From Nitrospinota bacterium (GTDB taxonomy: Bacteria; Nitrospinota; Nitrospinia; Nitrospinales; JACRGP01): 64,000 nt of DNA. The stretch is taken from NCBI GenBank assembly GCA_016207065.1, contig JACQQK010000109.1, positions 1,666 through 65,665 on the forward strand. The letters are read 5' to 3'. Positions 1-64,000 of this stretch are shown one piece after another. Both the position numbers and the translations under genes were made by a program. The notes beneath the pieces are model-generated. The model was not told where the DNA came from and searched no databases. It saw only the letters and a list, made by a program, of their open reading frames with translations. The number at the start of each line of letters is the position of its first letter. Within the stretch, counting starts at the first letter, position 1.

Positions 1-704
1 GATGGCGATTTTCGACTGGATCGCGTGGTACCCCGCCCCCAACGGGTCCATTTCCGGGTTGAACAGGGTCAGCACCCGGTTTTTTTGGTAGTCCCTTAAA
101 AAAAACCAGAGCGCCGGAGCGACCATGACTCCCGACAGGCATAGCCGTATGAGAGTGCGGTTTTCCAGCTCCACCGCGAAAACGAACGCCAGAAAGATAA
201 AGGCGGTCATCATGCCCGTCCCCAGGTCGGGCTGGACGGCGATCAACAATACGACGACGACGGTCATGATCGCGGGGACGAGCAGGTCCTTGAGGTGGTA
301 CTTCCCCGCATTCCTTCCGGTTTCGAAATATTTGGCCAAGGCGACGATCAAGGCCAGCCTGGCAAATTCGGAAACCTGGAGGGTCAGCGGCCCGACGTGT
401 ATCCATCGGCGCGCGCCGTAAAAAATAACGCCGTAAAACAAAACGTACACCAGCGCCAGGACCGTCGCGCCATAGATCAGATAGGCGTAACGGCTCAGCA
501 GGGCGTAGTCGATCATGACCGCGACGACGAGGGCCGCCAGACCGTATAAAATCCAGAAAATCTGCTTGAGATACAGGTTCCGGAAAAACGCCTCGGGCCG
601 GCCATGGTTGGCGCTGTAAATGACCAGGACGCCGAGCAGGGAAACGCCCAGAATCAGCAGAAAATACCACCAGTTGAAATTGGCAACCAGGCGACGGTCA
701 ATCA
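1..704 (-). CDS. rodA: SEDS-family peptidoglycan glycosyltransferase RodA, N-terminal ~234 aa (3' end runs off the window start)
   Basis: Absent from the ORF track because it is open at the window edge. My reverse-strand translation from ATG (complement of 702-704) reads MIDRRLVANFNWWYFLLILGVSLLGVLVIYSANHG...AVQPDLGTGMM...LFNPEMDPLGAGYHAIQSKIAI. It is multi-TM and has the RodA-type QPDLGT and DPLGAGYH.IQSKIAI motifs. Confidence 0.88.
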
Positions 705-834
705 TGGTTATATGAAATCATAATCGCTCGGATTAGTCGAAAACAAAATTCAGCGGATTGGACAGTTCCAGGATAGGTCGCGAGCCATCATTGGGCCACG
801 GCATCCAAAAACGTGTCCCCGCCTTGTGAATCGT

Positions 835-865
835 CTCCCCCTTGTAAAGGGGGGCGGGGGGATTC
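835..865. repeat. Short GC hairpin repeat (CCCCCTTGTAAAGGGGG followed by CGGGGGGATT)
   Basis: 7-bp stem with 3-nt loop. A near-identical copy lies at 52021-52060 and a variant at 22031-22090. It generates the spurious PLYKGE peptide in track ORF 733..990. Confidence 0.8.
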
Positions 866-1719
866 GACGATGGGGGCAGGCGGCAATAAGGGGCATAAAT
901 ACATAAAACAACCTGTCGATACGCCAGCACGTATTTTACCAGAAAATCAAATAAAACGTTTAGATTCAATGTCAGAAAATTCCTGATCAAATTCTAATCG
1001 TTTTACAAAAAGCCCTTTGAATTGCGGGTGTTATCGTTGAATCAACCGGGCTTTTCCACATATTTTGCACATTCCTTGTGGAAAAATCGGATTCCGAATT
1101 CGAGCAGGGCCAGGGACGGCTTAAACTAGGCCCGTTATCAGGGTGGCAACGCTTTGGGCCTGTCAGAACGCCTTCTCTTGGGTTAGCCTGCCCGCATCCG
1201 TTCATTTGGCAAGCTCTCCGTTCGGTTTCAATTTGGAGCCTTGTTTTTCATCACAATCCATGCGGCTTGGCGGCGCGTCAAAATTCACGCCATCGGTAAA
1301 AAGGCGATTTGAAGCCTTTTCGGGAGTTCCGAAGTTGAGAGGATTTATCAATTGCCCTTGGAGCCGGAAAAACCGCCCGAAAAAACCCGCCAAATTTTCG
1401 TGGGCTTGGAAAAGCTTCCCAAATGACCGGAAACGCCGCTTCCAACGAAGCAAAAACCTATTGTGTGAATAACCCGGATACTGTCAAGGATAAAAAAGGC
1501 AATTTGAAGTTTTGCCATGGATGAACGGTGGACGCGTTAAAAAATAAACCTTTAGGGGCATACGGGAGAAGAGTTGAAAATACCTCGTTTAGGGTATTTT
1601 GGTCCATCTGGAATCAAACGCGGTTTTTTTTCACAGGTTATTCACAGACCGATTTCAAGCATCCATACCGCTTAAACTCAAGGAAATTTTAAGAAAAAAC
1701 GCCGTTTCCAAGCGAGCGA

Positions 1720-2688
1720 CTACAAGGCGTCGTTCTTTCCATGACGTTCCATGAATTCAGCCATGTCCACGGGGAGAGGGGATTCGAAGGCCATCCATTC
1801 GCCCGTCCGCGGGTGGATCAGCTCCAGTTTATGGGCGTGAAGGGCCTGCCGGGACATCCGGGGACGTTTGGGACCGGCATTACCCCCGTACAGCGCATCG
1901 CCGAGAATGGGATGCCCGATGGATGCCAGGTGGACGCGAATCTGATGGGTCCGCCCCGTTTTAGGGTACAAGCGCAGATAGGAAAACCACTCGAACCGGC
2001 GAATCACCTCGTACCGCGTTTCCGCCGGGCGTCCCCCTTCCCGGGCCGGGGCCATTTTCTTGCGCTGGACCTTGTGCCGGGCGATGGGAGCGTCGATCGT
2101 CCCGCTGGAGTTTTTGACGACGCCAAGCGCCAACGCCAGGTAAACTTTTTTAATGTCCCGGTCCTTGAACTGCCGGGAAAGCGATTGTTGCGCGGCGTCG
2201 GTTTTGGCGACCGCGATGAGCCCGGACGTGTCTTTATCCAGCCGGTGAACGATCCCCGGTCTCTCGACCCCGCAAATTCCGGCCGCGCTCGGCCGCGCTC
2301 CCGAAGGAGCATCCAGCCTGGGCAGTTTCGAATAATGATAAAGCAGGGCGTTCACCAGTGTGCCGCCGGAATGGCCCGGCGCGGGGTGGACCACCATGCC
2401 CGCGGGTTTGTCCACGACGACGATGCTCGAATCCTCATAAACGATGTCGAGCGGGATGTCCTCGGGCGTCACCTCCAGAGGCGAAGGCTCCGGGATGGCC
2501 ATTTCCACCCGGTCGCCGATCTTGAGCTTGTAACTGGAGCGCGCCGGGACGCCGTTGACCGTCGCCTGTCCGGACTCGATCAGCTTTTGGACGTAGGAGC
2601 GGCTGATCTCCGACTGGACTTCCGTGAGGAAAACGTCGAGACGCTTTTTCTGGCAGGCGGGGTCGATTTCGTACTGGAAATACTCCAT
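1720..2688 (-). CDS. rluD: RluA/RluD-family 23S rRNA pseudouridine synthase
   Basis: S4-like N-terminus (KKRLDVFLTE...VNG) and catalytic HRLDKDTSGLIAVAKT motif. Start moved to the ATG at 2688 (MEYFQYEID...): the 36 extra residues of track ORF 1720..2796 are Pro/Gly/Arg-rich and overlap moaB. Confidence 0.9.
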   Translation of the reverse strand: MEYFQYEIDPACQKKRLDVFLTEVQSEISRSYVQKLIESGQATVNGVPARSSYKLKIGDRVEMAIPEPSPLEVTPEDIPLDIVYEDSSIVVVDKPAGMVVHPAPGHSGGTLVNALLYHYSKLPRLDAPSGARPSAAGICGVERPGIVHRLDKDTSGLIAVAKTDAAQQSLSRQFKDRDIKKVYLALALGVVKNSSGTIDAPIARHKVQRKKMAPAREGGRPAETRYEVIRRFEWFSYLRLYPKTGRTHQIRVHLASIGHPILGDALYGGNAGPKRPRMSRQALHAHKLELIHPRTGEWMAFESPLPVDMAEFMERHGKNDAL

Positions 2689-2696
2689 GTAGGCGG

Positions 2697-3218
2697 TTAT
2701 TTTTCCAGCAGACGCGGCATGAGTTCGACCAGGTTGCACGGTTTGTGGGTACTGTCCAACTGATGGACGAGGATCTGGTCCCAGGCGTCCTTGCAAGCCC
2801 CGGTCGAGCCGGGGAGGGCGAACAGGAACGTCCCGTTGGCGACCCCGGCGGTGGCGCGGGACTGGATGGTCGAGGTCTTGATGTTCTGGTAACTGAGCCA
2901 GCGGAACAACTCGCCGAATCCCGGTATCGACTTTTCGTACAACGCCTCGAACGCTTCCGGGGTCACGTCCCGCCCGGTCACGCCCGTGCCGCCCGTGGCG
3001 ATGACGACGTCCACGTCCGGCGAGGCGATCCAGCGTTTCAGGGCGGACTGGATAACGGGGACCTCGTCCTTGACGATGAGCTTTTCGACCACGCGGTGCC
3101 CGGCGGCCTGGACCCGTTCGACGAGGGTCTGGCCGGACTTGTCGTCCGCCTCCGTCCGCGTATCCGATACGGTCATGATGGTTATATTGACGACTTTTTT
3201 CCTCGTTGACGCATCCAT
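2697..3218 (-). CDS. moaB: Molybdenum cofactor biosynthesis protein B (MoaB/MogA fold)
   Basis: 173 aa with ...VVIATGGTGVTGRDVTPEA...GFGELFRWLSYQNIKTSTIQSRATAGVANGTFLFALPGSTGACKDAW... This is colinear with my memory of E. coli MoaB. Confidence 0.9.
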   Translation of the reverse strand: MDASTRKKVVNITIMTVSDTRTEADDKSGQTLVERVQAAGHRVVEKLIVKDEVPVIQSALKRWIASPDVDVVIATGGTGVTGRDVTPEAFEALYEKSIPGFGELFRWLSYQNIKTSTIQSRATAGVANGTFLFALPGSTGACKDAWDQILVHQLDSTHKPCNLVELMPRLLEK

Positions 3219-3282
3219 TGAAAAATCTCCGCGTAAATGTTTTCGACCCTGTTATTTGACTCCCGCATAAACAATGCCCGGG

Positions 3283-3702
3283 CTAATCGCAGTTCAACGG
3301 GGAACCCGTCGGCTTGTGCTTGAACCGGAACGACGTGTTCTTCTGGATGTAGGCCAGCAGTTCGTCATAGCTCCGGAAATGCTCCGAAAACCCGTAATCG
3401 TCGCTGGTGTACTCGCAGTCCTCCGCGCTGTGCTCCCGGCAGAGATAGGGCCTCTGCTCATAGATCCCGCATTTATTGTCCGCCGTCAGAAAATGGCACC
3501 GCGTGTGGACCATGATGTGCCACTTCTTGCGATAGATGTACAGAGAGACCTTGTCGTGCGCGATTTTCCACAACAAGCTTTCATAGTCCTTCCTCGTCTC
3601 CGGGTTGTCGATCTCGAAGGCAAAATAAAGGCAACATTTGGCGGGCAGGCATTTCGCGCACTGGGAGGAATTGTTCCTTTTGTTTTTATTGTTCTTATTC
3701 AT
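3283..3702 (-). CDS. YkgJ-family cysteine-cluster protein (UPF0153, CxxCxxCC)
   Basis: 139 aa with N-terminal CAKCLPAKCC, later CHFL...NKCGIYEQRPYLCREH. This is the typical putative Fe/Zn-binding YkgJ pattern. Confidence 0.75.
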   Translation of the reverse strand: MNKNNKNKRNNSSQCAKCLPAKCCLYFAFEIDNPETRKDYESLLWKIAHDKVSLYIYRKKWHIMVHTRCHFLTADNKCGIYEQRPYLCREHSAEDCEYTSDDYGFSEHFRSYDELLAYIQKNTSFRFKHKPTGSPLNCD

Positions 3703-4050
3703 ATTTGAAAGAATTACCGGTCAAAAAAACGGTTGCTGACAATACGTTTTTAAAGAGACGCGCCGCCTCATTATGCCAGTTTTTTTTCAGCGGCAAAGAG
3801 AATATGGGGAAAATGCGCGAATTCCCGGACGTTCGCGACCCATGAACTGGAGGTCCCCCGCCGATTTGCTCCATGGGACCAAACGGTCCGCGGGTCCTTC
3901 CGCCGGGGTCAAATGGGATTGAATTTTAAAAAACTTTCTCTACACTGGTATTCAAAGGCGCTCAAAGCGCGGTCTCTATTTCGGGCGGGAGTCGAAAACC
4001 GTCCTTACTTTATCTTTATCTTTTCAACTTTTCCGCAAGGGGATAGGTTT

Positions 4051-4302
4051 ATGGAACAGCACTTGGAAACCGCTTACAGGGAAATCTTCGGGAAACTCAG
4101 GACCCGGAAGAAATTTTCCATCGCCAAAATCGAAGGCGCCCGGATCGTCCTGCACGAAGACCAGGAAATCTGCGGACAAAAGGAACCCAAACAGATCGAG
4201 TTCGACAGCGTTCAGGAACTGGAAACGTTCGTGAGGGACGAAAACAGGAAAGAGGAGGAAATCAAGAAACAACTCTCCGGCAACGAAATGCCCTACCGGT
4301 AA
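4051..4302 (+). CDS. Hypothetical small protein (83 aa)
   Basis: Internal ATG of track ORF 3913..4302, preceded by AAGGGGA. Charged, non-repetitive sequence (MEQHLETAYREIFGKLRTRKKF...). No recognisable domain. Confidence 0.45.
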   Translation: MEQHLETAYREIFGKLRTRKKFSIAKIEGARIVLHEDQEICGQKEPKQIEFDSVQELETFVRDENRKEEEIKKQLSGNEMPYR

Positions 4303-4329
4303 CCGGCGGGGCGCCGGAGCCAAATGGGC

Positions 4330-4612
4330 CCGGCTTGGATGGCGAATAGAGTTCGTCGAGCGCATTCCAAGTTTGGCCATTCCGCTCCAAGGCGGTCCTT
4401 GGCGCCTCCGGCGTCATGCTGACGCCGGACCCAATGCCGCCCCGTCATCGCGAGCCGCCGCGGGCGGCGTGGCGATCCAGTTTTTCTGGACGGCTTCGCT
4501 ACGCTCGCAATGACGCCCTCTCGCCATCCCGCGCGACGCTGGGTTCATTACCGCCCCGGCGCAAGCGCGGGGCGGCGTCGCCTCCGGGCGTTGGCCCGGG
4601 GATTATTTTTTT
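4330..4612. repeat. Composite of GC-rich hairpin modules (mosaic intergenic repeat locus 1)
   Basis: Module GATGGCGAAT..GGCCAT.CCGCTCC matches 10661-10710. Module GTCATCGCGAGC...GCTCGCAATGAC (4444-4513) matches 31416-31556. Module TTACCGCCCCGGCGCAAGCGCGGGGCGGC (4547-4577) recurs at 12991-13020, 25286-25315 and 61104-61133. Confidence 0.85.
4584..4612 (+). terminator. Intrinsic-terminator-like hairpin + T-run forming the last module of the mosaic repeat
   Basis: CCGGGC-GTTG-GCCCGG (6-bp GC stem, tetraloop) followed by GGATTATTTTTTT. The same module lies at 13064-13089. The T-run overlaps the stop/KK codons of the convergent gene 4603..5202. Confidence 0.35.
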
Positions 4613-5202
4613 ACCGTCCAAGTCCCGTCTTCCAGTTGGATTTTCTCGCCGGGTTTGGCGTTGTCCCGGTTCAAGCTGGCGGAGATTTTCCTCACTTTCG
4701 GCAGGTCGTTCTCCGTAAAGCTCTCGTTCGTGGCCACGATACGTTCCATCGTGGCCAGGCGGTCCTCGTTTTCCTCCTTGACGATCGTCTGGGCGAATTC
4801 CTTGAACTTCGGGTCCTTCTGGGCGCGGTCCACGTCGAAGAAGACCAGGAGCCCGTCGTTGCCCTCGCCCGCGCAACCGATCTGTTTGAACGACTGGATG
4901 TCGTCGCGGTTGAACTCCCGCCGTTGCATGGCACGGATGGCTTTCAGTTTTCCCGGCGGGATCTGCGCGACGGTTCTCAGCCGTCCCGACTCGTCCACCG
5001 AGCGGACGGAGGCCAGCAACATCATGTCGTTCCCCAACTCCTCGTAACTGCCGAGGATCTGGTTCTCCAACGCCGTCTTCTGGTCGACCACGGTCACGTT
5101 GACGTCCACCAGTTTCCCGGCGCAACCGGAAAACAGGACCGCGCTCAAACCCGCGGCCCAAAACCCCGCCGTTGGAACATTTCGTCTTTTCGTCGTATTC
5201 AT
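4603..5202 (-). CDS. Lipoprotein with YdbL-like DUF1318 domain
   Basis: Lipobox LFSGC after a signal peptide. The C-terminal ...AKPGEKIQLEDGTWTVKK and the GCAGEGNDGLL segment resemble E. coli YdbL. Confidence 0.65.
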   Translation of the reverse strand: MNTTKRRNVPTAGFWAAGLSAVLFSGCAGKLVDVNVTVVDQKTALENQILGSYEELGNDMMLLASVRSVDESGRLRTVAQIPPGKLKAIRAMQRREFNRDDIQSFKQIGCAGEGNDGLLVFFDVDRAQKDPKFKEFAQTIVKEENEDRLATMERIVATNESFTENDLPKVRKISASLNRDNAKPGEKIQLEDGTWTVKK

Positions 5203-5214
5203 GGAGGACGGCCT

Positions 5215-6465
5215 CTAGCCAAACCGTTTGAGGACGATGGCGGAGTTCTTCGAGCCGAACGAAATGCAGTTGGCGATCGCCACGTCGATGCCTTTTTCCC
5301 TTCCCTCGTTGGGAATGTAGTCCATGTCGCACTCCGGGTCCGGCTCTTCGATGTTGATGGTGGGCGTCAACACGCCCTCGCGGAGGGACAGGGCGGCGAC
5401 CGCCACGCCCAACGCGCCGGAAGCCCCTTGCGGATGGCCAACCATCGACTTGGTCGAACTCGCGGGGACCCCCATGGCATGGCCGTTAAGCGCCTCCTTG
5501 ACCGCGTGCGTTTCTATCTTGTCGTTGAGCACGGTGGACGTGCCGTGGAAATTGACGTAGTCCACGTCGTCCCCGGCGACGCGCGCGTCGCGCAGGGCCA
5601 GCTTCAGCGCGCGCGTGGACTGCCTGCCGTCGGGCATGATCGCCACCCGGTGGTACGCGTCGCACGTGGTCCCGTAACCGGCGACCTCGGCGTAGATCCT
5701 TGCGCCCCTTTTCCGCGCGTGCTCCAGTTCCTCCAGCAGGAACATCCAGGAACCCTCGGCCAGCACGAACCCTTCGCGGTCCCGGTTGAACGGCCGCGAA
5801 CCGCGCGTGGGGTCGCCGTTGAAATGGACCGGGTTGGCTTTCATGCGCTCGAACCCGTTCATCATGGCCGGGGTGATGCACGACTCCACTCCGCCCGTCA
5901 GGCACCAGTCCTCCTGGCCAAAGCGGATGCAGTTGAAGACGTAACCCAGCGCGTCGGACGAACTGGTGCAACCGTTGGCGATCACGTGGCTCCGGCCTTT
6001 CAGCCCGAAATACATGGAAATCTCGCTGGACGCCATGCCGACCAGCGAATTGGGGATGGCGTAGGGGGAGATTTTTTTCTTCTGGCCGGAGAAATGCAAC
6101 TCGAACTGTTTTTCGGAAAAATCGAACCCGCTCCCGCCGCTCCCGAGCGCCACGCCCAGGCTCTCGAAATCCTCCTCCGCGAACGATTTCAGATCGACCC
6201 CGGCGTCCTCCAATGCCTCCTGGGAGGCGGCGACGGCCAGAGGGACCGAGCGCGACATCTTTTTGAGCTCGGTTTCGGGATAATAACGCGTCGCATCGAA
6301 TCCCTGGACCTCGCCGGCGATCTGGCAGGCAAGCCCGGACGGATCGAAACTCGAGATCCTGCCGATGCCGCTGACCCCGTTACAGGTATTGTCCCAGAAC
6401 GCTTTTTTGCCAATGCCGTTCGGGCTGACGGCGCCCAAACCCGTGATCACTACCCTGCGTTGCAT
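5215..6465 (-). CDS. fabF: Beta-ketoacyl-ACP synthase II
   Basis: 416 aa starting MQRRVVITGLGAVSPNGIG. Has active-site region ANGCTSSSDA, HGTST and GHPQGASG motifs, and a KAS II length and architecture. Confidence 0.92.
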   Translation of the reverse strand: MQRRVVITGLGAVSPNGIGKKAFWDNTCNGVSGIGRISSFDPSGLACQIAGEVQGFDATRYYPETELKKMSRSVPLAVAASQEALEDAGVDLKSFAEEDFESLGVALGSGGSGFDFSEKQFELHFSGQKKKISPYAIPNSLVGMASSEISMYFGLKGRSHVIANGCTSSSDALGYVFNCIRFGQEDWCLTGGVESCITPAMMNGFERMKANPVHFNGDPTRGSRPFNRDREGFVLAEGSWMFLLEELEHARKRGARIYAEVAGYGTTCDAYHRVAIMPDGRQSTRALKLALRDARVAGDDVDYVNFHGTSTVLNDKIETHAVKEALNGHAMGVPASSTKSMVGHPQGASGALGVAVAALSLREGVLTPTINIEEPDPECDMDYIPNEGREKGIDVAIANCISFGSKNSAIVLKRFG

Positions 6466-6576
6466 TATTCGCCGATCTTATTCAATTGTTTTACGAATCA
6501 CGAATTTATATTAACATAAGGGCATTTCGCGGAACAAAACATTTAGGACCCTTATCCCCTCGGAGAAACTCCCGTC

Positions 6577-7671
6577 TTGGACCATTCCTTTTCCCTGAAA
6601 GAACAAACGGGGCAGATGATCGTCGCCGGATTCGACGGCGTTTCCCTCAACCCCCAAATCGAGGGGTTGGTCCGCGACTGCCGCATCGGCGGCGTCATCC
6701 TGTTCGGACGGAATTACGAAGACCCCGCGCAACTGCACCGCCTCGTCCGCGACCTTCAGGACCTGGCCCTGAGCCATCCGCCGCACCTTCCCCTGTTCGT
6801 CTCCGTGGACCAGGAAGGCGGCAGGGTTTCCCGGTTGAAAACCCCGTTCGCCGATTTCCCCCCCATGTGTTGTCTGGGCGAGGCGCGTTCCGAGGAACTG
6901 GCCTACCGGTTTGGCAAGGCCCTGGCGCGCGAACTGACGGCGGTCGGGATCAACATGGACTACGCCCCGGTCCTCGACGTGCACACCAATCCCCAAAACC
7001 CGATCATCGGCGACCGCGCCCTGAGCGTCCATCCCGAATGGGTCGCCCGGCTGGGGTCCGCCATTATCCGCGCGTTCAAGGAGGACGGGATCGTCCCCGT
7101 CGGAAAACACTTTCCCGGCCACGGCGACACCGCCCTGGACTCCCACCTCGAACTGCCCCATGTCGACCGGAGCGCCGCCGAACTGGAAGCGACCGAACTG
7201 TATCCGTTCGCGCGGACCGTCCGCGACGGACTGGAAGTCGTCATGACCGCCCACGTGGTGTACCGCGCATGGGACGAAAACCATCCCGCGACGTTCTCCA
7301 AAAAAATCCTGCAGGGCATCCTGCGCGAAAAACTGGGGTTCGATGGCGTCATCGTTTCCGACGACCTGGAGATGAAAGCCATCGAGGACCATTTCCCGTT
7401 CGAGTCCCTCGCCTCGCTCGGCATCGGCGCCGGCATCGACCTGTTCCTGATCTGCAACAATCCGGGCAAGGTCCGGCCGTTTCAGGAGCAAATGGTCCGC
7501 GCGTTGGAAAACGGGGACCTCGACGCCGGACGCGCGAGCCAGTCCGTCCAAAGGATCGTCAAACTCAAAAAACGGCTCGCCCCAGCGCCCAGCGAAGCTC
7601 CCGATTTCCAGTCCTGGGCCCAATCCCATCGAAAGCTCGCCGACGAAATGCGCGCCTTCTTGAAACGATGA
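6577..7671 (+). CDS. nagZ: Beta-N-acetylhexosaminidase (GH3, NagZ-like)
   Basis: TGQMIVAGFDG..., ...GGVILFGRN..., KHFPGHGDTALDSHLELP motif. Apparent TTG start at 6577 with GGAGA 12 nt upstream. Confidence 0.88.
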   Translation: MDHSFSLKEQTGQMIVAGFDGVSLNPQIEGLVRDCRIGGVILFGRNYEDPAQLHRLVRDLQDLALSHPPHLPLFVSVDQEGGRVSRLKTPFADFPPMCCLGEARSEELAYRFGKALARELTAVGINMDYAPVLDVHTNPQNPIIGDRALSVHPEWVARLGSAIIRAFKEDGIVPVGKHFPGHGDTALDSHLELPHVDRSAAELEATELYPFARTVRDGLEVVMTAHVVYRAWDENHPATFSKKILQGILREKLGFDGVIVSDDLEMKAIEDHFPFESLASLGIGAGIDLFLICNNPGKVRPFQEQMVRALENGDLDAGRASQSVQRIVKLKKRLAPAPSEAPDFQSWAQSHRKLADEMRAFLKR

Positions 7672-9371
7672 CCCGGGACCCGAAAACCTCCGCCAAACCT
7701 TTTTTTTCCTCCGTAGCGCTTCCGGCGGTCCTCGTGTACATCCTACTGATCGGATATTTGTATTCGTTTTCCAGGTACGGGTTCAACATCTGGGACGAAG
7801 GCGCGTATGCTTACGGTTGCCTGAGAACTTACCTCGGCCAGATCTCCATCAAGGACTTTTACGGTTACCCGCCCGGCCAATACCTGTACGGCGCGCTGTT
7901 TTACAAATTGTTCGGCATCGACGTCCAGAGCCTGAGGATCGGGATCATCGTCCTCACCCCCGCGATGGTCCTGATGGTTTACGGGACGGCCCGCAAACTC
8001 ATGTCCGACCGGTTCGCCGCGCTGGCCGCCCTGCTCATGCTTTCCGCCCCCTCCATGTATTACAGCCGGTATTATACTTTCTTCTGCGTGTCGAGCCTGT
8101 TCTGCCTGGTCGAACTGCTGGAGAAACGGCGGGCGTTGCAACTCTTCATGCTGATCGGGTCCATCATGCTGTCCTTTTATTTCAAAGTCGAAGTCGCCCT
8201 GTTTTCCGCGGCCATCAGCGGCGTCGCGCTGGCCCTTCTGCTTGTCAGGGAACGGACCGGCGGAAAACCGGCCCAGGAAAGACCCTCCGGCCCGGACTCC
8301 TGGGTCTACTCGCTCGCCGCGCGCCCGAGTTCCCGGATCCTGGTTTTTCTCGCGTCCGCCGGGATCGCCCTGTCCCTGGTTTACTTCGTGAAAAACGACA
8401 TCCTCGAACGGTTCATCGACATCGTATTTGGGATCCACCAGGTCTGGGGAAACCCGTTCCCGCAAATTTTCCCCTTGCTCCAACTGTTCGAAACGTTGGG
8501 TCCGCACGAAATGTTCGAGCGGCTTTTGTTTTACGTCCCCGTCTTGGTCTATGTTCTGACCGGCATCCTGCTTCTGGTCCGGTTCCTCGGCAAAACGCAA
8601 GAAAACGGCAAGACCGATTTGTATCTCCTGGCGACCGTGCTGTTCGGCGTCTGCGCCTTCGGCCTGGTGATCTGGCGGGCGGGGTTCGACAACCTGCTCC
8701 GCGCCCTGCCGCCTTTTTACGTCCTGCTGATGTATCTCCTGTCCCTGGCCTGCGAAAAACTTCTGGGACGCCCGGACGGCGCGAAAAAGAAGCCCGCGGT
8801 CCTCCGGCCCAAGAAGCTGGCGGTTGAAGCGGTCATCCTGGTCCTTCCCTTGATCTTTTTTTACGAAATGAACGTCAAGCACGGGTTTTACGCGGGGACG
8901 GTCGGGGCCGTAAACATCGAGACGGCGCGGCTGACCATGGACCGGATCGACGTCTACACCAACCCGTCGGAAGCCAAGTGGATACGGCGGGTGGTGGAAC
9001 TCATCAAGACCCATACCCGGCCGGGAGACCCCGTGCTGGCCCTGCCGCTCAATGCCGGGTTCAATTTCCTCTCCGACCGCCCCAACCCGATCTTCTACGA
9101 CTGGATCCTGCCGGGAATGCTGGACGAAAAGGAAGAGGACAAGTTGGTGGAACAACTCAAGGGGGACCCGCCGAAAATAATCGTCTATGTGGACATCGCC
9201 ATCGACGGGAAAGACGAGCGGCGGCTGATCAATTATGTGCCCAAATTGATCGGTTTCATCGCCGAACGCTACCGGTTGCTGGAAACCGTTGGATTTTTCA
9301 ACGTCCTTGTCCCGGTCGAAACCGCGCCGAGATCCGACGGGCGGGACGGGCCTTTAATAGGCAAATTTTGA
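7668..9371 (+). CDS. Polytopic membrane protein, GT-C-fold glycosyltransferase-like (ArnT/PMT family-39-like)
   Basis: ATG at 7668 overlaps the nagZ stop (ATGA). More than 10 predicted TM helices followed by a soluble C-terminal domain. The upstream 394 aa of track ORF 6486..9371 are Arg/Pro junk in another frame of nagZ. Confidence 0.6.
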   Translation: MTRDPKTSAKPFFSSVALPAVLVYILLIGYLYSFSRYGFNIWDEGAYAYGCLRTYLGQISIKDFYGYPPGQYLYGALFYKLFGIDVQSLRIGIIVLTPAMVLMVYGTARKLMSDRFAALAALLMLSAPSMYYSRYYTFFCVSSLFCLVELLEKRRALQLFMLIGSIMLSFYFKVEVALFSAAISGVALALLLVRERTGGKPAQERPSGPDSWVYSLAARPSSRILVFLASAGIALSLVYFVKNDILERFIDIVFGIHQVWGNPFPQIFPLLQLFETLGPHEMFERLLFYVPVLVYVLTGILLLVRFLGKTQENGKTDLYLLATVLFGVCAFGLVIWRAGFDNLLRALPPFYVLLMYLLSLACEKLLGRPDGAKKKPAVLRPKKLAVEAVILVLPLIFFYEMNVKHGFYAGTVGAVNIETARLTMDRIDVYTNPSEAKWIRRVVELIKTHTRPGDPVLALPLNAGFNFLSDRPNPIFYDWILPGMLDEKEEDKLVEQLKGDPPKIIVYVDIAIDGKDERRLINYVPKLIGFIAERYRLLETVGFFNVLVPVETAPRSDGRDGPLIGKF

Positions 9372-9411
9372 CAAAATCTTTGATTTTCGGCCCAATAATC
9401 GCAAAAAAGTA

Positions 9412-9440
9412 TTGACCCGGTTATTTCTTGGAAGTATCAT
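9412..9440 (+). promoter_or_regulatory. Sigma70-like promoter (TTGACC-N17-TATCAT) with no ORF downstream
   Basis: -35 at 9412-9417, 17-nt spacer, -10 at 9435-9440, in an AT-rich 600-bp spacer. Confidence 0.35.
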
Positions 9441-9537
9441 AGGCGGCCTTTTCGAATGCGGGCGGGATTCCGGCCTTAAGTAATGCGGGAGAGATCGGGC
9501 TTTCCTCGTCCCGCGCGGTATTATTTCTTACGGGACA

Positions 9538-9565
9538 TTGACTTAATCGTTTCACTTATTATATT
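9538..9565 (+). promoter_or_regulatory. Second sigma70-like promoter (TTGACT-N16-TATATT)
   Basis: -35 at 9538-9543 and -10 at 9560-9565. Same orientation as the first, about 410 nt upstream of the XRE gene. Confidence 0.3.
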
Positions 9566-9977
9566 ATAAATAGAAGATTACCCTTTTTCGATATTGGAAT
9601 TTGGGACAATCGTTTCCAAACGCTCGCATCATCGCCTGACTGAATTGCGATGACGGTTTCATTTTAGGGCACAATTCGGCTCACTCCAAATTTTAAGAAA
9701 CCCAATGTCAAAACTGGGTTACGTTCTTTAGGGCTACCTTGCGGACAGACCCGAAAGCTCATCGGAAGAAAAACCGCGCACTCCTGTCATAAATCCCGCT
9801 GAGAAATGAGTTAAGGGTTTGCCCCGCTTTTTCAAGCATATTCGCTTTTTATTATAATAAGAGGTCATCTCTGGAAGCCCCATAAAACTCAAGGCTCTGT
9901 GTATTTTCGGCGAAAATGGGATTTTTGATCGAATGCACAAATCGGCATTTTGACATTTTAATTCGGAAAAGGGAACT

Positions 9978-10391
9978 ATGCAAGAAAAAAATTACGGAAC
10001 AGCAAAACATCTAGGGACCCGCTTGCGGGAGTGGAGGAAGACCCTGCACCTCAAGTCCTACGAGTTGGCGAAACTGATCCATATCTCTCAAGGATCGCTG
10101 TCGGACATCGAGAACAACAAGTCCCTTCCTTCCGCCGATACCATAGCCAAATTATATCAGCACACCCAGCTGAACATCATCTGGCTGTTGACTGGCAGAG
10201 GGCCGATGAACCGGGCCAAATCGGCCTCGGAAGAGGGGGACGCCGCGGGTTCGGAAGACCTTCTGCCGCGCGGACAGGACCCCACGCTCAAGGAACTGGT
10301 GGAAAAGGTCATCCGGATCTACCAACGCGGCGACCCCGAAAAGAAAGCCCATCTCAAGGGTTTCCTGTCGGGCGCCGATCCCGGATATTAA
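9978..10391 (+). CDS. XRE-family / phage CI-repressor-type HTH regulator (no peptidase domain)
   Basis: LREWRKTLHLKSYELAKLIHISQGSLSDIENNKSLPSADTIAKLYQHTQLNIIWLLTGRG. The NxxWLLTGxG ending is typical of CI-type HTH domains. Confidence 0.85.
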   Translation: MQEKNYGTAKHLGTRLREWRKTLHLKSYELAKLIHISQGSLSDIENNKSLPSADTIAKLYQHTQLNIIWLLTGRGPMNRAKSASEEGDAAGSEDLLPRGQDPTLKELVEKVIRIYQRGDPEKKAHLKGFLSGADPGY

Positions 10392-10399
10392 GCCTTCGT

Positions 10400-10784
10400 C
10401 GCGCCCGGCAAGGATTTCCCGAGGGCCGGATTATTTGTGTCCGGGCGGGCCTTCCCCCGATAATGCCCTCGACAGGTTACGCGCCTGGCGCGCCGGCCCG
10501 GTCCCCGTCTCCGTTTGGTTTGCCCATTCAGCCTCGCTTTATCCCCAATCCCCCAAATACGCCTCCGCCCTTTCCGCAACGAGACCTTGGCATATGCCGT
10601 ATTGTAGTTGCCTGATTCATCAGGCCAGCGTGACGCTGGACTCAAATAGGCTCGGCTCCGATGGCGAATGGGAGTCATCGGGGGCAATCCGGGCCTGGCC
10701 ATCCCGCTCCGGGGCGTTCCCCGGTCAAGGGAGGGGAGTAATTTGAGGGCCGAGCCAAAGGGTTCATTTTGTTAGACGCTCTTA
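10400..10784 (-). repeat. Mosaic repeat locus 2, ending in the terminus ...GTTAGACGCTCTTA
   Basis: 10625-10784 is a near-perfect reverse complement of 60853-61011. 10594-10622 (TTGTAGTTGCCTGATTCATCAGGC) shares a module with the MITE at 56455-56577. The terminal TTA is the stop codon (TAA) of gene 10782..12851. Confidence 0.9.
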
Positions 10785-12851
10785 TGGTTCTTCCTTGACC
10801 AGGGGTTCCCAGACGTAGGCGTTGAGTTTGCCTTTGCGGACCAGGAGCCAGGGCTTGTCGTTGTAGAGCGTCTCGGTGCGCTCGACCAGCAGGAGTTTCT
10901 CTCCCTTGTCCGCCGCGGCGAGTTGCGGCGACGCCGGGTCGGGAGACCTTTTCAGGACCACCCCGTCGATGCGCGGCACGACGTAGCGGGGTTTCGGTCC
11001 CGCCGACGTCCTCGACTCCGCTTTCGTTTCCGGTTGCGGCGGCCGGCCCGCAGGCGCCGGTTGCGCGGGCGGTCCGGGTTTTACCGGCTCCTTGACCGCC
11101 GGGAATTGGGGAAGAGCGACGCTTCTCTCCGCGGGCTCCGAGTCCCGCGGGGCCGGGGGCCCGGCCATGACGGGCTCCTGGGGTTTCGGCGCTTGCGGGG
11201 CGCTGGGTTCTTTCGGTTGGGGTATGCGCGGTTCCCCGGCGGGTTGTTCCGCTTGCAAGGGAGGAAGCTTCACGCTCAAGGTCTCCAGGGAGGCCACCTG
11301 CGGGGGCTTCTCGGAGAACCGCACGAAGACGGGATTGGACAAAAGGTATTGATTCGCGTCCAACTCGGCTTTCACGCGATAGAAGGCCCGCCCCTTGCGT
11401 ACCGCCTCTTCGTCCTTCCAGACCAACTCGAGCGGCAGGACGCCTCTTTCTTCCTTTACCAATTCGCCGTTGCGGACGATCGAGATTTTCACGGCCTTTC
11501 TGCTTTCCCGGGTCGAGCCGACCTTGACTTTCACTTCCGGCGCGTTGTTGGCGACGAGTTCTTCTCCCGGCAGGGCGGACGCCGCTCCGTCGGAGACCGA
11601 GAATTGGTCGAGGGACAATCGCTCTTCCGCGGCGGACTGGCGGACGGCGTACATCCTGCCATGGAGCATGGCGTCATGGACCGAGCGGACGGATTTGTCC
11701 CTGACCAGCAACACCGTCCGGACGCCGCCCAGGGTCCGGTCGTCCTGTCCCTCGCAGTGAAAGTCGTTCGAGCCATAAGCCCAGACCGGGTATTTTCTTT
11801 TCCCCTGGATGAACTGGACGAGCGCGCGGTCCCACTCGTTTCCGGGCTCCGCCGCCGGGACCGGCCGGTCGGACACGGCCTGGAAGCCGGTATAATTCTC
11901 GGTGAGCGTCAAGTCCTGGGGGTGGGGCGGGGTGTTGGTCCCGACCGATCCGGCGATGCCCGCGCCCGCTCCCGGTTCGAGCGAACTCCAGAAAACCATC
12001 GCCCCCCTGGACACGGCGTAATCGATCAGTTCCTGATAGGGCCCGGCGCCGCGGTCGCCATGGTACTGGTCGAACGGGGAACTGCGAAAGGGGTGATGGC
12101 TCAGCGCCAGGAGAAAGGCAAAAACGCACAAGGGGACGGTCAACTTGCGCGCCACGCGCTTGTAGACCATGCCCAGCAGGACCAGAAAAAGTACCGCGCA
12201 AAAGAAAAACTCGTTGACGAATTTCCGCGCGTACCTGCCGGAAAAGGGGCCGTTGAGAACAGGAAGCCGTTCGTAGTCCTCCGGCGTTTGCAGGCCCACC
12301 ACCAACAGCCGTTTGTCCCAGTTGTTGGCGACCAGGCTTTTATCGAACACGCTTCCCGTCCAGTAGTAGAAAGGCGCGCTGTCGACCGCCGGGACCATCA
12401 GCAGGTCCTTGAACTTGTTTTTATTCTGTTCGATCTCGGAGAGGTACCCCTCTGCGCCCAGGGAAAGAATGGAAGGCCCCGCGTCTTTTTTCTTGAAGAT
12501 CCGTTCCAGGGGCCAGATGCCGTATTCCAGCGACCTCTGGTCGTGGTCCCCGTATATGACCGCGTCGATCCCGCGATGCTGGGCGATGTTGCCCAACTCG
12601 CTCACGGTGGAGCAACCGTCGCTGAACCGGGTCTTGACTCCCACGACGGCGTCGATCGGCGCGTAGTCGGCGAACGCCGGGCCCTGCGGGGCCCCGCCCA
12701 AAACCAGGGCGGAACACAGGAACGCCGCCCGAACGGCGTCCGGCGTTTTTCGCGAAAGGGCCTTGAGACCGGCGCGGAGACACACGCGGGCTACGCTCAT
12801 CCAATTACCGGGCGAAGAGAGTTGCATAGAGAGTCCGTATGCGGATTTCAT
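10782..12851 (-). CDS. Membrane-anchored PHP-like (degenerate) domain protein with Pro-rich linker and SH3-like C-terminus
   Basis: VKTRFSDGCSTVSELGNIAQHRGIDAVIYGDHD resembles the PHP N-terminal motif but lacks the HxH. A two-helix hydrophobic insert (FFFCAVLFLVLLGMVY...LCVFAFLLALSHH) splits the domain. Then about 110 aa of P/A/Q-rich linker and a small C-terminal beta-rich domain. Confidence 0.55.
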   Translation of the reverse strand: MKSAYGLSMQLSSPGNWMSVARVCLRAGLKALSRKTPDAVRAAFLCSALVLGGAPQGPAFADYAPIDAVVGVKTRFSDGCSTVSELGNIAQHRGIDAVIYGDHDQRSLEYGIWPLERIFKKKDAGPSILSLGAEGYLSEIEQNKNKFKDLLMVPAVDSAPFYYWTGSVFDKSLVANNWDKRLLVVGLQTPEDYERLPVLNGPFSGRYARKFVNEFFFCAVLFLVLLGMVYKRVARKLTVPLCVFAFLLALSHHPFRSSPFDQYHGDRGAGPYQELIDYAVSRGAMVFWSSLEPGAGAGIAGSVGTNTPPHPQDLTLTENYTGFQAVSDRPVPAAEPGNEWDRALVQFIQGKRKYPVWAYGSNDFHCEGQDDRTLGGVRTVLLVRDKSVRSVHDAMLHGRMYAVRQSAAEERLSLDQFSVSDGAASALPGEELVANNAPEVKVKVGSTRESRKAVKISIVRNGELVKEERGVLPLELVWKDEEAVRKGRAFYRVKAELDANQYLLSNPVFVRFSEKPPQVASLETLSVKLPPLQAEQPAGEPRIPQPKEPSAPQAPKPQEPVMAGPPAPRDSEPAERSVALPQFPAVKEPVKPGPPAQPAPAGRPPQPETKAESRTSAGPKPRYVVPRIDGVVLKRSPDPASPQLAAADKGEKLLLVERTETLYNDKPWLLVRKGKLNAYVWEPLVKEEP

Positions 12852-12859
12852 ATACTACC

Positions 12860-13090
12860 TTAGAGCGTCTAACAAAATGAACCCCTTGGCTCGACCCTCA
12901 AATTACTCCCCTCCCTTGAGGGAGGGGGCTGGGGGAGGATGACCAGCGTGAACGCTGGATCCGACGCCGCCTCAGGCTGACGCCGGATCCATTACCGCCC
13001 CGGCGCAAGCGCGGGGCGGCATTGCCCACCGGGGGCGTCCCCGGTGTCATCGCCGTAGCGCCTCCGGGCGCCGGCCCGGCTTATTTTTTA
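12860..13090 (+). repeat. Mosaic repeat locus 3, beginning with the terminus TTAGAGCGTCTAACAAAATGAAC
   Basis: The first ~58 nt match 60853-60910 and the reverse complement of 10727-10784. 12935-13055 match 61030-61170. Ends in the hairpin + T-run module (13064-13089). Confidence 0.9.
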
Positions 13091-13229
13091 ACTTGCCGAC
13101 GGACAAAATGTGTTATACTTTTTAAAGATAGAAAGTCAATGATTTTCCTTCCGCCAATTTCGGAAACGCAGATTTGCTCCTTGCATCCTATTCGCCTCGA
13201 TTCCGTAACCCTCTGACGGAATATTCCCG

Positions 13230-14672
13230 ATGAAGGCCAAAATTCTAGTCGCGGACGATAGCGCAACGATACAGAAAATCGTCGCCATGGCCTTCGAAAA
13301 AGAAGAAGTCGTCGTCGAGGGAGTCGGAGACGGAAAAAAGGCTTTTGAAAAACTGCCCGACAGCAGGCCCGACGTCGTCCTTGCCGATACGGACATGCCC
13401 GGCATGAACGGTTATCAGTTGTGCAAGAAGATCAAGACGTCGGCGGAGTTCGGCCACGTCCGCGTACTGTTGCTGGCCAGCGATTTCGAGGGACTCGACG
13501 CGGACCAGTTCAAGGAATGCCGGGCGGACGACCATATTACCAAGCCGTTCAAGTCCGAGGAAATCATCAAGAAAGTGAAGGGGTTGTTGCAAAAAGCCCC
13601 GGCCCGGCCGGAGCCCGCGGAAGTCGAACCCCTGACCCTGTCCGAGGCGGACGTCCTGGAGGGCGAACTGCCCGAGGCCTTGGTCCTCGGGACCGAGGAC
13701 ATCGTGGAGCCCGCGATGGAGCTTTCCGTCGAGGACATCCTCAAGGAAGAAGAAGCGCGCGTCCCGGCGATCAAGCTAGAACCGGAAGACGCCCTGCCCG
13801 TCGCGGAGCTTACGGCGGACCAGATCGTCGCGGAATCGGAGGAGGAAGCGATGCCTCTCGAGAGCATCGAAACCGCGGGCGAGGATTTCGCTTTCTCCCT
13901 GGAAGACATGATCCAGTCGGAATTCGGTTCCGGCGACACCGGGATAAAAAAAGCTCCCGAGGAAGCCCCGCCTCCTCCCCCCGGACTCGCGGGAGACGCG
14001 GAGATCCTCGACGACATGGTCAAGGACCTCGAGAACCTCAGGGAATCGCGGGAAGAGGAGAGTTGTCCCGCGCGGGAAGTCCCGGAAAAGGTCTTCGAGG
14101 AATCGCTCGCCGATATCGATCGCTCGGCGGCGGACAGCGCCGTCGAGCTTGAAAGAGCGTTCGACAACCTGAAAAGCTTCCGGGACACCGATAGACCGGG
14201 CAAAACGCCCGCCCGCGCCGAATTCGTCGAGGACAAGGCGGCCAAGACCGCGCCCGGCCAAACCGCGATCGGCGAGGTGCGGCCCGAGCCGGAAGACCTT
14301 TTGGAAAAGATGGCCCCGTCGGCTTTTGCGAGAGGGGGCGGGTACAGGCCCGATTTGATCAAGGAAAGTCTTTCGTTTTTGTCTCGCGATTCCGAGACGC
14401 CGAGGCCCAGGGCCGCCGGGGAGTCGCCCGCCGAACAGGTCAAGCGTTTTTCGCGGTCGCTCGACTCGCTGGAGGGCAATGTCGGCCAGGTCCTGGGAGA
14501 GCACATCCATAAAATTTTGGAAAAGTCCTTGAGCGCCGCCATTCAAAAGGAGGTTTCCGGGCTGTCGGAAACCATCCTGCGGTCCGTAAGAGAGATCGTG
14601 CGCGAGGTGGCCCCCCGAATCGCCCGCGAAATCATCAAGGAAGAGATCGAAAAGATTAAAGACGCTTATTAG
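13230..14672 (+). CDS. Response regulator: CheY-like receiver + ~350-aa acidic low-complexity region + short conserved-looking C-terminal helix
   Basis: ILVADDSATIQK...VVLADTDMPGMNGYQLC...ITKPF receiver motifs. The remainder is E/D/A/P-rich, ending ...VREIVREVAPRIAREIIKEEIEKIKDAY. Confidence 0.85.
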   Translation: MKAKILVADDSATIQKIVAMAFEKEEVVVEGVGDGKKAFEKLPDSRPDVVLADTDMPGMNGYQLCKKIKTSAEFGHVRVLLLASDFEGLDADQFKECRADDHITKPFKSEEIIKKVKGLLQKAPARPEPAEVEPLTLSEADVLEGELPEALVLGTEDIVEPAMELSVEDILKEEEARVPAIKLEPEDALPVAELTADQIVAESEEEAMPLESIETAGEDFAFSLEDMIQSEFGSGDTGIKKAPEEAPPPPPGLAGDAEILDDMVKDLENLRESREEESCPAREVPEKVFEESLADIDRSAADSAVELERAFDNLKSFRDTDRPGKTPARAEFVEDKAAKTAPGQTAIGEVRPEPEDLLEKMAPSAFARGGGYRPDLIKESLSFLSRDSETPRPRAAGESPAEQVKRFSRSLDSLEGNVGQVLGEHIHKILEKSLSAAIQKEVSGLSETILRSVREIVREVAPRIAREIIKEEIEKIKDAY

Positions 14673-14886
14673 CTAGAGCGAAAACGCTTCTTCTCCGATT
14701 TTCGAAGTTCCGTGTTGACGGACCCCACCTTTCTCGAATCGAGCGTTCGGAGGGAATAGCGACTCCGAGCCGGCGGAAGAAAAAACGTTTACCAAAGAAA
14801 ACGGTTTTGGGTTTACTTGCTTCGGATTTTCCGATACTCCAGTTGCGCGTCCGTCCGCGAAAAGACGGTCCGCGCTTTGAGGCGCC

Positions 14887-17538
14887 ATGATCGAGTTGGA
14901 CAAAACATATAATCCCTCCGCGGTGGAGGAGAAATGGGGCCGGTTCTGGCTTGACAACCGGTTGTTTCACGCCGACGAAAAAAACGGCGGCCAGGCGTTT
15001 TCCATCGTCATACCGCCCCCGAACATCACCGGGTCGTTGCACATCGGGCATGCCTTCAACAACACGTTGCAGGACATCCTCGCCCGCTGGAAACGCATGC
15101 TCGGGTTCAACACCCTGTGGCAACCGGGGACCGACCATGCCGGCATCGCCACCCAGAACGTCGTCGAACGCCATCTGCAAAAGGAAGGGACGAACCGCCA
15201 GGAACTGGGGCGCGAGGAATTCGTCAAGCGCGTCTGGAAGTGGCGCAACGAGTCCGGAGGGACCATCGCTTATCAACTGAAAAAACTGGGTTGCTCCCTG
15301 GACTGGGAACGGGACCGGTTCACGATGGACGAGGGTCTGTCGCGGGCGGTGCGCGAGGTATTCGTCTCCCTTTACGAGGAGGGTCTCATTTACAAGGGCG
15401 ACTATATCATCAACTGGTGTCCGCGTTGCCACACGGCCCTCTCCGACCTGGAGGTCGAATACGAGGAGATCCAGGGGAGCCTGTACCACATCAAGTATCC
15501 GTTCCAGGGAGACGGCGGGTTCCTGGTCGTCGCCACGACCCGGCCCGAAACCATCCTGGGAGACTCCGCCGTCGCCGTCAACCCCGCCGACGAGCGGTAC
15601 AAGGACTTGAAGGAAAAACAAGTGGTCCTGCCCGTCCTGGAGCGGGTCATCCCCGTCATCCAGGACGGTTACGTCGACGTCGCTTTCGGTTCCGGCGCCC
15701 TGAAAGTCACCCCGGCCCACGATCCGAACGACTTCGAGATCGGCAGACGGCACAACCTGCCCGTCATCAAGGTCATGGACCCGGACGGGACGATGAACGA
15801 AAACGCCGGCCCCTACCGCGGGATGGAACGCTACGCCTGCAGAAAAGAGCTGGTGAAAGAACTGGAGGCCAGGGACCTCCTGGTCAAGATAGAGGACTTG
15901 AGGCATTCCGTGGGCCATTGTTACCGGTGCCGGACGGTCATCGAGCCTTACCTTTCCAAGCAATGGTTCGTGAAGGCCGAGCCCCTGGCCCGGCCCGCGA
16001 TCGAGGCGGTGAGAAACGGGACGACCCAAATCATCCCCGGTTTCTGGGAAAACACGTATTTCGAATGGATGGAAAACATCCGCGACTGGTGCATTTCGCG
16101 GCAGATCTGGTGGGGCCACCAAATCCCCGCCTGGAATTGCGGCCAGTGCGGCCGCTTGACCGTGTCGCGCCAGGACCCCGAAGCCTGCCCCCAATGCGGC
16201 AACGCGGACCTCGCGCGGGAGACCGACGTATTGGACACCTGGTTCAGCTCCGCGCTTTGGCCCTTTTCCACCCTGGGGTGGCCGGACCGGACGGAGTCGC
16301 TCCGCCAGTATTATCCGACGTCGGTTTTATGTACCGGGTTCGACATCCTGTTCTTCTGGGTGGCGCGGATGATGATGATGGGCATCAAGTTCATGGGCCA
16401 GGTCCCGTTCCGGCACGTCTACATCCACGCGCTGGTCCGCGACGCGGAAGGCCAGAAGATGAGCAAGACGAAGGGCAACGTCATCGACCCGCTCGTCATG
16501 ATGGAGAAATACGGGACCGACGCCCTGCGCTTCACCCTGGCGGCGTTCGCGGCGCAGGGGAGAGACATCAAGCTCGCCGAGGAACGGATCTCCGGCTACC
16601 GGAACTTTTGCAACAAGCTGTGGAACGCGTCGCGGTTCCTGTTCATGAACCTGGAGGGCTACGCGGGCTCTTGCCGGCTTGAGGACCGCGGGGAACGGTC
16701 CATGGCCGACCGGTGGATATTGAGCCGCGTCAACGAGACCTGCCGCCAGGTCAACCAATGCCTGGAGGACTACAAGTTCAACGAGGCCGCCTCCGCGCTT
16801 TACAAGTTCGTGTGGAACGAGTTCTGCGACTGGTACATCGAGCTTTCGAAAGCCCGTCTGCAAACGCGGACCGGCCCGGAAAAGCGCGCCACGCAGAACG
16901 TCATGGTCCACGTCCTGGAGACCGCGTTGCGGCTACTGCACCCCTTCATGCCGTTCATCACCGAGGAGATCTGGCAACAGCTCCCCGCGGAAGGGAAAAG
17001 CGTCATGATCGCCCCCTTCCCCCGGTACGACGCCTCCCGATACGACGCCGAGGCGGAAACGAACATGAATTTCGTGATGGACGCGGTCTCCGGCGTCCGC
17101 AACATCCGCGGAGAGATGAACCTCAACCCCGGCCTTTCCCTCAACCTGTTGATCAGGACGAAAGACCGGGAGACCGCGGAAACCGTCAACCGCCACGCCG
17201 CGTATATCAAGGAAGCGGGGAAGATCGGCCAGTTGACGGTCGGGCCGTCGGTGACCAAACCGCCGATTTCCGCGTCCTCCGTTTTGGACGGGATGGACAT
17301 TATCGTGCCGCTGGAAGGCCTGATGGATTTCGCCGAGGAGAAGAAGCGGATCGAAAAAGAGTTGAAAAAAATCGAAAAAGACCGCATATTCCTTGAGAGG
17401 AAACTATCCAATCAAGAATTCGTCAAGAACGCTCCTTCCGAAGTCATCGAAAAAGACGAGCAAAGAAGACAGGCCCTCTCGGAAAAACAAGACAAGCTGT
17501 TCGCGCATTTAAAAACCATTGAACAAGCTCTCAAATAA
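14887..17538 (+). CDS. valS: Valine--tRNA ligase
   Basis: 883 aa with PPPNITGSLHIGHA (HIGH), KMSKTKGN (KMSKS) and a C-terminal coiled coil. Confidence 0.97.
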   Translation: MIELDKTYNPSAVEEKWGRFWLDNRLFHADEKNGGQAFSIVIPPPNITGSLHIGHAFNNTLQDILARWKRMLGFNTLWQPGTDHAGIATQNVVERHLQKEGTNRQELGREEFVKRVWKWRNESGGTIAYQLKKLGCSLDWERDRFTMDEGLSRAVREVFVSLYEEGLIYKGDYIINWCPRCHTALSDLEVEYEEIQGSLYHIKYPFQGDGGFLVVATTRPETILGDSAVAVNPADERYKDLKEKQVVLPVLERVIPVIQDGYVDVAFGSGALKVTPAHDPNDFEIGRRHNLPVIKVMDPDGTMNENAGPYRGMERYACRKELVKELEARDLLVKIEDLRHSVGHCYRCRTVIEPYLSKQWFVKAEPLARPAIEAVRNGTTQIIPGFWENTYFEWMENIRDWCISRQIWWGHQIPAWNCGQCGRLTVSRQDPEACPQCGNADLARETDVLDTWFSSALWPFSTLGWPDRTESLRQYYPTSVLCTGFDILFFWVARMMMMGIKFMGQVPFRHVYIHALVRDAEGQKMSKTKGNVIDPLVMMEKYGTDALRFTLAAFAAQGRDIKLAEERISGYRNFCNKLWNASRFLFMNLEGYAGSCRLEDRGERSMADRWILSRVNETCRQVNQCLEDYKFNEAASALYKFVWNEFCDWYIELSKARLQTRTGPEKRATQNVMVHVLETALRLLHPFMPFITEEIWQQLPAEGKSVMIAPFPRYDASRYDAEAETNMNFVMDAVSGVRNIRGEMNLNPGLSLNLLIRTKDRETAETVNRHAAYIKEAGKIGQLTVGPSVTKPPISASSVLDGMDIIVPLEGLMDFAEEKKRIEKELKKIEKDRIFLERKLSNQEFVKNAPSEVIEKDEQRRQALSEKQDKLFAHLKTIEQALK

Positions 17539-17586
17539 CCTTAGACCGCGAATGAATGTCCGCCGCGCCGCGCTCTTGCGGCCGGA

Positions 17587-19434
17587 ATGGGGGACGTAAT
17601 GGACGCTGTAGTCGAACTCACGACGCGAGAAAAAGTCCCGGCGGAACACACTTGGGACTTGAGCGGGCTTTACCCTTCGAACGCCGCATGGCAGGCGGAT
17701 TTCGATTCCCTGGAATCCGAGGCGTCCGGTTACGCCGGGTATCAGGGGACCCTGGGAAGGTCGCCAGCCGCCGTCAAGGCCTGTCTGGAGTTCGACCTGA
17801 AAATATCGAGAAAGCTCGACGCGTTATATACTCACGCCCACCTCAGGAACGACGAAGACAAGACGAACGCGGCGAACCAGGAAAATTTCGAAAAGGTCTC
17901 GGGGCTTCACGCCAGGATACTGAAGGCCAGAAGCTTCATCGCGTCCGAGCTCATGGCCATACCCGAGGAGCGGATGGACGCCTTCCTTCAGGACAAGGAC
18001 CTGGAGTTTTACAGGTTCCACCTGGAACAAATCCTGCGGTCCCGGCGTCACACCCTTTCCCCAAAAGAAGAGGCCTTGCTCGCTTCCGCGACCGAGATGG
18101 CGAAAAACGCGCAGGAAGCTTTCGCCATGCTGGACAACGCCGACTTGAAGTTGGGGCGGATCAAGGACGAAACCGGACAGGAGATCGTCGTCACGCACGG
18201 GAATTTCCAAAGCTTACTGCAAAAACACGACCGCCGGGCGCGGAAGGACGCGTTTGAAACGTTCTATTCCGCTTACGCGGACCACCAGTACACCTATTCT
18301 TCCCTGCTCGCTGGAAGCGTCAAGAAAGACCTGTATTTCAGCCGCGCGCGGAACTTCGACCAGACCCGGGAGCGGGCCCTGTTCCAGGAAAACGTCCCCG
18401 CCGAGGTCTACGACAACCTGGTCCGGACCGTCCGCGCCAGCCTGGCCCCGCTCTATAAATATTTCGGCCTGCGCAAGCGGATCCTGGGGCTGGACGAGTT
18501 GCGCGTTTACGATTGCAACGTCCCGCTGATCAAGGACTTTAACTGGCGCATGGACTACGCGGAGGCGTCCGAGACCATCCTGAGCGCATTAGCCCCCTTG
18601 GGCGGCGATTATCGCGATGTCCTGCGGCAGGGGCTGACGCGCGAACGGTGGGTGGACCGTTATGAAAACAAGGGCAAGCGGAGCGGAGCGTATTCCTCCG
18701 GATGCTACGATTCGCATCCCTTCATCCTCATGAATTTCCGGGAGGACAACATCAACAGCGTCTACACCCTGGCGCACGAGGCGGGGCATTCCATGCACTC
18801 GCATTATTCGCGGAAGTCCCGTCCGTACCTGTACGCGGATTACACGATCTTCGTGGCCGAGGTCGCCTCGACTTTCAACGAGGCCCTGCTGACCCGTTAT
18901 CTGCTGGGGCGCGACCCAAGCCATGAAATGAAAATCTATATCGTGTCCCGCGAAATAGACAACTTCCGCGGGACCCTCTACCGCCAGACGATGTTCGCCG
19001 AATTCGAACGCCTGGTCCATCAGGCCGCCGCGGGCAACCGGCCGCTGACCGCGGACTTCCTCAAGGACGCGTACCGGAAACTGCTCCGCGACTACTTTGG
19101 AGACGGCGTCGTCCTGGACGAAAGTCTCGCGCTGGAGTGTTTCCGGATCCCGCATTTTTATTCCAGCTTTTACGTTTACAAATACGCCACCGGCATATCC
19201 GCCGCCTACGCGTTGGCGGACCGTGTCCTGAACGGAGGCGAGTCCGAATTGAACGATTACCTGAATTTTCTGAAATCCGGGGGATCGAAGTACCCCATCG
19301 ACCTGTTGCGCGACGCGGGGATCGATATGACCTCCCCCCGGCCCGTCGAGGCCGCCGTGAAAAAATTCTCCGGTCTCGTCGACGAGCTGGAGGCCTTGAC
19401 GGCCTTGAGCGGTCAACACGCCGTGCCCCGATGA
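17587..19434 (+). CDS. pepF: Oligoendopeptidase F (M3B)
   Basis: 615 aa with HEAGHSMHS zinc motif and M3B length and architecture. An alternative ATG lies at 17599. Confidence 0.9.
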   Translation: MGDVMDAVVELTTREKVPAEHTWDLSGLYPSNAAWQADFDSLESEASGYAGYQGTLGRSPAAVKACLEFDLKISRKLDALYTHAHLRNDEDKTNAANQENFEKVSGLHARILKARSFIASELMAIPEERMDAFLQDKDLEFYRFHLEQILRSRRHTLSPKEEALLASATEMAKNAQEAFAMLDNADLKLGRIKDETGQEIVVTHGNFQSLLQKHDRRARKDAFETFYSAYADHQYTYSSLLAGSVKKDLYFSRARNFDQTRERALFQENVPAEVYDNLVRTVRASLAPLYKYFGLRKRILGLDELRVYDCNVPLIKDFNWRMDYAEASETILSALAPLGGDYRDVLRQGLTRERWVDRYENKGKRSGAYSSGCYDSHPFILMNFREDNINSVYTLAHEAGHSMHSHYSRKSRPYLYADYTIFVAEVASTFNEALLTRYLLGRDPSHEMKIYIVSREIDNFRGTLYRQTMFAEFERLVHQAAAGNRPLTADFLKDAYRKLLRDYFGDGVVLDESLALECFRIPHFYSSFYVYKYATGISAAYALADRVLNGGESELNDYLNFLKSGGSKYPIDLLRDAGIDMTSPRPVEAAVKKFSGLVDELEALTALSGQHAVPR

Positions 19435-19510
19435 GGATGTCGCGCATAAACATCTCTCGATATTTCGAGCGTATTTGTTTTTTCCAACCACTTTATAAAG
19501 GAATTACATC

Positions 19511-20317
19511 TTGAAAAAACCAGATTATCCCCAACGGTTCAATAGAGAGGGAAATAATCCCCGCAGGTCCCAGCAAGGACAAGGACGGCCAAACCGTCCC
19601 GCGGGAGGCCCTCCTCAAAACCGGACGCAATCCCCGGGGCATGCCCAGGCCGTCCGGCTGTGGATGACCCCCTCGTCTCAAACCCTGACCTCCCACATCC
19701 CCATGATCAAAAAACGCATGCAGGACAATCCCGTCAAAAAGGCGGAGACGGCCAGCAACGGCGCCAACCCGTATGCGCACAAAAACAAAGGCAAGAACAA
19801 ACGCCCTTACGAGAAGTTCAGGCCGGATACGAGCAACGGAAGCCCGTTTAACAGGAACAAGCCGACTTACAAATCCCGCGAAGCCGAGGAGACGTTTGTC
19901 GAAAAGATCGAAAGCCAACCCGCGGTCCGGCAGGAACAAAGCGGAAACGGGACGGCGGCGGCCCTCCAGATCGACGCGTTCGAGTTATTCTGCGCCTACC
20001 ATCTGGGAATCGGCCCGAACAAAGAGTTCCGTCCGGCCAATATCCACGAGGTCGCCAAGCGCTTCGGCACCAACCCCGCCGTTATCCGCCAGTCGGTCAA
20101 GGACCACGCCATGGACGCGGAATCCCTTCTGAACCGGGACTTCGACATGGCCCTGGCCCAGTTGGACATTCAAGTGGCCCCCGAAGGGATCGACAAGACG
20201 GAACTGGCAAAGGGAATCTATCAGGAGTTTTTACAGGCCCCTCTCAAAAAGAGGGATTGGAAGAAGATCCTCGATGAGGACCGGCAGGAAAATATAAAAG
20301 TGTTCGGCAAAAACTGA
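19511..20317 (+). CDS. Hypothetical protein with basic disordered N-terminus and alpha-helical C-terminal domain
   Basis: Apparent TTG start with AAGGA upstream. The N-terminal 140 aa are R/K/Q/P/N-rich. The C-terminal 120 aa (QIDAFELFCAYHLGIGPNKEF...) look globular. No family recognised. Confidence 0.5.
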   Translation: MKKPDYPQRFNREGNNPRRSQQGQGRPNRPAGGPPQNRTQSPGHAQAVRLWMTPSSQTLTSHIPMIKKRMQDNPVKKAETASNGANPYAHKNKGKNKRPYEKFRPDTSNGSPFNRNKPTYKSREAEETFVEKIESQPAVRQEQSGNGTAAALQIDAFELFCAYHLGIGPNKEFRPANIHEVAKRFGTNPAVIRQSVKDHAMDAESLLNRDFDMALAQLDIQVAPEGIDKTELAKGIYQEFLQAPLKKRDWKKILDEDRQENIKVFGKN

Positions 20318-20399
20318 GAGGAGTTTTTTTAAGAACGAGGTCCCCCCTTTCGCCCGGCGCGGCCGAATACCCGGACCGCCGCCCGGATTCATTCCCGTT

Positions 20400-21914
20400 T
20401 TACCGGCGTATCCTCGCCTCGCGGAGAGAGTCGAGATTTTCTCTTTCGAATTTCAGTCCTTCGTGGATGATCTTGTCCTGCAGGTTCACGGCCTGGCCGA
20501 TGGAGCATTTCAAGTCGTTCATGATAATGGAAAAGGCGAACCGCTCCCCCCGCCGCGACTGAAAATACCCCGAAACGGCGCTCGTGAAATTGAGCGTCCC
20601 CGTTTTGACCCGCGCCCGTTGCGCGTCGTTCACGCCCTTCATCCGCTTCTTGACGCTTCCGTCCAGCCCCATCACCCCCAGCGCGGAGATGAACTCCGGA
20701 TAGACGCTCCAATCGTCATAGACGACCTCGAGCACGCGGACGAACTGGTCGGCGGAGATACGGTTTTGCCGGGACAGCCCCGATCCGTCCAGGATGCGGA
20801 ATTGGTCCGGCGCGTAACCCAGGGACTGCATGAACTCCTCCATCGCCTTGATCCCGTTGGCGGTCGTTCCGGGCGGGTCGAACCGCTCGGCGCCGATGGT
20901 CTTCACAATCTGTTCGGCGATGAAGTTGTTGCTGTACTTGTTCAATCCGCCGAGGATTTCCGAAAGCGGCTCCGACTCGTGAGTCAGCAATAGCCCCGCG
21001 TCGTTGGGCATCGCCCCCTTCCTCGCCTCTCCGGTCACCTCGATCCCGTTACGGACCAACAGTTCCCTCAAGACCTTGACCGTATAGAGCGTCGGGTCGG
21101 AGATATTGAGGAAAAAACGCGACCGGGCCCCGTTCATCGGCACTCCGCCGGACAGGGTCACTTCGTCGAACCCCTCCCCTTCGAGCCGGTTGACCATCAG
21201 CCGGTGATTGTTGCGGTTACTGGCGACGGTGACCGCGCCGTTCTTGACCCGGATGTAATCCGTATCGGGATCGACCACCACCACCGGTTTCTCGCCGGGG
21301 CGGGCGCCGGGGTTCACGTACACGGCGACCGTGTTGAAATTGAACGACAGGGCCCCGATCGGGGCGTTATAAGGTTGCGCGCCGAAGTTCTTCTTCCATG
21401 TCTTGATCCTCAACTCGTCGTCGAAAAACGAGTTGTCGGCGACGATGCTTCCTTCCACTTTCCGGACCGGCAGGTTCCTGAACCCGTTGACCAAATGCCA
21501 CATCTGCTCCGAAACCAGCTTGGGATCGCCAAAGCCCTTGATATAAAGGTCCCCCTTCAAAGTGGTCCCTTCGATCTTGCCGGGCGAGTAAAGCTGGGTG
21601 ACAAACCGGTAGTCCGGCCCCAGTTCCTTCAAGGCCGCGGCGGTCGTGATCAACTTCATATTAGAAGCGGGGACAAGCGGCCGGTCGCTGTTGACCTGAT
21701 ACAAAACCTCTTTCTTGTCGAGGGAATATATTTTTACGCCGTAATTCCCGTTTCTCAGGCAGAGGTGGTTCAATATCCCGTCCGCCGTTTTCTTGAACTG
21801 CGCGACGGAATTTTCCTCCGCGCCGGCGGCGCGGGGTCCCGAAAATAAAATCTGCCCTAGGATGGCCGCGGCCAGAACGATGATTCTCATTTTGTCGACT
21901 CCGATTCGATCCAT
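20400..21914 (-). CDS. dacB: D-alanyl-D-alanine carboxypeptidase/endopeptidase (PBP4, peptidase S13)
   Basis: Signal peptide, PASNMKLITTAAAL (SxxK), and the typical PBP4 length and C-terminal KTGTL (KTG) motif. Confidence 0.9.
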   Translation of the reverse strand: MDRIGVDKMRIIVLAAAILGQILFSGPRAAGAEENSVAQFKKTADGILNHLCLRNGNYGVKIYSLDKKEVLYQVNSDRPLVPASNMKLITTAAALKELGPDYRFVTQLYSPGKIEGTTLKGDLYIKGFGDPKLVSEQMWHLVNGFRNLPVRKVEGSIVADNSFFDDELRIKTWKKNFGAQPYNAPIGALSFNFNTVAVYVNPGARPGEKPVVVVDPDTDYIRVKNGAVTVASNRNNHRLMVNRLEGEGFDEVTLSGGVPMNGARSRFFLNISDPTLYTVKVLRELLVRNGIEVTGEARKGAMPNDAGLLLTHESEPLSEILGGLNKYSNNFIAEQIVKTIGAERFDPPGTTANGIKAMEEFMQSLGYAPDQFRILDGSGLSRQNRISADQFVRVLEVVYDDWSVYPEFISALGVMGLDGSVKKRMKGVNDAQRARVKTGTLNFTSAVSGYFQSRRGERFAFSIIMNDLKCSIGQAVNLQDKIIHEGLKFERENLDSLREARIRR

Positions 21915-22030
21915 GAAAAAATTTTACAGATTTAAAGGAATAAACACAATGCGAAAGAAAATCACCCGAGCGGATGGACGCCAATTACTGAGGGAAGCGC
22001 TAAATAGACGGCATTTCAAATTCCCCTAAA

Positions 22031-22090
22031 TCCTCCTTTGCAAGGGGGACTTTCTCTCCCCTCCTTGAAAAAGAGGGGCGGGGGAGATTT
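22031..22090. repeat. Variant pair of the short GC hairpin repeat (CCTTTGCAAGGGGG / CCCCTCCTTGAAAAAGAGGGGCGGGGGAGATT)
   Basis: Related to 835-865 and 52021-52060. Lies in the dacB / kinase divergent spacer. Confidence 0.6.
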
Positions 22091-22245
22091 TTATCCTTAA
22101 CATGCAAAAGCGTTAAAAATGCCGCCTGTTTGATGCTCCGAGTAATAATTGGCAGGCCGGGCGAAATGTGCTATTTTATCCGCCATCCAGCGGAACTGTC
22201 CGCGGCGACACGCCGCCCGCATTAACCCTCAAACCATCGCCTTTT

Positions 22246-23259
22246 ATGAATTACGACCTGGTAGGCATCGGCAACGCATTGGTGGACATCGAAGTCCAAG
22301 TCGAGGACGATTTCCTGGAAAAGTTCTCCCTCGCGAAGGGAGGGATGACCCTGTCGACGGCGGAACATCAAGTCCGCGTCTTGAACTCCCTCGCCGGCCG
22401 CTCGATGAAGATTTCATCGGGAGGTTCGGCCGCCAACACCGTCCACGGCCTGCGCGTCCTCGGCGCCAAAACGTATTACCTGGGCCGGGTGGCCAACGAC
22501 GCCTACGGCCATCATTATACCGAGGACATGACCCTTTGCGGCGTGGGGTTCCCCGGCCCCGGAGCCGAGACGGAAGGGACCGGTTCCTGCCTGGTCATGA
22601 TCACCCCGGACACCGAACGCACCATGCTCACCCATCTCGGCGTGTCATCGGCCCTGCATCCCGACAACGTGGACGAGACCATCGTCGAGAACGGCCAGGC
22701 GGTCTATATCGAAGGCTATCTGTGGGCGGCGGAGGAAACGCGCCAGGCCGCCCTCAAGCTGGCCGAGATCGCCAAAAAGAAAGGCGTCAGCGTGGCATTC
22801 ACCTTGAGCGACGCTTTCATCGCCAACTCGTACAAGGAGAGCCTGATCGATTTCATCCGCTGGAACGCCGACATCCTGTTTTGCAACCACGCGGAGGCCC
22901 TGGCCTTGACGGACACAAAAGACCCGGAGTCGGCGTTCTCCATATTACAGGGGATGACCGACACCCTGTTTCTGACCGTGGGGAAAGACGGGGCCTGGGC
23001 GGGAAAAGACGGAGGGCCGAGGGTCCATGTCCCGGCCTTCCCCGTCAAGGCGGTGGACACCACCGGCGCGGGAGACCTGTTCGCCGCGGGCGCGCTGTTC
23101 GGGCTCATCAGGAACCATGGCTTGAAGGAATCGGCCGTCATCGGCTCCTATTGCGCCGCCCAGGTGGTGACGCATCTGGGCGCGCGGATGCCGGTCCACT
23201 CGCACGCCGACATCGGCAAGATCCTCAAAAGCCACGAGGAACTTTCCAGGAAACGGTAA
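22246..23259 (+). CDS. PfkB-family carbohydrate/nucleoside kinase (adenosine-kinase-like)
   Basis: MNYDLVGIGNALVDIEV... N-terminus and DTTGAGDLFAAG anion-hole motif. Start moved to the ATG at 22246. Confidence 0.85.
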   Translation: MNYDLVGIGNALVDIEVQVEDDFLEKFSLAKGGMTLSTAEHQVRVLNSLAGRSMKISSGGSAANTVHGLRVLGAKTYYLGRVANDAYGHHYTEDMTLCGVGFPGPGAETEGTGSCLVMITPDTERTMLTHLGVSSALHPDNVDETIVENGQAVYIEGYLWAAEETRQAALKLAEIAKKKGVSVAFTLSDAFIANSYKESLIDFIRWNADILFCNHAEALALTDTKDPESAFSILQGMTDTLFLTVGKDGAWAGKDGGPRVHVPAFPVKAVDTTGAGDLFAAGALFGLIRNHGLKESAVIGSYCAAQVVTHLGARMPVHSHADIGKILKSHEELSRKR

Positions 23260-23317
23260 AGCCTCCCGGAGCCATCGGCAATCCGCCACAATGGCCCGCG
23301 GGCATTCCCCGCGCTCT

Positions 23318-24334
23318 TTATTGCCCCTTGAACGTGACACGCAGGTATTTTATGAGGTCCGCGAAATCTTGCGGGGGAAAAGTGAGTCCCCAATCCGGCA
23401 TCGAGGGAGATTTGCCCACGCTTTTCCCGCCATGGTAGACCACGTTGTAGAGGTAATCCTCGGGCATCTCGCTCAGCGGCATTTTCGCGTGGACGGCCGG
23501 TTTCGGGTCCAGTCCCGCGGCCCCCGGCCCGTCGCCTTCGCCCTTGAACCCGTGGCACTGCGCGCAATAGGTCTTGTAGACGGCCGCGCCGCGCTCGGGG
23601 TCGGCCTTCTGGAAATACTCGCTCTTCCAGGGCTCGTAATACTTGTAGCCGTCGATGCCCAGCGTCATCAGGTAGCCCACGATATAACGCGCTCCCAGCG
23701 CGCTGAGGTCCGCGAGATATTCGCCGCTGTGCGGCGTGAAATCCTGCGGGTTCGCGGCGAACCGGTACAACCAGTCCGCGGTGTAGCGTTTCCCCGCGGA
23801 GTAAAGCGTCACGCTGATCGGCCCGCCGACTTTCTTGCCGTCTTCCATGATCTGGTGGCAACCGATGCAGGAGTATTTTTTGTAGATGTCGGCGCCGAAA
23901 CCCGCTTCCATCTCCGTGAACCTGGAAAGGTCGAGGGCGTTTTTTTGCACCCTGGGATCGCGGAAGTTCTTCTCCATGTAATCCGCTACCGCCTTGGCAT
24001 CGGATGAGGACAGGGCGGGGTGCTTGGAATCTTTCTTCTTGGAATCCCAGCGGTAACCGTTGGGATAGAGAGCTTCTTCTTTTCCCTCCAACCAGCGGAG
24101 CGCCCAGTCCCGTTGATATTTGACCCCGGACCACATCATGTCCGGGGCGTCGAGGGTGAACTTGGATTTCGGCGGGCCGGAGAACCGATGACAGTTCTCG
24201 CAAGTCTCCTTGACGATTTTCGCGGCCCGGCCCTCGTCGCTTGCGGACGCAAAACCGGCGAAGGAAAGAATCGAGAGGGCGGCAACAACGGCGGCGCACA
24301 ATATTCTTTTGATCGAGATTTTCAACGTATCCAT
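23318..24334 (-). CDS. Secreted triheme c-type cytochrome
   Basis: Signal peptide plus three CxxCH motifs (CENCH, CIGCH, CAQCH). Last gene of the cytochrome operon. Confidence 0.85.
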   Translation of the reverse strand: MDTLKISIKRILCAAVVAALSILSFAGFASASDEGRAAKIVKETCENCHRFSGPPKSKFTLDAPDMMWSGVKYQRDWALRWLEGKEEALYPNGYRWDSKKKDSKHPALSSSDAKAVADYMEKNFRDPRVQKNALDLSRFTEMEAGFGADIYKKYSCIGCHQIMEDGKKVGGPISVTLYSAGKRYTADWLYRFAANPQDFTPHSGEYLADLSALGARYIVGYLMTLGIDGYKYYEPWKSEYFQKADPERGAAVYKTYCAQCHGFKGEGDGPGAAGLDPKPAVHAKMPLSEMPEDYLYNVVYHGGKSVGKSPSMPDWGLTFPPQDFADLIKYLRVTFKGQ

Positions 24335-24376
24335 GGCGTAATCCCTCCCAAAATGTTTTTCAGGCCAGACAAGCGC

Positions 24377-24826
24377 TTACTCGATATTCAACGGGGCGAA
24401 CCGGCGCAAGTATAAAATCAACCGCCAGATTTCATTGTCGCTCAACGCGGCCTTGTGGGCGGGCATGGCCGTCCCCCGGGAGCCGTTTTTGACGATCCAG
24501 AACATCTGCCCGTCCGTGACGTCTTTCATGGTTTCCCGGCAAGTAAAGTTCCTTGGCGGGGGGACGAGCTTCTCCGCCAACCGCCCATTCCCGTCCCCGC
24601 GGAGCCCGTGACAAAGTTTGCACGGGGTCGGCCGGGCTTTCTCGAGATACAACTCCTTCCCCGCCGTTACGTTCCCGGGGGTCCGTGTCAGGGGATTTTG
24701 AGCGCGGGAATACCGCTCCGGAGCCTGGGCGGTATTTCTGGGCTGTGGACATATGCCCGCCGCCTCGACGGCGGGCGAACCGCCGATGACAAGGCAAAAA
24801 GCCGCCGTTGCCGCCCGCCGTTTCAT
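24377..24826 (-). CDS. Monoheme c-type cytochrome (paralog 1)
   Basis: Signal peptide, CKLCHG, and shared C-terminal motif PPPRNFTC..MKDVTDGQMFWIVKNGSRGTAMPA...EIWRLILYLR. Confidence 0.88.
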   Translation of the reverse strand: MKRRAATAAFCLVIGGSPAVEAAGICPQPRNTAQAPERYSRAQNPLTRTPGNVTAGKELYLEKARPTPCKLCHGLRGDGNGRLAEKLVPPPRNFTCRETMKDVTDGQMFWIVKNGSRGTAMPAHKAALSDNEIWRLILYLRRFAPLNIE

Positions 24827-25416
24827 TGCGCGTTAGACAATCCCCGCAGATACAAGACCAATTCCCAGATCTCGTTGTCGTCCAGGAACTTGTAGGACGG
24901 CATGCCGGTCGCCAGGGAACCGTTCTTGATGGTCCAGAACATCTGCCCGTCGGAAACCTCCTTCATGGTCTCCGCGCAGTTGAAGTTGCGGGGTATCGCG
25001 GCGAGTCCCTGGGCCATCATGCCCATGCCGTTGCCGGAGGCGCCGTGACAGATTTTGCAGGCGGTGGGTTGCGCCTGCGCCTGGAACAGAGATTCCCCCT
25101 TCGTCAAGTTCTCCGCGGTGGGTTGCAAAGGGTTGGCCTTGTCGAGATACTCCCTGGGAGCCTGCGGGACGGTGCGCGTCTGCGGGCATAGGCCCTTGCC
25201 CCCCCGGCCCATCCCGTGATGCAACGAGTGGCGGTCGCCATGGTGCGGCCGGCCCTCGTGCATGGCCAGCGTGACGCTAGACTCATTACCGCCCCGGCGC
25301 CAGCGTGGGGCGGCGTCGCCCCCGGCGGCCAGCGCGACGGGTGGAAAGGAACCCCAGCAAAAAAATAAAAACGCCAGGCAACCGGCGGCGGCGTATGGAC
25401 ATGCTCGTTTCGTCAT
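24823..25416 (-). CDS. Monoheme c-type cytochrome (paralog 2) with His-rich linker containing an in-frame repeat element
   Basis: SD GAGGAA upstream of the ATG, signal peptide, CKICHG and the same C-terminal motif. Its stop overlaps the next gene's start (ATGA). Confidence 0.88.
   Translation of the reverse strand: MTKRACPYAAAGCLAFLFFCWGSFPPVALAAGGDAAPRWRRGGNESSVTLAMHEGRPHHGDRHSLHHGMGRGGKGLCPQTRTVPQAPREYLDKANPLQPTAENLTKGESLFQAQAQPTACKICHGASGNGMGMMAQGLAAIPRNFNCAETMKEVSDGQMFWTIKNGSLATGMPSYKFLDDNEIWELVLYLRGLSNAQ
25264..25330. repeat. Copy of the dispersed hairpin modules (CCAGCGTGACGCT.GACTC + TTACCGCCCCGGCGC.AGCG.GGGGCGGCGTCGCC) inside a CDS
   Basis: Aligns with 10625-10643, 4547-4582, 12991-13025 and 61104-61140. 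Translated in-frame as GGDAAPRWRRGGNESSVTLA within cytochrome 24823..25416. Confidence 0.85.
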
Positions 25417-25418
25417 TT

Positions 25419-26012
25419 CTATTCCTCAATGTGTCTTATATAGAGGACCAACTGCCAGATCTGGTCGTCCTCCAGGTTTTTATAGGCCGGCATGTCCGTT
25501 CCCGGAGAGCCGTTTTGAATGATCCAGAACATCTGTCCGTCGGGAATTTTTTTCATCGTCACGTAACAGGTGAAGTTCCTGGGCTGGGGCGTGGTCTGCT
25601 TGAACATGAGTCCCAGGCCATTGCCCGTCAGACCGTGGCAGATTCTGCACGGGGTCGGCCGGGTGTCGAAATGAAACAGGGTCTTGCCGGCGAGAATATT
25701 TCTTTCGCTCGGCTCCAGCGGGTTTTTCATGGTGTAATAGGGATCGGGAGCCTGCGGGGTCCGGCGCGGCTGGGGGCATAACCCGGATATTTCCGGCCCG
25801 CCCTCGTTCAAAGACGGCTCTCCCTTGTGCGCGGCAACCGGCCCGTTTTCATGGCCGGGCGGCGAACTCCTCGGCCCGTCTTGAGCGCTCGCCGGAGACT
25901 TTGCCGGCTCCGCGAAAACGGGACCGGAAAACCAGCAAACCGCCGTCGCGCAAAGGAAACCGGCGGCCATCGGTAAAAAGACGCTCCATAATCTCGAATG
26001 AACGCCGTTCAT
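25419..26012 (-). CDS. Monoheme c-type cytochrome (paralog 3)
   Basis: SD GGGAGGG, signal peptide, CRICHG, and shared motif PQPRNFTC..MKKIPDGQMFWIIQNGSPGTDMPA. Confidence 0.88.
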   Translation of the reverse strand: MNGVHSRLWSVFLPMAAGFLCATAVCWFSGPVFAEPAKSPASAQDGPRSSPPGHENGPVAAHKGEPSLNEGGPEISGLCPQPRRTPQAPDPYYTMKNPLEPSERNILAGKTLFHFDTRPTPCRICHGLTGNGLGLMFKQTTPQPRNFTCYVTMKKIPDGQMFWIIQNGSPGTDMPAYKNLEDDQIWQLVLYIRHIEE

Positions 26013-26052
26013 CGCAAACCCTCCCGCATGAAGTTGCCTGCATTAAAACCGA

Positions 26053-27051
26053 TCAGGGGAGATCGGGCAAAACGACGACGATGGGATCGCCTTCCAGCGC
26101 TTTCAGGAATTCCACCAAGTCCTTTTTCTCCGCGTCCGCCAGGCCCAGCGGGGCCATGAAAGCGCTCTTGTTTTTCGCTTCGCCCCCGCCGCGGTTGTAA
26201 AAATCGACGACCGCCTCGAGCGTCGGCTCGCTCCCGTCGTGCATGTACGGGGCGTTCCTTGTCACATGACGCAGGCCGGGAGTCTTGAAGGCCCCCCTGT
26301 CGTTCTCGTCCTTGGTCACGTTGTAGCGCCCGAGGTCCTCCTTCAACGGCCCCGCTTGTTTCACGCCCAGGTTGTGGAACTGGCTGTCGGTGAACGCCGG
26401 ACCGTTGTGGCAGATGGAGCACTTGGCCTTCCCGAAGAACAGCCCCATCCCCTTGACGGCGGAGGCGGACATGGCCTTCTTGTCGCCTTTCCAGTACTTG
26501 TCGTAGGGAGAATTTTTCGAAACCACGGCGCGTTCGTACGTGGCGATGGCCCTGGCGATGTTTTCGGAGGAGATCCCCGATTCGCCAAAAACTTTTTTGA
26601 ACATGTGGACGTAGCCGGAGACCGCTTTCAGTTCCTTGACCAGGTCGCCGAGGGGCTGGTTCATCTCGCCCGCCGCCTGGATGGGGCCGAGGGCCTGTTC
26701 CTCCAGCGTTTTGGCCCGGCCGTCCCAGAACTGCGACTCGAAATACCCGCTGTTGACGATCGTAGGCGTGTGACGTCCAAGCTCCTTCTGGCCGTTGCCC
26801 AAGGCCCTCGGCAAGCCGTCGCCGAAACCGAGGCCGGGGTTGTGGCACGTGGCGCAACTGATCCAGTTGCTCCCGGACAAGCGCGGATCGAAATAAAGGG
26901 CCTTGCCCAACTCCTCCTTGTCCTTCGACCAGGGGTTGTCCGCCGGGTGTTTCATTTCCGGGAGCGGCTGGTAAAAAGACTCTTCGGCCGGGGCCTGACC
27001 GGCAAGCAGGAATGAAACCAGGAACGCAAATAGAGTGGTCGCTATCTTCAT
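26053..27051 (-). CDS. Di-heme cytochrome c peroxidase (CCP/MauG family)
   Basis: Signal peptide, CATCHNPGLGFGDG and CSICHNGPAFTD heme motifs, ...TPGLRHVTRNAPYMHDGS..., 332 aa. Confidence 0.92.
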   Translation of the reverse strand: MKIATTLFAFLVSFLLAGQAPAEESFYQPLPEMKHPADNPWSKDKEELGKALYFDPRLSGSNWISCATCHNPGLGFGDGLPRALGNGQKELGRHTPTIVNSGYFESQFWDGRAKTLEEQALGPIQAAGEMNQPLGDLVKELKAVSGYVHMFKKVFGESGISSENIARAIATYERAVVSKNSPYDKYWKGDKKAMSASAVKGMGLFFGKAKCSICHNGPAFTDSQFHNLGVKQAGPLKEDLGRYNVTKDENDRGAFKTPGLRHVTRNAPYMHDGSEPTLEAVVDFYNRGGGEAKNKSAFMAPLGLADAEKKDLVEFLKALEGDPIVVVLPDLP

Positions 27052-27093
27052 GGGGCGCTCTCCTTCACTTGGAACGGTTGCTCGATTACCGCT

Positions 27094-28302
27094 TTAAAAA
27101 GCCAGGACAAACCCCGCTACCCCCGTATGGGTTTCTTGCGGATGGTTGAAACTTGTTTCTTGCAGGTCGCCGGTGACCTCGAACATGACTTTAAAGTTGC
27201 GCATGATGTAATAGGAGATATTGCCGGTCAACGTTTCCGCGTTCAATACCGGTCTCCCATAAACGCGCGCGTTGTTGTACAAAACCGACAGGATCCAATC
27301 CTCCTTGAACGGATAGGTCACGCCGCCCAAGGCGCCCCAGGAATCGACCCGCCGCGGGACGGAGGCGGAAAAGCCGGGATTGTCGTCCTCCCCGATCAGG
27401 AAATTGCCCCAGACTTTGAAGTCGCTGAACAGGGTGAAAGTGAAATCCGGCCCGGCGCGAAAAAATTCGTTGCGGACGTTGGCGGCGTTGTTCTCGCGCC
27501 CGCTGTAGCCGTAGAACCCGACCCGTTGTTCTCCATATCCCGCCAGAATCCTGCCGTAGAAGTCTTTAAAATTGTCCGAATCGAAGTTCCGGTCGCTGTT
27601 GGCGACGCCGATGCCGTTGCCGTTGACCGCCGCTCCCCAGATCCCCAGGGACAGGTCCGCGGCGGCGGCGAAATTATAGGATATCTCCGCGATCCGGTCG
27701 TAGGTGAGCCGGAACCCGCTGTCGCTGATCGCGGTGACGTAATAAGTGAAGTCCTGAAACGTCAGACGGTGCTCCCGGGGAAAAACGATGTCCATCAACT
27801 GGAACTGGCCCACGCGGACATCCAGGTCGGCGTTTTTGTAGATGTTGTTGAAGTACAGGAAAGCGTCCTCCACGCCGGCAATGTCCCCGTTCTCGGCGGC
27901 CAAGAAAGTAAAATAATAGGCGATGTCTTTTTTCAACGGGGCTCCGGATATGATTTTGATAAGCGACGGGGCCTCCAAATCCGTGTGCGTCCGGGTGTCG
28001 GCGCGGGCCCGGAAGAACGATTCCGCGCGCACCGCCAGGGGAAGGGACGGCAGGAGCAACAGCTTTTCGTCGCCCACCTTGGCCCCATGGGCGGCCATGT
28101 CCTCGTCGGGAAGCTGGTAGCCGTTGGCCGCGAATTGTTCTCCGAAACCGTTGAGCTTCGGGAATCCGACGTGGCATACCACGCAACTCAGGTTATATCT
28201 GCGCGCGAAAGCCGGGATCGCCTCGGCAACTTCCGTAGTTGCGGCAAACAGCAAGAGCGCTAATAAAGTCAAAACAAAAAAAGCGGTTTTACGGCTTGTC
28301 AT
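27094..28302 (-). CDS. Fused monoheme cytochrome c / outer-membrane beta-barrel porin (Cyc2/Cyt572-like architecture)
   Basis: Start at ATG 28302 (GGGAGAG upstream). Signal peptide MTSRKTAFFVLTLLALLLFAATTEVAEA. Single CVVCH 12 residues into the mature protein. About 360 aa of alternating aromatic/Gly-rich strands, and an OMP-type C-terminus GVAGFVLAF. Confidence 0.7.
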   Translation of the reverse strand: MTSRKTAFFVLTLLALLLFAATTEVAEAIPAFARRYNLSCVVCHVGFPKLNGFGEQFAANGYQLPDEDMAAHGAKVGDEKLLLLPSLPLAVRAESFFRARADTRTHTDLEAPSLIKIISGAPLKKDIAYYFTFLAAENGDIAGVEDAFLYFNNIYKNADLDVRVGQFQLMDIVFPREHRLTFQDFTYYVTAISDSGFRLTYDRIAEISYNFAAAADLSLGIWGAAVNGNGIGVANSDRNFDSDNFKDFYGRILAGYGEQRVGFYGYSGRENNAANVRNEFFRAGPDFTFTLFSDFKVWGNFLIGEDDNPGFSASVPRRVDSWGALGGVTYPFKEDWILSVLYNNARVYGRPVLNAETLTGNISYYIMRNFKVMFEVTGDLQETSFNHPQETHTGVAGFVLAF

Positions 28303-28319
28303 GTCTCTCCCTGTTCTAG

Positions 28320-28757
28320 TCATTTCCCCGCGAAGGCGCGGATAAATTGAATCGCGTTCCAGCCTTCCTCCTCGGTGATGGCCGTGCCCACCCGGACCGG
28401 CATGCCCGTCCCCGGGCTTCCGTTTCTCAGGACCCACATGAGTTCCCCATCGGTCCGTAGTTTCTGCCATTTCCCGTCGGTGAAATCCCGCGGGGCGTGT
28501 CCCGGAAAAACGGCGCCCTTGCCGTCCATGCCGTGACAGGTCACGCACAGCCCTTTCCCGAAATAGATTTTCCGGCCCTCCTCGGTCCGTTCCGGAGTCG
28601 CGGGGAAGGGGCTTTCCATTTCCTGGACTTGTTCAAGTATTTCCCTTGGGACCCGCGGCTCGTAGACGTCTTTGTGGAACGCCCACGCCTCCCCCGCGGC
28701 TAAAACAAGGGAAACCGCCAAAGCGGCCGTTAATTTTTTATCGACTCGATCAAGCAT
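28320..28757 (-). CDS. Monoheme c-type cytochrome (paralog 4)
   Basis: Start at ATG 28757 (MLDRVDKKLTAALAVSLVLAAGEAWA signal). CVTCHG and motif DGELMWVLRNGSPGTGMPV shared with the three tandem paralogs. Confidence 0.85.
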   Translation of the reverse strand: MLDRVDKKLTAALAVSLVLAAGEAWAFHKDVYEPRVPREILEQVQEMESPFPATPERTEEGRKIYFGKGLCVTCHGMDGKGAVFPGHAPRDFTDGKWQKLRTDGELMWVLRNGSPGTGMPVRVGTAITEEEGWNAIQFIRAFAGK

Positions 28758-28833
28758 GGGAACGCCAAGCGCCAGGGGACGAGGCAATTCCGCGTCCCCT
28801 GGCAAGAGCGGTTCGATCGCAACCGGCGGCCGG

Positions 28834-29436
28834 TTACTTCTTTTTCTTCTCCATCGGTTTGTCCATGGGCTTCTCCATGGGTTTGCCCTTGGCGCTTTCG
28901 GCGATCTCCTTGCCGATTTTACCATGCAGGGATTCCCAATGGCCAACGGACTGGGCGATGCCCACCGTGCCGTCGGGGATGGGCGCGTCCTTCGGCCACA
29001 AGTGAAAAATGATGCCGTCGGTATTCGACACGTGGTCCGCCAGGCTCTTTTGCTCCTTGGGGTCGGAGGGGTTCATGATGACGACGCGTCCGGTCGCGAT
29101 CTCGGCCTGGTGGTCATGCCAGTTCTGCATGTGGGACCACTTGGGGATGACCGAACGGGCGAGCTTCTTGGAGACCATGTATTCCACCTCGGTCATGCGG
29201 GCGTTGGGCTCCGTGGACTCGAACAGGATGCATTGGATGATGTCGTCGTTGATCGGTTTGCAATAATGATGGAAGGGGCCCATGATCTCGCCGTCCATGA
29301 CGTGGGGGGCGGTGACGTGGATGGTGTAACCGCTCAAGGGGTTCGGGGGGACGTCGCCGGCAAAGGCGGGAGCTACCAGGAAACCAACCAGGAGCAGAGC
29401 GGACATGAACAGCCGGGCAATCTGTTTCGCGAGCAT
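28834..29436 (-). CDS. Secreted DUF1264-family protein with Met/Lys-rich C-terminal repeats
   Basis: SD AGGAGA and a signal peptide. ...GPFHHYCKPINDDIIQCILFESTEPNARMTEVEYMVS...WHDHQ... matches my memory of the DUF1264 (OBAP-like) core. The tail is KGKPMEKPMDKPMEKKKK. Confidence 0.65.
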   Translation of the reverse strand: MLAKQIARLFMSALLLVGFLVAPAFAGDVPPNPLSGYTIHVTAPHVMDGEIMGPFHHYCKPINDDIIQCILFESTEPNARMTEVEYMVSKKLARSVIPKWSHMQNWHDHQAEIATGRVVIMNPSDPKEQKSLADHVSNTDGIIFHLWPKDAPIPDGTVGIAQSVGHWESLHGKIGKEIAESAKGKPMEKPMDKPMEKKKK

Positions 29437-29598
29437 AACGTTTCTCCTCTGGGAAAAGGGATTTTTAACTTGTGGATCGCTGGCAACAACAATTGTCCCA
29501 GGACATTTTCCTTTTCAAAACATTTTCGCCGCGACGCTTTTCATGCCGTGAAAGCGCCGGGCCCGGATTCACGCCAAAAACTCGGAAGAATACTATAT

Positions 29599-29714
29599 GG
29601 GCATCTCTAAAAATTGCTTTTTCTCGAATCCAACCGTTCCTGAAAAAGTTGTAGTTGCCCAATTTATTGGGCTTTTGGAGCGCCTGATGAATCTACAATT
29701 TTTAGAGATGCTCC
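29599..29714 (+). mobile_element. MITE-like element, copy 1 (terminal inverted repeats GGGCATCTCTAAAAA / TTTTTAGAGATGCTCC)
   Basis: 116 bp flanked on both sides by CTATAT (candidate target-site duplication). The reverse complement of 56455-56577 aligns along the whole length. Confidence 0.8.
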
Positions 29715-29846
29715 TATATGATAAAGGGTATCGGGGAGGTTACAACAACTTTTTTTTCGCGAAAAAAACGGGGACCGCCGATCGCGGATTCCAAAGGCGG
29801 TTTTCCCGGACGAGGGAATGCGGGCGCGGGTCTTTTATGGAAACGT

Positions 29847-30389
29847 TCAGGAGCCGGGCCCGCGCACCAGGCGGAGGAACGCGTCTTTTCCCGAAATCTT
29901 GTCTTGATACGTCTGTTCGCCGTCGTCCTTGAAAGAAACTACGATGGCCTTGTCCCCTTTTTCAGCCTGGGTCCAGGTGGCCCACCCGGCCCCTTTCGGG
30001 AAAATAGGGTCGATGAAAATTTTGTCGCCGTCCTTGTCCACGTTCACTCTCTGCCGTTCGTAAAGGCTTTTGGCCTCGTCCGGGGTGGGCAGACGCCAGT
30101 CGGAGTGTCCCGCGAACTTTTTATTGTTCATCCTCTGGGCAAATTCGACGGCGGTATACCAGCTCGCCCATTTGTTCTCCGTCTGCCAGTAATCGTTCTT
30201 CATCCACATCAGTTTGGTTTTGCTGTCCAGGATCGTCCCGTCGCCAAAATCCAAAAATCTCCGGTCGGAGGATTGGGCGACCGGTTTTTTGCTCTTCGCG
30301 GCTTTTGCCGAAACCGGGATTGTTCCTGAAAAGAACGCGAGGCACAAGGCAAGGGCGGCGGTCATGGCAATCCCGGAACGTAGTCTCAT
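29847..30389 (-). CDS. Secreted DUF1566 (Lcl C-terminal domain) protein
   Basis: SD AGGAGG and a signal peptide. ...LMWMKNDYW...WYTAVEFAQRMNNKKFAGHSDWRLPTPDEAKSLY... is typical of DUF1566. Confidence 0.75.
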   Translation of the reverse strand: MRLRSGIAMTAALALCLAFFSGTIPVSAKAAKSKKPVAQSSDRRFLDFGDGTILDSKTKLMWMKNDYWQTENKWASWYTAVEFAQRMNNKKFAGHSDWRLPTPDEAKSLYERQRVNVDKDGDKIFIDPIFPKGAGWATWTQAEKGDKAIVVSFKDDGEQTYQDKISGKDAFLRLVRGPGS

Positions 30390-30542
30390 CTAAAACCTCC
30401 TGCGAAGGGTAAAAGACTTTCGAAGAACGCGTCTGGATTTTTCGAATTTTACAGCGCCTTGATTTTCAAGTAAACGGGATTCCGGCTTGACTGGCCTCCG
30501 CGTTGGGATAAAATATCAGATGACCCTATCGAGGAGTCCTCC

Positions 30543-31190
30543 ATGACGCCCGCCGTTGTTCCGCGGACCTGGTTTCGTCCCGCCGTTTTCGCGTTCGTTT
30601 TCGCCTGTCTTTTGGCGGGCGCCGCTTGGGCGGCGCCCAAGGACAAGGAGCGCTGGGATTCCAAGTACAACCTGGACGTTTATCTTTTCGGCAAGGAGCC
30701 AACGCCCTTCCTGAAACAGAATGCCGGCCTGCTTCCCAAGGGAAAAGCCCTGGACATCGCGATGGGCGAGGGGCGCAACGGAGTCTTCCTTGCCACGCAA
30801 GGTTTTGAAGCGCTCGGGCTGGACATCTCCGAGGTCGGACTGCGCAAGGCCCATGAACTCGCCAGGGAAAAGAACGTCAAGATCGAGACCCGCGTCGTCG
30901 ATCTGGAGAGCGTCAAATTGGAAAAGAACGCCTACGACGTGGTCCTGTGCATGTACTACCTGCAAAGAGACCTGTTCCCCCAGATCAAGGACGCGTTGAG
31001 GAGCGGCGGAATGGCGGTGGTCGAGACCTACAACCCGGACTATCGCAAATACAACCCCAAGTTCCCCAGGCAATACCTCCTTGAAACCAACGAACTGCTG
31101 GAAATCTTCAAGGACTTCAAGATCGTCCGGTATCAAGCCTACGACGACGGCAAGGAAGCCTACTCCAGCATCATCGCGCAGAAACCCTGA
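30543..31190 (+). CDS. Class I SAM-dependent methyltransferase (TehB-like) with an apparent N-terminal signal-like segment
   Basis: KALDIAMGEGRNGVFLATQGFEALGLDIS (motif I). The first ~30 aa are hydrophobic (FAFVFACLLAGAAWAAP). The start is uncertain, with an in-frame TTG inside that segment. Confidence 0.75.
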   Translation: MTPAVVPRTWFRPAVFAFVFACLLAGAAWAAPKDKERWDSKYNLDVYLFGKEPTPFLKQNAGLLPKGKALDIAMGEGRNGVFLATQGFEALGLDISEVGLRKAHELAREKNVKIETRVVDLESVKLEKNAYDVVLCMYYLQRDLFPQIKDALRSGGMAVVETYNPDYRKYNPKFPRQYLLETNELLEIFKDFKIVRYQAYDDGKEAYSSIIAQKP

Positions 31191-31249
31191 CGGGATTTTT
31201 TTTCGACGGCGGATGAACGGAATGTTTCTCGCTTATCAGTCCACCATGG

Positions 31250-31407
31250 TAAGAGCGTCTAATAAAATTTCACATAACTTTCCTCCCCCTTGACGGGGGA
31301 GGTCAGGTGGGGGTGAAAAACCAGCCCACCCTCCCCCAGCCCCCTCCCTCAAGGGAGGGGAGCATTTGTGGGGCCAGACCATCAATTCATTTTGTTAGAC
31401 GCTCTAA
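31250..31407. mobile_element. Complete ~158-bp element with both inverted termini TAAGAGCGTCTAA.AAAAT... / ...ATTTTGTTAGACGCTCTAA
   Basis: Has the same termini as the half-copies at 10784, 12860 and 60853. The interior holds two GC hairpins (CCTCCCCCTTGACGGGGGAGG and CCCTCCCTCAAGGGAGGG). Confidence 0.8.
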
Positions 31408-31415
31408 CAAGATTC

Positions 31416-31556
31416 GTCATCGCGAGCCGCCCACTCGCCGCGGATAATTCCGCCTCGGCGCAAGCGCGAGGCGGCGTTGCCCCCCGGGGGCTTCCCCGGC
31501 GGCGTGGCGATCCAGCATGCTAGACTGCTTCGTCGGCATAGCCTCCTCGCAATGAC
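31416..31556. repeat. Hairpin-module repeat (GTCATCGCGAGC ... CTCGCAATGAC with internal CGCCTCGGCGCAAGCGCGAGGCG hairpin)
   Basis: A longer relative of 4444-4513. Contains the ATG at 31552 that the ORF track uses for the downstream transporter. Confidence 0.8.
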
Positions 31557-31653
31557 GGTTTATGTAGTCCCACCCAATCCCTTGGCGGACCATCCATGTC
31601 TTCCCTGTTATGGACGGCTTAATAACTTTCAACCTCGTTTCGCGGGACTTCCC

Positions 31654-32664
31654 TTGAGAAAGATCGACAAATTTTTTCTGGCCCTGGCGGGCGCCTTCCC
31701 GGCCTGGGTCCTCGGCGGCGCGGCCCTGGCCCTTTGGGAGCCCGCCACGGCGACGTGGTTCCGGCCGGGGTGGATCCCCCTCTTTCTCGGCATCATCATG
31801 CTGAGCATGGGGCTGACTCTGGACTTTCAGGATTTCCGCCGCGTGTTGGAGACGCCCAAATCCGTTTTCCTGGGAGTGGGTCTCCAATACCTGGTCATGC
31901 CCTTCCTCGGGTTCGCCGTTTCCAAGGCGTTCAACCTGCCGATGGATTACGTCATCGGCCTCATCCTGGTCGGTTGCGCGCCGGGGGGGACCGCGTCCAA
32001 CGTGGTGTGTTTCATCGCCCGCGCCAACGTCCCGTTGTCGGTGACGCTGACCACGTGCTCCACTCTGCTGGCGGTCGTCATGACTCCCCTGTTGACCTCC
32101 CTGCTGGTCCAGTCCATTTCCCGGAGTCTTCTGGGCGAAGCCCTCCAGGTGAATACGTGGGGCCTGCTCGTCGATACCTTCCAGGTCGTGATCGTTCCCG
32201 TAACCGCGGGGACGGTCCTGAACCATTATTTTCACCGCTGGGTGAAAAAGATCGAACCGTACGCCCCCCTGCTGGCGGTGTTGTCGATCGTTTTCATCGT
32301 GGACTACATCCTGGCGGCGAAGCGGCAGGAGATCCTGTCCGGCGGCGGCGTATTGATCGCCGCCGTGCTGACCTTGCACGCGATGGGGTTTTTACTGGGC
32401 TATGTTCTGGCCCGGGTGTCGTTCGCGAACGAACAGGACGCGCGAACGATCTCCGTCGAGGTGGGGATGCAGAATTCGGGGTTGGCGACCGAACTGGCGC
32501 GGAGCAATTTCCCGGCGTTCGCATTGGCCACGGTTCCGGGCGCGATTTCGGCCCTGACGCATTGCATTCTCGGAAGTCTGATCGCCGGGCTATGCAGACT
32601 GTGCCCGGCAAAGGACGTGTTGCAAGAAAGTTTGAAGCTGGGGGAGCCGGAGTCCGCGGGGTAA
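31654..32664 (+). CDS. Bile acid:Na+ symporter (BASS) family transporter
   Basis: ...LGIIMLSMGLTLDFQDF...GLILVGCAPGGTASNVV...VEVGMQNSGLA... is typical of BASS. I prefer the in-frame TTG at 31654 ((M)RKIDKFFLALAGAFP...) because the ATG at 31552 lies inside a repeat. The start is uncertain. Confidence 0.8.
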   Translation: MRKIDKFFLALAGAFPAWVLGGAALALWEPATATWFRPGWIPLFLGIIMLSMGLTLDFQDFRRVLETPKSVFLGVGLQYLVMPFLGFAVSKAFNLPMDYVIGLILVGCAPGGTASNVVCFIARANVPLSVTLTTCSTLLAVVMTPLLTSLLVQSISRSLLGEALQVNTWGLLVDTFQVVIVPVTAGTVLNHYFHRWVKKIEPYAPLLAVLSIVFIVDYILAAKRQEILSGGGVLIAAVLTLHAMGFLLGYVLARVSFANEQDARTISVEVGMQNSGLATELARSNFPAFALATVPGAISALTHCILGSLIAGLCRLCPAKDVLQESLKLGEPESAG

Positions 32665-32695
32665 AAGGCGGATCCTTTAAACGGCCCCCCAACTG

Positions 32696-33670
32696 TTATC
32701 CGGCCGGACTCATCACTTTCCGCAGGGTATAGCTGGTATCCACCAGTTGAAAACCGAGTTTCAGATAGAGGTTGTTGGCCTTGACGTTACGCAGTTGGGT
32801 CCCCACGTGAACAAAATCGAAATGGTCCCGCCGGGCCAATTCCAGGACCTTCAGCGTCAAGGCCTTGGCGACGTTTTTGTTCCGCGACTCGCGATGGCTG
32901 GCGAGGAGAATGATGTTTAGGATTCTCAATCCCAGTTCCCGGTTGCATTTTTCGCTGACGGAGTAAGAAACAAATCCGAGAATATTCCCGCTCTTTTCCG
33001 CCAAGAGGACGCGGTCGTCGGCGTTCTTCGCGAAAGAATCCTCAATCCAATTGGCATGCAGTTGGTCCGCCGCGGAGTCGGGGATTTCCGGGTCGGAATG
33101 GAACCGGTCGTAGATGAACGACGTGCAGGCGATGTGTTTCACGGCTTCCATGTCTTCGTCAAGGGGCTCCCGGACGGTCATCCCAAAGCCGTCGCCGCAA
33201 AATGCCGGGGCGTCTTTCAGGGAGAACGACAGGGTCAGCAAACCATCCACCACGTGATATCCGTTTCTTTGCAGGACGCAGATGGCAGGCAGGTCCGAGG
33301 CGTTCGCGCGGAAAAAAACATACCCGTAGGAATTCTTTTTGAAGTCGGTTTCCAGGGACCGGTATAAACGATCGATCCGGGCGGTTTGCGTTTCAAACAA
33401 ATCGCCGGCGGAGATCAGGAAGTTGATTCGGGCGGTTTTATACCCGATGTTCCGGGAATCCCAGGGCGAATCGTTCCACGAGGCAAGGCCGACCAGTTTT
33501 CCCCGCTCGGTTTCGGAAAATAACGGGCGCGGGTTGGGGGCGTCGCGGAGGCAACTCAAAAAATACTCCTCCAGCTTTTTTTCGCCAATCAAACGGCGGT
33601 AGTAATGAAAATGCTTCAGCGGGAAGCGTCGGGCGAGGAGTTCCAGGTCCCCGGGGTCAAAATCGTCCAT
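32696..33670 (-). CDS. Two-domain GNAT N-acetyltransferase (WecD-like)
   Basis: C-terminal GNAT core ...NKNVAKALTLKVLELARRDHFDFVHVGTQLRNVKANNLYLKLGFQ. ATG at 33670 preferred over the TTG at 33700. Confidence 0.75.
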   Translation of the reverse strand: MDDFDPGDLELLARRFPLKHFHYYRRLIGEKKLEEYFLSCLRDAPNPRPLFSETERGKLVGLASWNDSPWDSRNIGYKTARINFLISAGDLFETQTARIDRLYRSLETDFKKNSYGYVFFRANASDLPAICVLQRNGYHVVDGLLTLSFSLKDAPAFCGDGFGMTVREPLDEDMEAVKHIACTSFIYDRFHSDPEIPDSAADQLHANWIEDSFAKNADDRVLLAEKSGNILGFVSYSVSEKCNRELGLRILNIILLASHRESRNKNVAKALTLKVLELARRDHFDFVHVGTQLRNVKANNLYLKLGFQLVDTSYTLRKVMSPAG

Positions 33671-34691
33671 GTTCTTCCAGTATCGCGACAATCCGGTCAA
33701 TGCCTTGTCCGTCCGTCAGCCCCGCCCATTTTTGGGCCAACGCGCTCAACTTTTCCGGGTTGGCCGCGAGATCGTCCATGAGTCCGGAAAACGTTTTGCC
33801 CACCGCGCCGACCGTTTTGGCGCAGTTCAGTACGCCCCCGGCGCGCCCGTATTTTTCGGCGTTTTCCCTCTGGTGCGGGACCGCCGCGAACACGATGGCC
33901 GGCGCGCCGACAAGGGCCAGTTCGCTTAGCGTGCCGGCGCCCGCGGCGGACACGACGAGGTCCGCCTGGCCCATATATTTCGGCAGACAATCGGCCCCGC
34001 GCAAAATTTCAACATCCAGGTTCGACCGGGCCCATCTCTCCTTGACCGCTTCATGATTGGGACAGCCCGGGCCAAGGACCAAGGTCAAATCAAAATGGCG
34101 GGAAGAGTTCTCGAAATAGTCCAGGACCTTGACGGAAAAATTAGCGATGTCCGTCCCGCCAAAGGTAAGCAAAACTTTCCTGAGATGGCCGCGATACTTC
34201 CAGGAACCGGCATGGGGCAGGAAATCGGGGGAGGACATAAGATATTTTGGGCCCTTGTAGACCTTGCATCCCATTTCCGCAAATTCCGCATTGGACAGGG
34301 AGTTCCTTATGCCCTGGAACGCCAGGTCAAAATGGACGAATCTCCCCTCGGGAACGTCCATGCCCACATAAAGCGTTCCCGGAATTTTCGCCAAACCGGA
34401 CCAATAGGCGTCGGCCCAATCCCAATGGTCGATAATTAAAAACGCCGGCCGATGTTTCTCGACCCATTGGTTGAGCCGCGCAACTATTTCTTCCTCCCTT
34501 AACTCGTTGGGAAAAACCTCCAGCGGAAATCCTCCGCCTCGGACCAGGTCGGCCGAGGCGGCGTCCGCCCTGATAAGAAAACGCACGTCTTCCCGGCCTT
34601 TTCCGCGGAGGGCCTCGGCCAACCAAAGGGACTTATAAATATGCCCCATGCCAACCTGGAATCCGCCGTCAACTCTGATTCCAATTGTCAT
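33657..34691 (-). CDS. PseG/SpsG-type UDP-sugar hydrolase (GT28 C-terminal-domain family)
   Basis: MTIGIRVDGGFQVGMGHIYKSLWLAEAL..., FGGTDIANF..., VVSAAGAGTLSELAL... are colinear with my memory of Campylobacter PseG. ATG at 34691 preferred over the TTG at 34736. Confidence 0.75.
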   Translation of the reverse strand: MTIGIRVDGGFQVGMGHIYKSLWLAEALRGKGREDVRFLIRADAASADLVRGGGFPLEVFPNELREEEIVARLNQWVEKHRPAFLIIDHWDWADAYWSGLAKIPGTLYVGMDVPEGRFVHFDLAFQGIRNSLSNAEFAEMGCKVYKGPKYLMSSPDFLPHAGSWKYRGHLRKVLLTFGGTDIANFSVKVLDYFENSSRHFDLTLVLGPGCPNHEAVKERWARSNLDVEILRGADCLPKYMGQADLVVSAAGAGTLSELALVGAPAIVFAAVPHQRENAEKYGRAGGVLNCAKTVGAVGKTFSGLMDDLAANPEKLSALAQKWAGLTDGQGIDRIVAILEEHGRF

Positions 34692-34806
34692 AGGAGGGGG
34701 TACAAAGACATTTTGGAGAATCGTGGGACCGACCAAGATCGCAAGCCAAAATCCAGAAAAGACTTCCTAGCAGGTTGCAGAAAAAACCGCTTTTGGCCCC
34801 AAAATC

Positions 34807-34876
34807 GTCATGCCCGCGAAAGCGGGCATCCAGAAATCCCTTGGAAATACCAGATTCCCGCCTGCGCGGGAATGAC
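34807..34876. repeat. Pair of GC hairpins (ATGCCCGC-GAAA-GCGGGCAT and TTCCCGC-CTGC-GCGGGAA)
   Basis: Perfect 8-bp and 7-bp stems. They give the spurious peptide ...SFPRRRESGISKGFLDARFRGHDD in track ORF 34669..34878. Located between two genes of the glycan island. Confidence 0.8.
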
Positions 34877-34911
34877 AACCAGAGACCATAAAATAGTTTT
34901 TCAGCACCCTG

Positions 34912-36690
34912 TTAGACGTACTGCGACTCGACCGCGGGAAGATTGGAGAGAAATTTGTAATTGGAGTATCTGTTGTCCTTGTAATTCAAACTCTGGTCTT
35001 TCGCGATAAATTCGATCAGTTCCTCTATCCCTTCCTCTATGGAGATTCTCGGCTCATAAGCTATGGCGTTTTTGACCTTGTCGAAATAGACCCAATAATC
35101 CCGCGCGTCGGTTTTTCCGGGCGAGCAGACCATCTCGGCCGTGGGGATGAGGCGGACGACTTCCTTGCCCAAATCCTCGATCCGCAGGTTTTGCTCGTTG
35201 CTACCGATATTGAAAATCTCTCCCCGCACCTTTTCGATCGGCGCTTCGAGGCAGGCGACAAAGCCGTCGGCGACGTCCGCCACATGGACCATGGGGCGGA
35301 ACTGGTTCCCCCCATCGACATAAAACTTCCCCTCCTTGATCGCCTTGGCCACGAACAGGTTCAACACGAGGTCGAAGCGGGGCCTGGGCGACAAACCGTA
35401 AACCGTGCCCAAACGCAGAATCGTCGGCGAAAAATTTTCGTCCACCATCTCAAGGATCGCGTTTTCCGAATAAATCTTGCTTCGCGCATAGAGCGAGACG
35501 GGATTTAACGGCGAGGTTTCCGAAAGCTTTTCCGGGGACGCTCCATAGACGCTACAGGTGGACGAGAAAAGGAACCGGTTGATCTGGTGATGTTTGCAAA
35601 TGTCGGCCAGAAGCTTGGCCGCCAGGTAGTTGCTTTCGATGGTGAACCGGGAATCGATGGCGCAGGCGGGGTCGCCGACGATCGCGGCCAAATGGACCAT
35701 GGCGTCCATACCCCCGATCGCCGAAACCACTTCCTCGATATGACGGATATCGCCTTTGACCAGTTCGAAGTTTGGGTTGGAATAGAGTTCCCGTATGGGT
35801 CCGTCCCCATAGAGCAGGTTGTCCAGGACCCTCACCTTATAGCCTTTTTGCAACAACTTGCCACATAAGATCGAACCGATGTAGCCCGCGCCTCCCGTGA
35901 TCAATACATTTTTCACTTTGTCCTTGAAAATCACCTCGTCGTCGCCGACGAAAAACAACGTCGATTCCGGGTCCAGTTCGTCGTGAATGGCCAGGTCCTT
36001 GAGATGGTTGTCCGCGTCCAGGATGGGGACTTTGATTTCCCCCAAAGCGAGGGGGATTTTCAATTTGCTCAAACGGATTTTGGAGTCCACCAGCCGGAGC
36101 AATGCCTTCTTGGTAAGCCCTTGCAGTCCCGTGATGGGGTTTTTATTCATTATTTTCTCGACGGGCGTTTCGGCGTCATGGCCGTCGAGGATGGCGTCCC
36201 GAATGTCCCTTTCGGTGACCAATCCCAAAAACTTGTTTTTCTCGTCCGCCACCAAAACCAGGTTGAGGTTGATGGTATCCAGGATTTTAATGACCTTTTT
36301 AATCGTCGCGCCGGGCTGAACGATTATCTTCTTGAAATATTCCTTGCGAGATAAACTTTCGGTCCTGGTTTTTCTTTGGACCAGATGGACCGCCTTTATC
36401 TTCCCGGCTTTATCCAAAACCGGGACATATCCGGAAAAATCCTCGGGAAGGTTGGCCAATTCCCTCTCCTCGCCGACAGTCGCGGGGCCCTTATTCATCA
36501 CCGTCTCAACGGGGAAGTTGAGGTCTGTATTGCCCAACAGGGCCGCGCGGACATGGTGCATTTCAACCGTCCCAAGAAGCTTGCCGTGGGGATCCACCAC
36601 CGTGCCGAACAGGATGTCAGACTTGTTAAATTGTTCCAAGACTTGGAAAAGGGCGGTATGGGGAGCGAATTTAAGGAATTTTGCCGACAT
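34912..36690 (-). CDS. Fusion of four CBS motifs (two Bateman modules) to an extended-SDR NAD-dependent sugar epimerase/dehydratase
   Basis: N-terminal ~255 aa carry four CBS-like motifs (...GKLLGTVEMHHVRAAL, ...YVPVLDKAGKIKAVHL, ...LVADEKNKFLGLVTERDIRDAIL, ...VPILDADNHLKDLAIHD). Then VLITGGAGYIGS Rossmann motif and YARSK catalytic motif. Confidence 0.85.
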   Translation of the reverse strand: MSAKFLKFAPHTALFQVLEQFNKSDILFGTVVDPHGKLLGTVEMHHVRAALLGNTDLNFPVETVMNKGPATVGEERELANLPEDFSGYVPVLDKAGKIKAVHLVQRKTRTESLSRKEYFKKIIVQPGATIKKVIKILDTINLNLVLVADEKNKFLGLVTERDIRDAILDGHDAETPVEKIMNKNPITGLQGLTKKALLRLVDSKIRLSKLKIPLALGEIKVPILDADNHLKDLAIHDELDPESTLFFVGDDEVIFKDKVKNVLITGGAGYIGSILCGKLLQKGYKVRVLDNLLYGDGPIRELYSNPNFELVKGDIRHIEEVVSAIGGMDAMVHLAAIVGDPACAIDSRFTIESNYLAAKLLADICKHHQINRFLFSSTCSVYGASPEKLSETSPLNPVSLYARSKIYSENAILEMVDENFSPTILRLGTVYGLSPRPRFDLVLNLFVAKAIKEGKFYVDGGNQFRPMVHVADVADGFVACLEAPIEKVRGEIFNIGSNEQNLRIEDLGKEVVRLIPTAEMVCSPGKTDARDYWVYFDKVKNAIAYEPRISIEEGIEELIEFIAKDQSLNYKDNRYSNYKFLSNLPAVESQYV

Positions 36691-37028
36691 GTCCGTTTTT
36701 ACCCGAACCTTGGATGGCGCATATTATTTATCGGCGGACGTGGCCCGAGGGTTAAGGTTGAAAAACTCAAAACTCGAAAACCGGGGGTATCTTATTGGCA
36801 AGAACTTATGGCACGCGCGGCCGACACGGGCCAACGTCCTTGATCTTCCGGCCCATTTTATGGGTCATTATATGAGTTGCCTTCCCGGCGTGTCAAGACG
36901 AACGTGACCCCTCTCGAAATTAGTCCCTTCGGCATTTCCCGCCAATGGTATAATTTCGCGGAGTTCGTAGAAAAGTCCAACCCGGTCCCGCCGGAAAACC
37001 GGCGGAACCCATTCCCCATTGCTGAAAA

Positions 37029-38042
37029 ATGAAAATTGACACGATCGATCTGGAAAAAGAAGTTCTGATCATTGCCGAAATCGGCAACAATCACGAAGGC
37101 GATTTCTCCCTGGCGAAAAAAATGATCTCCGCCGCGGCCAGGGCCGGAGCCCATGCGGTGAAATTCCAAACCATCGTACCCGAAAGGTTTGTAGCGCCCA
37201 GCCAGAAAGGCGCATTCGACCTTTTCTCGAAGTTCCGGTTCAATTACGAGCAGTTCGCCCAATTGAAGGAAACGGCGGACGGCGAGGGCGTCGTGTTTTT
37301 GTCCACGCCTTTCGATATCGACAGCGCGCGGTTTTTGAATTCATTGGTCCCGGCCTTTAAGATCGCCTCCGGGGACAATAATTTCTGGCCGCTCATCGAG
37401 ACGGTCGCCAGAACGGGGAAACCCATCCTGCTGTCCGCCGGGATGGCCAATTCCAACGAAATTCTGCGCGCCAAATGGTTCATAGAAAACCTCCTCGGGC
37501 CGGACAAGACCCAAAGCTCCCTGGCCGTTCTGCACTGCATTTCCCTGTATCCAACCCCTCCAGGCAAGGCCCATCTCCTTTCCATCCCGGCCCTCAAGCA
37601 AAGGCTGGGCGTCACGGTCGGTTACTCGGACCATACGATAGGGACCGACGCGGCCGTCCTGGCCGTTGCCTTGGGAGCCCGCGTGATCGAAAAACATTTC
37701 ACGCTCGACAAGAATTATTCCGATTTTCCCGACCACCGGATTTCCATGGACCCCAGGGACCTGGCCCAACTGGTTGAAAAAATCGCCCAGGCGGGGGAGC
37801 TTCTGGGGACCGCAAGCCCCGGCGTCGGGGCCGAGGAATTGGAGGTCGCCAAGGTCGCCAGGCGTTCCATCGCCGCCAGCCGCGATTTGGCCAAGGGGAC
37901 GCGTCTCGAATGGGACCATCTGACGTGGCTGAGGCCGGGAAACGGTCTTGCGCCGGGAGAGGAAGGCAAGGTCCTTGGGAAAATCTTGAAAAGTCCGGTC
38001 CCGAAGGGGAATCGTATCTTGCCGGAAGACTTGGAGAACTAA
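37029..38042 (+). CDS. Nonulosonic acid synthase (NeuB/PseI/LegI family) with C-terminal SAF domain
   Basis: LIIAEIGNNHEGDFSLAKKMISAAARAGAHAVKFQT..., ...GYSDHTIGTDAAVLAVALGARVIEKHFTLD..., and a C-terminal RSIAASRDLAKGTRL SAF-like segment. Confidence 0.9.
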   Translation: MKIDTIDLEKEVLIIAEIGNNHEGDFSLAKKMISAAARAGAHAVKFQTIVPERFVAPSQKGAFDLFSKFRFNYEQFAQLKETADGEGVVFLSTPFDIDSARFLNSLVPAFKIASGDNNFWPLIETVARTGKPILLSAGMANSNEILRAKWFIENLLGPDKTQSSLAVLHCISLYPTPPGKAHLLSIPALKQRLGVTVGYSDHTIGTDAAVLAVALGARVIEKHFTLDKNYSDFPDHRISMDPRDLAQLVEKIAQAGELLGTASPGVGAEELEVAKVARRSIAASRDLAKGTRLEWDHLTWLRPGNGLAPGEEGKVLGKILKSPVPKGNRILPEDLEN

Positions 38043-38093
38043 ACCCGGCAGGGCGTTCCCCGGTCGAGGGGAAGATGGCGTTTCGGCGGAGCG

Positions 38094-38681
38094 TTATCGC
38101 GCCTTGGCTCGCGCGTCGCGCCTGGCGTTCTTTTTGCGCGGCAATCGCGCGAGGTCTTCCCGCAAGATGCCGAATCTTTTAACGTCCAAATATTTCCCCG
38201 ATAGAAACATGGCTTGCCTTAGCGTGCCCTCGTGCGTCCATCCTTGCTTTTTCAGTATCGACTCCATGGCGGGATGGACGGTGCCCGCCTCCAGCCGCCG
38301 GAGATTGAGGACCTCGAAAGCGTGCCGGGCAAGCAACTGCCAGGCTTCCCGGCCGTAGCCTTTGCCCTGCGCGTCTTCCTTGCCGATCATGATGGACAGT
38401 TCCCCGCTCCGCGCGATCCAGTTGATCGAACTCAATAGAATATTTCCGATGTGCCGCTCCCCCTTTTTTTCCACAATGGCCAGCAACAGATTCTTTTTCC
38501 CGCCGCAATCGTTCAGGTAGCGGGCCAGATCGCCTTCGGTGGTGGGCCACGACAGCCGGTTCGAATACCGGTTGATTTTATAATTATTCAACCATCGGAG
38601 ATATTCTTTTTTATCGTCGCTTTCCAATACGGGCCTTAAATAAATTTTCTTCCCTTCAATAAAGACGATCTGTTTTTTCAT
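38094..38681 (-). CDS. GNAT N-acetyltransferase (RimJ/RimL-like, PseH/SpsD-like role plausible)
   Basis: ATG at 38681 overlaps the upstream stop (ATGA). KKIYLRPVLESDDKKEYLRWLNN..., ...IGKEDAQGKGYGREAWQLLARHAFEVLNLRRLEAG... Confidence 0.8.
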   Translation of the reverse strand: MKKQIVFIEGKKIYLRPVLESDDKKEYLRWLNNYKINRYSNRLSWPTTEGDLARYLNDCGGKKNLLLAIVEKKGERHIGNILLSSINWIARSGELSIMIGKEDAQGKGYGREAWQLLARHAFEVLNLRRLEAGTVHPAMESILKKQGWTHEGTLRQAMFLSGKYLDVKRFGILREDLARLPRKKNARRDARAKAR

Positions 38682-39778
38682 GAGCGATGCCGACGGCTTA
38701 GTTGATTCTCGATTAATTGACAAATGGCCCGAACCGAGGCGTTTCTTTTTTCGGGACCTAAAAAATAATTTCTATTTTGCGCCTCAAAGGTCTTTGAATT
38801 CAAGAGGTTTTGCAGATCGGAGGGACGTTTCAGAATATTTATGCCGTAGGGCAGTTTCAACCCTTTGGTTTCGTGAGGCTGATAGCTGACGCAATTGAGG
38901 TCCAAGAGATGGGCCTCGACCAGGAGCATGGAGGTCATGCCCACGATCAGGTCTGAAGCCGCCAGGAGTTCATAAACATTCGCGCCCGTGAAATCCGACA
39001 AAACCGCCCGTCCGCCCGGGGTCGCTTCTTTCCATGAGCCGGAATTTTCTCGAGGATGCCTTTTGACGACCAGTTTTATGGGATGGGGTAAAGAGGAGCG
39101 ATTCAACGCCTCAATCAAATCGCGCATAACCATGTTTTCGTCGTAACCCCATTTTTCCGCTCCATGGTCGAGGGCGATGGGTTGGGACAAAAAGCTAACG
39201 ACAAAGTCGTTTTGCGAAAACCCCAACTTGCTTCTCAAGTGAAGGGGGCCGGCTTTGTCCAGGGTGTTTTCTTTTATGTCCCATAAACGCTCCAAATACG
39301 GGTTGCCGGTGATTTGGATGGAACTTTCCGGGAACCCCTCATCGACCAACCCTTCCTTCATGCTTTCGTCGGCGACGCAAATGACGTTGGGCAGACAGTC
39401 CAGGGTCTCCCTGGAATCCGAGCTGTAGCGTATGCGGTAGTTGCTCCAAAAGTCCAAAATGGAAATGGTGAAAATCCCCAGCGACCGCGCGGCCGCGATA
39501 AACCGGCCCTCGATGTTTCCCAACCGGCTGTCCCGCAACGAGGAGCCGGAGATCAGCGCTTTGGGGCCGGCGTCTTGCAAAACGCGCAAGATCGTTTTTT
39601 CGTCATAAGAGCCGTCCACGATCCGGAAGGGAATGTTTTCCTGACGTAATGTTTCCTGTCCATGATCGGCAACAAAGCACTGGAAGAGAATCCGGCGGGA
39701 CCGGATTTCCCGGATGACCGGAAACAGCGCGTTGAAGCTTCCCGGTTGGTTCCCGACAAAAACGCAATCCGCCTTCAT
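38678..39778 (-). CDS. Uncharacterised GT-B-fold-like protein (candidate glycosyl/nonulosonate transferase)
   Basis: ATG at 39778 overlaps the aminotransferase stop (ATGA). The C-terminal pattern ...KLVVKRHPRE...VYELLAASDLIVGMTSMLLVEAHLLDLNCVSYQP resembles nucleotide-sugar-binding halves of GT-B enzymes. No family recognised with certainty. Confidence 0.5.
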   Translation of the reverse strand: MKADCVFVGNQPGSFNALFPVIREIRSRRILFQCFVADHGQETLRQENIPFRIVDGSYDEKTILRVLQDAGPKALISGSSLRDSRLGNIEGRFIAAARSLGIFTISILDFWSNYRIRYSSDSRETLDCLPNVICVADESMKEGLVDEGFPESSIQITGNPYLERLWDIKENTLDKAGPLHLRSKLGFSQNDFVVSFLSQPIALDHGAEKWGYDENMVMRDLIEALNRSSLPHPIKLVVKRHPRENSGSWKEATPGGRAVLSDFTGANVYELLAASDLIVGMTSMLLVEAHLLDLNCVSYQPHETKGLKLPYGINILKRPSDLQNLLNSKTFEAQNRNYFLGPEKRNASVRAICQLIENQLSRRHRS

Positions 39779-41061
39779 TGACCGTTCAATTGGGACAAGA
39801 TGTCCAGCCCGCCGAAAACTTTGTGGAAGGCCTCGGAGATCGCGTCCAGATCGCCCTCGGAAAGTTCGTGCTTGCAGGGTTCGAAGAGGAACAAATCCTC
39901 CTCGTGCATGCGTTCGGCCGCGGGACAAAGCCCCTTTTCATAATTCAGCTTGCCGTCATGAAACGCGCAGGTAAATGGACATCCCTTTTCCCCGTAACCG
40001 ATGCGTTTTTGGTAAATCGGTTGCAAGTACAAAGGCTTGACGTATCCCGCCCCAAGGGGCACCCCCTCCGCCTGCAACGCCTTCACGACCAGATTCCGGG
40101 GGACGGCGCGATGGGGCCGGTATTTCATGGCGTACACATAATAAACGTGCCGGCAACCGGGCCTGACAACGGGGGTTTGTAGCCCCTCGATATCCGACAA
40201 CCTGCGGGTCAGGCCGTCGGCGATCGCGATCCGCGAGGCCACCAGGCGGTCGATCTTTTTCAGTTGTTCGATGCCGATGGCGGCTTCGATCTCCCCCAGG
40301 CGGAAATTGAAACCGATCATGTTCGTCAAACTGGCCGCCTCCTTCTGCTCGATCGCGGCCTCGGCATGGTTGCGGATCATGCACAACCGTTCGGCCAGTC
40401 CGTCGTCGTTGGTAACGCATACGCCGCCCTCGCCGGTATGGATGTGCTTGTGATAATTCAGGCTGAAAACGCCGATATCGCCGATCGTGCCCGCCAGGCG
40501 GCCATCGTATTCCGCCAGGGGGGACTGCGCGTTGTCTTCGATTATCTTGATGCCGCGCTTGCCGGCTATTTCCCGGATACGGTTATAATCCGCGGGATGT
40601 CCAAAAATATTGGAGACCATCAGGGCCTTGGTGTTTTTGGTGATCCGCTCCTCGATGGAATGGGGGTCCATGTTGAACGTGTCCGGATCGATATCGGCGA
40701 ACACGGGCAGGGCGTTAAAAACCAAAATCGCCGCGGCGCTGGCGGACATGGTGTAGGGGGACACGATCACCTCGTCGCCGGGTCCCGCCCCGACGGCCCC
40801 GACGGCCGCGGCCAGACAGGAAGTCGCGGAGTTCATGGTCACGGCATGCTTGACGCCGAACCTTTCTCGCCAAGCTTGTTCGAAAGCCTGGACCTGCCGG
40901 CCTCCATGGAAATTCTTGCCCCGTGCCCCGACAAAATCCGAAAGGACGCCCGACTGCAGGACCTTGTTGACGGCCTGGATCTCCGCTTCGTCGATATGAT
41001 TGTATTTTCGGAACGGTTTGTCGATCGCGGGTTTTCCGCCCAAGATGGCCAGCGCGCTCAT
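39775..41061 (-). CDS. DegT/DnrJ/EryC1/StrS-family PLP sugar aminotransferase (PseC/LegC/SpsC-like)
   Basis: MSALAILGGKP..., ...VIVSPYTMSASAAAI..., ...FSLNYHKHIHTGEGG... (PLP Lys region), 428 aa. Confidence 0.88.
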   Translation of the reverse strand: MSALAILGGKPAIDKPFRKYNHIDEAEIQAVNKVLQSGVLSDFVGARGKNFHGGRQVQAFEQAWRERFGVKHAVTMNSATSCLAAAVGAVGAGPGDEVIVSPYTMSASAAAILVFNALPVFADIDPDTFNMDPHSIEERITKNTKALMVSNIFGHPADYNRIREIAGKRGIKIIEDNAQSPLAEYDGRLAGTIGDIGVFSLNYHKHIHTGEGGVCVTNDDGLAERLCMIRNHAEAAIEQKEAASLTNMIGFNFRLGEIEAAIGIEQLKKIDRLVASRIAIADGLTRRLSDIEGLQTPVVRPGCRHVYYVYAMKYRPHRAVPRNLVVKALQAEGVPLGAGYVKPLYLQPIYQKRIGYGEKGCPFTCAFHDGKLNYEKGLCPAAERMHEEDLFLFEPCKHELSEGDLDAISEAFHKVFGGLDILSQLNGQ

Positions 41062-42056
41062 GCTTTACCCCGGATGGATTGTTCTTTGATTCGGACGCAG
41101 GTCTCCAGAGTCCCGAATGCCGATTGGCCGTCCGAGGCCAACGGGGCGCCATCGAGCAAACTCCGGTAAATTCCATCCATGACGTTATACTGGTAACGGT
41201 CCATGTCCTGGCCGGCCGGCAAGTCTTCTTCTTCAAGGACGCGGCCATTATTACGATCGCCGGAACCGCGCGCCCGGAAGAGTTGGATTTTCCAACCATT
41301 GTCCAATATCTTCACCCGGCCGCGTTCGAATAACATATCGATTTCCAGCAACCGGAGAAATTCGTCCGAGCTGGCCTGAAAACACGCGTCAAACGATTCG
41401 AATCGCAACAGGAAGTCAAGGTGAGGGTCTTCCGCGCCGATGCCTTTGTCGCGGATGAAGAGGGTTTCCCGCTCGGGACCGAAAAAATAATGAAACAAAT
41501 CGATGGCGTGCGAGGCGTAGTTGAACAATCCTTTGGAATACCAACACTGGGCCGAGGCCGGAGGGCCCAAGGAACCGCCGTCTATCGTCTTTTTCGCTCC
41601 GATGATTCCCGGGTCCCATCGACGGATGTAATTCACCGCTATTTTATAATTATTTTGGCTCAGGTTCAACATCTCCCGGGCTTCGTCAAGGGAATAGGCC
41701 AGCGGCTTTTCCATTAAAATCAAGGCGGCGCGGGACGGATGGACTTCTTTCAGGGAAGAGAGGTGCAGGCGGGTCGGGGTGCAAATGGACACGCAATCGG
41801 CGGCGCGCCCACCGCTTTTCATCAGAGCGTCGAAACTCGGGTACGCCTTGACCCCGGTATGCCGCTCAAAATCGGCGCGTTTTTTCTCGTCGATGTCCAC
41901 GCCGCCGACCAACTCGAAACCGGGGTGCTCCCGGTAAGCCTTGGCGTGCGAAAAAATCCGGCCCGGCCCAGAGTCCAGGTCGTAACGGAACCCGATGTTC
42001 CCCAGCCCCACCACCGCCGCGGTCAACCTCTTTTTACCGGAGTCGCCCATGGTCAC
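41058..42056 (-). CDS. Gfo/Idh/MocA-family NAD(P) oxidoreductase
   Basis: LTAAVVGLGNIGFRY Rossmann N-terminus, 332 aa. GTG at 42056 overlaps the upstream stop, and an alternative ATG lies at 42050. Confidence 0.8.
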   Translation of the reverse strand: MTMGDSGKKRLTAAVVGLGNIGFRYDLDSGPGRIFSHAKAYREHPGFELVGGVDIDEKKRADFERHTGVKAYPSFDALMKSGGRAADCVSICTPTRLHLSSLKEVHPSRAALILMEKPLAYSLDEAREMLNLSQNNYKIAVNYIRRWDPGIIGAKKTIDGGSLGPPASAQCWYSKGLFNYASHAIDLFHYFFGPERETLFIRDKGIGAEDPHLDFLLRFESFDACFQASSDEFLRLLEIDMLFERGRVKILDNGWKIQLFRARGSGDRNNGRVLEEEDLPAGQDMDRYQYNVMDGIYRSLLDGAPLASDGQSAFGTLETCVRIKEQSIRGKA

Positions 42057-42784
42057 TCGGATTTTTGGCGGACATGGGTGTTGATCTTGACCAATTCCGG
42101 ACGCGCGTCCAGGAAACCGAGGATGTCGTCGAAGGAAAAAGCGGGCTGGCCCGGATACAGGTTTTCGAAAATTATTTTTATCAGCTTGTAATCTTCCGGC
42201 GTGTCGAGGGTCAAACGCCAGTTGGGGCGGATTTGGTCCGCGGCGGGTTCCAGGCTAAACAAGGAGAACCGGGCGGGATTCCGGTGAATGTATCGCGTCA
42301 CATGCTCCTGGTCCAACGGGTCGTCCGCGGCGGCGTTTACTTTTTGCAGGAGATTCGCGGAAAATACCTGCGCGATCATTCCGTGCGGATAACCGGGCTT
42401 AAGGATGTTGCTGACGAAGTCATAATTATTTTGCTTGTAAATATCGACCATCCGGTCGACCAGGACGGGGTCCAAAAGCGGGTTGTCTCCGGTCAATTCC
42501 ACGATGATATCTGTCTTTGACGCGACGGCGCACTCCAAGACCCTTTGCAGGACGTTATTTTCGGAACCGCGATGGCAAGGGACGCCCAGCGATTCGCACA
42601 GGTCGGCGATCGCCTGGTCGGCGGGGTTCGCCGTGGTGGCCATCCAGACGCCGTCCAGAGCGCGGCATTTCCTCATCCGTTCGACCAGCAATTCCAACAT
42701 CGGTTTCCCGCAAGCCGGCAACAATACCTTGCCCGGCAGACGCGTGGACGCCATCCTGGCCTGTATAATAGCGTTGGTTTTCAT
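42053..42784 (-). CDS. Acylneuraminate cytidylyltransferase-family enzyme (SpsF/PseF-like CMP-nonulosonate synthetase)
   Basis: MKTNAIIQARMASTRLPGKVLLPACGKPMLELLVERM... is the SpsF-type N-terminus. 243 aa. Confidence 0.85.
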   Translation of the reverse strand: MKTNAIIQARMASTRLPGKVLLPACGKPMLELLVERMRKCRALDGVWMATTANPADQAIADLCESLGVPCHRGSENNVLQRVLECAVASKTDIIVELTGDNPLLDPVLVDRMVDIYKQNNYDFVSNILKPGYPHGMIAQVFSANLLQKVNAAADDPLDQEHVTRYIHRNPARFSLFSLEPAADQIRPNWRLTLDTPEDYKLIKIIFENLYPGQPAFSFDDILGFLDARPELVKINTHVRQKSE

Positions 42785-42951
42785 TAATAAAATTTTATTT
42801 TGAGAGGGCCATTATATCCTATAGTATCCTTGAGGACTTTAATCTTATTAGATGGCTTAAACAATTTAAACATAATTTTTAATCCTCTGGATCCCCTGGT
42901 TTTTGCTCCTGATCGGGCGGCGATTTTCCGTGCATTCTGGACAATACGCAT

Positions 42952-44907
42952 ATGAAGACGTTGGTTTGGGTAGGCGATCTCAATGATCTGAAAGCTCTTC
43001 TTTTAGCGGAGAGTAAGGAAGGGCGTCCTCCCCCCGAGCCGCTTTATGTCGCCGGAGATCCCCTTGTCATCGAGGAACTTCTCCGGAACAATCTTTCCTG
43101 TAATGGAATAAACGCTTTTTTTTCCAGGGCGGAATTCATGGAGTGCGAGGAGTTGGCCCTGTCCTTGGCCCGGGAATGGTCGAAGGACGAAGACGGGTCG
43201 GACTTCACCCGGGTAAACGGGATCCCTCTCAGCCAGGCAATCATGCGGTTTGTTTATTACCATTTCGCCTATGCGCTGAGGGCCGTCCATGGCATTGCCA
43301 ATCTGCTCGAGAAAGAACGTCCCGGCCAGGTCCGCGCCGCGAAACAGAACGATTTGTCCGGCGGTTTTTACGGCATTCATGGCCGCGATCTCCGCAAGGA
43401 AATTCTCAAGCTCTTGCAACCCCGGTACGGGTACGAACTGATCTGGACCGAAAACGCGGAGTCCGTCGCAAACGTAGCGCCCGCCCCCATGGGCGGATTG
43501 ACCCGGCTGATCAAAACTCTGGTCATCCTTGGGGTGGACGGTTGTAAAACCGCTTTCCGCAAGGCCTTCGACCGCGGGGCTCCGGTAAACATATTGGTCC
43601 CCTCTGCCTCGGACATCGGTTACCTGCGCCCGGCGGTGGTGCGAAACGTCTTGCGGGCCGGCGAAAACGTAAATCTGAGCTACCTATTCAACGAATTGAA
43701 TTGTTACCTTCACCCGCGGCTGACGCATCGGTCTCTCGATAAATATAAAACTCCCGAAACCGGAAAAACGGTCCGCGAACTGGCCGGGGCGATTGCCGGA
43801 ATGAAGGAGAAAACCAGGAACCGTCTCGGCGATAAAAGATTTGTCTTTAGGGGGCTCCCTTTTTGGCCGATCGTGGAAAATTTTTTCAATGAGTTTTTCG
43901 ACGCCCTGGCGCCTCAATACATCGAATTCGCGGTCCTGGCGGAAGAGGCGGTCAAAGACGATGTCCATCTCGTCGTGATCACCACGAATACCATGCCCTA
44001 CCATATTCTGCTCACCTTGCTGGGTAAACGCCACCAGGTTCCCGTCCTCCACATCCCGCATGGGTTCAGCGACGGCATAATCAAGGACGGGAAGTTGATC
44101 CAGGGCGGGGAAAGGAATCTCCTCAACTTTCCATTCCTCTACGACTTGGAGGTCGTCGGCTTGAAATACAACGTTAATTTGCGCGTCAAGAAAGGCATCG
44201 ACCCTAAGAAGCTGATCCTGGCGGGAATCCCTCAGTATGAAGTTCAGCTGGACGATAAAAAAAGCAAACGGACCGCGGCCCGGAAAAAGCTCGGTTTGGA
44301 CCCCGGGGAAGAGGTCGTCGCCTTCGCGACGGAGCGGTCGGCGGACCGGATGATGAACTCGGCTTTGCTGGACGGTTTTGAAACAGTCCGCCTGTATAAG
44401 TCGCTCATAAGCGTCATGGAGCGGCGAGCCGGCTCCCGTCTGGTCTTCAAGTTCAGGGTCGGCGATGAATTGATCGCCTTGACCAGGGAATTGGCCGCAA
44501 AAAGCGGCGGCAAAAACGTTTTAGTCCTCGCCGAATCCCTGCAGGATTTGTTATGGGCGTCGGACGTGGTCATGATCATCAATTCAAGCGTCGGGGTGGA
44601 GGCTCTCTATTACGACGTTCCCGTGGTCCAGATCATGACGCCTTCGGGAATGCCGGCCATCCAGTTGGAAGCGGAGGGCGCGGCCATCGGACTTTACGAC
44701 CCGCAAAGTTTGCCCGCCATTCTTGACCGGTTAAGAAACGATCCGGAATATAGGGAAGCGCGGCTGACCGCTCAACGGGAATTCCTGGACAAAAACCTGA
44801 TTTCCCGAACGGGGGGCGCGAAACGAATGGGGAAAATAGTCGCCGAAATCGCCTTGGCGGGAAAAAATGGAAAACCAGCGGCCGATTTTTCCCGGGTTGC
44901 GCTTTAA
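42952..44907 (+). CDS. Large uncharacterised protein with GT-B-like C-terminal half (candidate surface-glycan transferase)
   Basis: 651 aa. The C-terminal ...EVVAFATERSADR...NVLVLAESLQDLLWASDVVMIINSSVGVEALYYDVPVVQI shows the same pattern as 38678..39778. Divergent from the cytidylyltransferase operon across an AT-rich spacer. Confidence 0.5.
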   Translation: MKTLVWVGDLNDLKALLLAESKEGRPPPEPLYVAGDPLVIEELLRNNLSCNGINAFFSRAEFMECEELALSLAREWSKDEDGSDFTRVNGIPLSQAIMRFVYYHFAYALRAVHGIANLLEKERPGQVRAAKQNDLSGGFYGIHGRDLRKEILKLLQPRYGYELIWTENAESVANVAPAPMGGLTRLIKTLVILGVDGCKTAFRKAFDRGAPVNILVPSASDIGYLRPAVVRNVLRAGENVNLSYLFNELNCYLHPRLTHRSLDKYKTPETGKTVRELAGAIAGMKEKTRNRLGDKRFVFRGLPFWPIVENFFNEFFDALAPQYIEFAVLAEEAVKDDVHLVVITTNTMPYHILLTLLGKRHQVPVLHIPHGFSDGIIKDGKLIQGGERNLLNFPFLYDLEVVGLKYNVNLRVKKGIDPKKLILAGIPQYEVQLDDKKSKRTAARKKLGLDPGEEVVAFATERSADRMMNSALLDGFETVRLYKSLISVMERRAGSRLVFKFRVGDELIALTRELAAKSGGKNVLVLAESLQDLLWASDVVMIINSSVGVEALYYDVPVVQIMTPSGMPAIQLEAEGAAIGLYDPQSLPAILDRLRNDPEYREARLTAQREFLDKNLISRTGGAKRMGKIVAEIALAGKNGKPAADFSRVAL

Positions 44908-44993
44908 AAAGACGGTTATTCGGCGCGTTCATTTGACGGGAAAAGCTTGAAATGCGAATCCCCCCGTCGGTTAAGCGGGGATGGGGCGTCCTT

Positions 44994-46559
44994 TCATCCG
45001 GCATTTCTCACAAAACGTCCGGCCCATCGGCCCAGAATTGGGTGGGTCCCTTCCATAAACCGCCGATACTCCTCGGGCAGAGGTTTTCGCCAAAGTAGCA
45101 GGGACAAGAAAACTCCTATAAAAACGAGAAGGCTCAACAACACGTGGACATGACCCATCGCCGACAGCGCCAGGGACGGCGCGACCGCCGCGAAAGACAA
45201 AAGAAAGCACTTGCCGGCGAAAAGAAAAATAGGGCGTACCCTGATAGCCTGGCAAATGCATAGGAATTGTCGAAACGCCATATAAAGCGTGGCCAATCCG
45301 GTGGCGCCAGCCGCCCCCATCTCTCCGTAAAACGGGATCAAGGCAATATCCAGGACGACGTTCAAAGCGCTGCCCTCGAGCGACGCCTTTAAAACGATGT
45401 CCCTTCTCTGAAGCACATACAAGGCGGACGACGAAAAACCGGACCCCAAAACCGCGCCAGCGGTCATGAAGACAAGATAAAACGACAAGACGTCGCCGCT
45501 TTTGACAAACTGTTCTCCATAGACAAAACCGATCAAGGGACGGGAATAAAACAGGGCGAAAATGTAAATGGGGATGGCGATAAAAAGGGTGAAACCGAGG
45601 ATCTGCCGCCAGGACTTGGACAGTCCCGCGGGACCCTCGCGCGAAAATGTCTCGGAAAATATCGACAGGGCCAGGGGACCGATGCCCGCCAGCACAAAGG
45701 TCAGCATGCCGGCGACGCCGGTCGCCAGGTGGTAATATCCGATGCGAACGGCGTCTACCTGGAAATAATTCATGAACGCCACGTCGCTTTGCGTCATCAG
45801 CCCAAAACTGAGAATCCCCACAAGATAAGATACGCCGGCCAATTTGCGCGCGTCTCCCCAGTCCGCGCGCAGGACGGTCCCGGCCAGGTAGGGTCTGGCC
45901 AGATAGCCGTAAACGGCGACGGTTGCGCCTACCGACAGGATATAGGCATACAATATGCCCTGGATACCCCGATCGAGAAAAATAAAAACCGACAAAAAAG
46001 CGAGGTTGAGCAAGGAACACAGCGTTTCCGCCATGGAGGTGATCTTGTACTTCAAACATGTCATGAACAGGGAGCTTAAAATGGAATTGACCGCGGTCAG
46101 GAAAAAGTAAAGCAGGACCGGCAGGCGGTAGACCAGCAGTTCCGGCATGCGAATCAATGCAAAGTAGTAGGGAAGCGCATAATATAGGACGAGACAGAAT
46201 GTCAGGGCGGAAACGACCCGCAACGACAAGATACGCCGGGCGGCGTAACGCGACTGGCCCAGACTGGGATCCGCGACCGCCAATTCCGGAAGTTTCTTGT
46301 TCAACGCCGTTTCCAGACCGAATGAGTTCAACAGACGGGCCAGCGCGGGGATGACCAGAATGGTCGCGTAAATTCCCAGACGCTCTTTTCCCAAATAGCG
46401 GGTGATCGAAATGGAAATACCGAACAATAAAACCTGGACGGACATTTTGCCGAAAATGTTCCAGGAAATGTTGGTTAGAAAACTCTGAAAGAAGGGCAAG
46501 GGAGGCGTCTTTTTTTGATAAAATCCGCTTATCGGACGGAGAAACCCTCTCCGGAACAA
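44994..46559 (-). CDS. MOP-superfamily polysaccharide flippase (Wzx-like)
   Basis: About 12-14 TM helices. The N-terminal ...NISWNIFGKMSVQVLLFGISISITRYLGKERLGIY is typical of Wzx. Apparent TTG start. Confidence 0.8.
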   Translation of the reverse strand: MFRRGFLRPISGFYQKKTPPLPFFQSFLTNISWNIFGKMSVQVLLFGISISITRYLGKERLGIYATILVIPALARLLNSFGLETALNKKLPELAVADPSLGQSRYAARRILSLRVVSALTFCLVLYYALPYYFALIRMPELLVYRLPVLLYFFLTAVNSILSSLFMTCLKYKITSMAETLCSLLNLAFLSVFIFLDRGIQGILYAYILSVGATVAVYGYLARPYLAGTVLRADWGDARKLAGVSYLVGILSFGLMTQSDVAFMNYFQVDAVRIGYYHLATGVAGMLTFVLAGIGPLALSIFSETFSREGPAGLSKSWRQILGFTLFIAIPIYIFALFYSRPLIGFVYGEQFVKSGDVLSFYLVFMTAGAVLGSGFSSSALYVLQRRDIVLKASLEGSALNVVLDIALIPFYGEMGAAGATGLATLYMAFRQFLCICQAIRVRPIFLFAGKCFLLSFAAVAPSLALSAMGHVHVLLSLLVFIGVFLSLLLWRKPLPEEYRRFMEGTHPILGRWAGRFVRNAG

Positions 46560-46709
46560 AAAGCGGGCCGCGGACCAGGAACGAAAACCGGTTTACGAAG
46601 GCCATTTTAGCTTAGCTGGGACAATGCTTCAAATTCAATTTGCCCGTGTGCAAGCGAATAAGATTAAAATGGGGAAAACGGGACCGCGATTCTTTAACAG
46701 GAGAACCTT

Positions 46710-47000
46710 ATGGCCGGCAGTTTTAACGTTTTAATCGTGACGGAATTCAACAACCTTGACGAAAAGTCAAAACGGGAAATTTTCGAAAGACTGCAAGAGC
46801 ATGGACTGGAGAAAATTCCCACCCTGGCCTCCTGCGAGGCTTGGGAAATCAAAGTGGAGGCAAAAGACGAGGTTGAAGCCAAGGACAAGGCAATACAAAC
46901 CGTCCATAACGTTTGCCGGACCTATCCCTTCGAACTCCGCATGGTGGCGCAATGCGGGACGGGGCAAATCCTGCGCCGGAAGAAAATATTCGAGCCGTAA
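46710..47000 (+). CDS. Hypothetical small protein (96 aa)
   Basis: AGGAG 7 nt upstream of the ATG. Balanced composition (MAGSFNVLIVTEFNNLDEKSKREIFERLQEHG...). No family recognised. Confidence 0.5.
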   Translation: MAGSFNVLIVTEFNNLDEKSKREIFERLQEHGLEKIPTLASCEAWEIKVEAKDEVEAKDKAIQTVHNVCRTYPFELRMVAQCGTGQILRRKKIFEP

Positions 47001-47086
47001 AGTCAAGGACCCCGCAAGTCCTGCCGTCGCTACAGGGCGCTGTTCCAGCGGGCGCTTCGCCTGCAACTTCGCCGCGCGGGAAGCCG

Positions 47087-47491
47087 TCAGACAGCGGAAC
47101 CCGTGAACCCGTCGGCGAGTTCGGCCCCAAACTCGTTGCAGACGAGAAGAATATGGTAGCCCTCCCCCGTCTTGACGGGCCCGCACAACTCGCCCTTCTT
47201 GATGGCCAGGGTCCTCATCCCCTTCCGGATGAATTCCTCCAGTTCCGCGTTTTTTAACGTGGGCGTGTATCCCGTGATCCGGGGGTCGTCGCAACTCAAC
47301 TCCAGCCAACCCAGGTTGCCGCCGTCCTCCTTTGACGGACACAGACTGTATTTGGGGGCGAGCTTCATCAACAGCTTGTTCTTGGCCGTCGCGCCCTTGA
47401 CTCCGTCGATCGTTTCCTTTAGAAGTTCCGCGACTTCCTTCTTCTCTACGACAATATGCCTGATTTGAATTCGATGTGAAAATCCTACCAT
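47087..47491 (-). CDS. Parvulin-type peptidyl-prolyl cis-trans isomerase (PpiC-like, no signal peptide)
   Basis: IQIRHIVV...LAPKYSLCPSKEDGGNLGWL...GELCGPVKTGEGYHILLV rotamase motifs. Confidence 0.85.
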   Translation of the reverse strand: MVGFSHRIQIRHIVVEKKEVAELLKETIDGVKGATAKNKLLMKLAPKYSLCPSKEDGGNLGWLELSCDDPRITGYTPTLKNAELEEFIRKGMRTLAIKKGELCGPVKTGEGYHILLVCNEFGAELADGFTGSAV

Positions 47492-47651
47492 TTCCTGGAC
47501 CTCGTCAGCGGCGCGGACGCCGCTCTTACTTCAGGGTTATCGAAAAATCTTGAACGTTGGACTGTCCTTATAATAGATTATCCCGTATCGATTTTCCACA
47601 CCGCTCCGTTTTTTTTGCGGCGGGGGGTGTTCATGCAAGACGCGGACGCGA

Positions 47652-48239
47652 ATGACGCTCGACAAAAACAGAAAACTGATACTGGCCTCCCAGTCCCCGC
47701 GGCGGGCCGAACTTTTGAAACGCATCGAGCGGGATTTCGACGTATTCCCCAGCTCGGTGGAGGAGGTCCTCGACCCGGACCGCTCGCCCATGGAAAACGC
47801 CGTGGACCTCGCCCGGGAGAAAGCCCGGCGGGTGGCGGACCGCTATCGCGGATGTTTCGTCGTCGGGGCGGACACCCTCGTGACGCTGGGAGGCAGAATT
47901 CTGGGCAAACCGTCCGACATGAACGACGCCCGCGGTATCCTGAGGTTCCTGAGCGGCAGGGAGCATCAAGTCGTCACCGGCGTCGCCGTCGTCAACGACC
48001 GCGGGGAGATCTTCGCCGACGCCGAGACCTCCGCCGTCAGCATCAAGCCGTTGACGGAGGACGAAATCGACCGCTATATCGACACCGGGGAACCCATGGA
48101 CAAGGCGGGGGCCTACGCCATTCAAGGCGCGGGCTCGTTCATGGTCGAATCGTACCGCGGCTCTTTCTCGAATATCGTGGGACTGCCCCTGGAAACCCTG
48201 GACAGACTGCTCAAGCTGTCCGGTTATTTTGCCGTCTGA
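47652..48239 (+). CDS. maf: Maf-like nucleoside triphosphate pyrophosphatase
   Basis: LILASQSPRRAELLK..., ...VVGADTLV..., ...DKAGAYAIQG... motifs. 195 aa. Confidence 0.9.
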   Translation: MTLDKNRKLILASQSPRRAELLKRIERDFDVFPSSVEEVLDPDRSPMENAVDLAREKARRVADRYRGCFVVGADTLVTLGGRILGKPSDMNDARGILRFLSGREHQVVTGVAVVNDRGEIFADAETSAVSIKPLTEDEIDRYIDTGEPMDKAGAYAIQGAGSFMVESYRGSFSNIVGLPLETLDRLLKLSGYFAV

Positions 48240-48353
48240 GCCCGGGAGCTGGAAAATAGAACTTGTTGATGGTTGATGTTTGCCGCTACAATTTGTTATA
48301 ACTACGAGGTCCGCCGATTCATTCAATTAGCTCCGTAGCCACTTACTGACTGG

Positions 48354-48584
48354 ATGCCGCAAGAGGAAAACCGATCGAACATGGAATTTCATGAAAATTG
48401 CAAACGATGCCAGGCCCCCGTATTTCTGAACCGGACCACGGATTGGTACGGAAACACGGTGACGACCCTCAACTGTTGGAACGGTCATTACAAGTGGGTC
48501 AAAGTCGACGACGTGGAGAGCGACATTAAAGTCGATCCCAAGGCCCACGTGGTCTCCAGCATCGGTTTTTTCGATATCGCATGA
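48354..48584 (+). CDS. Small Cys/His-containing protein (zinc-ribbon-like), translationally coupled to the downstream FGE-like gene
   Basis: CKRC...C..GH pattern. Its stop overlaps the next start (ATGA at 48581-48584). Alternative ATG at 48381. Confidence 0.5.
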   Translation: MPQEENRSNMEFHENCKRCQAPVFLNRTTDWYGNTVTTLNCWNGHYKWVKVDDVESDIKVDPKAHVVSSIGFFDIA

Positions 48585-49390
48585 AATGTCCGCCCGCCGC
48601 GACCCGTTTTAATCCCCTCCGGCTGTCCTTGGCGATTTTCATACTGCTTGCGGGCGTCTCATCCCCCGTTCACGCGGGCCCCGTCGTCCCTCCCCCAGGC
48701 ATGGCGTACGTCCCCGAAGGCTATTTTCAGATGGGGAGCGCCTCCGGAGCCGACGACGAAAAACCCGCGCACTATGTTTATACGTCCGCCTACTTCATCG
48801 ACAAATACGAGGTCAGCAATGCCCAGTATAAGGAATTCATGAAGGCCACGGGCCATCCCCCCCCCAAGTTCTGGGAGGACGAGCGCTTCAACCCGCCGGA
48901 TTTCCCGGCGGTGGGCGTCAGTTGGCACGACGCCATGGCCTATGCCCGCTGGAAAGGGCGCCGCCTGCCGACCGAGGCGGAATGGGAAAAAGCCGCCCGG
49001 GGAAAAGACGGACGCCTGTTCCCCTGGGGAAACCAATGGGACCCAGGCGCCCAGCCGTTCCTGGCGAACGTTTTCGGCAAAAAAGACCGCTATCCCTTGA
49101 CCGCGCCCGTCAAGTCCTTCGAGCCGGGGGCCAGCCCCTACGGGGTCTTGAATATGGCGGGAAACGTCGCGGAGTGGTGCCTCGACTGGTACGATCCGGA
49201 CTACTATCTCGCGAGCCCGGAAATCAATCCCGAAGGCCCCTCCGGCCCCCCCGCCCTGAACATGAAGGCCGTCCGCGGCGGTTCCTGGGTCAACGGGCCC
49301 GACAACGCGCGGACGTTCAAACGCTACCGCAACGACCCGAACGTAAAAAACAATGTGTACGGGTTCCGGACCGTCCTTCCCGCCCGATGA
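48581..49390 (+). CDS. Secreted formylglycine-generating-enzyme-family (SUMF1/FGE-sulfatase domain) protein
   Basis: Signal peptide. ...MAYVPEGYFQMGS...DEKPAHYVYTSAYFIDKYEVSNAQYKEFM...PAVGVSWHDAMAYARWKGRRLPTEAEWEKAARG...RGGSW... Confidence 0.88.
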   Translation: MKCPPAATRFNPLRLSLAIFILLAGVSSPVHAGPVVPPPGMAYVPEGYFQMGSASGADDEKPAHYVYTSAYFIDKYEVSNAQYKEFMKATGHPPPKFWEDERFNPPDFPAVGVSWHDAMAYARWKGRRLPTEAEWEKAARGKDGRLFPWGNQWDPGAQPFLANVFGKKDRYPLTAPVKSFEPGASPYGVLNMAGNVAEWCLDWYDPDYYLASPEINPEGPSGPPALNMKAVRGGSWVNGPDNARTFKRYRNDPNVKNNVYGFRTVLPAR

Positions 49391-50655
49391 AAGACCGGCC
49401 CGACTACCTCGCCATCCATTCCTGGGCCCTGTACGATTTCGCCAACACCATCTTCTCCATGAACGTCGTCTCCCTGTACTTCGCCCTGTGGGTGACGGTG
49501 GACAAGGGCGGCGAGGACATCCTGTACAGCTTCGCCCTTTCGGGCTCGATGCTGGCGGTCGCCGTAAGCGTGCCGGTCTTCGGCGCCCTGTCCGACCAGA
49601 CCCGCAGACGCGTCGGCCCCTTGACCGTCCTCACCCTGGTCGCGGTATTCTGCACCGGCGCCATCGGATTCGCGGACAACGTGTTCGCGGGGCTCGTCCT
49701 GTTCGCCTTCGCCAACTACGGGTATCAATCGTCGCTGGTGTTTTACAACGCCATGCTCCCCCACATCTCGCGGGGCGCCAGCCTGGGGATCGTCTCCGGC
49801 TATGGGGTGGCCCTGGGGTATCTGGGGTCCATCGCCGGACTGCTGATGGTGAAACCGTTCGTCAACCAGGCCGGCCGGCCGGCGGCCTTCCTCCCTACGG
49901 CGGCGATGTTCCTGGTCTTCTCCATCCCGTGTTTCGTCTTCGTCAAGGACCCGTCTCCGGATTACTCCCGGAAAATCCAGGTCGGGCAGGCTTTCCGGAC
50001 CTTGAAACAAACCGTCCTCGACGCCGGAAAGTACCGGAACCTGTTTCACTTCATCCTCATCCATTTCCTGGTCCTGGACGTGGTCAACACCGTGATCGCC
50101 TTCATGTCGGTTTACGCCAACAAGGTGATCGGTTTCAACGACTCCGAAATCTCCACGTTCCTGATCGTTTGCACCGCGGCGGCCATGGTCGGATCCTATC
50201 TCATCGGCTGGCTGGTGAAAAAGAAGGGGACCTTGTGGTCGTACTGGCTGGTGTTGTGGTTGTGGGCCGCGGCGCTGGCGTGCGCCGCGGCGAGCCCCGG
50301 CGAAACCATGTTCTGGGCGGTGGGGCCCCTGGCCGGGATGGGGATGGGAGGGGTATGGGTCGTCAGCAGACCCATCCTGGTGGAACTCGCCCCGCCGGAA
50401 AAAATCGGCGAATTTTTCGGCGCCTATGGCCTCGCCGGGAAGATGGCTTCCATCATCGGCCCCCTGTTGTTGGGGACCATCGTGCTCGTTTTGGAAAAAG
50501 AGCCGACGCTCAAATACCGGGCCGCCGTGTTCGCCCTTCTGGTCCTCGCCATGGTCGCCATTTTCCTGTTCCATGCGCTGGACCGCCGCTTGACCTTGGA
50601 GCGTTGCGCCCAGCGTGCCGCTGGATCCAGCGGGCTTGACTCGGACGGCGAATGA
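49387..50655 (+). CDS. MFS transporter, UMF1/Atg22-like family
   Basis: ATG overlaps the FGE stop (ATGA). ...HSWALYDFANTIFSMNVVSLYF... and 12 TM helices. The last ~15 codons and the stop lie inside a mosaic repeat. Confidence 0.85.
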   Translation: MKDRPDYLAIHSWALYDFANTIFSMNVVSLYFALWVTVDKGGEDILYSFALSGSMLAVAVSVPVFGALSDQTRRRVGPLTVLTLVAVFCTGAIGFADNVFAGLVLFAFANYGYQSSLVFYNAMLPHISRGASLGIVSGYGVALGYLGSIAGLLMVKPFVNQAGRPAAFLPTAAMFLVFSIPCFVFVKDPSPDYSRKIQVGQAFRTLKQTVLDAGKYRNLFHFILIHFLVLDVVNTVIAFMSVYANKVIGFNDSEISTFLIVCTAAAMVGSYLIGWLVKKKGTLWSYWLVLWLWAAALACAAASPGETMFWAVGPLAGMGMGGVWVVSRPILVELAPPEKIGEFFGAYGLAGKMASIIGPLLLGTIVLVLEKEPTLKYRAAVFALLVLAMVAIFLFHALDRRLTLERCAQRAAGSSGLDSDGE

Positions 50656-50770
50656 GCGTCATCGAGGGCAATCCGGGCCTGGCTGTTGCCGCCCCTGGCG
50701 AGTGGGCGGCTCGCGATGACAGGGCGGCGCCAGATCCAACGGCGCGTTGGCCGGTTCCCTCCGCCGCACA
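50609..50770. repeat. Mosaic repeat locus (modules CCAGCGTGCCGCTGGATCC, GACGGCGAATGAGCGTCATCGAGGGCAATCCGGGCCTGG, GGCGGCTCGCGATGAC)
   Basis: Aligns with 10625-10700 and with 4444-4460/31416-31430 in inverted sense. Overlaps the 3' end of the MFS gene. Confidence 0.8.
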
Positions 50771-50897
50771 ATTGAGTTGACATCGCTCCGGCGAACGTTT
50801 TATTTTAAAAAACCGGATGACTCCAATACCGTTCGTATAATATTCGTCTAGATATCTTCATATCTTCGTCTATTTTCTTTCCAGGAAAGGGAATCCC

Positions 50898-51914
50898 ATG
50901 TTTCTCTCCAAGGCGCTTCGGCATTTCGCCGTTTTTCTGGCCGTGTTGATTTTCGCGGCATTCAAGACCCCGGACGCGCTGGCGCACGGGGGACACAAGC
51001 ACGACGAGGCCGGACCGCGGATCTCTCTCCCCGACGTTCTCGCCAAGGCGGGAAACGCCGATATAAAAAAAGAAGCCATCTGGCGCGAACTGAAGGACAC
51101 CGTCGCCCTATACAACTCCAAGGGGACGCCCCTCACGCCGGAACAGGAAAAACAGACGGTCCAGAAGCTGGTCGACCAGGAGATCGGCCGGGTCCTCCTG
51201 CTGAAAAAAGCCGGGGACCTGTCCATTCAAGCGACCCCCGAGGCGGTCGAGAGCGCATTGCAGGCCGTCAAGGCCAAGTTCCCGTCCAACGAGGCGTTCG
51301 AGAAAAAACTGGCGCAAAGGAACCTGACCCTCGACCAATATAAAGAGAACCTGAGGATGGACTTGCTCCTCGAGCAAATCGTCCAGAAGGAAGTCGAACC
51401 CAGGGTCCGCGTGGACGACAAGGAGGTCCGGGAATATTACGAAAAAAATCTGGACTCGTTCAAGGTCCGGGAGACGGTCCGGGCCAGCGTCATTCTGATC
51501 AAAGTCAAGCCCGACGCGAGCGTGGAGCAGGAAAAACGCGCGCGCGAAAAGATCGATTTGATCCTGTCCCAGGTCAAGGAGGGATCGGACTTTTCCGACC
51601 TGGCCAAGAGGTTCTCGCAGGACAGCCTGGGGTCAAGGGGCGGAGACATCGGGTTCTTTCACGAGAAACAAATTCTCCCGGAATTCGGCGATCGGGCTTT
51701 CAAAATGAAGGTGGGCGAGGTGTCCGAGGTTTTTCGGACCGGTCACGGTTTCCACATCCTTAAAGTGACGGAACGCAAGCCCGCGAAGTCCGAATCCATC
51801 GGGGAAGCCGCGGAGAAAATAAAGGAAATCCTGAAAAGCGAAAAGATCAAAAAGGAAACCGAGCGGTACACCGAGACCCTGAGGAAAAACGCGGACATCA
51901 AACTGTATTTCTGA
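50898..51914 (+). CDS. Periplasmic SurA/PrsA-like chaperone with one parvulin PPIase domain
   Basis: Signal peptide, SurA-N-like helical region, and rotamase motifs ...FSDLAKRFSQDSLGSRGGDIGFF...GHGFHILKV. Confidence 0.85.
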   Translation: MFLSKALRHFAVFLAVLIFAAFKTPDALAHGGHKHDEAGPRISLPDVLAKAGNADIKKEAIWRELKDTVALYNSKGTPLTPEQEKQTVQKLVDQEIGRVLLLKKAGDLSIQATPEAVESALQAVKAKFPSNEAFEKKLAQRNLTLDQYKENLRMDLLLEQIVQKEVEPRVRVDDKEVREYYEKNLDSFKVRETVRASVILIKVKPDASVEQEKRAREKIDLILSQVKEGSDFSDLAKRFSQDSLGSRGGDIGFFHEKQILPEFGDRAFKMKVGEVSEVFRTGHGFHILKVTERKPAKSESIGEAAEKIKEILKSEKIKKETERYTETLRKNADIKLYF

Positions 51915-52020
51915 GACCGCGGAGTTGGACCGTTAATCGTTCGTGGCGCCCGAGCAAAAAGGCCGAATGGAGGGTTGAGTCATGGGAGCTGGGACAGTTT
52001 GTATCCTGGGTTTTTAAATC

Positions 52021-52060
52021 CCCCCAGCCCCCCCTTGTAAAGGGGGCCGGGGGGATTTCC
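52021..52060. repeat. Short GC hairpin repeat (copy of 835-865)
   Basis: CCCCCCTTGTAAAGGGGGCCGGGGGGATTTCC, between two convergent genes. Confidence 0.8.
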
Positions 52061-52066
52061 CATCTT

Positions 52067-52255
52067 TTATTTTTTGGTTTTTTTGTTTTCTTTCGGTTTC
52101 CCGCCTTCCAGCGCGCTGAGTTTGCGCTTCACGGTCTTCCCCTTGGCCTTGTCGAAATCCGCCTTGAGATAAACCGTATTGGGGAACAACTTGTAAACCA
52201 CGCCTTCTTTTTTCTTGCCGGCAAAATCGAATTTGACGGTTTCCCCTACTTTCAT
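52067..52255 (-). CDS. Small Lys-rich protein (62 aa)
   Basis: ATG at 52255 with GGAGG upstream. MKVGETVKFDFAGKKKEGVVYKLFPNTVYLKADF... looks SH3/KOW-like, followed by a basic tail. Downstream of hflX on the same strand. Confidence 0.55.
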   Translation of the reverse strand: MKVGETVKFDFAGKKKEGVVYKLFPNTVYLKADFDKAKGKTVKRKLSALEGGKPKENKKTKK

Positions 52256-52403
52256 TTGAACGCCTCCTTGGTTGTTCGAGATGCCGGGACATCGCGCGAA
52301 AACCCCGTCCCGGGAAGTTCCATCCACGGTTTTCTTTTCAGAAACGAAAAAGACTAGTAAAAATCCGCCCGCGAGTCAATGCTTTCTTCATGCCATGTCC
52401 GGT

Positions 52404-53705
52404 TTAAGACACGAAGGCTTGGGCCGGGCCGTTCAGGATGCGCTCCAGACGCGTTTTCTCGCCGGGTTCGAATTTCAGGTCGAGGGTGATGCCTTCCTCG
52501 CCGTAGTCCGCCCGGACCACCATGGCGTGTTTGCGGATGGCTGGGACAAGGCCCGACTGGGAATAGTCCAGATTGACGCGCATCGAGGACAATCGTTTCT
52601 CATAATGCCGGACGATCGCCTGACGGAGTTCCGCGATCCCGGCTCCCGTCTTGCATGAGGTGCGGATGGCCCGCGGGTGAAGGGCGATCATGTCGGAAAG
52701 GAGGTCCCGGTCGGGGACCCTGTCGACCTTGTTGAACACCCAGACGATTTCCGTTTCGCGCGCCCCCAGTTCGCGCAGGAGCCGCTCGGCGATTTCCATT
52801 TGATTCCGCGCGTCGGGGTGGCAAATGTCCGCCACATGGATCAGCAAGTCCGCCTCCCGCACCTCGTCCAGCGTGCTCTTGAACGAGGCGACCAGGTCGT
52901 GCGGGAGTTTGTTGATCAGCCCGACCGTGTCCGACAGCAGGATGGGAAAGGGGAAGTTCTTCCTCACCTTGCGGGTGGTGGCGTCCAGCGTGGCGAACAA
53001 TTTGTCCTCCACCAGGGTGTTGGCGCCGGTCAGGCAATTCATGATCGAGGACTTGCCGACGTTGGTGTAGCCGACCAGGGCCACCCGGTACACGTCCCGC
53101 CTCTGTTTCCGTTGCGTCTGTTTTTCCTTGTCGATTTGTTTTAATTTTATTTCGAGCTTGTGGATCTGCTCGCGGATCATCCGGCGGTCCAACTGGATCT
53201 GGGTTTCGCCGACCTCGCGCAGGCCGATGCCGCCCCGTTGCCGGGACAAGTGGCCCCACATGCGCGTCAGCCGGGGGAGAGCGTATTTCAAACGCGCCAG
53301 TTCGACCTGGGTCTTGGCTTCCCGGGACTGGGCGTGCAGGCTGAATATTTCAAGGATGAGCCACGAACGGTCGATGACTCGGCAGTTCAACGCCTTTTCC
53401 AGGTTCCGGTTCTGGCCCGGCGACAAGTTGATATCGATGATGACCGTATCGGCGCCGCGGAGCTCGACGGCCTCCCGAAGCTCGGTCACTTTTCCGCTTC
53501 CCAAAAAAGTCTTTGGATTGACGCCGTGCAACCGGAGGGCGAAGGAGGCGACGGGTTGATAATTGGCGGTGGTCGCCAATCCCTCCAGTTCCTCCAGCGA
53601 AGGGTCGAGGGGTTGCGACCCGTCCCGTAACAATTCGATCCCTACAAGGATGGCCTTGGGCAGTTTGTTTTCCGCGGATATGGGTTCCCGCCAGCGATCG
53701 TTCAT
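52404..53705 (-). CDS. hflX: Ribosome-associated GTPase HflX
   Basis: HflX N-terminal domain, G1 VALVGYTNVGKSSIMN, G3 DTVG, NKVD. 433 aa. Confidence 0.93.
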   Translation of the reverse strand: MNDRWREPISAENKLPKAILVGIELLRDGSQPLDPSLEELEGLATTANYQPVASFALRLHGVNPKTFLGSGKVTELREAVELRGADTVIIDINLSPGQNRNLEKALNCRVIDRSWLILEIFSLHAQSREAKTQVELARLKYALPRLTRMWGHLSRQRGGIGLREVGETQIQLDRRMIREQIHKLEIKLKQIDKEKQTQRKQRRDVYRVALVGYTNVGKSSIMNCLTGANTLVEDKLFATLDATTRKVRKNFPFPILLSDTVGLINKLPHDLVASFKSTLDEVREADLLIHVADICHPDARNQMEIAERLLRELGARETEIVWVFNKVDRVPDRDLLSDMIALHPRAIRTSCKTGAGIAELRQAIVRHYEKRLSSMRVNLDYSQSGLVPAIRKHAMVVRADYGEEGITLDLKFEPGEKTRLERILNGPAQAFVS

Positions 53706-53772
53706 TGAGTCTCCTTATCGATTATATCGCAATGGCGGGGCGGGCGGAAAAAAGATTATTGGCCGGGAACGT

Positions 53773-54354
53773 TCAAGGCAGGGCTTCGGGGAATGGGAAA
53801 TCCTGGTCGGCGGCGAGTTTCCCTTCCTCGCCGTAGGTTTTCCGGTTGAGAAGCCGCCCTCCCTTGTGTCTGTATACATACTGGAGTTTGCCGCTCTCGT
53901 AATAGGTTTTGGATATTCCGTCCTGACGGTCGTTTTTAAAGTTCATTTCCGCTTTCAGGGACCCGTCGGGGTAGTACATTCTGACCACGCCCTCCAGTTT
54001 GTCGTTCGCGTAGACGCCGCGGTCCTTGATCTTTCCGTCTTTATAATAACCCAGGCTGATGCCGTTGCGCAGGCCGTCTTTGTAGGCCCATTCGCTCATC
54101 AATTCTCCGGTGGGATAATACAGCTTGCTGATCCCGTCCCGGACGCCGCCGATGAAACGGCGTTCGGACAGGAGCGTCCCGTCCTCGCCGTATTCCTTGA
54201 CGGTCCCGCGCGGTTCGCCGTTCTCGTCCACTTCCTTCTCCGCGCGGATTTTTCCGTCGGGATACCATTCGCGGACCGTCCCGGCCGACGCGGCTTGCGG
54301 GAAACAGAGGGCCGCGCAAAAGGCAAAAAGAAGTGAGCGGAACAGGTTACGCAT
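53773..54354 (-). CDS. Secreted MORN-repeat-variant (YwqK-like) protein
   Basis: Signal peptide plus about 6 repeats of the Y(Y)PxGxLxxExxYKDGxxxG type. Confidence 0.8.
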   Translation of the reverse strand: MRNLFRSLLFAFCAALCFPQAASAGTVREWYPDGKIRAEKEVDENGEPRGTVKEYGEDGTLLSERRFIGGVRDGISKLYYPTGELMSEWAYKDGLRNGISLGYYKDGKIKDRGVYANDKLEGVVRMYYPDGSLKAEMNFKNDRQDGISKTYYESGKLQYVYRHKGGRLLNRKTYGEEGKLAADQDFPFPEALP

Positions 54355-54484
54355 GCTTTATATTCGCGGGGGTTGCCGCTGGAGCGCTTTTATGAAATCC
54401 GTAAAGGTTAAAGTAGATCCTTGCCGCGCCGCCTCCGTGCGCTAATGAATTGGGCAACCACACATTTAGGGTTACGAAAATGTT

Positions 54485-54543
54485 GCCCTTCGACAGGCTC
54501 AGGGCGACAAAAGGCTATCATGCCGAGCTTGTCGAAGCATGAC
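54485..54543. repeat. GC hairpin modules (CCCTTCGACAGGCTCAGGGCGAC and TCATGCCGAGCTTGTCGAAGCATGA)
   Basis: Inverted-repeat structure. A related CCCTCGACAGGTT module occurs at about 10467. Borders an AT-rich islet. Confidence 0.6.
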
Positions 54544-54602
54544 CCGTGTTGCGCGAACCTAGGCAACCAAGCGCTAGCTATGAAAACCAGCCGCTCATGA
54601 GG

Positions 54603-55028
54603 TTAATTTTTTTCCGCCTTGAGCGCCAACTGCATGAAAAAATGCAAGAATGATCGCGTGCTTTTATCTCGTATTTTCTTGAAGGCAACCAGGAGTTCCT
54701 CTTCTTCCGGCGACAAAAGCCCGGGAGCATGATGGATCGACTCTGGTTTGGCCGATATTCCAGCCATTTGTCCGTTTTTTGGTTTTCCCGCATCGATAAG
54801 GGACCAACTCTCCTCGCTGAGATACCCGCCCAGATACAATAAGTATTCGTATTTCACTTTTAGATGGGGAGCTATCGCCCGCAGGATTTCCGGGTTTGGC
54901 TGTTTTCTTTTTTTATTGATGATGTAAGAAATCTCCGAGCGGCTAACGCCGGAGAGGATCTCCAGCTTCCGGAACGACATTCCGGGAATTTCTTTAATCC
55001 TGCGTTTGATAAATTCAGCCAAGTCCAT
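54603..55028 (-). CDS. XRE-family HTH regulator
   Basis: MSFRKLEILSGVSRSEISYIINKKRKQPNPEILRAIAPHL HTH_3 pattern. The ~70-aa C-terminal extension is of unknown function. Confidence 0.8.
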   Translation of the reverse strand: MDLAEFIKRRIKEIPGMSFRKLEILSGVSRSEISYIINKKRKQPNPEILRAIAPHLKVKYEYLLYLGGYLSEESWSLIDAGKPKNGQMAGISAKPESIHHAPGLLSPEEEELLVAFKKIRDKSTRSFLHFFMQLALKAEKN

Positions 55029-55088
55029 GCCATATTCTGTGTCTACGGTTTACGGTTGTAAACAGCGGCCACGAGGAAATGACAAAAT

Positions 55089-55110
55089 ATGGTTAACATA
55101 CAACAACCAT
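55089..55110. promoter_or_regulatory. Operator-like palindrome ATGGTTAACATACAACAACCAT
   Basis: GGTT-N12-AACC inverted repeat in the XRE/methyltransferase divergent spacer. A second copy lies 86 bp away. Confidence 0.45.
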
Positions 55111-55174
55111 CTCCCGGTAAGAGGCGATCACTTTTATTCAAATTAATCAATATGTTAAATATAGACGTCGAATT

Positions 55175-55195
55175 TGGTTGACAAATAACAACCAT
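55175..55195. promoter_or_regulatory. Operator-like palindrome TGGTTGACAAATAACAACCAT overlapping a TTGACA -35-like hexamer
   Basis: Same GGTT-N12-AACC architecture as 55089-55110. TTGACA lies at 55178-55183. Confidence 0.45.
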
Positions 55196-55264
55196 ATATC
55201 GTATGGTTCGCATTTGCTAACCATTGATCCGGTTTTGCCTTTCCGCAAGATCCTTTTTTCATCC

Positions 55265-55984
55265 ATGAACGGACTGAATAACAGATTGTCTTATCTCCTT
55301 CGACTGAACGCTTCGCGAATCTGCGCGAAAATGTTCGGCGGTCATTATGAAAAACTCAGGACTCTTTACCATTTCTGTTCCTGGGAAATGGAAATCGTCA
55401 AAAACGAGGACGCAAAGCGGGCAACGCTTTTGGATTTCTCCTATGAACGGCGAGATACGCTTTACCGGTGGGTTAACGAGAGTCTGCTGGCAAACGTCCC
55501 AATAGACTATATCGAGTTCGGAGTCTACCAAGGGGAGAGCCTGAGGAAATGGCGCTCCATAAACCGGCGCCCCGAGTCGAGGTTTTGGGGGTTCGATAGT
55601 TTCGAAGGGCTTCCGGAGGATTGGGGCGCTCATGCCTCTGAAGGAACGTTCGACGTGAACGGGATTGTCCCTAGGATAGAGGATTCCAGAGTAAATCTGG
55701 TGAAAGGGCTGTTTCAAGAGACGTTGCCGGATTTCCTGTGTTCGTTTAAACGAAATAATCGAATGGTCATCCATTTGGACGCCGATCTTTATTCCTCGAC
55801 CTTGTATGTCCTAATCCACATGGATCGAGCGATTGTTCCGGGAAGCATCCTGATATTCGATGAGTTTGGCGCCATCGACCATGAGTTCGCGGCGCTCCGC
55901 GAATTTGCGCGGGTCTGCAATCGTAAATGGAAGTTGTTGGGAGGGCGGAAGGGGTTCGATAAAGCGGTCGTGGAAATTCTTTAA
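55265..55984 (+). CDS. TylF/macrocin-O-methyltransferase-like class I SAM methyltransferase
   Basis: ...DYIEFGVYQGESLRKW...FWGFDSFEGLPEDWG...IHLDADLYSSTLYVL...GSILIFDEF. ATG at 55265 preferred to the TTG at 55178. Confidence 0.75.
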   Translation: MNGLNNRLSYLLRLNASRICAKMFGGHYEKLRTLYHFCSWEMEIVKNEDAKRATLLDFSYERRDTLYRWVNESLLANVPIDYIEFGVYQGESLRKWRSINRRPESRFWGFDSFEGLPEDWGAHASEGTFDVNGIVPRIEDSRVNLVKGLFQETLPDFLCSFKRNNRMVIHLDADLYSSTLYVLIHMDRAIVPGSILIFDEFGAIDHEFAALREFARVCNRKWKLLGGRKGFDKAVVEIL

Positions 55985-56006
55985 TTGTTCGCGCCGTATC
56001 TTCTCA

Positions 56007-56420
56007 TCAGGTCCGTTCCGGCGCCGGTTTGCCGTCGCTTTCCCGCCGGCTCCGCAAGGCCTTCCGGACCTTCTCCAGGAGCTCCGCAAGCCGGATCGGT
56101 TTGAAGATGAAGTCGCAAGCCCCCAGGCCCAGGCATTCTTGCGCCTGGGATTCGTTGGTGATCGCGGTGGTCATGATGACCTCGGTCCCGGGGCGGGTCG
56201 ATTTGATGACTTTCAGGGTTTCAATGCCGTTGCGGACCGGCATCCGGATGTCCATGATGACGCACCGGGGGAGAAAACGCTCCAACTTTTCCAGAGCATC
56301 CTCGCCGTCGTGGGCCACCTCCACCGCGTAATGGTTGCCTTCCAGAAATCTTTTGAGCGTGGCGCACATCTTGATTTCGTCGTCCACCACCAGGATCCTG
56401 TCCCGCTCCGCGTCAATCAT
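56007..56420 (-). CDS. Stand-alone CheY-like response-regulator receiver
   Basis: ILVVDDE...VIMDIRMPVRNGIETL...MTTA...FIFKP motifs. 137 aa. SD GGGGGA. Confidence 0.9.
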   Translation of the reverse strand: MIDAERDRILVVDDEIKMCATLKRFLEGNHYAVEVAHDGEDALEKLERFLPRCVIMDIRMPVRNGIETLKVIKSTRPGTEVIMTTAITNESQAQECLGLGACDFIFKPIRLAELLEKVRKALRSRRESDGKPAPERT

Positions 56421-56454
56421 CGCTTTCCCCCGTCCCTAGCGGATTCAAAATTTC

Positions 56455-56577
56455 GGGCATCTCTAAAAAGTTGTAGTTGCCTGATTCATCAGGCGCTCCA
56501 AAAGCCCAATAAATTGAGCAACTACAACTTTTTAGAAACGGTTGGATTCAAGAAAAAGGCAATTTTTAGAGATGCCC
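56455..56577 (-). mobile_element. MITE-like element, copy 2 (GGGCATCTCTAAAAA ... TTTTTAGAGATGCCC)
   Basis: 123 bp with perfect 15-bp terminal inverted repeats. It is the reverse complement of copy 1 (29599-29714) plus a ~8-bp indel. It starts 35 bp upstream of the receiver gene start. Confidence 0.85.
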
Positions 56578-56674
56578 TTTTGATTATACCCCATTTCCTA
56601 TCGACTCGTCCTTCCGATGGGTTTCGCTCCGGCCAGCGGCGGCGGCGCGCGCGCAGGGCGCCGGAAACGGGATT

Positions 56675-58558
56675 TCACTCATGGGCAAGGTTGTATTTCT
56701 TTTTCAAGGATTCGATATAGTTCCTGGCTTTCACGGCCGTTTCGGAGTCTCCTCGTTTCAGGGACATGGCTTTCGCGCGCTCCATATAATGGCGCGCGGT
56801 CAATCCTTTCTTGAGTTCGTCGTAGATCGCGCCGATTTGATAAAGCGTCTCCGGGTCATTGGGGTTCACGGACAGCGCGAGTTGAAAGGACAAAAGGGCG
56901 TCGTTGTAATCGCCCAGGACAATGTCCGAATTCCCCGCGAGGATGAATTCGCCCCTGTCCTCCGGGGGCATGGAATTGTAATAACGTTCCGATTCCAAAT
57001 AAACTTTGCCCAGGACGATCAAGTCGTCTCTGGGGTCTTGGGACTTGGAGACCAGGCGTTTGGCCTGCTTGATCCGTTCGCTCATCGCGCTCAATTTTTC
57101 CCGGTGAAGTTTCACCTTTTCGCTCATTTCGGGAGACGGCGTACCGCCCGCGGCTTCCTCTCCAGGGGACGCCCCCGGCGTTCCGGGAGTCCTTGGCGGA
57201 AGGATTAAAAGGGCCCTGTCTTCCCGCAAAGTTTCCGAGGTCGTTTGCTTGACAATTTGCGCGGTTGCGGCTTGCCCTGCCGTTTTTTCCGGCGTGGCGA
57301 GAGCGAGCGCGGTGGTCGCCGAAAGCGAAGGGGTTTGGGCTGGACGCTCCAGGGCCTTCTGGGGACCGGTCTCCCGCCGGGGTTCCTCGGAAACCACGAC
57401 CCGTCCGGGCTTGAAAGCCGCTTCTTCCGGGAGTCCCCGCGGACTTTTCGCGGCGGTCTCCTGCTCCTCCCCTGGAGAGACAACCGGCGCCTTCCTGTCG
57501 TCAGACGGGGGTTCGCCGGGACTCGCCGGAGTTTTCGCGGGGATTTCCTGGGATTTGGTCGCGATCGCGGGCGGCGTTAAAGGCGGCGCGGAAATTTCGC
57601 CGGGCGCCTTCGGGGCTTTGGGTTCCGGGATGCCTTTTGCGGTTGTCAAGTCGATGGGCGCCTTGCCGGGAGCGGACACCACCTCCGTTTCCTTGGTCGC
57701 GGGGCTTTTCGGGACCGCTCGGCCGGCGGGCTCCGGTTTTTGAACGGATTTCTCCGGTTTCTTGCCGGGAGGCGTTTCCCGCGGTTTTTCAGGAGGCTGG
57801 ACCTTTTTAGGCGCCGGTTCCTTTTTGGGGCTGGGAACGGCAGGCTTGAGCGCCGCGACCTGTTCGGCCGCGGGCTTCCTGGAGGCTTGGACGGCCTTCT
57901 TCTTCTCGCGCGGTTTGGCTTCAAAAATCTGTTCCCTGGTGGGAACGGGGGCGGGCCGGGCCGGGGGTTTTTCCAAACTCTTTTTCAGTCGCTGAAAGTC
58001 TTCTTTTTTGGGGAGCGCGGGTTTGGCAAGCGCCTCGATTGGCGCGGGTTTGGGGGCGGGCTCCGATTTGGCGCGCGTCCTTTCCGCCTCGGTATTCGAC
58101 TTGGCCAGGGCCAGGTTCTGCTGGTTCAGGCCCTCCGCGACGTTTCTGAACGCGCTCATGTCGATTTTTGATGCGCTCGCTTCCGCCCTGGCCTTGGTCA
58201 TTTCGTCCTTTAACGCCCGGTCGATATCGCGGTTGATGCGCTCCGTTTCCATCTTGAAGTTGGAAAGGTACTCCTTGATGTTCTCCATCTCCCTCGCCGA
58301 TACGTTTTGCTCCCTTTTCAGGTCCTCCTCGATTTCCAACTGGATCATGGCGATTTCGCGCTTCAGCCGCTCCAGTTCGATCCGGAACGTCTCGCGTTGC
58401 TCGCTTAACAGGGCGTCCAACTCGCGTTTGATCTTCTCCATGTCGTATTGCAGTGAGGCGATATCGACGTCCGACAAGGCCCCCCGGGCGGGCGGGGCGG
58501 AAATCCCCGAAAAAAACAGCGCGGCGAGCAAGAGAATGGGCAAACGATTTTTTTTCAT
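56675..58558 (-). CDS. Secreted/anchored coiled-coil protein with P/A/K-rich spacer and C-terminal TPR repeats
   Basis: Start at ATG 58558 (MKKNRLPILLLAALFFSGISA). About 170 aa of heptad-rich region, about 300 aa of PAPK/EPAP low complexity, and C-terminal TPR-like helices. Confidence 0.7.
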   Translation of the reverse strand: MKKNRLPILLLAALFFSGISAPPARGALSDVDIASLQYDMEKIKRELDALLSEQRETFRIELERLKREIAMIQLEIEEDLKREQNVSAREMENIKEYLSNFKMETERINRDIDRALKDEMTKARAEASASKIDMSAFRNVAEGLNQQNLALAKSNTEAERTRAKSEPAPKPAPIEALAKPALPKKEDFQRLKKSLEKPPARPAPVPTREQIFEAKPREKKKAVQASRKPAAEQVAALKPAVPSPKKEPAPKKVQPPEKPRETPPGKKPEKSVQKPEPAGRAVPKSPATKETEVVSAPGKAPIDLTTAKGIPEPKAPKAPGEISAPPLTPPAIATKSQEIPAKTPASPGEPPSDDRKAPVVSPGEEQETAAKSPRGLPEEAAFKPGRVVVSEEPRRETGPQKALERPAQTPSLSATTALALATPEKTAGQAATAQIVKQTTSETLREDRALLILPPRTPGTPGASPGEEAAGGTPSPEMSEKVKLHREKLSAMSERIKQAKRLVSKSQDPRDDLIVLGKVYLESERYYNSMPPEDRGEFILAGNSDIVLGDYNDALLSFQLALSVNPNDPETLYQIGAIYDELKKGLTARHYMERAKAMSLKRGDSETAVKARNYIESLKKKYNLAHE

Positions 58559-58790
58559 TTCGACGACCCGTCGGAGACCGCGGAGGACAAAGGGCCAGGC
58601 TGAGTTCAAAATGAGCCCGTCGCCCAACCATGGGAAATCCCCCAAAACCGGACGACCCTTCCGCCCCGCATTCGCGGGTCTCGCGACCACAAGCCTATGT
58701 ATTTGATTTTCTATAGTTTAGCATAACGGTTCCGTTTTGGATAGGGGAGGATGGGGGTTTTTGCCGGAGAGAGCGATTGGACGGAGGGCC

Positions 58791-59576
58791 TTACGCGGCT
58801 TGGACGGCGTGGGTTTTGTTCAGTTTGAATTCCGCTTCGGCGTATTGCGGCCGGTCTTTTAACGCCTTTTCGTAATGCTCGACCGCCTTGTCCTGCTCCC
58901 CCACCTTTTCGTAGGCGAGGCCCAAGGCATAGTGGGCGTCGAAGAACCGCGGGTCGATCTTTACGGCTTCCTTTAATTCCGCGATGGCCTCCTCGTACCG
59001 CTCCAACTTGATATGCGCCAGCCCATAGCGGTAAAAGGTCACGGCCAGCCGGGGGTCGACCAGGTTCTGGCCGTCAAATTCGATGGTGATCTCCTGGCCC
59101 GTGACGTTGTCGACGATAATCAACTTGATCCCGGAGAAGCGGGGAGAACCCTCGGAATGGCCCCACAAGGCTTTTTTCAACGGATCGACGGCGCTCTTGT
59201 GGTTCCCGAGGAGCTTGCTCACCCACCCGAGATAAATGTAGGCGACGGTCTGGTTGGGGTTGAGTTTGATGGCGCGCTTGAGCGGTTTTACGGAACTGCG
59301 GAAGCGTTTGGCCATGATGAAGCTTTTGCCGAGGCGGAAGTGCGCCTCGGCAAACTCGGGGTTCAGCCTCGCGGCTTCCTTGTAGTCGAGAATGGCGCGG
59401 TTGAACCGGTTCGCTTCCTCGTGCGACCGGCCCATTTCGAGATAGGCCTTTTCGATATTGTAGAGGGTCTTCCGCGAAGGACGGCGGCGGACGTTGTTCT
59501 TGAAGAGGCGCTCCTCCTCCCACTTGGGCAAGGCCCAAGCCATGACAGCCCAAAGACCCAACGTCAGGATTTCCAT
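58791..59576 (-). CDS. TPR-repeat protein with one N-terminal TM helix
   Basis: Start at ATG 59576 (AAGGGGA upstream). Repeated ...A...Y..A..L.P..A.A.. TPR pattern. Confidence 0.75.
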   Translation of the reverse strand: MEILTLGLWAVMAWALPKWEEERLFKNNVRRRPSRKTLYNIEKAYLEMGRSHEEANRFNRAILDYKEAARLNPEFAEAHFRLGKSFIMAKRFRSSVKPLKRAIKLNPNQTVAYIYLGWVSKLLGNHKSAVDPLKKALWGHSEGSPRFSGIKLIIVDNVTGQEITIEFDGQNLVDPRLAVTFYRYGLAHIKLERYEEAIAELKEAVKIDPRFFDAHYALGLAYEKVGEQDKAVEHYEKALKDRPQYAEAEFKLNKTHAVQAA

Positions 59577-59882
59577 GTTTTTTCCCCTTCGCTCGAGGTG
59601 TATGCCTATCAATCCAATACAATTTTGATGCCGCCGTTGTCCGAATGTGGGGAAACGCCCCGAACCGGCGGTATTAGAGGCGTTTTGCGCAAGGAGGGAC
59701 GACTCGCGGGGAAATCCGCGATGTGTAAAATTACATACACTTTTATTATTAATCAAACACTTTCCGGGAGTCTGAAAAAAGGGCAAGGACCTGTCTCGGA
59801 GGGGCCGGGAGGATGGGAGACCCGCAATAAGCCGCGTCGTGTTCGATTATGCCGCGTTATTTGAACAAAGCCGGAAAAAAAA

Positions 59883-60779
59883 TCAACCGCGGACAACCTG
59901 GTTTCGGCCTCCTCTCTTGGCGAGATAAAGGGCCTTGTCGGCATTGGCGATGAGCGATTCGCAGGATGAGCCGGGAAGGGGGATGTCGCTGGAAACGCCC
60001 ATGCTTGCCGTAATATAAGGACTTACCTTGCTCCGGCGGTGTTCGATCTTTAAAGACTCGATATCGGCCCGGACAACCTCGGCTAATTTAAACGCGCCTT
60101 CCTTGTCGGTATCGGAAAGAACGACCGCGAACTCCTCGCCTCCGTACCGCGCGACTATGTCCGCCGGACGTTTCAAGGTCCCGGCAACCGCCCCGGCGAC
60201 TTTTTTCAAGCAATCGTCGCCGGCTTGATGTCCATGGGTGTCGTTGTAAATTTTGAATGAATCGATGTCCAACATGATTAAAGAAACGGGAGTTCCTCTC
60301 CTCATCGCGCGTTTCCATTCGGCGTCGATAACCTTGTCAAAGTGACGGCGATTGAAAACCCCCGTTAACCCGTCCCGGATGGAAAGCTCCTGGAGTCTCT
60401 CCTCGACCTTGCTGTAATATCGGAAAAAATCCGTGACCGACAACATGCCGACGATTTTGCCTTCGTGGGTAACCGCCAGATGCCGGATTCTGGACTGAAG
60501 CATTAATTCGTGGGCATTCATCATCGGGGTGGCGCAATCGATGGCGACAATGGGGGCGGACATTACGGCATGAATTTTTGTCGTATCCACCGGCAACCCT
60601 CCCAGGGCCACCTTGCGCGTGAAATCCGCATCCGTCACCACGCCCACGAAATCGCCTCCTCTTTCCACCAGCGCCGATGCCGTCCGCTTGGATTTCATGA
60701 ATTCGGCGACTTCCCGGACAGTCGCTTCGTGATTGACATGCAACACGGGAGAAGCCATGTATTCGCCCACTGTTCCCAT
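59883..60779 (-). CDS. CBS-pair + GGDEF diguanylate cyclase
   Basis: ATG at 60779 with GGAGG upstream. Two CBS motifs, then DGLTGVFNRRHF... and RYGGEEFAVVL (GGEEF active site). Confidence 0.88.
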   Translation of the reverse strand: MGTVGEYMASPVLHVNHEATVREVAEFMKSKRTASALVERGGDFVGVVTDADFTRKVALGGLPVDTTKIHAVMSAPIVAIDCATPMMNAHELMLQSRIRHLAVTHEGKIVGMLSVTDFFRYYSKVEERLQELSIRDGLTGVFNRRHFDKVIDAEWKRAMRRGTPVSLIMLDIDSFKIYNDTHGHQAGDDCLKKVAGAVAGTLKRPADIVARYGGEEFAVVLSDTDKEGAFKLAEVVRADIESLKIEHRRSKVSPYITASMGVSSDIPLPGSSCESLIANADKALYLAKRGGRNQVVRG

Positions 60780-60852
60780 AATGAAACCTCCATCGTGGCT
60801 GGCAAGGCGAGAAAAACCGGGTCCTCGGAATTTTACTAACAAATCTATTGCA

Positions 60853-61180
60853 TAAGAGCGTCTAACAAAATGAACCCTTTGGCTCGACCCTCAAATTACT
60901 CCCCTCCCTTGACCGGGGAACGCCCCGGAGCGGGAGGGCCAAGCCCGGATTGCCCACGATGACTTCCATTCGCCATCGGAGCCGAGCCTATGGAGTCCAG
61001 CGTCACGCTGGGGAGGGGGCGGGGGGAGGGTGACCCGCGTGAACGCTGGACCCGATACCGCCTCAGGCTGACGCCAAGGGCGGCCGGCGTGACGCCGGAT
61101 TCGTTATCGCCCCGGCGCAAGCGCGGGGCGGCATTGCCCACCGGGGGCGTCCCCGGCGTCATCGCCGCGTTGCCGCGACT
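60853..61180 (+). repeat. Mosaic repeat locus (largest copy), starting TAAGAGCGTCTAACAAAATGAAC
   Basis: 60853-61011 is the reverse complement of 10625-10784. 61030-61170 matches 12935-13055. Contains the CGCCCCGGCGCAAGCGCGGGGCG hairpin. Confidence 0.9.
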
Positions 61181-61403
61181 CCCTGGGCCACCGCCGGTAG
61201 GCGATGCCGTAATAACACGCGGCGTTCAGGCCGATCAAACCCCAGAGGACGGCGACGCCCAGACCCTCGCTGACTTCCTCGAGGGCCGATTCCTCATGGT
61301 CTTTGTCCCCTTCGTCCGCCGACAAAGGCAAGCGCCGCGAGAAAAGCCAGGACGAAAAAACAGGCGAGCGGGAATTTAAATCCGTTACCGCCGCGCCGGG
61401 ACA

Positions 61404-61622
61404 TTACACAGCCTTGATCCGGTAGTAATGATCTTTCAACTTGAAGGTACTGCCGTTGCGGACCGCGCCGAAAAAGGCTTTCAGCTTTTCCTCCGGCAGG
61501 CCGGTCAATTCCTTTTTCAACTCCTCATGGGATAGGGCTTCCCATTCCTCGTAATCCGCCGAACGTTCGACGAGAAAGCCGGAGACGTTCTCCATTTCGA
61601 TGTTGAATCGGTCTTTTACCAT
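61404..61622 (-). CDS. Hypothetical small protein (72 aa)
   Basis: Non-repetitive acidic sequence MVKDRFNIEMENVSGFLVERSADYEEWEALSHEELKKEL... Weak SD. No family recognised. Confidence 0.4.
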   Translation of the reverse strand: MVKDRFNIEMENVSGFLVERSADYEEWEALSHEELKKELTGLPEEKLKAFFGAVRNGSTFKLKDHYYRIKAV

Positions 61623-61771
61623 GGATGCCGTCCCGTGGCGAAGGTTGGAAGCGCAAGATACTCATCCCCAAGGGGGGTATGGGGACGATGAATAGTAACA
61701 TAAAATGATTTTTTTGGGGGGCCTGCGAACATGAGAAGCCTAGACGGGCGATCATGGCCCTGCCCGGACGG

Positions 61772-63595
61772 TCACCGCGCGCCCCCGAGGTTGGCCAGGT
61801 CCTGGGCGGACTGCCTATGGAGGGCCGATTCTTGCGGCCGGTCCAGGCGCGCCAGGGCAATCCCCATATTGCGATGGGCCTCGGCCATGGCCGGGTTTTG
61901 CTTGAGCGCCCTGCCGTAGTAATCGGCGGCCCTGACCGGCTCTCCCCGTTCCAGGTAAATGTTCCCCAGGTGAAAAAGCGCGTCCGCCTGACCGGGTTCC
62001 AGTTGGAGGATTTTTTCGAATTCTTCCCGGGCCTCTTCCGTTTTCCCCCGCGAGAACAAGACCAATCCCAGGTTGACGGCGACGGAGACCGCCCGGGGCT
62101 TGAGGCGCAGGGCCTCGCGGAAATTGCGCTCCGCGTCCTCCGCTTTTCCGAGCTGGTGCAAGGCGACGCCGAAATTGGCGTAAATGTCCCCGAAGTCTTT
62201 TTTGTGTTGCAGGGCCTCGCGAAAGTATTCCGCGGCGGAGGCGGGGTTTCCCTCTTGCAGACGCGCGTTCCCGAGGTTGTACAGCGGCATCCAGGAACCG
62301 GGGTTCTTGGCCAGGGTGTCCAGGTAAAGCGACTCCTCGCTTTGGTAGGCCCGGCTTTGGTCCCATGTCAGCGAACCGAGTAAAACCAAGGCCAGCGCGG
62401 CGGCCAACCGCTTTTTGCCCCATAGGGACGGCAACGGGCCCGCCTGCGGGACGGATGGGCTGGCGGACGGCCCAATCCTGTCCAAAACGGTTTTGAGAAG
62501 CGAGGCCAGTAGCGCGAGGGCGCCGATGCCGGCCAGGTATTGAAAATGGTCGGCCACGAAGGAGTAACGCAGTGGGAAATAGCTGACGAACCCCAGCGCC
62601 GGAAAGAGGGTCCCGGAAAAGTACAGGACCCCCGCCAGGGGCCCTCGCCCCAGAAAGTTGCGGGCCAGCCATGCGATCCCCATGACGGCCAGCGCCGAGA
62701 GAGGGAACAGGTATTGCCGCCCGTCCGCGGGATCGATTTCCCATCGCGGATAAGTGAAGGTCAGGTTGGCCGGATACAGGATTTTCCCGAAGTAAAACCA
62801 CAAGGCCCGTCCCGCGATCAAAAACCGTTCCGGGAAGGAGAAATCGCAGTCCGCTTCGCAGTATTTCACGATATGTCCGCGTTCCAGCCTGGCGGTGATG
62901 GCCCCCAACACGGCCCCCGCCGCGAAAAACGGGACCAGCGGAACGGCGTCCCGCCAGGCCAGGCGCCCATTCTTCCAATAGAGGATGACCAGGACGGCCG
63001 CCGGCAACGTGCAGACGACCGTCTTCGAGCCCAGAGCGCACAGGAAGAAAAACAGCGCCGGAAAATAAAACGTCCATTGCCTGGGCCGCATGGGCCCGTA
63101 AGACCGGGAGCCGGACGAATCGGGACCGAGCCCGAAAAATCGCAGACAGGCCAAAAGGGACAATAGATAAAAAAAGCCGGACAGGACGTTTTTCCGCTCC
63201 GAAATCCAGGCCACGCTCTCCACGTTGACCGGGTGGAGCGCGAAGACCGCCGCGATAAAGAACGGGTAGGGGACGGACAGGCGCGACAACGCGGACCAGA
63301 GCAGGGCGGAGTTCGCGCCGTGCAACAACACGTTGGTCAAATGATACCCGGACGGCTTGAGTTTCCAGATCCGGTTCTCCAGCCAGAAACTGCTGTACGT
63401 CATGGGGTAATACTGGTTCAGCGATCCCGGCTCGGTCCATATCTTCCGCGGGGCGGAGTCCCCCAACTCCTCCACCGCCGCGACGTGGGCGTCGTCGTCC
63501 CAGACCATCCCGCCTTTCAGGATTGCCGGAAGGTAGGCGATCGTTACGAGCGCCACCAGTAGAATCGCTCTCGATGCGTTTCCGTTCGAAAACAT
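61772..63595 (-). CDS. Membrane GT-C (PMT/TMTC-like) glycosyltransferase domain fused to C-terminal TPR repeats
   Basis: N-terminal ~400 aa with more than 9 TM helices, including ...YHLTNVLLHGANSALLWSALSRL...HPVNVESVAWISERKNVLS... C-terminal ~190 aa are TPR repeats. Confidence 0.72.
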   Translation of the reverse strand: MFSNGNASRAILLVALVTIAYLPAILKGGMVWDDDAHVAAVEELGDSAPRKIWTEPGSLNQYYPMTYSSFWLENRIWKLKPSGYHLTNVLLHGANSALLWSALSRLSVPYPFFIAAVFALHPVNVESVAWISERKNVLSGFFYLLSLLACLRFFGLGPDSSGSRSYGPMRPRQWTFYFPALFFFLCALGSKTVVCTLPAAVLVILYWKNGRLAWRDAVPLVPFFAAGAVLGAITARLERGHIVKYCEADCDFSFPERFLIAGRALWFYFGKILYPANLTFTYPRWEIDPADGRQYLFPLSALAVMGIAWLARNFLGRGPLAGVLYFSGTLFPALGFVSYFPLRYSFVADHFQYLAGIGALALLASLLKTVLDRIGPSASPSVPQAGPLPSLWGKKRLAAALALVLLGSLTWDQSRAYQSEESLYLDTLAKNPGSWMPLYNLGNARLQEGNPASAAEYFREALQHKKDFGDIYANFGVALHQLGKAEDAERNFREALRLKPRAVSVAVNLGLVLFSRGKTEEAREEFEKILQLEPGQADALFHLGNIYLERGEPVRAADYYGRALKQNPAMAEAHRNMGIALARLDRPQESALHRQSAQDLANLGGAR

Positions 63596-63672
63596 AGCGG
63601 GTTTCTCGAAAGAGGACAGGGGCCGGCGTTATCCGCCGTCCCGGATAAACAAGGGCAGGGCCCTGGCGAAGC

Positions 63673-64000
63673 TCATGGGGTCAACTCGCGGCCGACATGG
63701 CGCTCGAGTTCGTCCATGGCGCGCGCCTGGTCCTCGACGCCATGGGAGATGGAGTTGGACAACTCGCTCATTTGGGCGACGATATTGACGATCTCCTTGA
63801 TGGCCTCCGCGGCGGCGCTGGAGTCGTCCTGGATCGTTTCGATCGTTTTGCCGATGTCCTCGGCCGCCTTGGCGGTCTCCTTGGCCAGTTCCTTGACCTC
63901 GTGGGCGACCACGGCGAACCCCTTTCCGGCCTCGCCCGCCCTGGCCGCCTCGATGGTGGCGTTCAGCGCGAGGAGGTTCGTCTGCTTGGCGATGTGGGTG
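63673..64000 (-). CDS. Methyl-accepting chemotaxis protein, C-terminal signalling domain (5' part beyond window end)
   Basis: The reverse frame reads ...[48 protein letters not shown]..., the highly conserved MCP hairpin tip. It extends past track ORF 63673..63912 to the window edge. Confidence 0.9.

Follow-up and report, generated by a model that had tools for sequence, protein, structure and literature searches.

A candidate Cyc2-type fused cytochrome-porin and its conserved cytochrome operon in Nitrospinota

The 64-kb stretch of Nitrospinota DNA analyzed here (the window) carries a gene at positions 27094..28302, including the stop codon at 27094-27096, that we assign to a Cyc2-type fused cytochrome-porin based on its translation and on motif, fold and profile evidence. 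This gene and all features described below lie on the minus strand. The precursor of 402 aa begins with MTSRKTAFFVLTLLALLLFAATTEVAEA, followed by IPAFARRYNLSCVVCHVGFPKLNGFGEQF, and ends in ...GFVLAF, and the mature N-terminus reads IPAFARRYNLSCVVCH…PKL. The start codon is an ATG at 28302, with GGGAGAG at -9 to -3. The signal peptide (aa 1-28; 28219..28302) consists of a positive n-region, a hydrophobic core and A-E-A before the cleavage site; inspected by eye, the sequence runs from MTSRK through the hydrophobic core to AEA and then IPAF. An AxA directly preceding [ILV]PxFAR is kept across the family in the alignment. The protein has a single CxxCH, CVVCH at aa 40-44 (residues 12-16 of the mature form). 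A first-pass annotation, made from the letters of the DNA, had already proposed this ATG with its upstream GGGAGAG, the signal peptide and a lone CxxCH from mature residue 12, all of which were confirmed in the sequence. It had also dismissed as junk the 82-aa N-terminal extension of a longer ORF (484 aa, GTG start, 27094..28548), and we likewise rejected this ORF as the gene. The extension is spurious, because it runs in a different frame across the 3' end of the cytochrome c gene lying upstream (28320..28757) and because all homologues begin at the position of the 28302 ATG.

Searches of Pfam, NCBIfam and PDB sequences with the window protein returned no match, and none of its 323 homologues contains a Pfam domain. 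The heme c module spans aa 29-66 (IPAFARRY-NLS-CVVCH-VGF-PKL...NGY; 28105..28218, with the CxxCH at 28171..28185), as delimited by conservation, motif, profile and tblastn results, and has a mean column conservation of 0.71. P30, R34, C40, C43, H44 and P48 are invariant in all 113 full-length relatives, and at least 97% of them also have F32, A33 and L50 (110 of 113 for L50). Exactly one CxxCH was present in every one of the 113 proteins, and 112 of the 113 end in Phe or Tyr, which bears out the terminal Phe that had been pointed out earlier. The conservation of these residues, of the single CxxCH and of the aromatic end over 113 relatives indicates that the heme-porin pattern did not arise by chance. 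A reading of the protein as a non-heme porin was ruled out, since the CxxCH is missing from none of the 113 relatives. A conserved Met or His that might act as sixth heme ligand was found nowhere among these 113 sequences.

The C-terminal part (aa 89-402; 27097..28038) is predicted by AlphaFold2 and Foldseek to form a 16-strand beta-barrel porin that closes with a beta-signal-like ...GFVLAF. The AlphaFold2 model (pLDDT 75, pTM 0.72) contains 16 DSSP strands over residues 89-401, with short periplasmic turns and longer external loops. The pLDDT falls below 50 at residues 20-44 and 69-86, and in this cofactor-free model the heme segment cannot be placed. The structure prediction thus agrees with the barrel that had been proposed to follow the heme motif; its supposed length of ~360 aa does not hold, as the barrel covers ~313 aa (residues 89-401) and residues 29-88 form the heme module and a linker. 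Foldseek against the PDB retrieved general porins of 16 strands (OmpT, OmpU, Omp32, PorB and OmpF; E 3e-12 to 1e-8). The best PDB matches, V. cholerae OmpT and OmpU, VhChiP, BpsOmp38 and DcaP, were identical to those of a modeled Cyc2-like protein of the FARQTG type, the type with proteobacterial Cyc2-type N-termini; in that model, too, strands 5 and 6 of a total of 16 are joined by a long loop. Compared with the general 16-strand porins (OmpF/OmpC, V. cholerae OmpT/OmpU, Omp32 and PorB), the fold is alike (target-normalised TM-score 0.55-0.70), including the long loop between strands 5 and 6, but those porins lack a heme module and show no sequence similarity to the window protein, which matches no Pfam porin family. 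The overall architecture of signal peptide, N-terminal single heme site, porin and terminal aromatic residue is hence borne out by the sequence, AlphaFold2, Foldseek and the 113 relatives.

Two loops of the modeled barrel are well conserved. The loop between strands 5 and 6, at the L3 position of general porins (aa 169-200; 27703..27798), contains the invariant residues D171, R176, E177, R179, L180 and D184 and has a conservation of 0.68, compared with 0.29-0.38 for loops L1 and L5-L8, its motifs being the patterns selected for the related-locus search. By analogy with L3 of porins, this loop may act inside the pore. Loop L4 (aa 227-246, NGNGIG...NFDSDxFK; 27565..27624) reaches 0.72, with N227, G228, N229, G230, D241 and K246 invariant, and is possibly a functional element as well.

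The gene belongs to an operon of seven consecutive minus-strand genes, each with a signal peptide and separated by gaps of -4 to 42 nt, which together carry 10 of the 11 CxxCH motifs of long ORFs in the window. Immediately upstream, with its stop codon 17 nt before the Cyc2-like start, lies a gene for a monoheme cytochrome c of 145 aa (28320..28757; signal peptide, CVTCH; Pfam Cytochrome_CBB3 and Cytochrom_C) that is homologous to Cyt579. It matches the NCBIfam cytochrome579 profile (NF033864) over positions 5-138 of 179 with 85 bits (E 4.7e-24); as this is below the 280-bit equivalog cutoff, the protein counts as related to Cyt579 but not as orthologous. Downstream follow a di-heme bacterial cytochrome c peroxidase (26053..27051; 332 aa, signal peptide, two CxxCH; Pfam CCP_MauG, 190 bits), which among PDB sequences comes closest to MacA and CcpA of Geobacter and to the peroxidases of Nitrosomonas and Pseudomonas (E 3e-62 to 1e-55), and three monoheme cytochrome c paralogues: A (25419..26012; 197 aa, identified by Pfam), B (24823..25416; 197 aa) and C (24377..24826; 149 aa), the latter two identified by Pfam and paralogue comparison. 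Paralogue A is 45-55% identical to B and C and 27-33% identical to the Cyt579-like protein. The last gene of the operon encodes a triheme cytochrome c of 338 aa (23318..24334; signal peptide, three CxxCH, Pfam). A secreted DUF1264 protein (28834..29436; Pfam DUF1264) is a conserved upstream neighbor of uncertain operon membership. No terminal oxidase gene was found in the 64-kb window.

Six further Nitrospinota genomes share the locus in synteny, among them that of the nitrite oxidizer Ca. Nitrohelix vancouverensis. In each of the six, the Cyc2-like gene is preceded by a Cyt579-like gene (61-72% identity); three loci have the two side by side, and in three a single MBL-rhodanese gene lies between them. 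The DUF1264 gene keeps its upstream position in L006, L085, L091 and L092, and the triheme cytochrome recurs in L085 (65% identity). At its operon position the peroxidase occurs only in the window and in L087/L088 and is missing from five of the seven syntenic loci. Beyond these genomes, at least 566 loci of the lineage are present in species-representative genomes of Nitrospinota, Nitrospirota, Ignavibacteria, Bacteroidota, Zixibacteria, Calditrichota, KSB1, Krumholzibacteriota, Gemmatimonadota and Acidobacteriota, the Nitrospirota homologues being 41-44% identical to the window protein. To our knowledge, neither the nitrite oxidizers nor the sister-clade FCB-group taxa (such as Ignavibacteria and Bacteroidota) among the carriers are known as iron oxidizers.

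The first-pass annotation had compared this architecture to the Cyc2-family iron oxidases, and several lines of evidence support the family assignment, with homology visible in the heme module of ~40 aa. Keffer et al. 2021 described the motif AXPXFAR[Q/K][T/Y]-x3-CXXCH-x3-PXL, the upstream part of which they considered unique to Cyc2. The window protein reads A-I-P-A-F-A-R-R-Y, then NLS and the first Cys, and thus agrees at eight of nine positions and in the spacing, with Arg replacing [Q/K]; because of this Arg, the strict regular expression behind the published tree would reject it. Among the 113 relatives the same position is occupied by R in 76, K in 28, N in 7 and Q in 2. The PXL element is present as well (His44, V-G-F, then P48-K-L50), as are a length above the 365-aa minimum, a signal peptide, a single N-terminal CXXCH and, in the AlphaFold2 model, a C-terminal 16-strand barrel. 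In A. ferrooxidans Cyc2, the mature N-terminus was established as LPSFARQ by Edman sequencing and the heme ligand is His16; register and spacing of the heme motif are the same in the window protein.

The profile comparisons used a reference set of metagenome proteins and Ralstonia, Caballeronia and Acidiphilium homologues, a set that does not include the biochemically verified Cyc2 proteins. A 40-aa probe, designed around the published LPSFARQ N-terminus with the positions beyond it filled in, matched 11 short fragments, and the profile built from these FARQTG-type N-termini matched 4,395 representative clusters and scored the window protein at 47.4 bits (per-sequence E 8e-17). Full-length hhalign of the window family against 21 FARQTG-type proteins gave a probability of 99.2% (E 1.6e-19). 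Acidiferrobacteraceae was the most specific label among the matches of the profile of these 21 proteins; no rus operon was present in the two gene contexts examined around FARQTG-type matches, and plasmids were the only source of named homologues (Ralstonia, Caballeronia, Acidiphilium and an A. ferrooxidans plasmid copy). In a tblastn search of 7.3 Gb of plasmids with the window protein, only the N-termini of Cyc2-type genes (Ralstonia megaplasmids, Caballeronia) were found at E <=1e-3; plasmid genes were counted as Cyc2-type if matched full-length by the FARQTG-type Cyc2-like protein P0231. The heme module was matched at E 6e-4, with 47-50% identity over aa 29-68 to the Ralstonia and Caballeronia genes, and weaker matches fell on the same Cyc2-type genes in Paraburkholderia, Ideonella and Methylocystis.

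No such similarity was seen in the barrel. A barrel-only profile comparison with FARQTG-type Cyc2 scored 19.6, against 17-25.6 in shuffled controls, and a nominal E of 0.004 obtained with small alignments rose to 0.12 with alignments of 103 and 123 sequences, no different from ten block-shuffled controls and one reversed control; detectable barrel homology was therefore rejected. Because the barrel does no better than shuffled sequence, homology to Cyc2 at the sequence level rests on the ~40-aa heme module, and judged by sequence, this module could be all that the window family and FARQTG-type Cyc2 share. The shared modeled fold supports a common architecture only. Even between the published Cyc2 clusters, identity amounts to only 17-23%.

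Classical Cyc2 proteins (A. ferrooxidans; Mariprofundus Cyc2PV-1; McAllister 2020, Keffer 2021) likewise combine a signal peptide, one heme, a 16-strand porin and an aromatic C-terminus in more than 365 aa, have a mature xPxFAR followed by five residues, CxxCH, three residues and PxL, and are adjoined by small periplasmic cytochrome c genes. Differences lie in the signature (R-Y in the window protein, Q-T in classical Cyc2), in the length (402 aa versus 430-485 aa in the FARQTG type), in a barrel without detectable sequence similarity, and in a near-invariant Met of FARQTG-type Cyc2 in place of which the window family has the invariant Arg92, with which it aligns. The host phylum is known for nitrite oxidation, unlike classical Cyc2 hosts. 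In the MtoAB/PioAB/MtrAB systems electrons also cross the outer membrane via a barrel, but there a separate decaheme cytochrome is threaded through 26 strands, whereas the window protein has one fused heme site and 16 strands; the 64-kb window contains no decaheme gene. A further parallel is Leptospirillum, where the outer-membrane Cyt572 is partnered by Cyt579 in the periplasm. Cyt572, a Cyc2 Cluster 3 protein compared here by its description, is likewise heme-bearing and paired with a Cyt579-family cytochrome; its heme is unusual, and it functions at an acidic pH.

From the sequence features, fold prediction, family conservation, operon and synteny, we consider it somewhat probable that the window protein is a Cyc2-type fused cytochrome-porin serving as an outer-membrane electron port that oxidizes dissolved Fe(II) and feeds periplasmic cytochromes. 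After Sec export, a Ccm system would attach one heme c at Cys40/Cys43 with His44 as proximal ligand, the C-terminal ~313 residues would form a 16-strand barrel in the outer membrane, and the heme module of ~40 residues would remain at the periplasmic mouth of the barrel. Dissolved Fe(II) would enter the pore from outside and be oxidized by the heme, and the electron would pass first to the Cyt579-like protein, then to the three paralogues and the triheme cytochrome, all putatively co-transcribed and periplasmic, and finally to a terminal oxidase encoded elsewhere. In the window genome, electrons could also reach the di-heme peroxidase, whose role would be to clear H2O2, a hazard in the presence of Fe(II). 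For each Cyc2 cluster, one member has been shown to oxidize Fe(II) in vitro, and Keffer et al. regarded the function of distant homologues as uncertain.

A rather different placement, which we regard as doubtful, is that of a separate and very widespread lineage of heme-capped porins that has only the 40-residue module in common with Cyc2, ligates its heme differently and has its own invariant charged loops in the pore (L3, L4). In Nitrospinota, such a protein would be an ancestral port working with Cyt579-like cytochromes, and canonical nitrite oxidizers of the Nitrohelix type could then use extracellular iron for respiration or for electron exchange.

The direction of electron flow could also be reversed, or run both ways, the same molecule serving as an outer-membrane exit through which the periplasmic pool of cytochrome c passes electrons to acceptors outside the cell, for example Fe(III), Mn(IV), humics or partner cells. 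We consider this unlikely for the window protein. [quoted passage not shown] The Nitrospinota loci, however, are without the multiheme partner, the genes beside them encode monoheme cytochromes of the cbb3-type/class I kind, as is typical of aerobic chains, and every biochemically tested Cyc2 takes electrons from Fe(II).

Another soluble donor could be oxidized in place of Fe(II). For Mn(II), this has been put forward in Ca. Manganitrophus: Cyc2 homologues are core genes of the Mn(II)-oxidizing Ca. Manganitrophaceae and were proposed as Mn oxidases there, and the identity to Nitrospirota proteins noted above, together with invariant acidic residues in L3 and L4 that would bind any divalent cation, is compatible with such a role. 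Yet no Cyc2 is known to oxidize Mn(II), a c-type heme would face a very high Mn(III)/Mn(II) potential, and there is no counterpart here of the PCC_1 partner put forward for Manganitrophus, which leaves this reading more improbable still. A primary role as a porin for substrates or ions, with a heme that is structural, regulatory, sensory or for periplasmic peroxide defense, is very unlikely: the fold is that of general diffusion porins, a peroxidase adjoins the gene in two genomes and the sixth ligand is unconserved, as in some sensor or peroxidatic hemes, but most syntenic loci lack the peroxidase, the invariant neighbors are electron carriers and the heme motif is invariant over at least 113 relatives from many phyla.

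For the favored reading, an Fe(II)-oxidizing port, the question is whether Nitrospinota, key marine nitrite oxidizers, draw electrons from Fe(II) via a heme pore into dedicated periplasmic cytochromes. If they do, the marine nitrogen and iron cycles would be linked; if not, surveys based on the Cyc2 marker would overcount iron oxidizers. Cyc2 is the most widely used genetic marker of microbial iron oxidation, its function outside the classical iron oxidizers being unverified. Electron uptake from Fe(II) by Nitrospinota is a testable question, because the locus is conserved and syntenic in Ca. Nitrohelix vancouverensis, an enriched nitrite oxidizer with a complete genome.

Cyc2-like genes in Nitrospinaceae have already been reported by FeGenie surveys, which also list them in MAGs of Nitrospirota, Krumholzibacteria, Zixibacteria and Ignavibacteriales. 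These papers give presence or absence only, and operon, synteny and biochemistry are absent from them. The surveyed MAGs belong to the same taxa as our homologues, and the match is at the genome level for three MAGs from the Oslofjord tunnel (OFTM44, OFTM6 and OFTM191); a list of cyc2-carrying MAGs was not found in the supplements of the two Oslofjord papers. FeGenie also called cyc2 in Nitrospinaceae MAGs of the study set that yielded L005, L006 and L008, and at the DeMMO sites, the source of L045, the cyc2 calls were mostly Cluster 3. The homologues in the three Oslofjord tunnel MAGs are 52-58% identical to the window protein.

The Cyc2-like gene (27094..28302, minus strand) is real and correctly read, and encodes a Cyc2-type fused cytochrome-porin. 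Translation between the start ATG (28302) and the stop (27094) gives 402 residues. The ATG lies 17 nt past the upstream gene's stop codon, and the GGGAGAG that the first-pass annotation had pointed out is at -9 to -3. A longer, GTG-initiated ORF (27094..28548) has 82 additional Arg/Gly/His-rich residues, already taken for junk at that stage. This extension overlaps, in a different reading frame, the gene for the upstream cytochrome c and occurs in no homologue; hence the gene is the 402-residue form. Other features read from the sequence at first sight were also borne out: the N-terminus is typical of a signal peptide with A-E-A as its last residues, after which the protein reads IPAFARRYNLSCVVCHVGFPKLNGFGEQF, there is no second CxxCH, and the last residues, GFVLAF, include the terminal Phe. 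The window derives from a Nitrospinota metagenome-assembled genome, and an identical protein is present at NCBI as HY579_07620 with the annotation 'hypothetical'.

The first protein search returned 323 relatives, all unnamed and none with a Pfam domain. In a set of 113 full-length relatives, P30, R34, C40, C43, H44 and P48 were invariant, F32, A33 and L50 were kept in at least 97%, and the C-terminal residue was Phe or Tyr in 112. That the closest relatives might be non-heme porins is ruled out by the presence of exactly one CxxCH in each of the 113, and by the at least 566 loci of the family found in a scan of species-representative genomes. The loci listed came from Nitrospinota, Ignavibacteria/Melioribacter, Bacteroidota, Zixibacteria, KSB1, Calditrichota, Krumholzibacteriota, Gemmatimonadota and Acidobacteriota. 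The family is conserved, and its heme motif did not arise by chance.

Cyc2 proteins are described as 16-strand porins of at least 365 aa that carry a signal peptide and one CXXCH only, with a motif called unique to Cyc2, AXPXFAR[Q/K][T/Y], ahead of the CXXCH and a PXL motif whose Pro lies four residues after it (Keffer et al. 2021). The window protein reads A-I-P-A-F-A-R-R-Y, NLS, CVVCH, VGF and P-K-L; all these features and their spacing fit, the sole mismatch being Arg at the [Q/K] position, which among the relatives is occupied by R (76), K (28), N (7) or Q (2). Cyc2 of A. ferrooxidans, with a mature N-terminus of LPSFARQ by Edman sequencing and a heme ligand numbered His16, is in the same register, the window protein having IPAFARR as its mature start and mature His16 as ligand. 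A profile was built from 11 N-terminal fragments of proteobacterial proteins, fished with a probe based on LPSFARQ. Against it the window protein reached 47.4 bits (per-sequence E 8e-17), the 30 family members tested all fell at 34-50 bits, and 4,395 representative clusters in a collection of 1.84 billion proteins matched. As a reference for classical Cyc2 we used 21 unnamed proteobacterial proteins of the FARQTG type (430-485 aa); full-length profile-profile comparison of the family with this set gave a probability of 99.2% (E 1.6e-19). In an unbiased tblastn search of 7.3 Gb of plasmids with the window protein, significant matches (E up to 1e-3) were confined to residues 29-68, with 47-50% identity. 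The targets, on Ralstonia solanacearum megaplasmids and in Caballeronia, were the same genes that P0231, a FARQTG-type protein, matched along its entire length; weaker matches in Paraburkholderia, Ideonella and Methylocystis hit these genes too. Ralstonia is a genus rich in Cyc2 homologues (Keffer et al.). Judged by sequence, the heme module appears to be of the Cyc2 type.

The beta-barrel proposed in the first-pass annotation was recovered in an AlphaFold2 model built with a 30-sequence alignment (pLDDT 75, pTM 0.72), with sixteen strands over residues 89 to 401. Short turns on the periplasmic side (2-8 residues) and longer external loops correspond to standard porin topology. The top Foldseek matches in the PDB were all 16-strand general porins (V. 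cholerae OmpT and OmpU, VhChiP, BpsOmp38, Omp32, PorB and OmpF; E 3e-12 to 1e-8, target-normalised TM-score 0.55-0.70). The model lacks heme, and pLDDT fell below 50 both in the heme segment, residues 20-44, and in the linker at 69-86. An AlphaFold2 model of a FARQTG-type protein likewise has 16 main strands, with strands 5 and 6 joined by a long loop; short helices lie at its FAR motif and behind PxL, and its best PDB neighbours are those of the window protein.

The Cyc2-family homology raised at first reading stands for the heme module and not for the barrel taken alone. Compared without the N-terminus (alignments of 103 and 123 sequences), the barrels scored 19.6 (E 0.12), as block-shuffled sequences do (ten controls, 17-25.6; reversed control 15.7). 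A nominal E of 0.004 for the barrels, obtained with smaller alignments, was not upheld with the larger ones. The N-terminal module accounts for the whole of the sequence signal described above, and showing that homology with classical Cyc2 is confined to it is an addition of this analysis. Common descent of the two groups of barrels finds support in their predicted architecture only. Absent barrel similarity is not unusual for Cyc2, since the published clusters are only 17-23% identical to one another; for the window protein, Cluster 3 seems likely.

In the argument of Keffer et al., the barrel is plugged at its periplasmic mouth by a cytochrome domain of ~20 Å, so that Fe2+ must enter a narrow pore, and the electron exits to a periplasmic carrier. 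Since 16-strand porins have their N-terminus on the periplasmic side, this logic holds for the window protein: its heme domain would sit at the periplasmic mouth, Fe2+ would pass into the pore and the electron would leave to a periplasmic carrier. The best-conserved barrel parts in the family are strands 3-5 and the external loops L2, L3 and L4 (conservation 0.68-0.79 vs 0.29-0.38 for the other external loops). These loops are normally variable, and L3 of general porins folds into the lumen; the conserved pore loops are a further addition of this analysis. Within the conserved part E137, E145, D146, D171, R176, E177, R179, D184, D241 and K246 are invariant, and we infer a cation-handling constriction in the pore. 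No conserved Met or His that could serve as sixth heme ligand was found in the family (window 27097-28218, minus strand), in which R92, K116, K246, Y130, Y132, Y201 and Y266 are invariant. Since, in addition, Arg92 aligns with a Met that is near-invariant in the FARQTG type (PLSxMxQ, strand 1), heme ligation may differ from that type. We consider the window protein very probably a heme-capped outer-membrane porin; that it serves physiologically to oxidise Fe(II) is about as likely as not. For distant Cyc2 homologues, function needs verification (Keffer et al.).

The Cyc2-like gene is the second in a run of seven minus-strand genes (23318..28757) with intergenic gaps of -4 to 42 nt, every product of which has a signal peptide and heme c sites. 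The first gene (28320..28757) encodes a monoheme cytochrome of 145 aa; of the NCBIfam models it fits cytochrome 579 of Leptospirillum best (E 4.7e-24), with a score under the equivalog cutoff. The product of the third (26053-27051) is a di-heme bacterial cytochrome c peroxidase, and its nearest counterparts are MacA and CcpA of Geobacter and the peroxidases of Nitrosomonas and Pseudomonas (E 3e-62 to 1e-55). Three paralogous monoheme cytochromes (mutual identity 45-55%) and a triheme cytochrome follow. This 5.4-kb operon holds 10 of the 11 CxxCH motifs in window ORFs of at least 100 codons, the eleventh being CPRCH at 15418 within the valyl-tRNA synthetase gene. The remainder of the window consists of housekeeping and cell-envelope genes, and no terminal oxidase or nitrite oxidoreductase was found in its 64 kb. 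Just upstream of the operon lies a gene for a secreted DUF1264 protein (28834-29436, minus strand), which four of the syntenic genomes keep at this position with 71-75% identity.

Six other Nitrospinota genomes have a gene order in common with the window (SBF transporter, TehB-like methyltransferase, Lcl_C, in some cases DUF1264, Cyt579-like, Cyc2-like and two to six cytochromes c), with Cyc2-like identities of 57-68%. Among the syntenic genomes are the groundwater Nitrospinae genome GCA_002796165 and that of Ca. Nitrohelix vancouverensis, a nitrite oxidiser sequenced to completion (CP048620.1; 58% identity); a conserved cytochrome operon common to the window and an enriched nitrite oxidiser with a complete genome is an addition of this analysis. 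Given this shared order, the core locus of Cyt579-like protein, heme porin and small cytochromes is old in Nitrospinota and has been kept by vertical descent, and its pairing parallels that of Cyt572 and Cyt579 in Leptospirillum. The peroxidase follows the Cyc2-like gene only in the window and in a single other lineage (L087/L088; L087:8248-9249, 70% identical), where it may link H2O2 removal with the pool of cytochromes. At three loci (L002:3613-5085, L006:6546-7961 and L092:4522-5949), and not in the window, the Cyt579-like/Cyc2-like pair is split by an MBL-fold and double-rhodanese gene, whose product (471-490 aa) is persulfide-dioxygenase-like and cytoplasmic, with no signal peptide. In a second context, five Nitrospinales MAGs (L003, L004, L005, L007 and L008) carry homologues 51-58% identical that have no adjacent cytochromes and may represent a paralogue. 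In all of these except L007 a conserved ORF of 248-266 aa that matches no Pfam family comes after the homologue, and in L005 the homologue is preceded by a protoglobin-PsiE fusion.

Cyc2-type genes are already on record in Nitrospinota: a homologue was reported in a Nitrospinae bin from vent chimneys, and FeGenie found cyc2 in eight Nitrospinota MAGs and in 'several' Nitrospinaceae and UBA8639 MAGs of the Oslofjord tunnel, a set of which three MAGs (OFTM44, OFTM6 and OFTM191) carry our homologues L005, L006 and L008. Homologues are also recorded in Krumholzibacteria, nitrifying Nitrospirales and Mn-oxidising Ca. Manganitrophaceae, and FeGenie surveys listed iron-oxidation genes in Zixibacteria and Ignavibacteriales at sites where Cyc2 Cluster 3 was dominant. 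These prior reports describe neither operon nor synteny and contain no biochemistry.

Outside Nitrospinota, the Cyc2-like gene was directly preceded on the same strand by a gene for a ~440-470-aa protein in at least 60 of 72 loci (L009-L080), its stop often overlapping the Cyc2-like start codon. The N-terminal half of this partner has 4-5 CxxCH motifs and weak Pfam matches to Cytochrome_C554, C7 and NapC/NirT, and the C-terminal half (~220 aa) has no Pfam match. Examples are L070:6639-7985 with L070:7998-9182 (Melioribacter roseus) and L012:6685-8001 with 7998-9161. The multiheme and Cyc2-like genes are a conserved two-gene module in FCB-group phyla, of which no description was found in the literature searched. 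A FARQTG-type homologue with FAAQ for FARQ lies on A. ferrooxidans YQ-N3 plasmid CP084173.1 (L089:5890-7257), adjoining a transposase and a c-type cytochrome. A plasmid gene of Acidiphilium cryptum JF-5 (NC_009469.1:1384-2637) gave exactly the same match statistics, which suggests recent transfer or a mis-assigned plasmid.

Follow-up and report, generated by a model that had tools for sequence, protein, structure and literature searches.

The island lies at positions 32696-46559 of a 64-kb stretch of DNA (the window) from an uncultured Nitrospinota bacterium. ORF and profile checks recovered 11 ORFs and confirmed all eleven genes and families named in the preliminary description. An SBF transporter gene borders the site on one flank, and PPIase, Maf, MFS and SurA genes on the other. 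No tRNA gene was found within the window, nor was the island found to be framed by a terminal repeat. None of the island proteins reached any Pse or Leg NCBIfam equivalog cut-off, so each enzyme role given below rests on family-level similarity.

The left operon is encoded on the minus strand. A match to the sigma-70 consensus (TTGACA-18-TATAAT, 36867..36896, minus strand, hexamers matching at 12/12 positions) lies upstream of it, in the divergent intergenic region, and is a predicted promoter. A 592-aa fusion of a CBS domain and an extended SDR is encoded at 34912..36690 (Epimerase 158.5 bits, CBS 53.4 bits); such fusions are widespread. Against the LegB, RmlB and PseB models it scored 92, 92 and 35 bits, with cut-offs of 475, 365 and 408. 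Its STCSVYG motif lacks the acidic residue that is present in SDRs beside canonical-type synthases, and the dehydratases of neighbouring loci have STSEVYG or STDEVYG. Its closest solved structure in the PDB was 6vo6/6vo8 (166.7 bits; next match 106), which we take to be a C4-dehydrogenase. We propose that the fusion acts on an NDP-sugar as a C4-dehydrogenase, not as a 4,6-dehydratase. A LegB/RmlB-like dehydratase is encoded elsewhere in the genome, on contig C63, and could act in trans. A PseB/PglF-type dehydratase was not found in the genome (best Polysacc_synt_2 score 66 bits).

The same operon encodes a PseG/SpsG-like nucleotide-sugar hydrolase with a GT28 fold (33657..34736, minus strand; Glyco_tran_28_C 50.4 bits). 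It matched the PseG model TIGR03590 over the full profile with 134.4 bits (cut-off 153.55), and MurG with 39.9 bits. Its translation shows an N-terminal GxGH motif, and it likely starts at 34691 with MTIGIRVDGG. The last gene of the operon (32696..33700, minus strand) encodes a WecD-like GNAT N-acyltransferase (Acetyltransf_1 47.7 bits), whose best NCBIfam match was WecD at 65.9 bits, under the cut-off. The longest ORF has 334 aa, but translation probably begins slightly further downstream. For this GNAT we propose acylation of the NDP-sugar at its 4-amino group. At least 15 loci of the same synthase clade have a WecD-like GNAT directly upstream of NeuB. The complete three-gene operon was seen only here and in a single relative of the same genus (G001), where it is 91-95% identical (95% for the GNAT).

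The synthase gene (37029..38042, plus strand) encodes a 337-aa NeuB-family nonulosonate (NulO) synthase with a SAF domain (PF03102 235.6 bits, SAF 32.9 bits). It scored 295.1 bits against TIGR03569 (cut-off 399.65) and 253.8 bits against TIGR03586 (cut-off 340.25). The nearest solved structures in a PDB search were PseI (166 bits), NeuB (157 bits) and SpsE (135 bits). In the tree that placed it phylogenetically, the synthase and those of three family relatives formed one clade (SH-aLRT 100), apart from the clade that passes TIGR03569. NeuBs from other families of the same order reached 439-455 bits on TIGR03569 and fell into a different well-supported clade. To our knowledge, the clade of the island synthase has no characterised member. 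A single NeuB was found in this genome, but since the assembly is about 80% complete, it may be missing another synthase or a dehydratase dedicated to the pathway. The sole other NeuB-like match was a DAHP synthase, which differs in domain composition. By domain content and phylogeny, we read the island protein as a bona fide NeuB+SAF synthase of an uncharacterised subfamily.

Between NeuB and Wzx lies a cassette on the minus strand, running from 42784 to 38094. The preliminary description had joined four of its genes into one operon by ATGA/GTGA overlaps. These overlaps are present (GTGA, ATGA, ATGA and ATGA at the four junctions), but the translationally coupled operon has five genes, because the gene of a 366-aa protein sits inside it, with DegT on one side and the GNAT on the other.

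The first cassette gene (42053..42784) encodes a 243-aa SpsF-like cytidylyltransferase (CTP_transf_3 124.7 bits; PseF 24.7 bits, cut-off 205.7). Among PDB entries, 6oew ('Cytidylyltransferase') matched best with 142 bits, and KdsB reached no more than 47; we propose that the enzyme is a CMP-NulO synthetase. Its gene is followed by that of a 332-aa Gfo/Idh/MocA NAD-dependent oxidoreductase (41058..42056; GFO_IDH_MocA 56.7 bits), whose best NCBIfam match was an archaeal UDP-GlcNAc 3-dehydrogenase (66.4 bits, cut-off 450). The two genes always adjoin each other in related cassettes. A 428-aa long-form DegT/PLP sugar aminotransferase comes next (39775..41061; DegT_DnrJ_EryC1 294.6 bits). It scored 227.7 bits against PseC and 182.6 against LegC in NCBIfam, each under its cut-off; its PDB matches were 8gyh (212.6 bits), perosamine synthetases (183), WbpE (134) and PseC (116).

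The 366-aa protein (38678..39778) has a GT-B fold and belongs to a divergent branch of the NeuC/WecB superfamily. With its AF2 model (pLDDT 89.5), Foldseek ranked NeuC 5zlr/5xvs first (E 2e-13), ahead of dozens of 2-epimerases; the family profile matched 4neq (E 3.5e-5), and the HPR motif lines up in this match. We propose that it is a nucleotide-sugar 2-epimerase or a hydrolysing 2-epimerase of the NeuC/WecB type. The preliminary description had listed two unknown GT-B-like proteins; this one is better placed as a divergent 2-epimerase-superfamily enzyme of the cassette, and the label GT-B-fold holds for the other, of 651 aa. The last gene of the cassette (38094..38681) encodes a RimL/PseH-like GNAT (195 aa with the ATG at 38681 as start codon; Acetyltransf_3 65.5 bits; PseH 22.3 bits, cut-off 93.1). 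It has an ATGA overlap with its upstream neighbour and holds the same position in L118.

The origin of these parts appears to differ. Other genera of the family carry NeuB (63-65% identity) and Wzx (45-56%) at the corresponding place in the chromosome, and the flanking housekeeping genes in these relatives are 55-71% identical. The left flank is kept at 59-71% identity in G004, and the right flank at 42-72% in G003 and L001, where NeuB directly adjoins Wzx. Since the site is shared and the identities are similar to those of the housekeeping flanks, we consider both genes inherited within the family, as the core of a locus whose contents vary between genera. The 366-aa signature gene of the cassette was found in 0/119 further Nitrospinota genomes, of which 57 have a completeness of 90% or more. 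The cassette recurs in unrelated metagenomic contigs, with identical gene order in L118, and was also present in L027, L072 and a P0129 contig; the 366-aa protein is a fixed member in all four. The cassette lies near NeuB in four of the five other places where it was seen. Its absence from the 119 genomes and its recurrence in the same order elsewhere indicate that it was acquired. Horizontal acquisition, suggested earlier for the whole island, thus has a clear signature only for the five-gene cassette, and gene distribution describes the locus as a mosaic of inherited NeuB and Wzx with an inserted cassette.

The composition of the island really differs from that of the genome, in GC modestly so. 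Its GC was 54.85%, about 3 points lower than the 57.7 ± 1.7% of equal-sized genome windows (4.5% of them as low). Mean GC3 was 0.699 vs 0.766 ± 0.027 in blocks of ten neighbouring genes (1.2% as low), a reference set biased upward by a gene caller that selects on GC3. Codon usage was a clear outlier, with a distance of 3.54 vs 1.88 ± 0.50 (0.4% as far), and together with GC3 it speaks for the acquired cassette. Three of the four earlier GC counts on single 60-nt lines were right (45%, 45% and 60%), and the fourth, at 8001-8060, was 66.7% instead of 72%; such spot checks carry no weight, because 60-nt lines vary with a standard deviation of 9 points, and 45% GC or less occurs in 10% of them.

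Two genes between the cassette and the island end point to a transferred and exported glycan. The 651-aa GT-B-fold protein (42952..44907, plus strand) had no Pfam match of its own. Its AF2 model (pLDDT 89.6) gave a mix of 2-epimerases, MshA and TagF in Foldseek. Its family has 641 representatives, and its members matched Glyphos_transf (TagF, 23/35), Capsule_synth (KpsC/S, 22/35) and Glycos_transf_1 (19/35). The gene lies in the same inserted stretch as the cassette, yet it is a distant homolog of a gene for a 673-aa protein in a relative's island (21% identity over 607 aa, E 1e-12), and every island examined encodes a GT-B protein of about 650 aa. It is a candidate transferase using the activated sugar. 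The Wzx-like MOP-family flippase (44994..46559, minus strand, 521 aa; Polysacc_synt_3 52.6 bits, Polysacc_synt 37.1 bits) corresponds to the flippase directly beside NeuB in relatives. No initiating transferase, polymerase or ligase was found among the island genes.

Elsewhere, the genome encodes three Maf-type (Maf/MptE-like) proteins and six flagellin matches, and a flagellin gene there is immediately preceded by a second gene for an SpsF-like cytidylyltransferase. Neither maf nor flagellin genes were found within the window; both are on other contigs, and the link of Maf to the island is one of co-occurrence in the same genome. Given this gene content and the single NeuB, flagellin is a likely acceptor alongside the Wzx-exported glycan. 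The list of acceptors given earlier (LPS/capsule, S-layer, flagellin or pili) thereby narrows towards flagellin, together with a Wzx-dependent glycan.

We therefore favour, with a probability of roughly 70%, a variable mosaic locus that would make a NulO, activate it with CMP and feed it to transferases, with a horizontally acquired cassette and with Wzx/GT-B and Maf proteins as likely consumers. A NulO surface-glycan locus had been suggested before, and it is borne out by the NeuB+SAF synthase, the cytidylyltransferase, the aminotransferase, the acyltransferases, the release-type enzymes and the flippase. The sugar made is most likely a NulO of the 5,7-diamino type, which may or may not be 9-deoxy. 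In the proposed route, the CBS-SDR would oxidise an NDP-HexNAc, possibly GDP-linked, at C4; DegT would then transaminate at C4, and a GNAT would N-acylate the aminated sugar. The PseG-like and/or the NeuC-like protein would cleave the sugar off its nucleotide, either inverting C2 or not, NeuB would condense it with phosphoenolpyruvate, and the SpsF-like enzyme would yield the CMP-sugar. One presumed consumer is the 651-aa protein, which together with Wzx would produce a glycan that is lipid-linked and exported; the other would be the three Maf-type flagellin glycosyltransferases. On paper the gene set is redundant, with two GNATs, two release-type enzymes and a Gfo/Idh/MocA protein that has no step in the route.

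The main competitor, a possible but clearly secondary reading, is an ordinary Leg pathway (B. subtilis sps or Campylobacter leg/ptm type) or Pse pathway to Leg5Ac7Ac or Pse5Ac7Ac, with low scores due to phylogenetic distance. All six enzyme classes are present (SDR, DegT, GNAT, PseG-like/NeuC-like, NeuB and cytidylyltransferase). SpsM/C/D/G/E/F of B. subtilis makes CMP-Leg with exactly a PseG-like SpsG, the GNAT SpsD and SpsF, a precedent for the favoured route as well (PMC7439481). The adjacency of cytidylyltransferase and Gfo/Idh/MocA is that of LegF-PtmF in described Leg clusters (PMC4481668), and with the CBS module it recalls LegF-PtmF-PtmE (PMC4481668, PMC7874193). Automatic JGI names of close synthase homologs include 'N,N'-diacetyllegionaminate synthase', and the dehydratase on contig C63 fits as well. 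However, the synthase falls about 105 and 87 bits under the NeuB/LegI and PseI cut-offs, whereas NeuBs from other families of the same order pass; the 6vo6-like SDR without the acidic residue and the missing PseB/PglF-type dehydratase argue in the same direction, and the island has no PtmE/LegX-type CBS-nucleotidyltransferase. The earlier statement that this enzyme set defines Pse/Leg pathways was thus too strong, and its caution against naming the sugar by eye holds.

It is unlikely that the locus makes two sugars, a NulO (NeuB, left operon and cytidylyltransferase) and a 2,3-diacetamido-2,3-dideoxy hexose (Gfo/Idh/MocA, DegT, GNAT and 2-epimerase-fold protein) by the logic of Pseudomonas WbpB/WbpE/WbpD/WbpI. 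The four hexose-branch classes do correspond one-to-one with Wbp chemistry, the best NCBIfam match of the oxidoreductase is a UDP-GlcNAc 3-dehydrogenase, the 366-aa protein has UDP-2,3-diacetamido-2,3-dideoxy-glucuronate 2-epimerases among its best structural matches, and L027 has, besides the cassette, a complete second set (cytidylyltransferase, oxidoreductase, DegT, SDR, GNAT and NeuB). But the NulO branch would be left with no aminotransferase to supply the amino sugar that its WecD-like GNAT requires, and the cytidylyltransferase, fixed as first cassette gene, would have no role in a UDP-sugar pathway. DegT is also closer to the C4-aminotransferases (perosamine synthetases) than to WbpE, and the cassette usually lies near NeuB.

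Equally improbable is an island serving flagellin glycosylation only, beside Wzx and GT-B genes of an unrelated neighbouring glycan. Maf glycosylates flagellin in the cytoplasm and requires no flippase. In three related genomes NeuB and Wzx are immediate neighbours and have been conserved together; a GT-B protein of similar size recurs in every island examined, and the window has no maf or flagellin gene. The Maf-type, flagellin and SpsF-like genes and the single NeuB speak for this explanation. That NeuB is another PEP-dependent aldolase in a locus for a non-NulO sugar, as the two failed cut-offs and a clade in which we know of no characterised member might suggest, is very improbable given the full-length NeuB and SAF domains, the nearest structures, the distinct DAHP synthase and neighbouring cytidylyltransferase, aminotransferase and acyltransferases that suit NulO chemistry.

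Under the favoured reading, that of a mosaic NulO locus, the kind of locus is well known and its key enzymes belong to unstudied subfamilies. The sugar is probably exported, and it may not be a textbook one.

The region at 32696-46559 held eleven genes in four transcription units. On its left, a minus-strand operon (36690 to 32696) encoded a 592-aa fusion of CBS domains with an extended SDR, a PseG-like protein of GT28 fold and a WecD-like GNAT. Upstream of this operon, on the same strand, a putative promoter matched the sigma-70 consensus TTGACA-18-TATAAT perfectly (36896-36867). The NeuB-family synthase gene lay on the plus strand (37029-38042). A second minus-strand operon (42784 to 38094) contained five genes, in the order SpsF-like cytidylyltransferase, Gfo/Idh/MocA oxidoreductase, long DegT aminotransferase, 366-aa protein and RimL/PseH-like GNAT, joined by GTGA, ATGA, ATGA and ATGA overlaps. 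Divergent from it was the gene of a 651-aa protein (42952-44907, plus strand), and convergent with the latter the gene of a Wzx-like flippase (46559 to 44994, minus strand), which scored above the cut-offs of both Polysacc_synt_3 (52.6 vs. 23 bits) and Polysacc_synt (37.1 vs. 28.2 bits). Two GNATs and two release-type enzymes co-occurred in the island.

Both flanks were of housekeeping type, with cytochromes, DUF1264, Lcl_C, a methyltransferase and an SBF transporter on the left, and a PPIase, a Maf nucleotide pyrophosphatase, an MFS transporter, a SurA-like protein and HflX on the right. A 96-aa ORF without known domain was located between the Wzx and PPIase genes (46710-47000, plus strand); it is probably a real conserved gene, since it recurred with 71-72% identity and in synteny in two other genera of the family. 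The source genome comprised 2.96 Mb in 190 contigs and was 79.6% complete. Close homologs, with 86% and 68% identity, came from MAGs named Nitrospinae and Nitrospinales at NCBI. The region is a real nonulosonic acid (NulO) island. Islands of this kind are well known; this one has a mosaic history, and its core enzymes are non-canonical. The part deserving follow-up is its uncharacterised combination of synthase, SDR and oxidoreductase.

The synthase was recognized in the preliminary description as a member of the NeuB/PseI/LegI family with a SAF domain, and both domains indeed exceeded their Pfam cut-offs. The catalytic domain (PF03102) scored 235.6 bits, with a cut-off of 22.1, and aligned with positions 1-239 of the 241 in the profile; the C-terminal SAF (antifreeze-like) domain scored 32.9 bits against 21 (residues 278-336). 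At the equivalog level the protein fell below the cut-offs, both for TIGR03569 (295.1 vs. 399.65) and for PseI TIGR03586 (253.8 vs. 340.25). A tree was calculated from 88 homologs without characterised PseI, LegI or NeuB sequences, and classes were judged by NCBIfam cut-offs on tree representatives. The synthase and three relatives from the family formed one clade (SH-aLRT 100), placed among sequences from many phyla. The loci of those sequences carried a conserved cassette of cytidylyltransferase, Gfo/Idh/MocA, DegT, SDR, WecD-like GNAT and NeuB. A separate clade of 43 members (support 99) took up the NeuBs from other families of the order, together with NeuBs of several other phyla. When sampled with TIGR03569, six members of that clade passed with 439-526 bits and one, from locus L077, was just below the cut-off with 379, while the sampled synthases outside the clade reached 282-301 bits. 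The island NeuB was the sole NulO synthase found in the 79.6% complete genome. A further "NeuB" match on contig C174 (45.8 bits) was rejected as a second synthase, because it was a DAHP synthase with a ferredoxin-like domain.

The CBS-SDR fusion had the motif STCSVYG, without an acidic residue after the catalytic Thr. SDRs adjoining canonical-type synthases had STSEVYG there, RmlB-type enzymes elsewhere in those loci STDEVYG, and the SDRs of six-gene cassettes in related loci SSSMVYG. The island SDR stayed below the cut-offs of both TIGR04180 (LegB, 91.6 vs. 475 bits) and TIGR03589 (PseB, 34.8 vs. 407.75). Its best PDB match was 6vo6/6vo8 (166.7 bits over the full length, identity about one third), with the next match at 106 bits. 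These structures, which we take, also from the deposited molecule name, to be Cj1427, have NTNSGYG at the catalytic-Thr site and likewise no acidic residue. Cj1427 is a GDP-heptose C4-dehydrogenase that oxidises without dehydration (PMC10680097). It differs from the island protein in having no CBS domains and in its role, which is capsular heptose modification and not NulO synthesis. Judged from sequence, the island SDR resembles a C4-dehydrogenase.

For the PseB-type dehydratase family Polysacc_synt_2, the best match in the whole genome (~80% complete) was 66 bits. Dehydratases were present elsewhere, namely an RmlB on contig C72 and a LegB/RmlB-like 4,6-dehydratase on contig C63, and these could act in trans. 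The latter (C63:730-5327) scored 334.6 bits with the RmlB model and 191.6 with the LegB model, and its gene adjoined genes for a B12-binding radical SAM and a SPASM-type radical SAM protein. Because similar radical SAM genes occurred inside the NulO islands of relatives (L001, L004), this cluster may have a part in tailoring the same sugar or one related to it.

The best PDB match of the DegT aminotransferase was 8gyh (212.6 bits), followed by GDP-perosamine synthetases (183), WbpE (134) and PseC (116), and the score against the PseC equivalog was below the cut-off (227.7 vs. 423.5). At 39775-39960, the long DegT had a C-terminal extension of ~60 residues with four cysteines (GCPFTC...GLCPAAE...EPCKHE). 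This extension is missing from enzymes of ordinary PseC/LegC length; 8gyh, with 439 aa and a full-length match, seems to be of the long form as well. The SpsF-like cytidylyltransferase belonged to the CTP_transf_3 family (124.7 bits vs. 22.6; best PDB match 6oew, 142 bits), and on this basis is a putative CMP-NulO synthetase. Scores for PseF (24.7 vs. 205.7) and PseH (22.3 vs. 93.1) indicated that the enzyme classes were present, below equivalog level. The PseG-like protein matched TIGR03590 over the whole profile with 134.4 bits, against a cut-off of 153.55. Its fold does not separate pseudaminic acid (Pse) from legionaminic acid (Leg), since the same fold, in SpsG, serves Leg synthesis in Bacillus subtilis (PMC7439481). 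Our searches found no literature on TIGR04396, 8GYH or 6OEW.

Loci of various phyla (L017-L030, L036-L040, L044, L048, L056) contained a conserved six-gene cassette of SpsF-like cytidylyltransferase, Gfo/Idh/MocA, DegT, SSSMVYG SDR, WecD-like GNAT and NeuB. Within about 10 kb of these loci, a PseG- or NeuC-type release gene was not detected.

Two proteins of the island had been listed as GT-B-like and of unknown role. One of them, the 366-aa protein, had a fold like that of NeuC/WecB-type 2-epimerases, and its model was confident (pLDDT 89.5). Its top PDB fold matches were NeuC 5zlr (E 2.3e-13, TM 0.63) and 5xvs, and dozens of UDP-GlcNAc and UDP-diacetamido-sugar 2-epimerases came before any glycosyltransferase. 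A profile of 21 homologs matched 2-epimerases by sequence as well (4neq, E 3.5e-5), and the invariant His-Pro-Arg of the family aligned with the 2-epimerase HPR motif. The protein itself reached 25 with Pfam Epimerase_2, against a cut-off of 30.6. These fold and profile matches, and the constant position of the gene in a biosynthetic cassette with translational coupling, lead us to predict a divergent nucleotide-sugar 2-epimerase, which may be hydrolysing, rather than a transferase. A role as CMP-NulO transferase, to which precomputed Pfam hints of homologs (TagF, polysialyltransferase) pointed, was rejected as the primary reading, because fold and profile led to 2-epimerases and the gene is a fixed, overlapping cassette member. 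The single strong Epimerase_2 gene of the genome, on contig C149, was a non-hydrolysing WecB.

The model of the 651-aa protein (pLDDT 89.6) showed a GT-B fold that carries long insertions. Its fold matches did not discriminate, as they included epimerases, MshA and TagF. Among 35 family members, 23 matched the TagF-like Glyphos_transf, 22 the KpsC/S-like Capsule_synth and 19 GT1 models. A 673-aa protein in the island of a relative was a distant homolog (E 1e-12). The gene stands alone and adjoins the flippase gene, and the family-level Pfam matches and this context make its product a candidate transferase.

The island had been described as carrying the enzyme set of Pse/Leg pathways. The NulO enzyme classes were confirmed, but none of the island proteins reached an NCBIfam equivalog cut-off for Pse/Leg enzymes, those of the LegB and LegC models included, and the SDR was without the dehydratase acidic residue. 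In B. subtilis, SpsM, SpsC, SpsD, SpsG and SpsE, together with SpsF, form a legionaminic acid pathway (PMC7439481). The island shares with it a DegT, a GNAT, a PseG-like release enzyme of GT28 fold, a NeuB with SAF domain and an SpsF-type cytidylyltransferase. A PseG-like enzyme together with a GNAT does not imply Pse, as B. subtilis makes Leg with SpsG and SpsD (PMC7439481). There are clear differences from the sps system. SpsM is a 4,6-dehydratase of the PglF/CapD type, whereas the island SDR is fused to CBS and has no dehydratase acidic residue; genes for a Gfo/Idh/MocA oxidoreductase, a NeuC-like protein and a second GNAT are additional in the island. SpsE was a more distant PDB match of the island synthase (135 bits) than PseI or NeuB, and the sps target is the spore crust, compared with a putative Gram-negative surface and/or flagellin here.

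Leg clusters of Campylobacter, Plesiomonas and Vibrio contain LegB, C, H, G, I and F with PtmA, PtmF and PtmE (PMC4481668, bioRxiv 10.1101/2022.03.25.485807). The CBS module of the island and the adjacency of cytidylyltransferase and oxidoreductase recall LegF-PtmF-PtmE (PMC4481668, PMC7874193): LegF adjoins PtmF as the island cytidylyltransferase adjoins Gfo/Idh/MocA, and a tandem-CBS module is found in both. The PtmE/LegX architecture, tandem CBS plus nucleotidyltransferase (bioRxiv 10.1101/2022.03.25.485807), was not found in the island, where CBS is fused to the SDR instead. Further likenesses are a putative release enzyme of 2-epimerase fold in the LegG/NeuC position, and an SDR and a DegT nearest to enzymes acting on GDP-linked sugars. 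In contrast, the island acetyltransferases are GNATs, while LegH is a left-handed beta-helix, and the island synthase does not belong to the clade passing the NeuB/LegI equivalog model.

The Pseudomonas aeruginosa enzymes WbpB, WbpE, WbpD and WbpI form the route to UDP-ManNAc3NAcA. Here too, a Gfo/Idh/MocA oxidoreductase, a DegT, an N-acetyltransferase and an enzyme of Epimerase_2 fold act in one pathway, and WbpI-type epimerases were among the top fold matches of the 366-aa protein. However, the island-type cassette always starts with a CMP-type cytidylyltransferase and accompanies NeuB, its acetyltransferase is a GNAT, and its DegT resembles C4-aminotransferases more than it does WbpE.

A Leg-related cluster of Ca. 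Kuenenia stuttgartiensis has two legF homologs, a deacetylase and a formyltransferase, and genomics alone cannot separate Pse from Leg (bioRxiv 10.64898/2026.04.20.719630). By description, this environmental NulO cluster, with its duplicated cytidylyltransferases and tailoring genes, is like locus L027 of a Thermodesulfobacteriota MAG; the island differs from it in having one cytidylyltransferase and neither deacetylase nor formyltransferase. In L027 (11024-14503), genes for a formyltransferase, a polysaccharide deacetylase and an AsnB-like amidotransferase came after a related NeuB and before the five-gene cassette, an order resembling the deacetylase and formyltransferase arrangement of Ca. 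Kuenenia (bioRxiv 10.64898/2026.04.20.719630).

The product is probably a NulO of the 5,7-diamino type, of any configuration, which may or may not be 9-deoxy. A textbook pathway is argued against by the synthase (below the cut-offs and in a separate clade), by the motif and 6vo6 match of the SDR, and by the matches of the DegT. A bolder reading, to which we give roughly one chance in five, is that the synthase subfamily, with its cytidylyltransferase-Gfo/Idh/MocA-DegT genes and SDRs without the dehydratase acid, marks a widespread, unstudied NulO pathway that would begin with C4 oxidation instead of 4,6-dehydration and yield an undescribed NulO. An example product would be a 5,7-diacylamido-3,5,7-trideoxy (9-hydroxy) nonulosonate, possibly made via GDP-linked intermediates. 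In loci without PseG or NeuC, the Gfo/Idh/MocA enzyme might then release the sugar by NAD-dependent oxidation-elimination.

The base composition of the island was in line with the lower GC noted before, although the spot counts behind that statement, three of four of which were correct, carry no weight, since single 60-nt lines scatter with a standard deviation of 9 points. A full comparison did set the island apart from the genome in GC, GC3 and codon usage. Its GC content was 54.85%, 2.9 points lower than the 57.7 ± 1.7% of equal-sized genome windows (equally low in 4.5% of them). Mean GC3 was 0.699 compared to 0.766 ± 0.027 in blocks of ten neighbouring genes (equally low in 1.2%), and the codon-usage distance was 3.54 compared to 1.88 ± 0.50 in genome blocks (equally far in 0.4%). 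At 9001-10000 and 55001-56000, regions with short ORFs or poor coding, GC was 47-47.5%, below any 1-kb part of the island.

Relatives from the family revealed a conserved site with variable content. A genome of the same genus (G001) had the left operon at 91-95% identity and the first 29 residues of NeuB. In G004, from another genus (contig JAJDBB010000010), the left flank was syntenic (59-71% identity), and the genes between SBF and NeuB encoded a DegT, a SPASM radical SAM protein, a UDP-sugar dehydrogenase, an AsnB-like protein, a hexapeptide acetyltransferase and a 660-aa unknown, a set different from that of the source genome at the same place. In G003, also from another genus, and in the metagenomic contig of L001, the right flank was syntenic and NeuB (63-65% identity) directly adjoined the flippase (45-56%). 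Beyond the flippase, the 96-aa ORF and the Maf, MFS and SurA-like genes were again present, and G003 additionally kept the PPIase. In the source genus, 6.8 kb (38094-44907) separate NeuB and Wzx. The shared synteny and the NeuB-flippase adjacency in family genomes identify NeuB and Wzx as an inherited core at a fixed site. The tailoring genes at this site vary between genera, much as those of O-antigen or capsule loci do.

An unrelated contig (L118) had the five cassette genes in identical order, with a counterpart of the 366-aa protein at 43% identity; with small rearrangements they recurred in L027, in L072 (Dehalococcoidia) and in one further contig, adjoining NeuB. None of the 119 other species-representative genomes of the phylum, 57 of them at least 90% complete, had a homolog of the 366-aa protein (E <= 1e-10), and it was not found in the island of the relative. 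The earlier suggestion of a possible horizontal acquisition is therefore narrowed: it is well supported for the five-gene cassette, which was not found in the 119 genomes and is absent where NeuB abuts Wzx in relatives, but does not extend to NeuB and Wzx, given their synteny within the family. As to marks of mobility, the window was free of tRNA genes, the annotated neighbouring genes included neither an integrase nor a transposase, and repeats flanking the island were limited to short matches at chance level.

In many bacteria, the transfer of NulO to flagellin is carried out by Maf proteins. The genome had six flagellin matches and three Maf/MptE-like genes, coding for 622, 467 and 300 aa (C11:6747-8615, L124; C143:7122-8525, L126; C94:1077-1979, L125). 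The Maf N-terminal domain was weakly matched in two of the three; one lay after a methyltransferase gene, and all were away from the island. A second SpsF-like cytidylyltransferase of 257 aa (C135:1869-3123, L111; CTP_transf_3 93.7 bits, 28% identical to that of the island) was encoded directly upstream of a flagellin gene that is truncated where the contig ends; the pair hints at an unassembled flagellin glycosylation locus. Flagellin is a likely acceptor, given the single NeuB, the flagellins, the Maf/MptE-like genes and the cytidylyltransferase beside a flagellin gene. A flippase-dependent surface glycan is suggested in addition by the GT-B protein and by the conservation of NeuB and Wzx as a pair.

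NulO chemistry is known almost only from pathogens, and sialic-acid-like sugars decide how phages, predators and hosts see bacterial surfaces and flagella. Here, a serotype-like variable glycan site with a conserved core of synthase and flippase is found in an environmental phylum related to nitrite oxidisers, and the five-gene tailoring and activation cassette is portable, moving between phyla. Annotation pipelines work with Neu, Leg and Pse templates, and the combination of synthase and SDR fits none of them. If the product were plain Leg or Pse, the island would be an ordinary, though nicely mosaic, example; if it were a new NulO, a pathway would be added to a short list, together with new enzymes for CMP-activated sugars.
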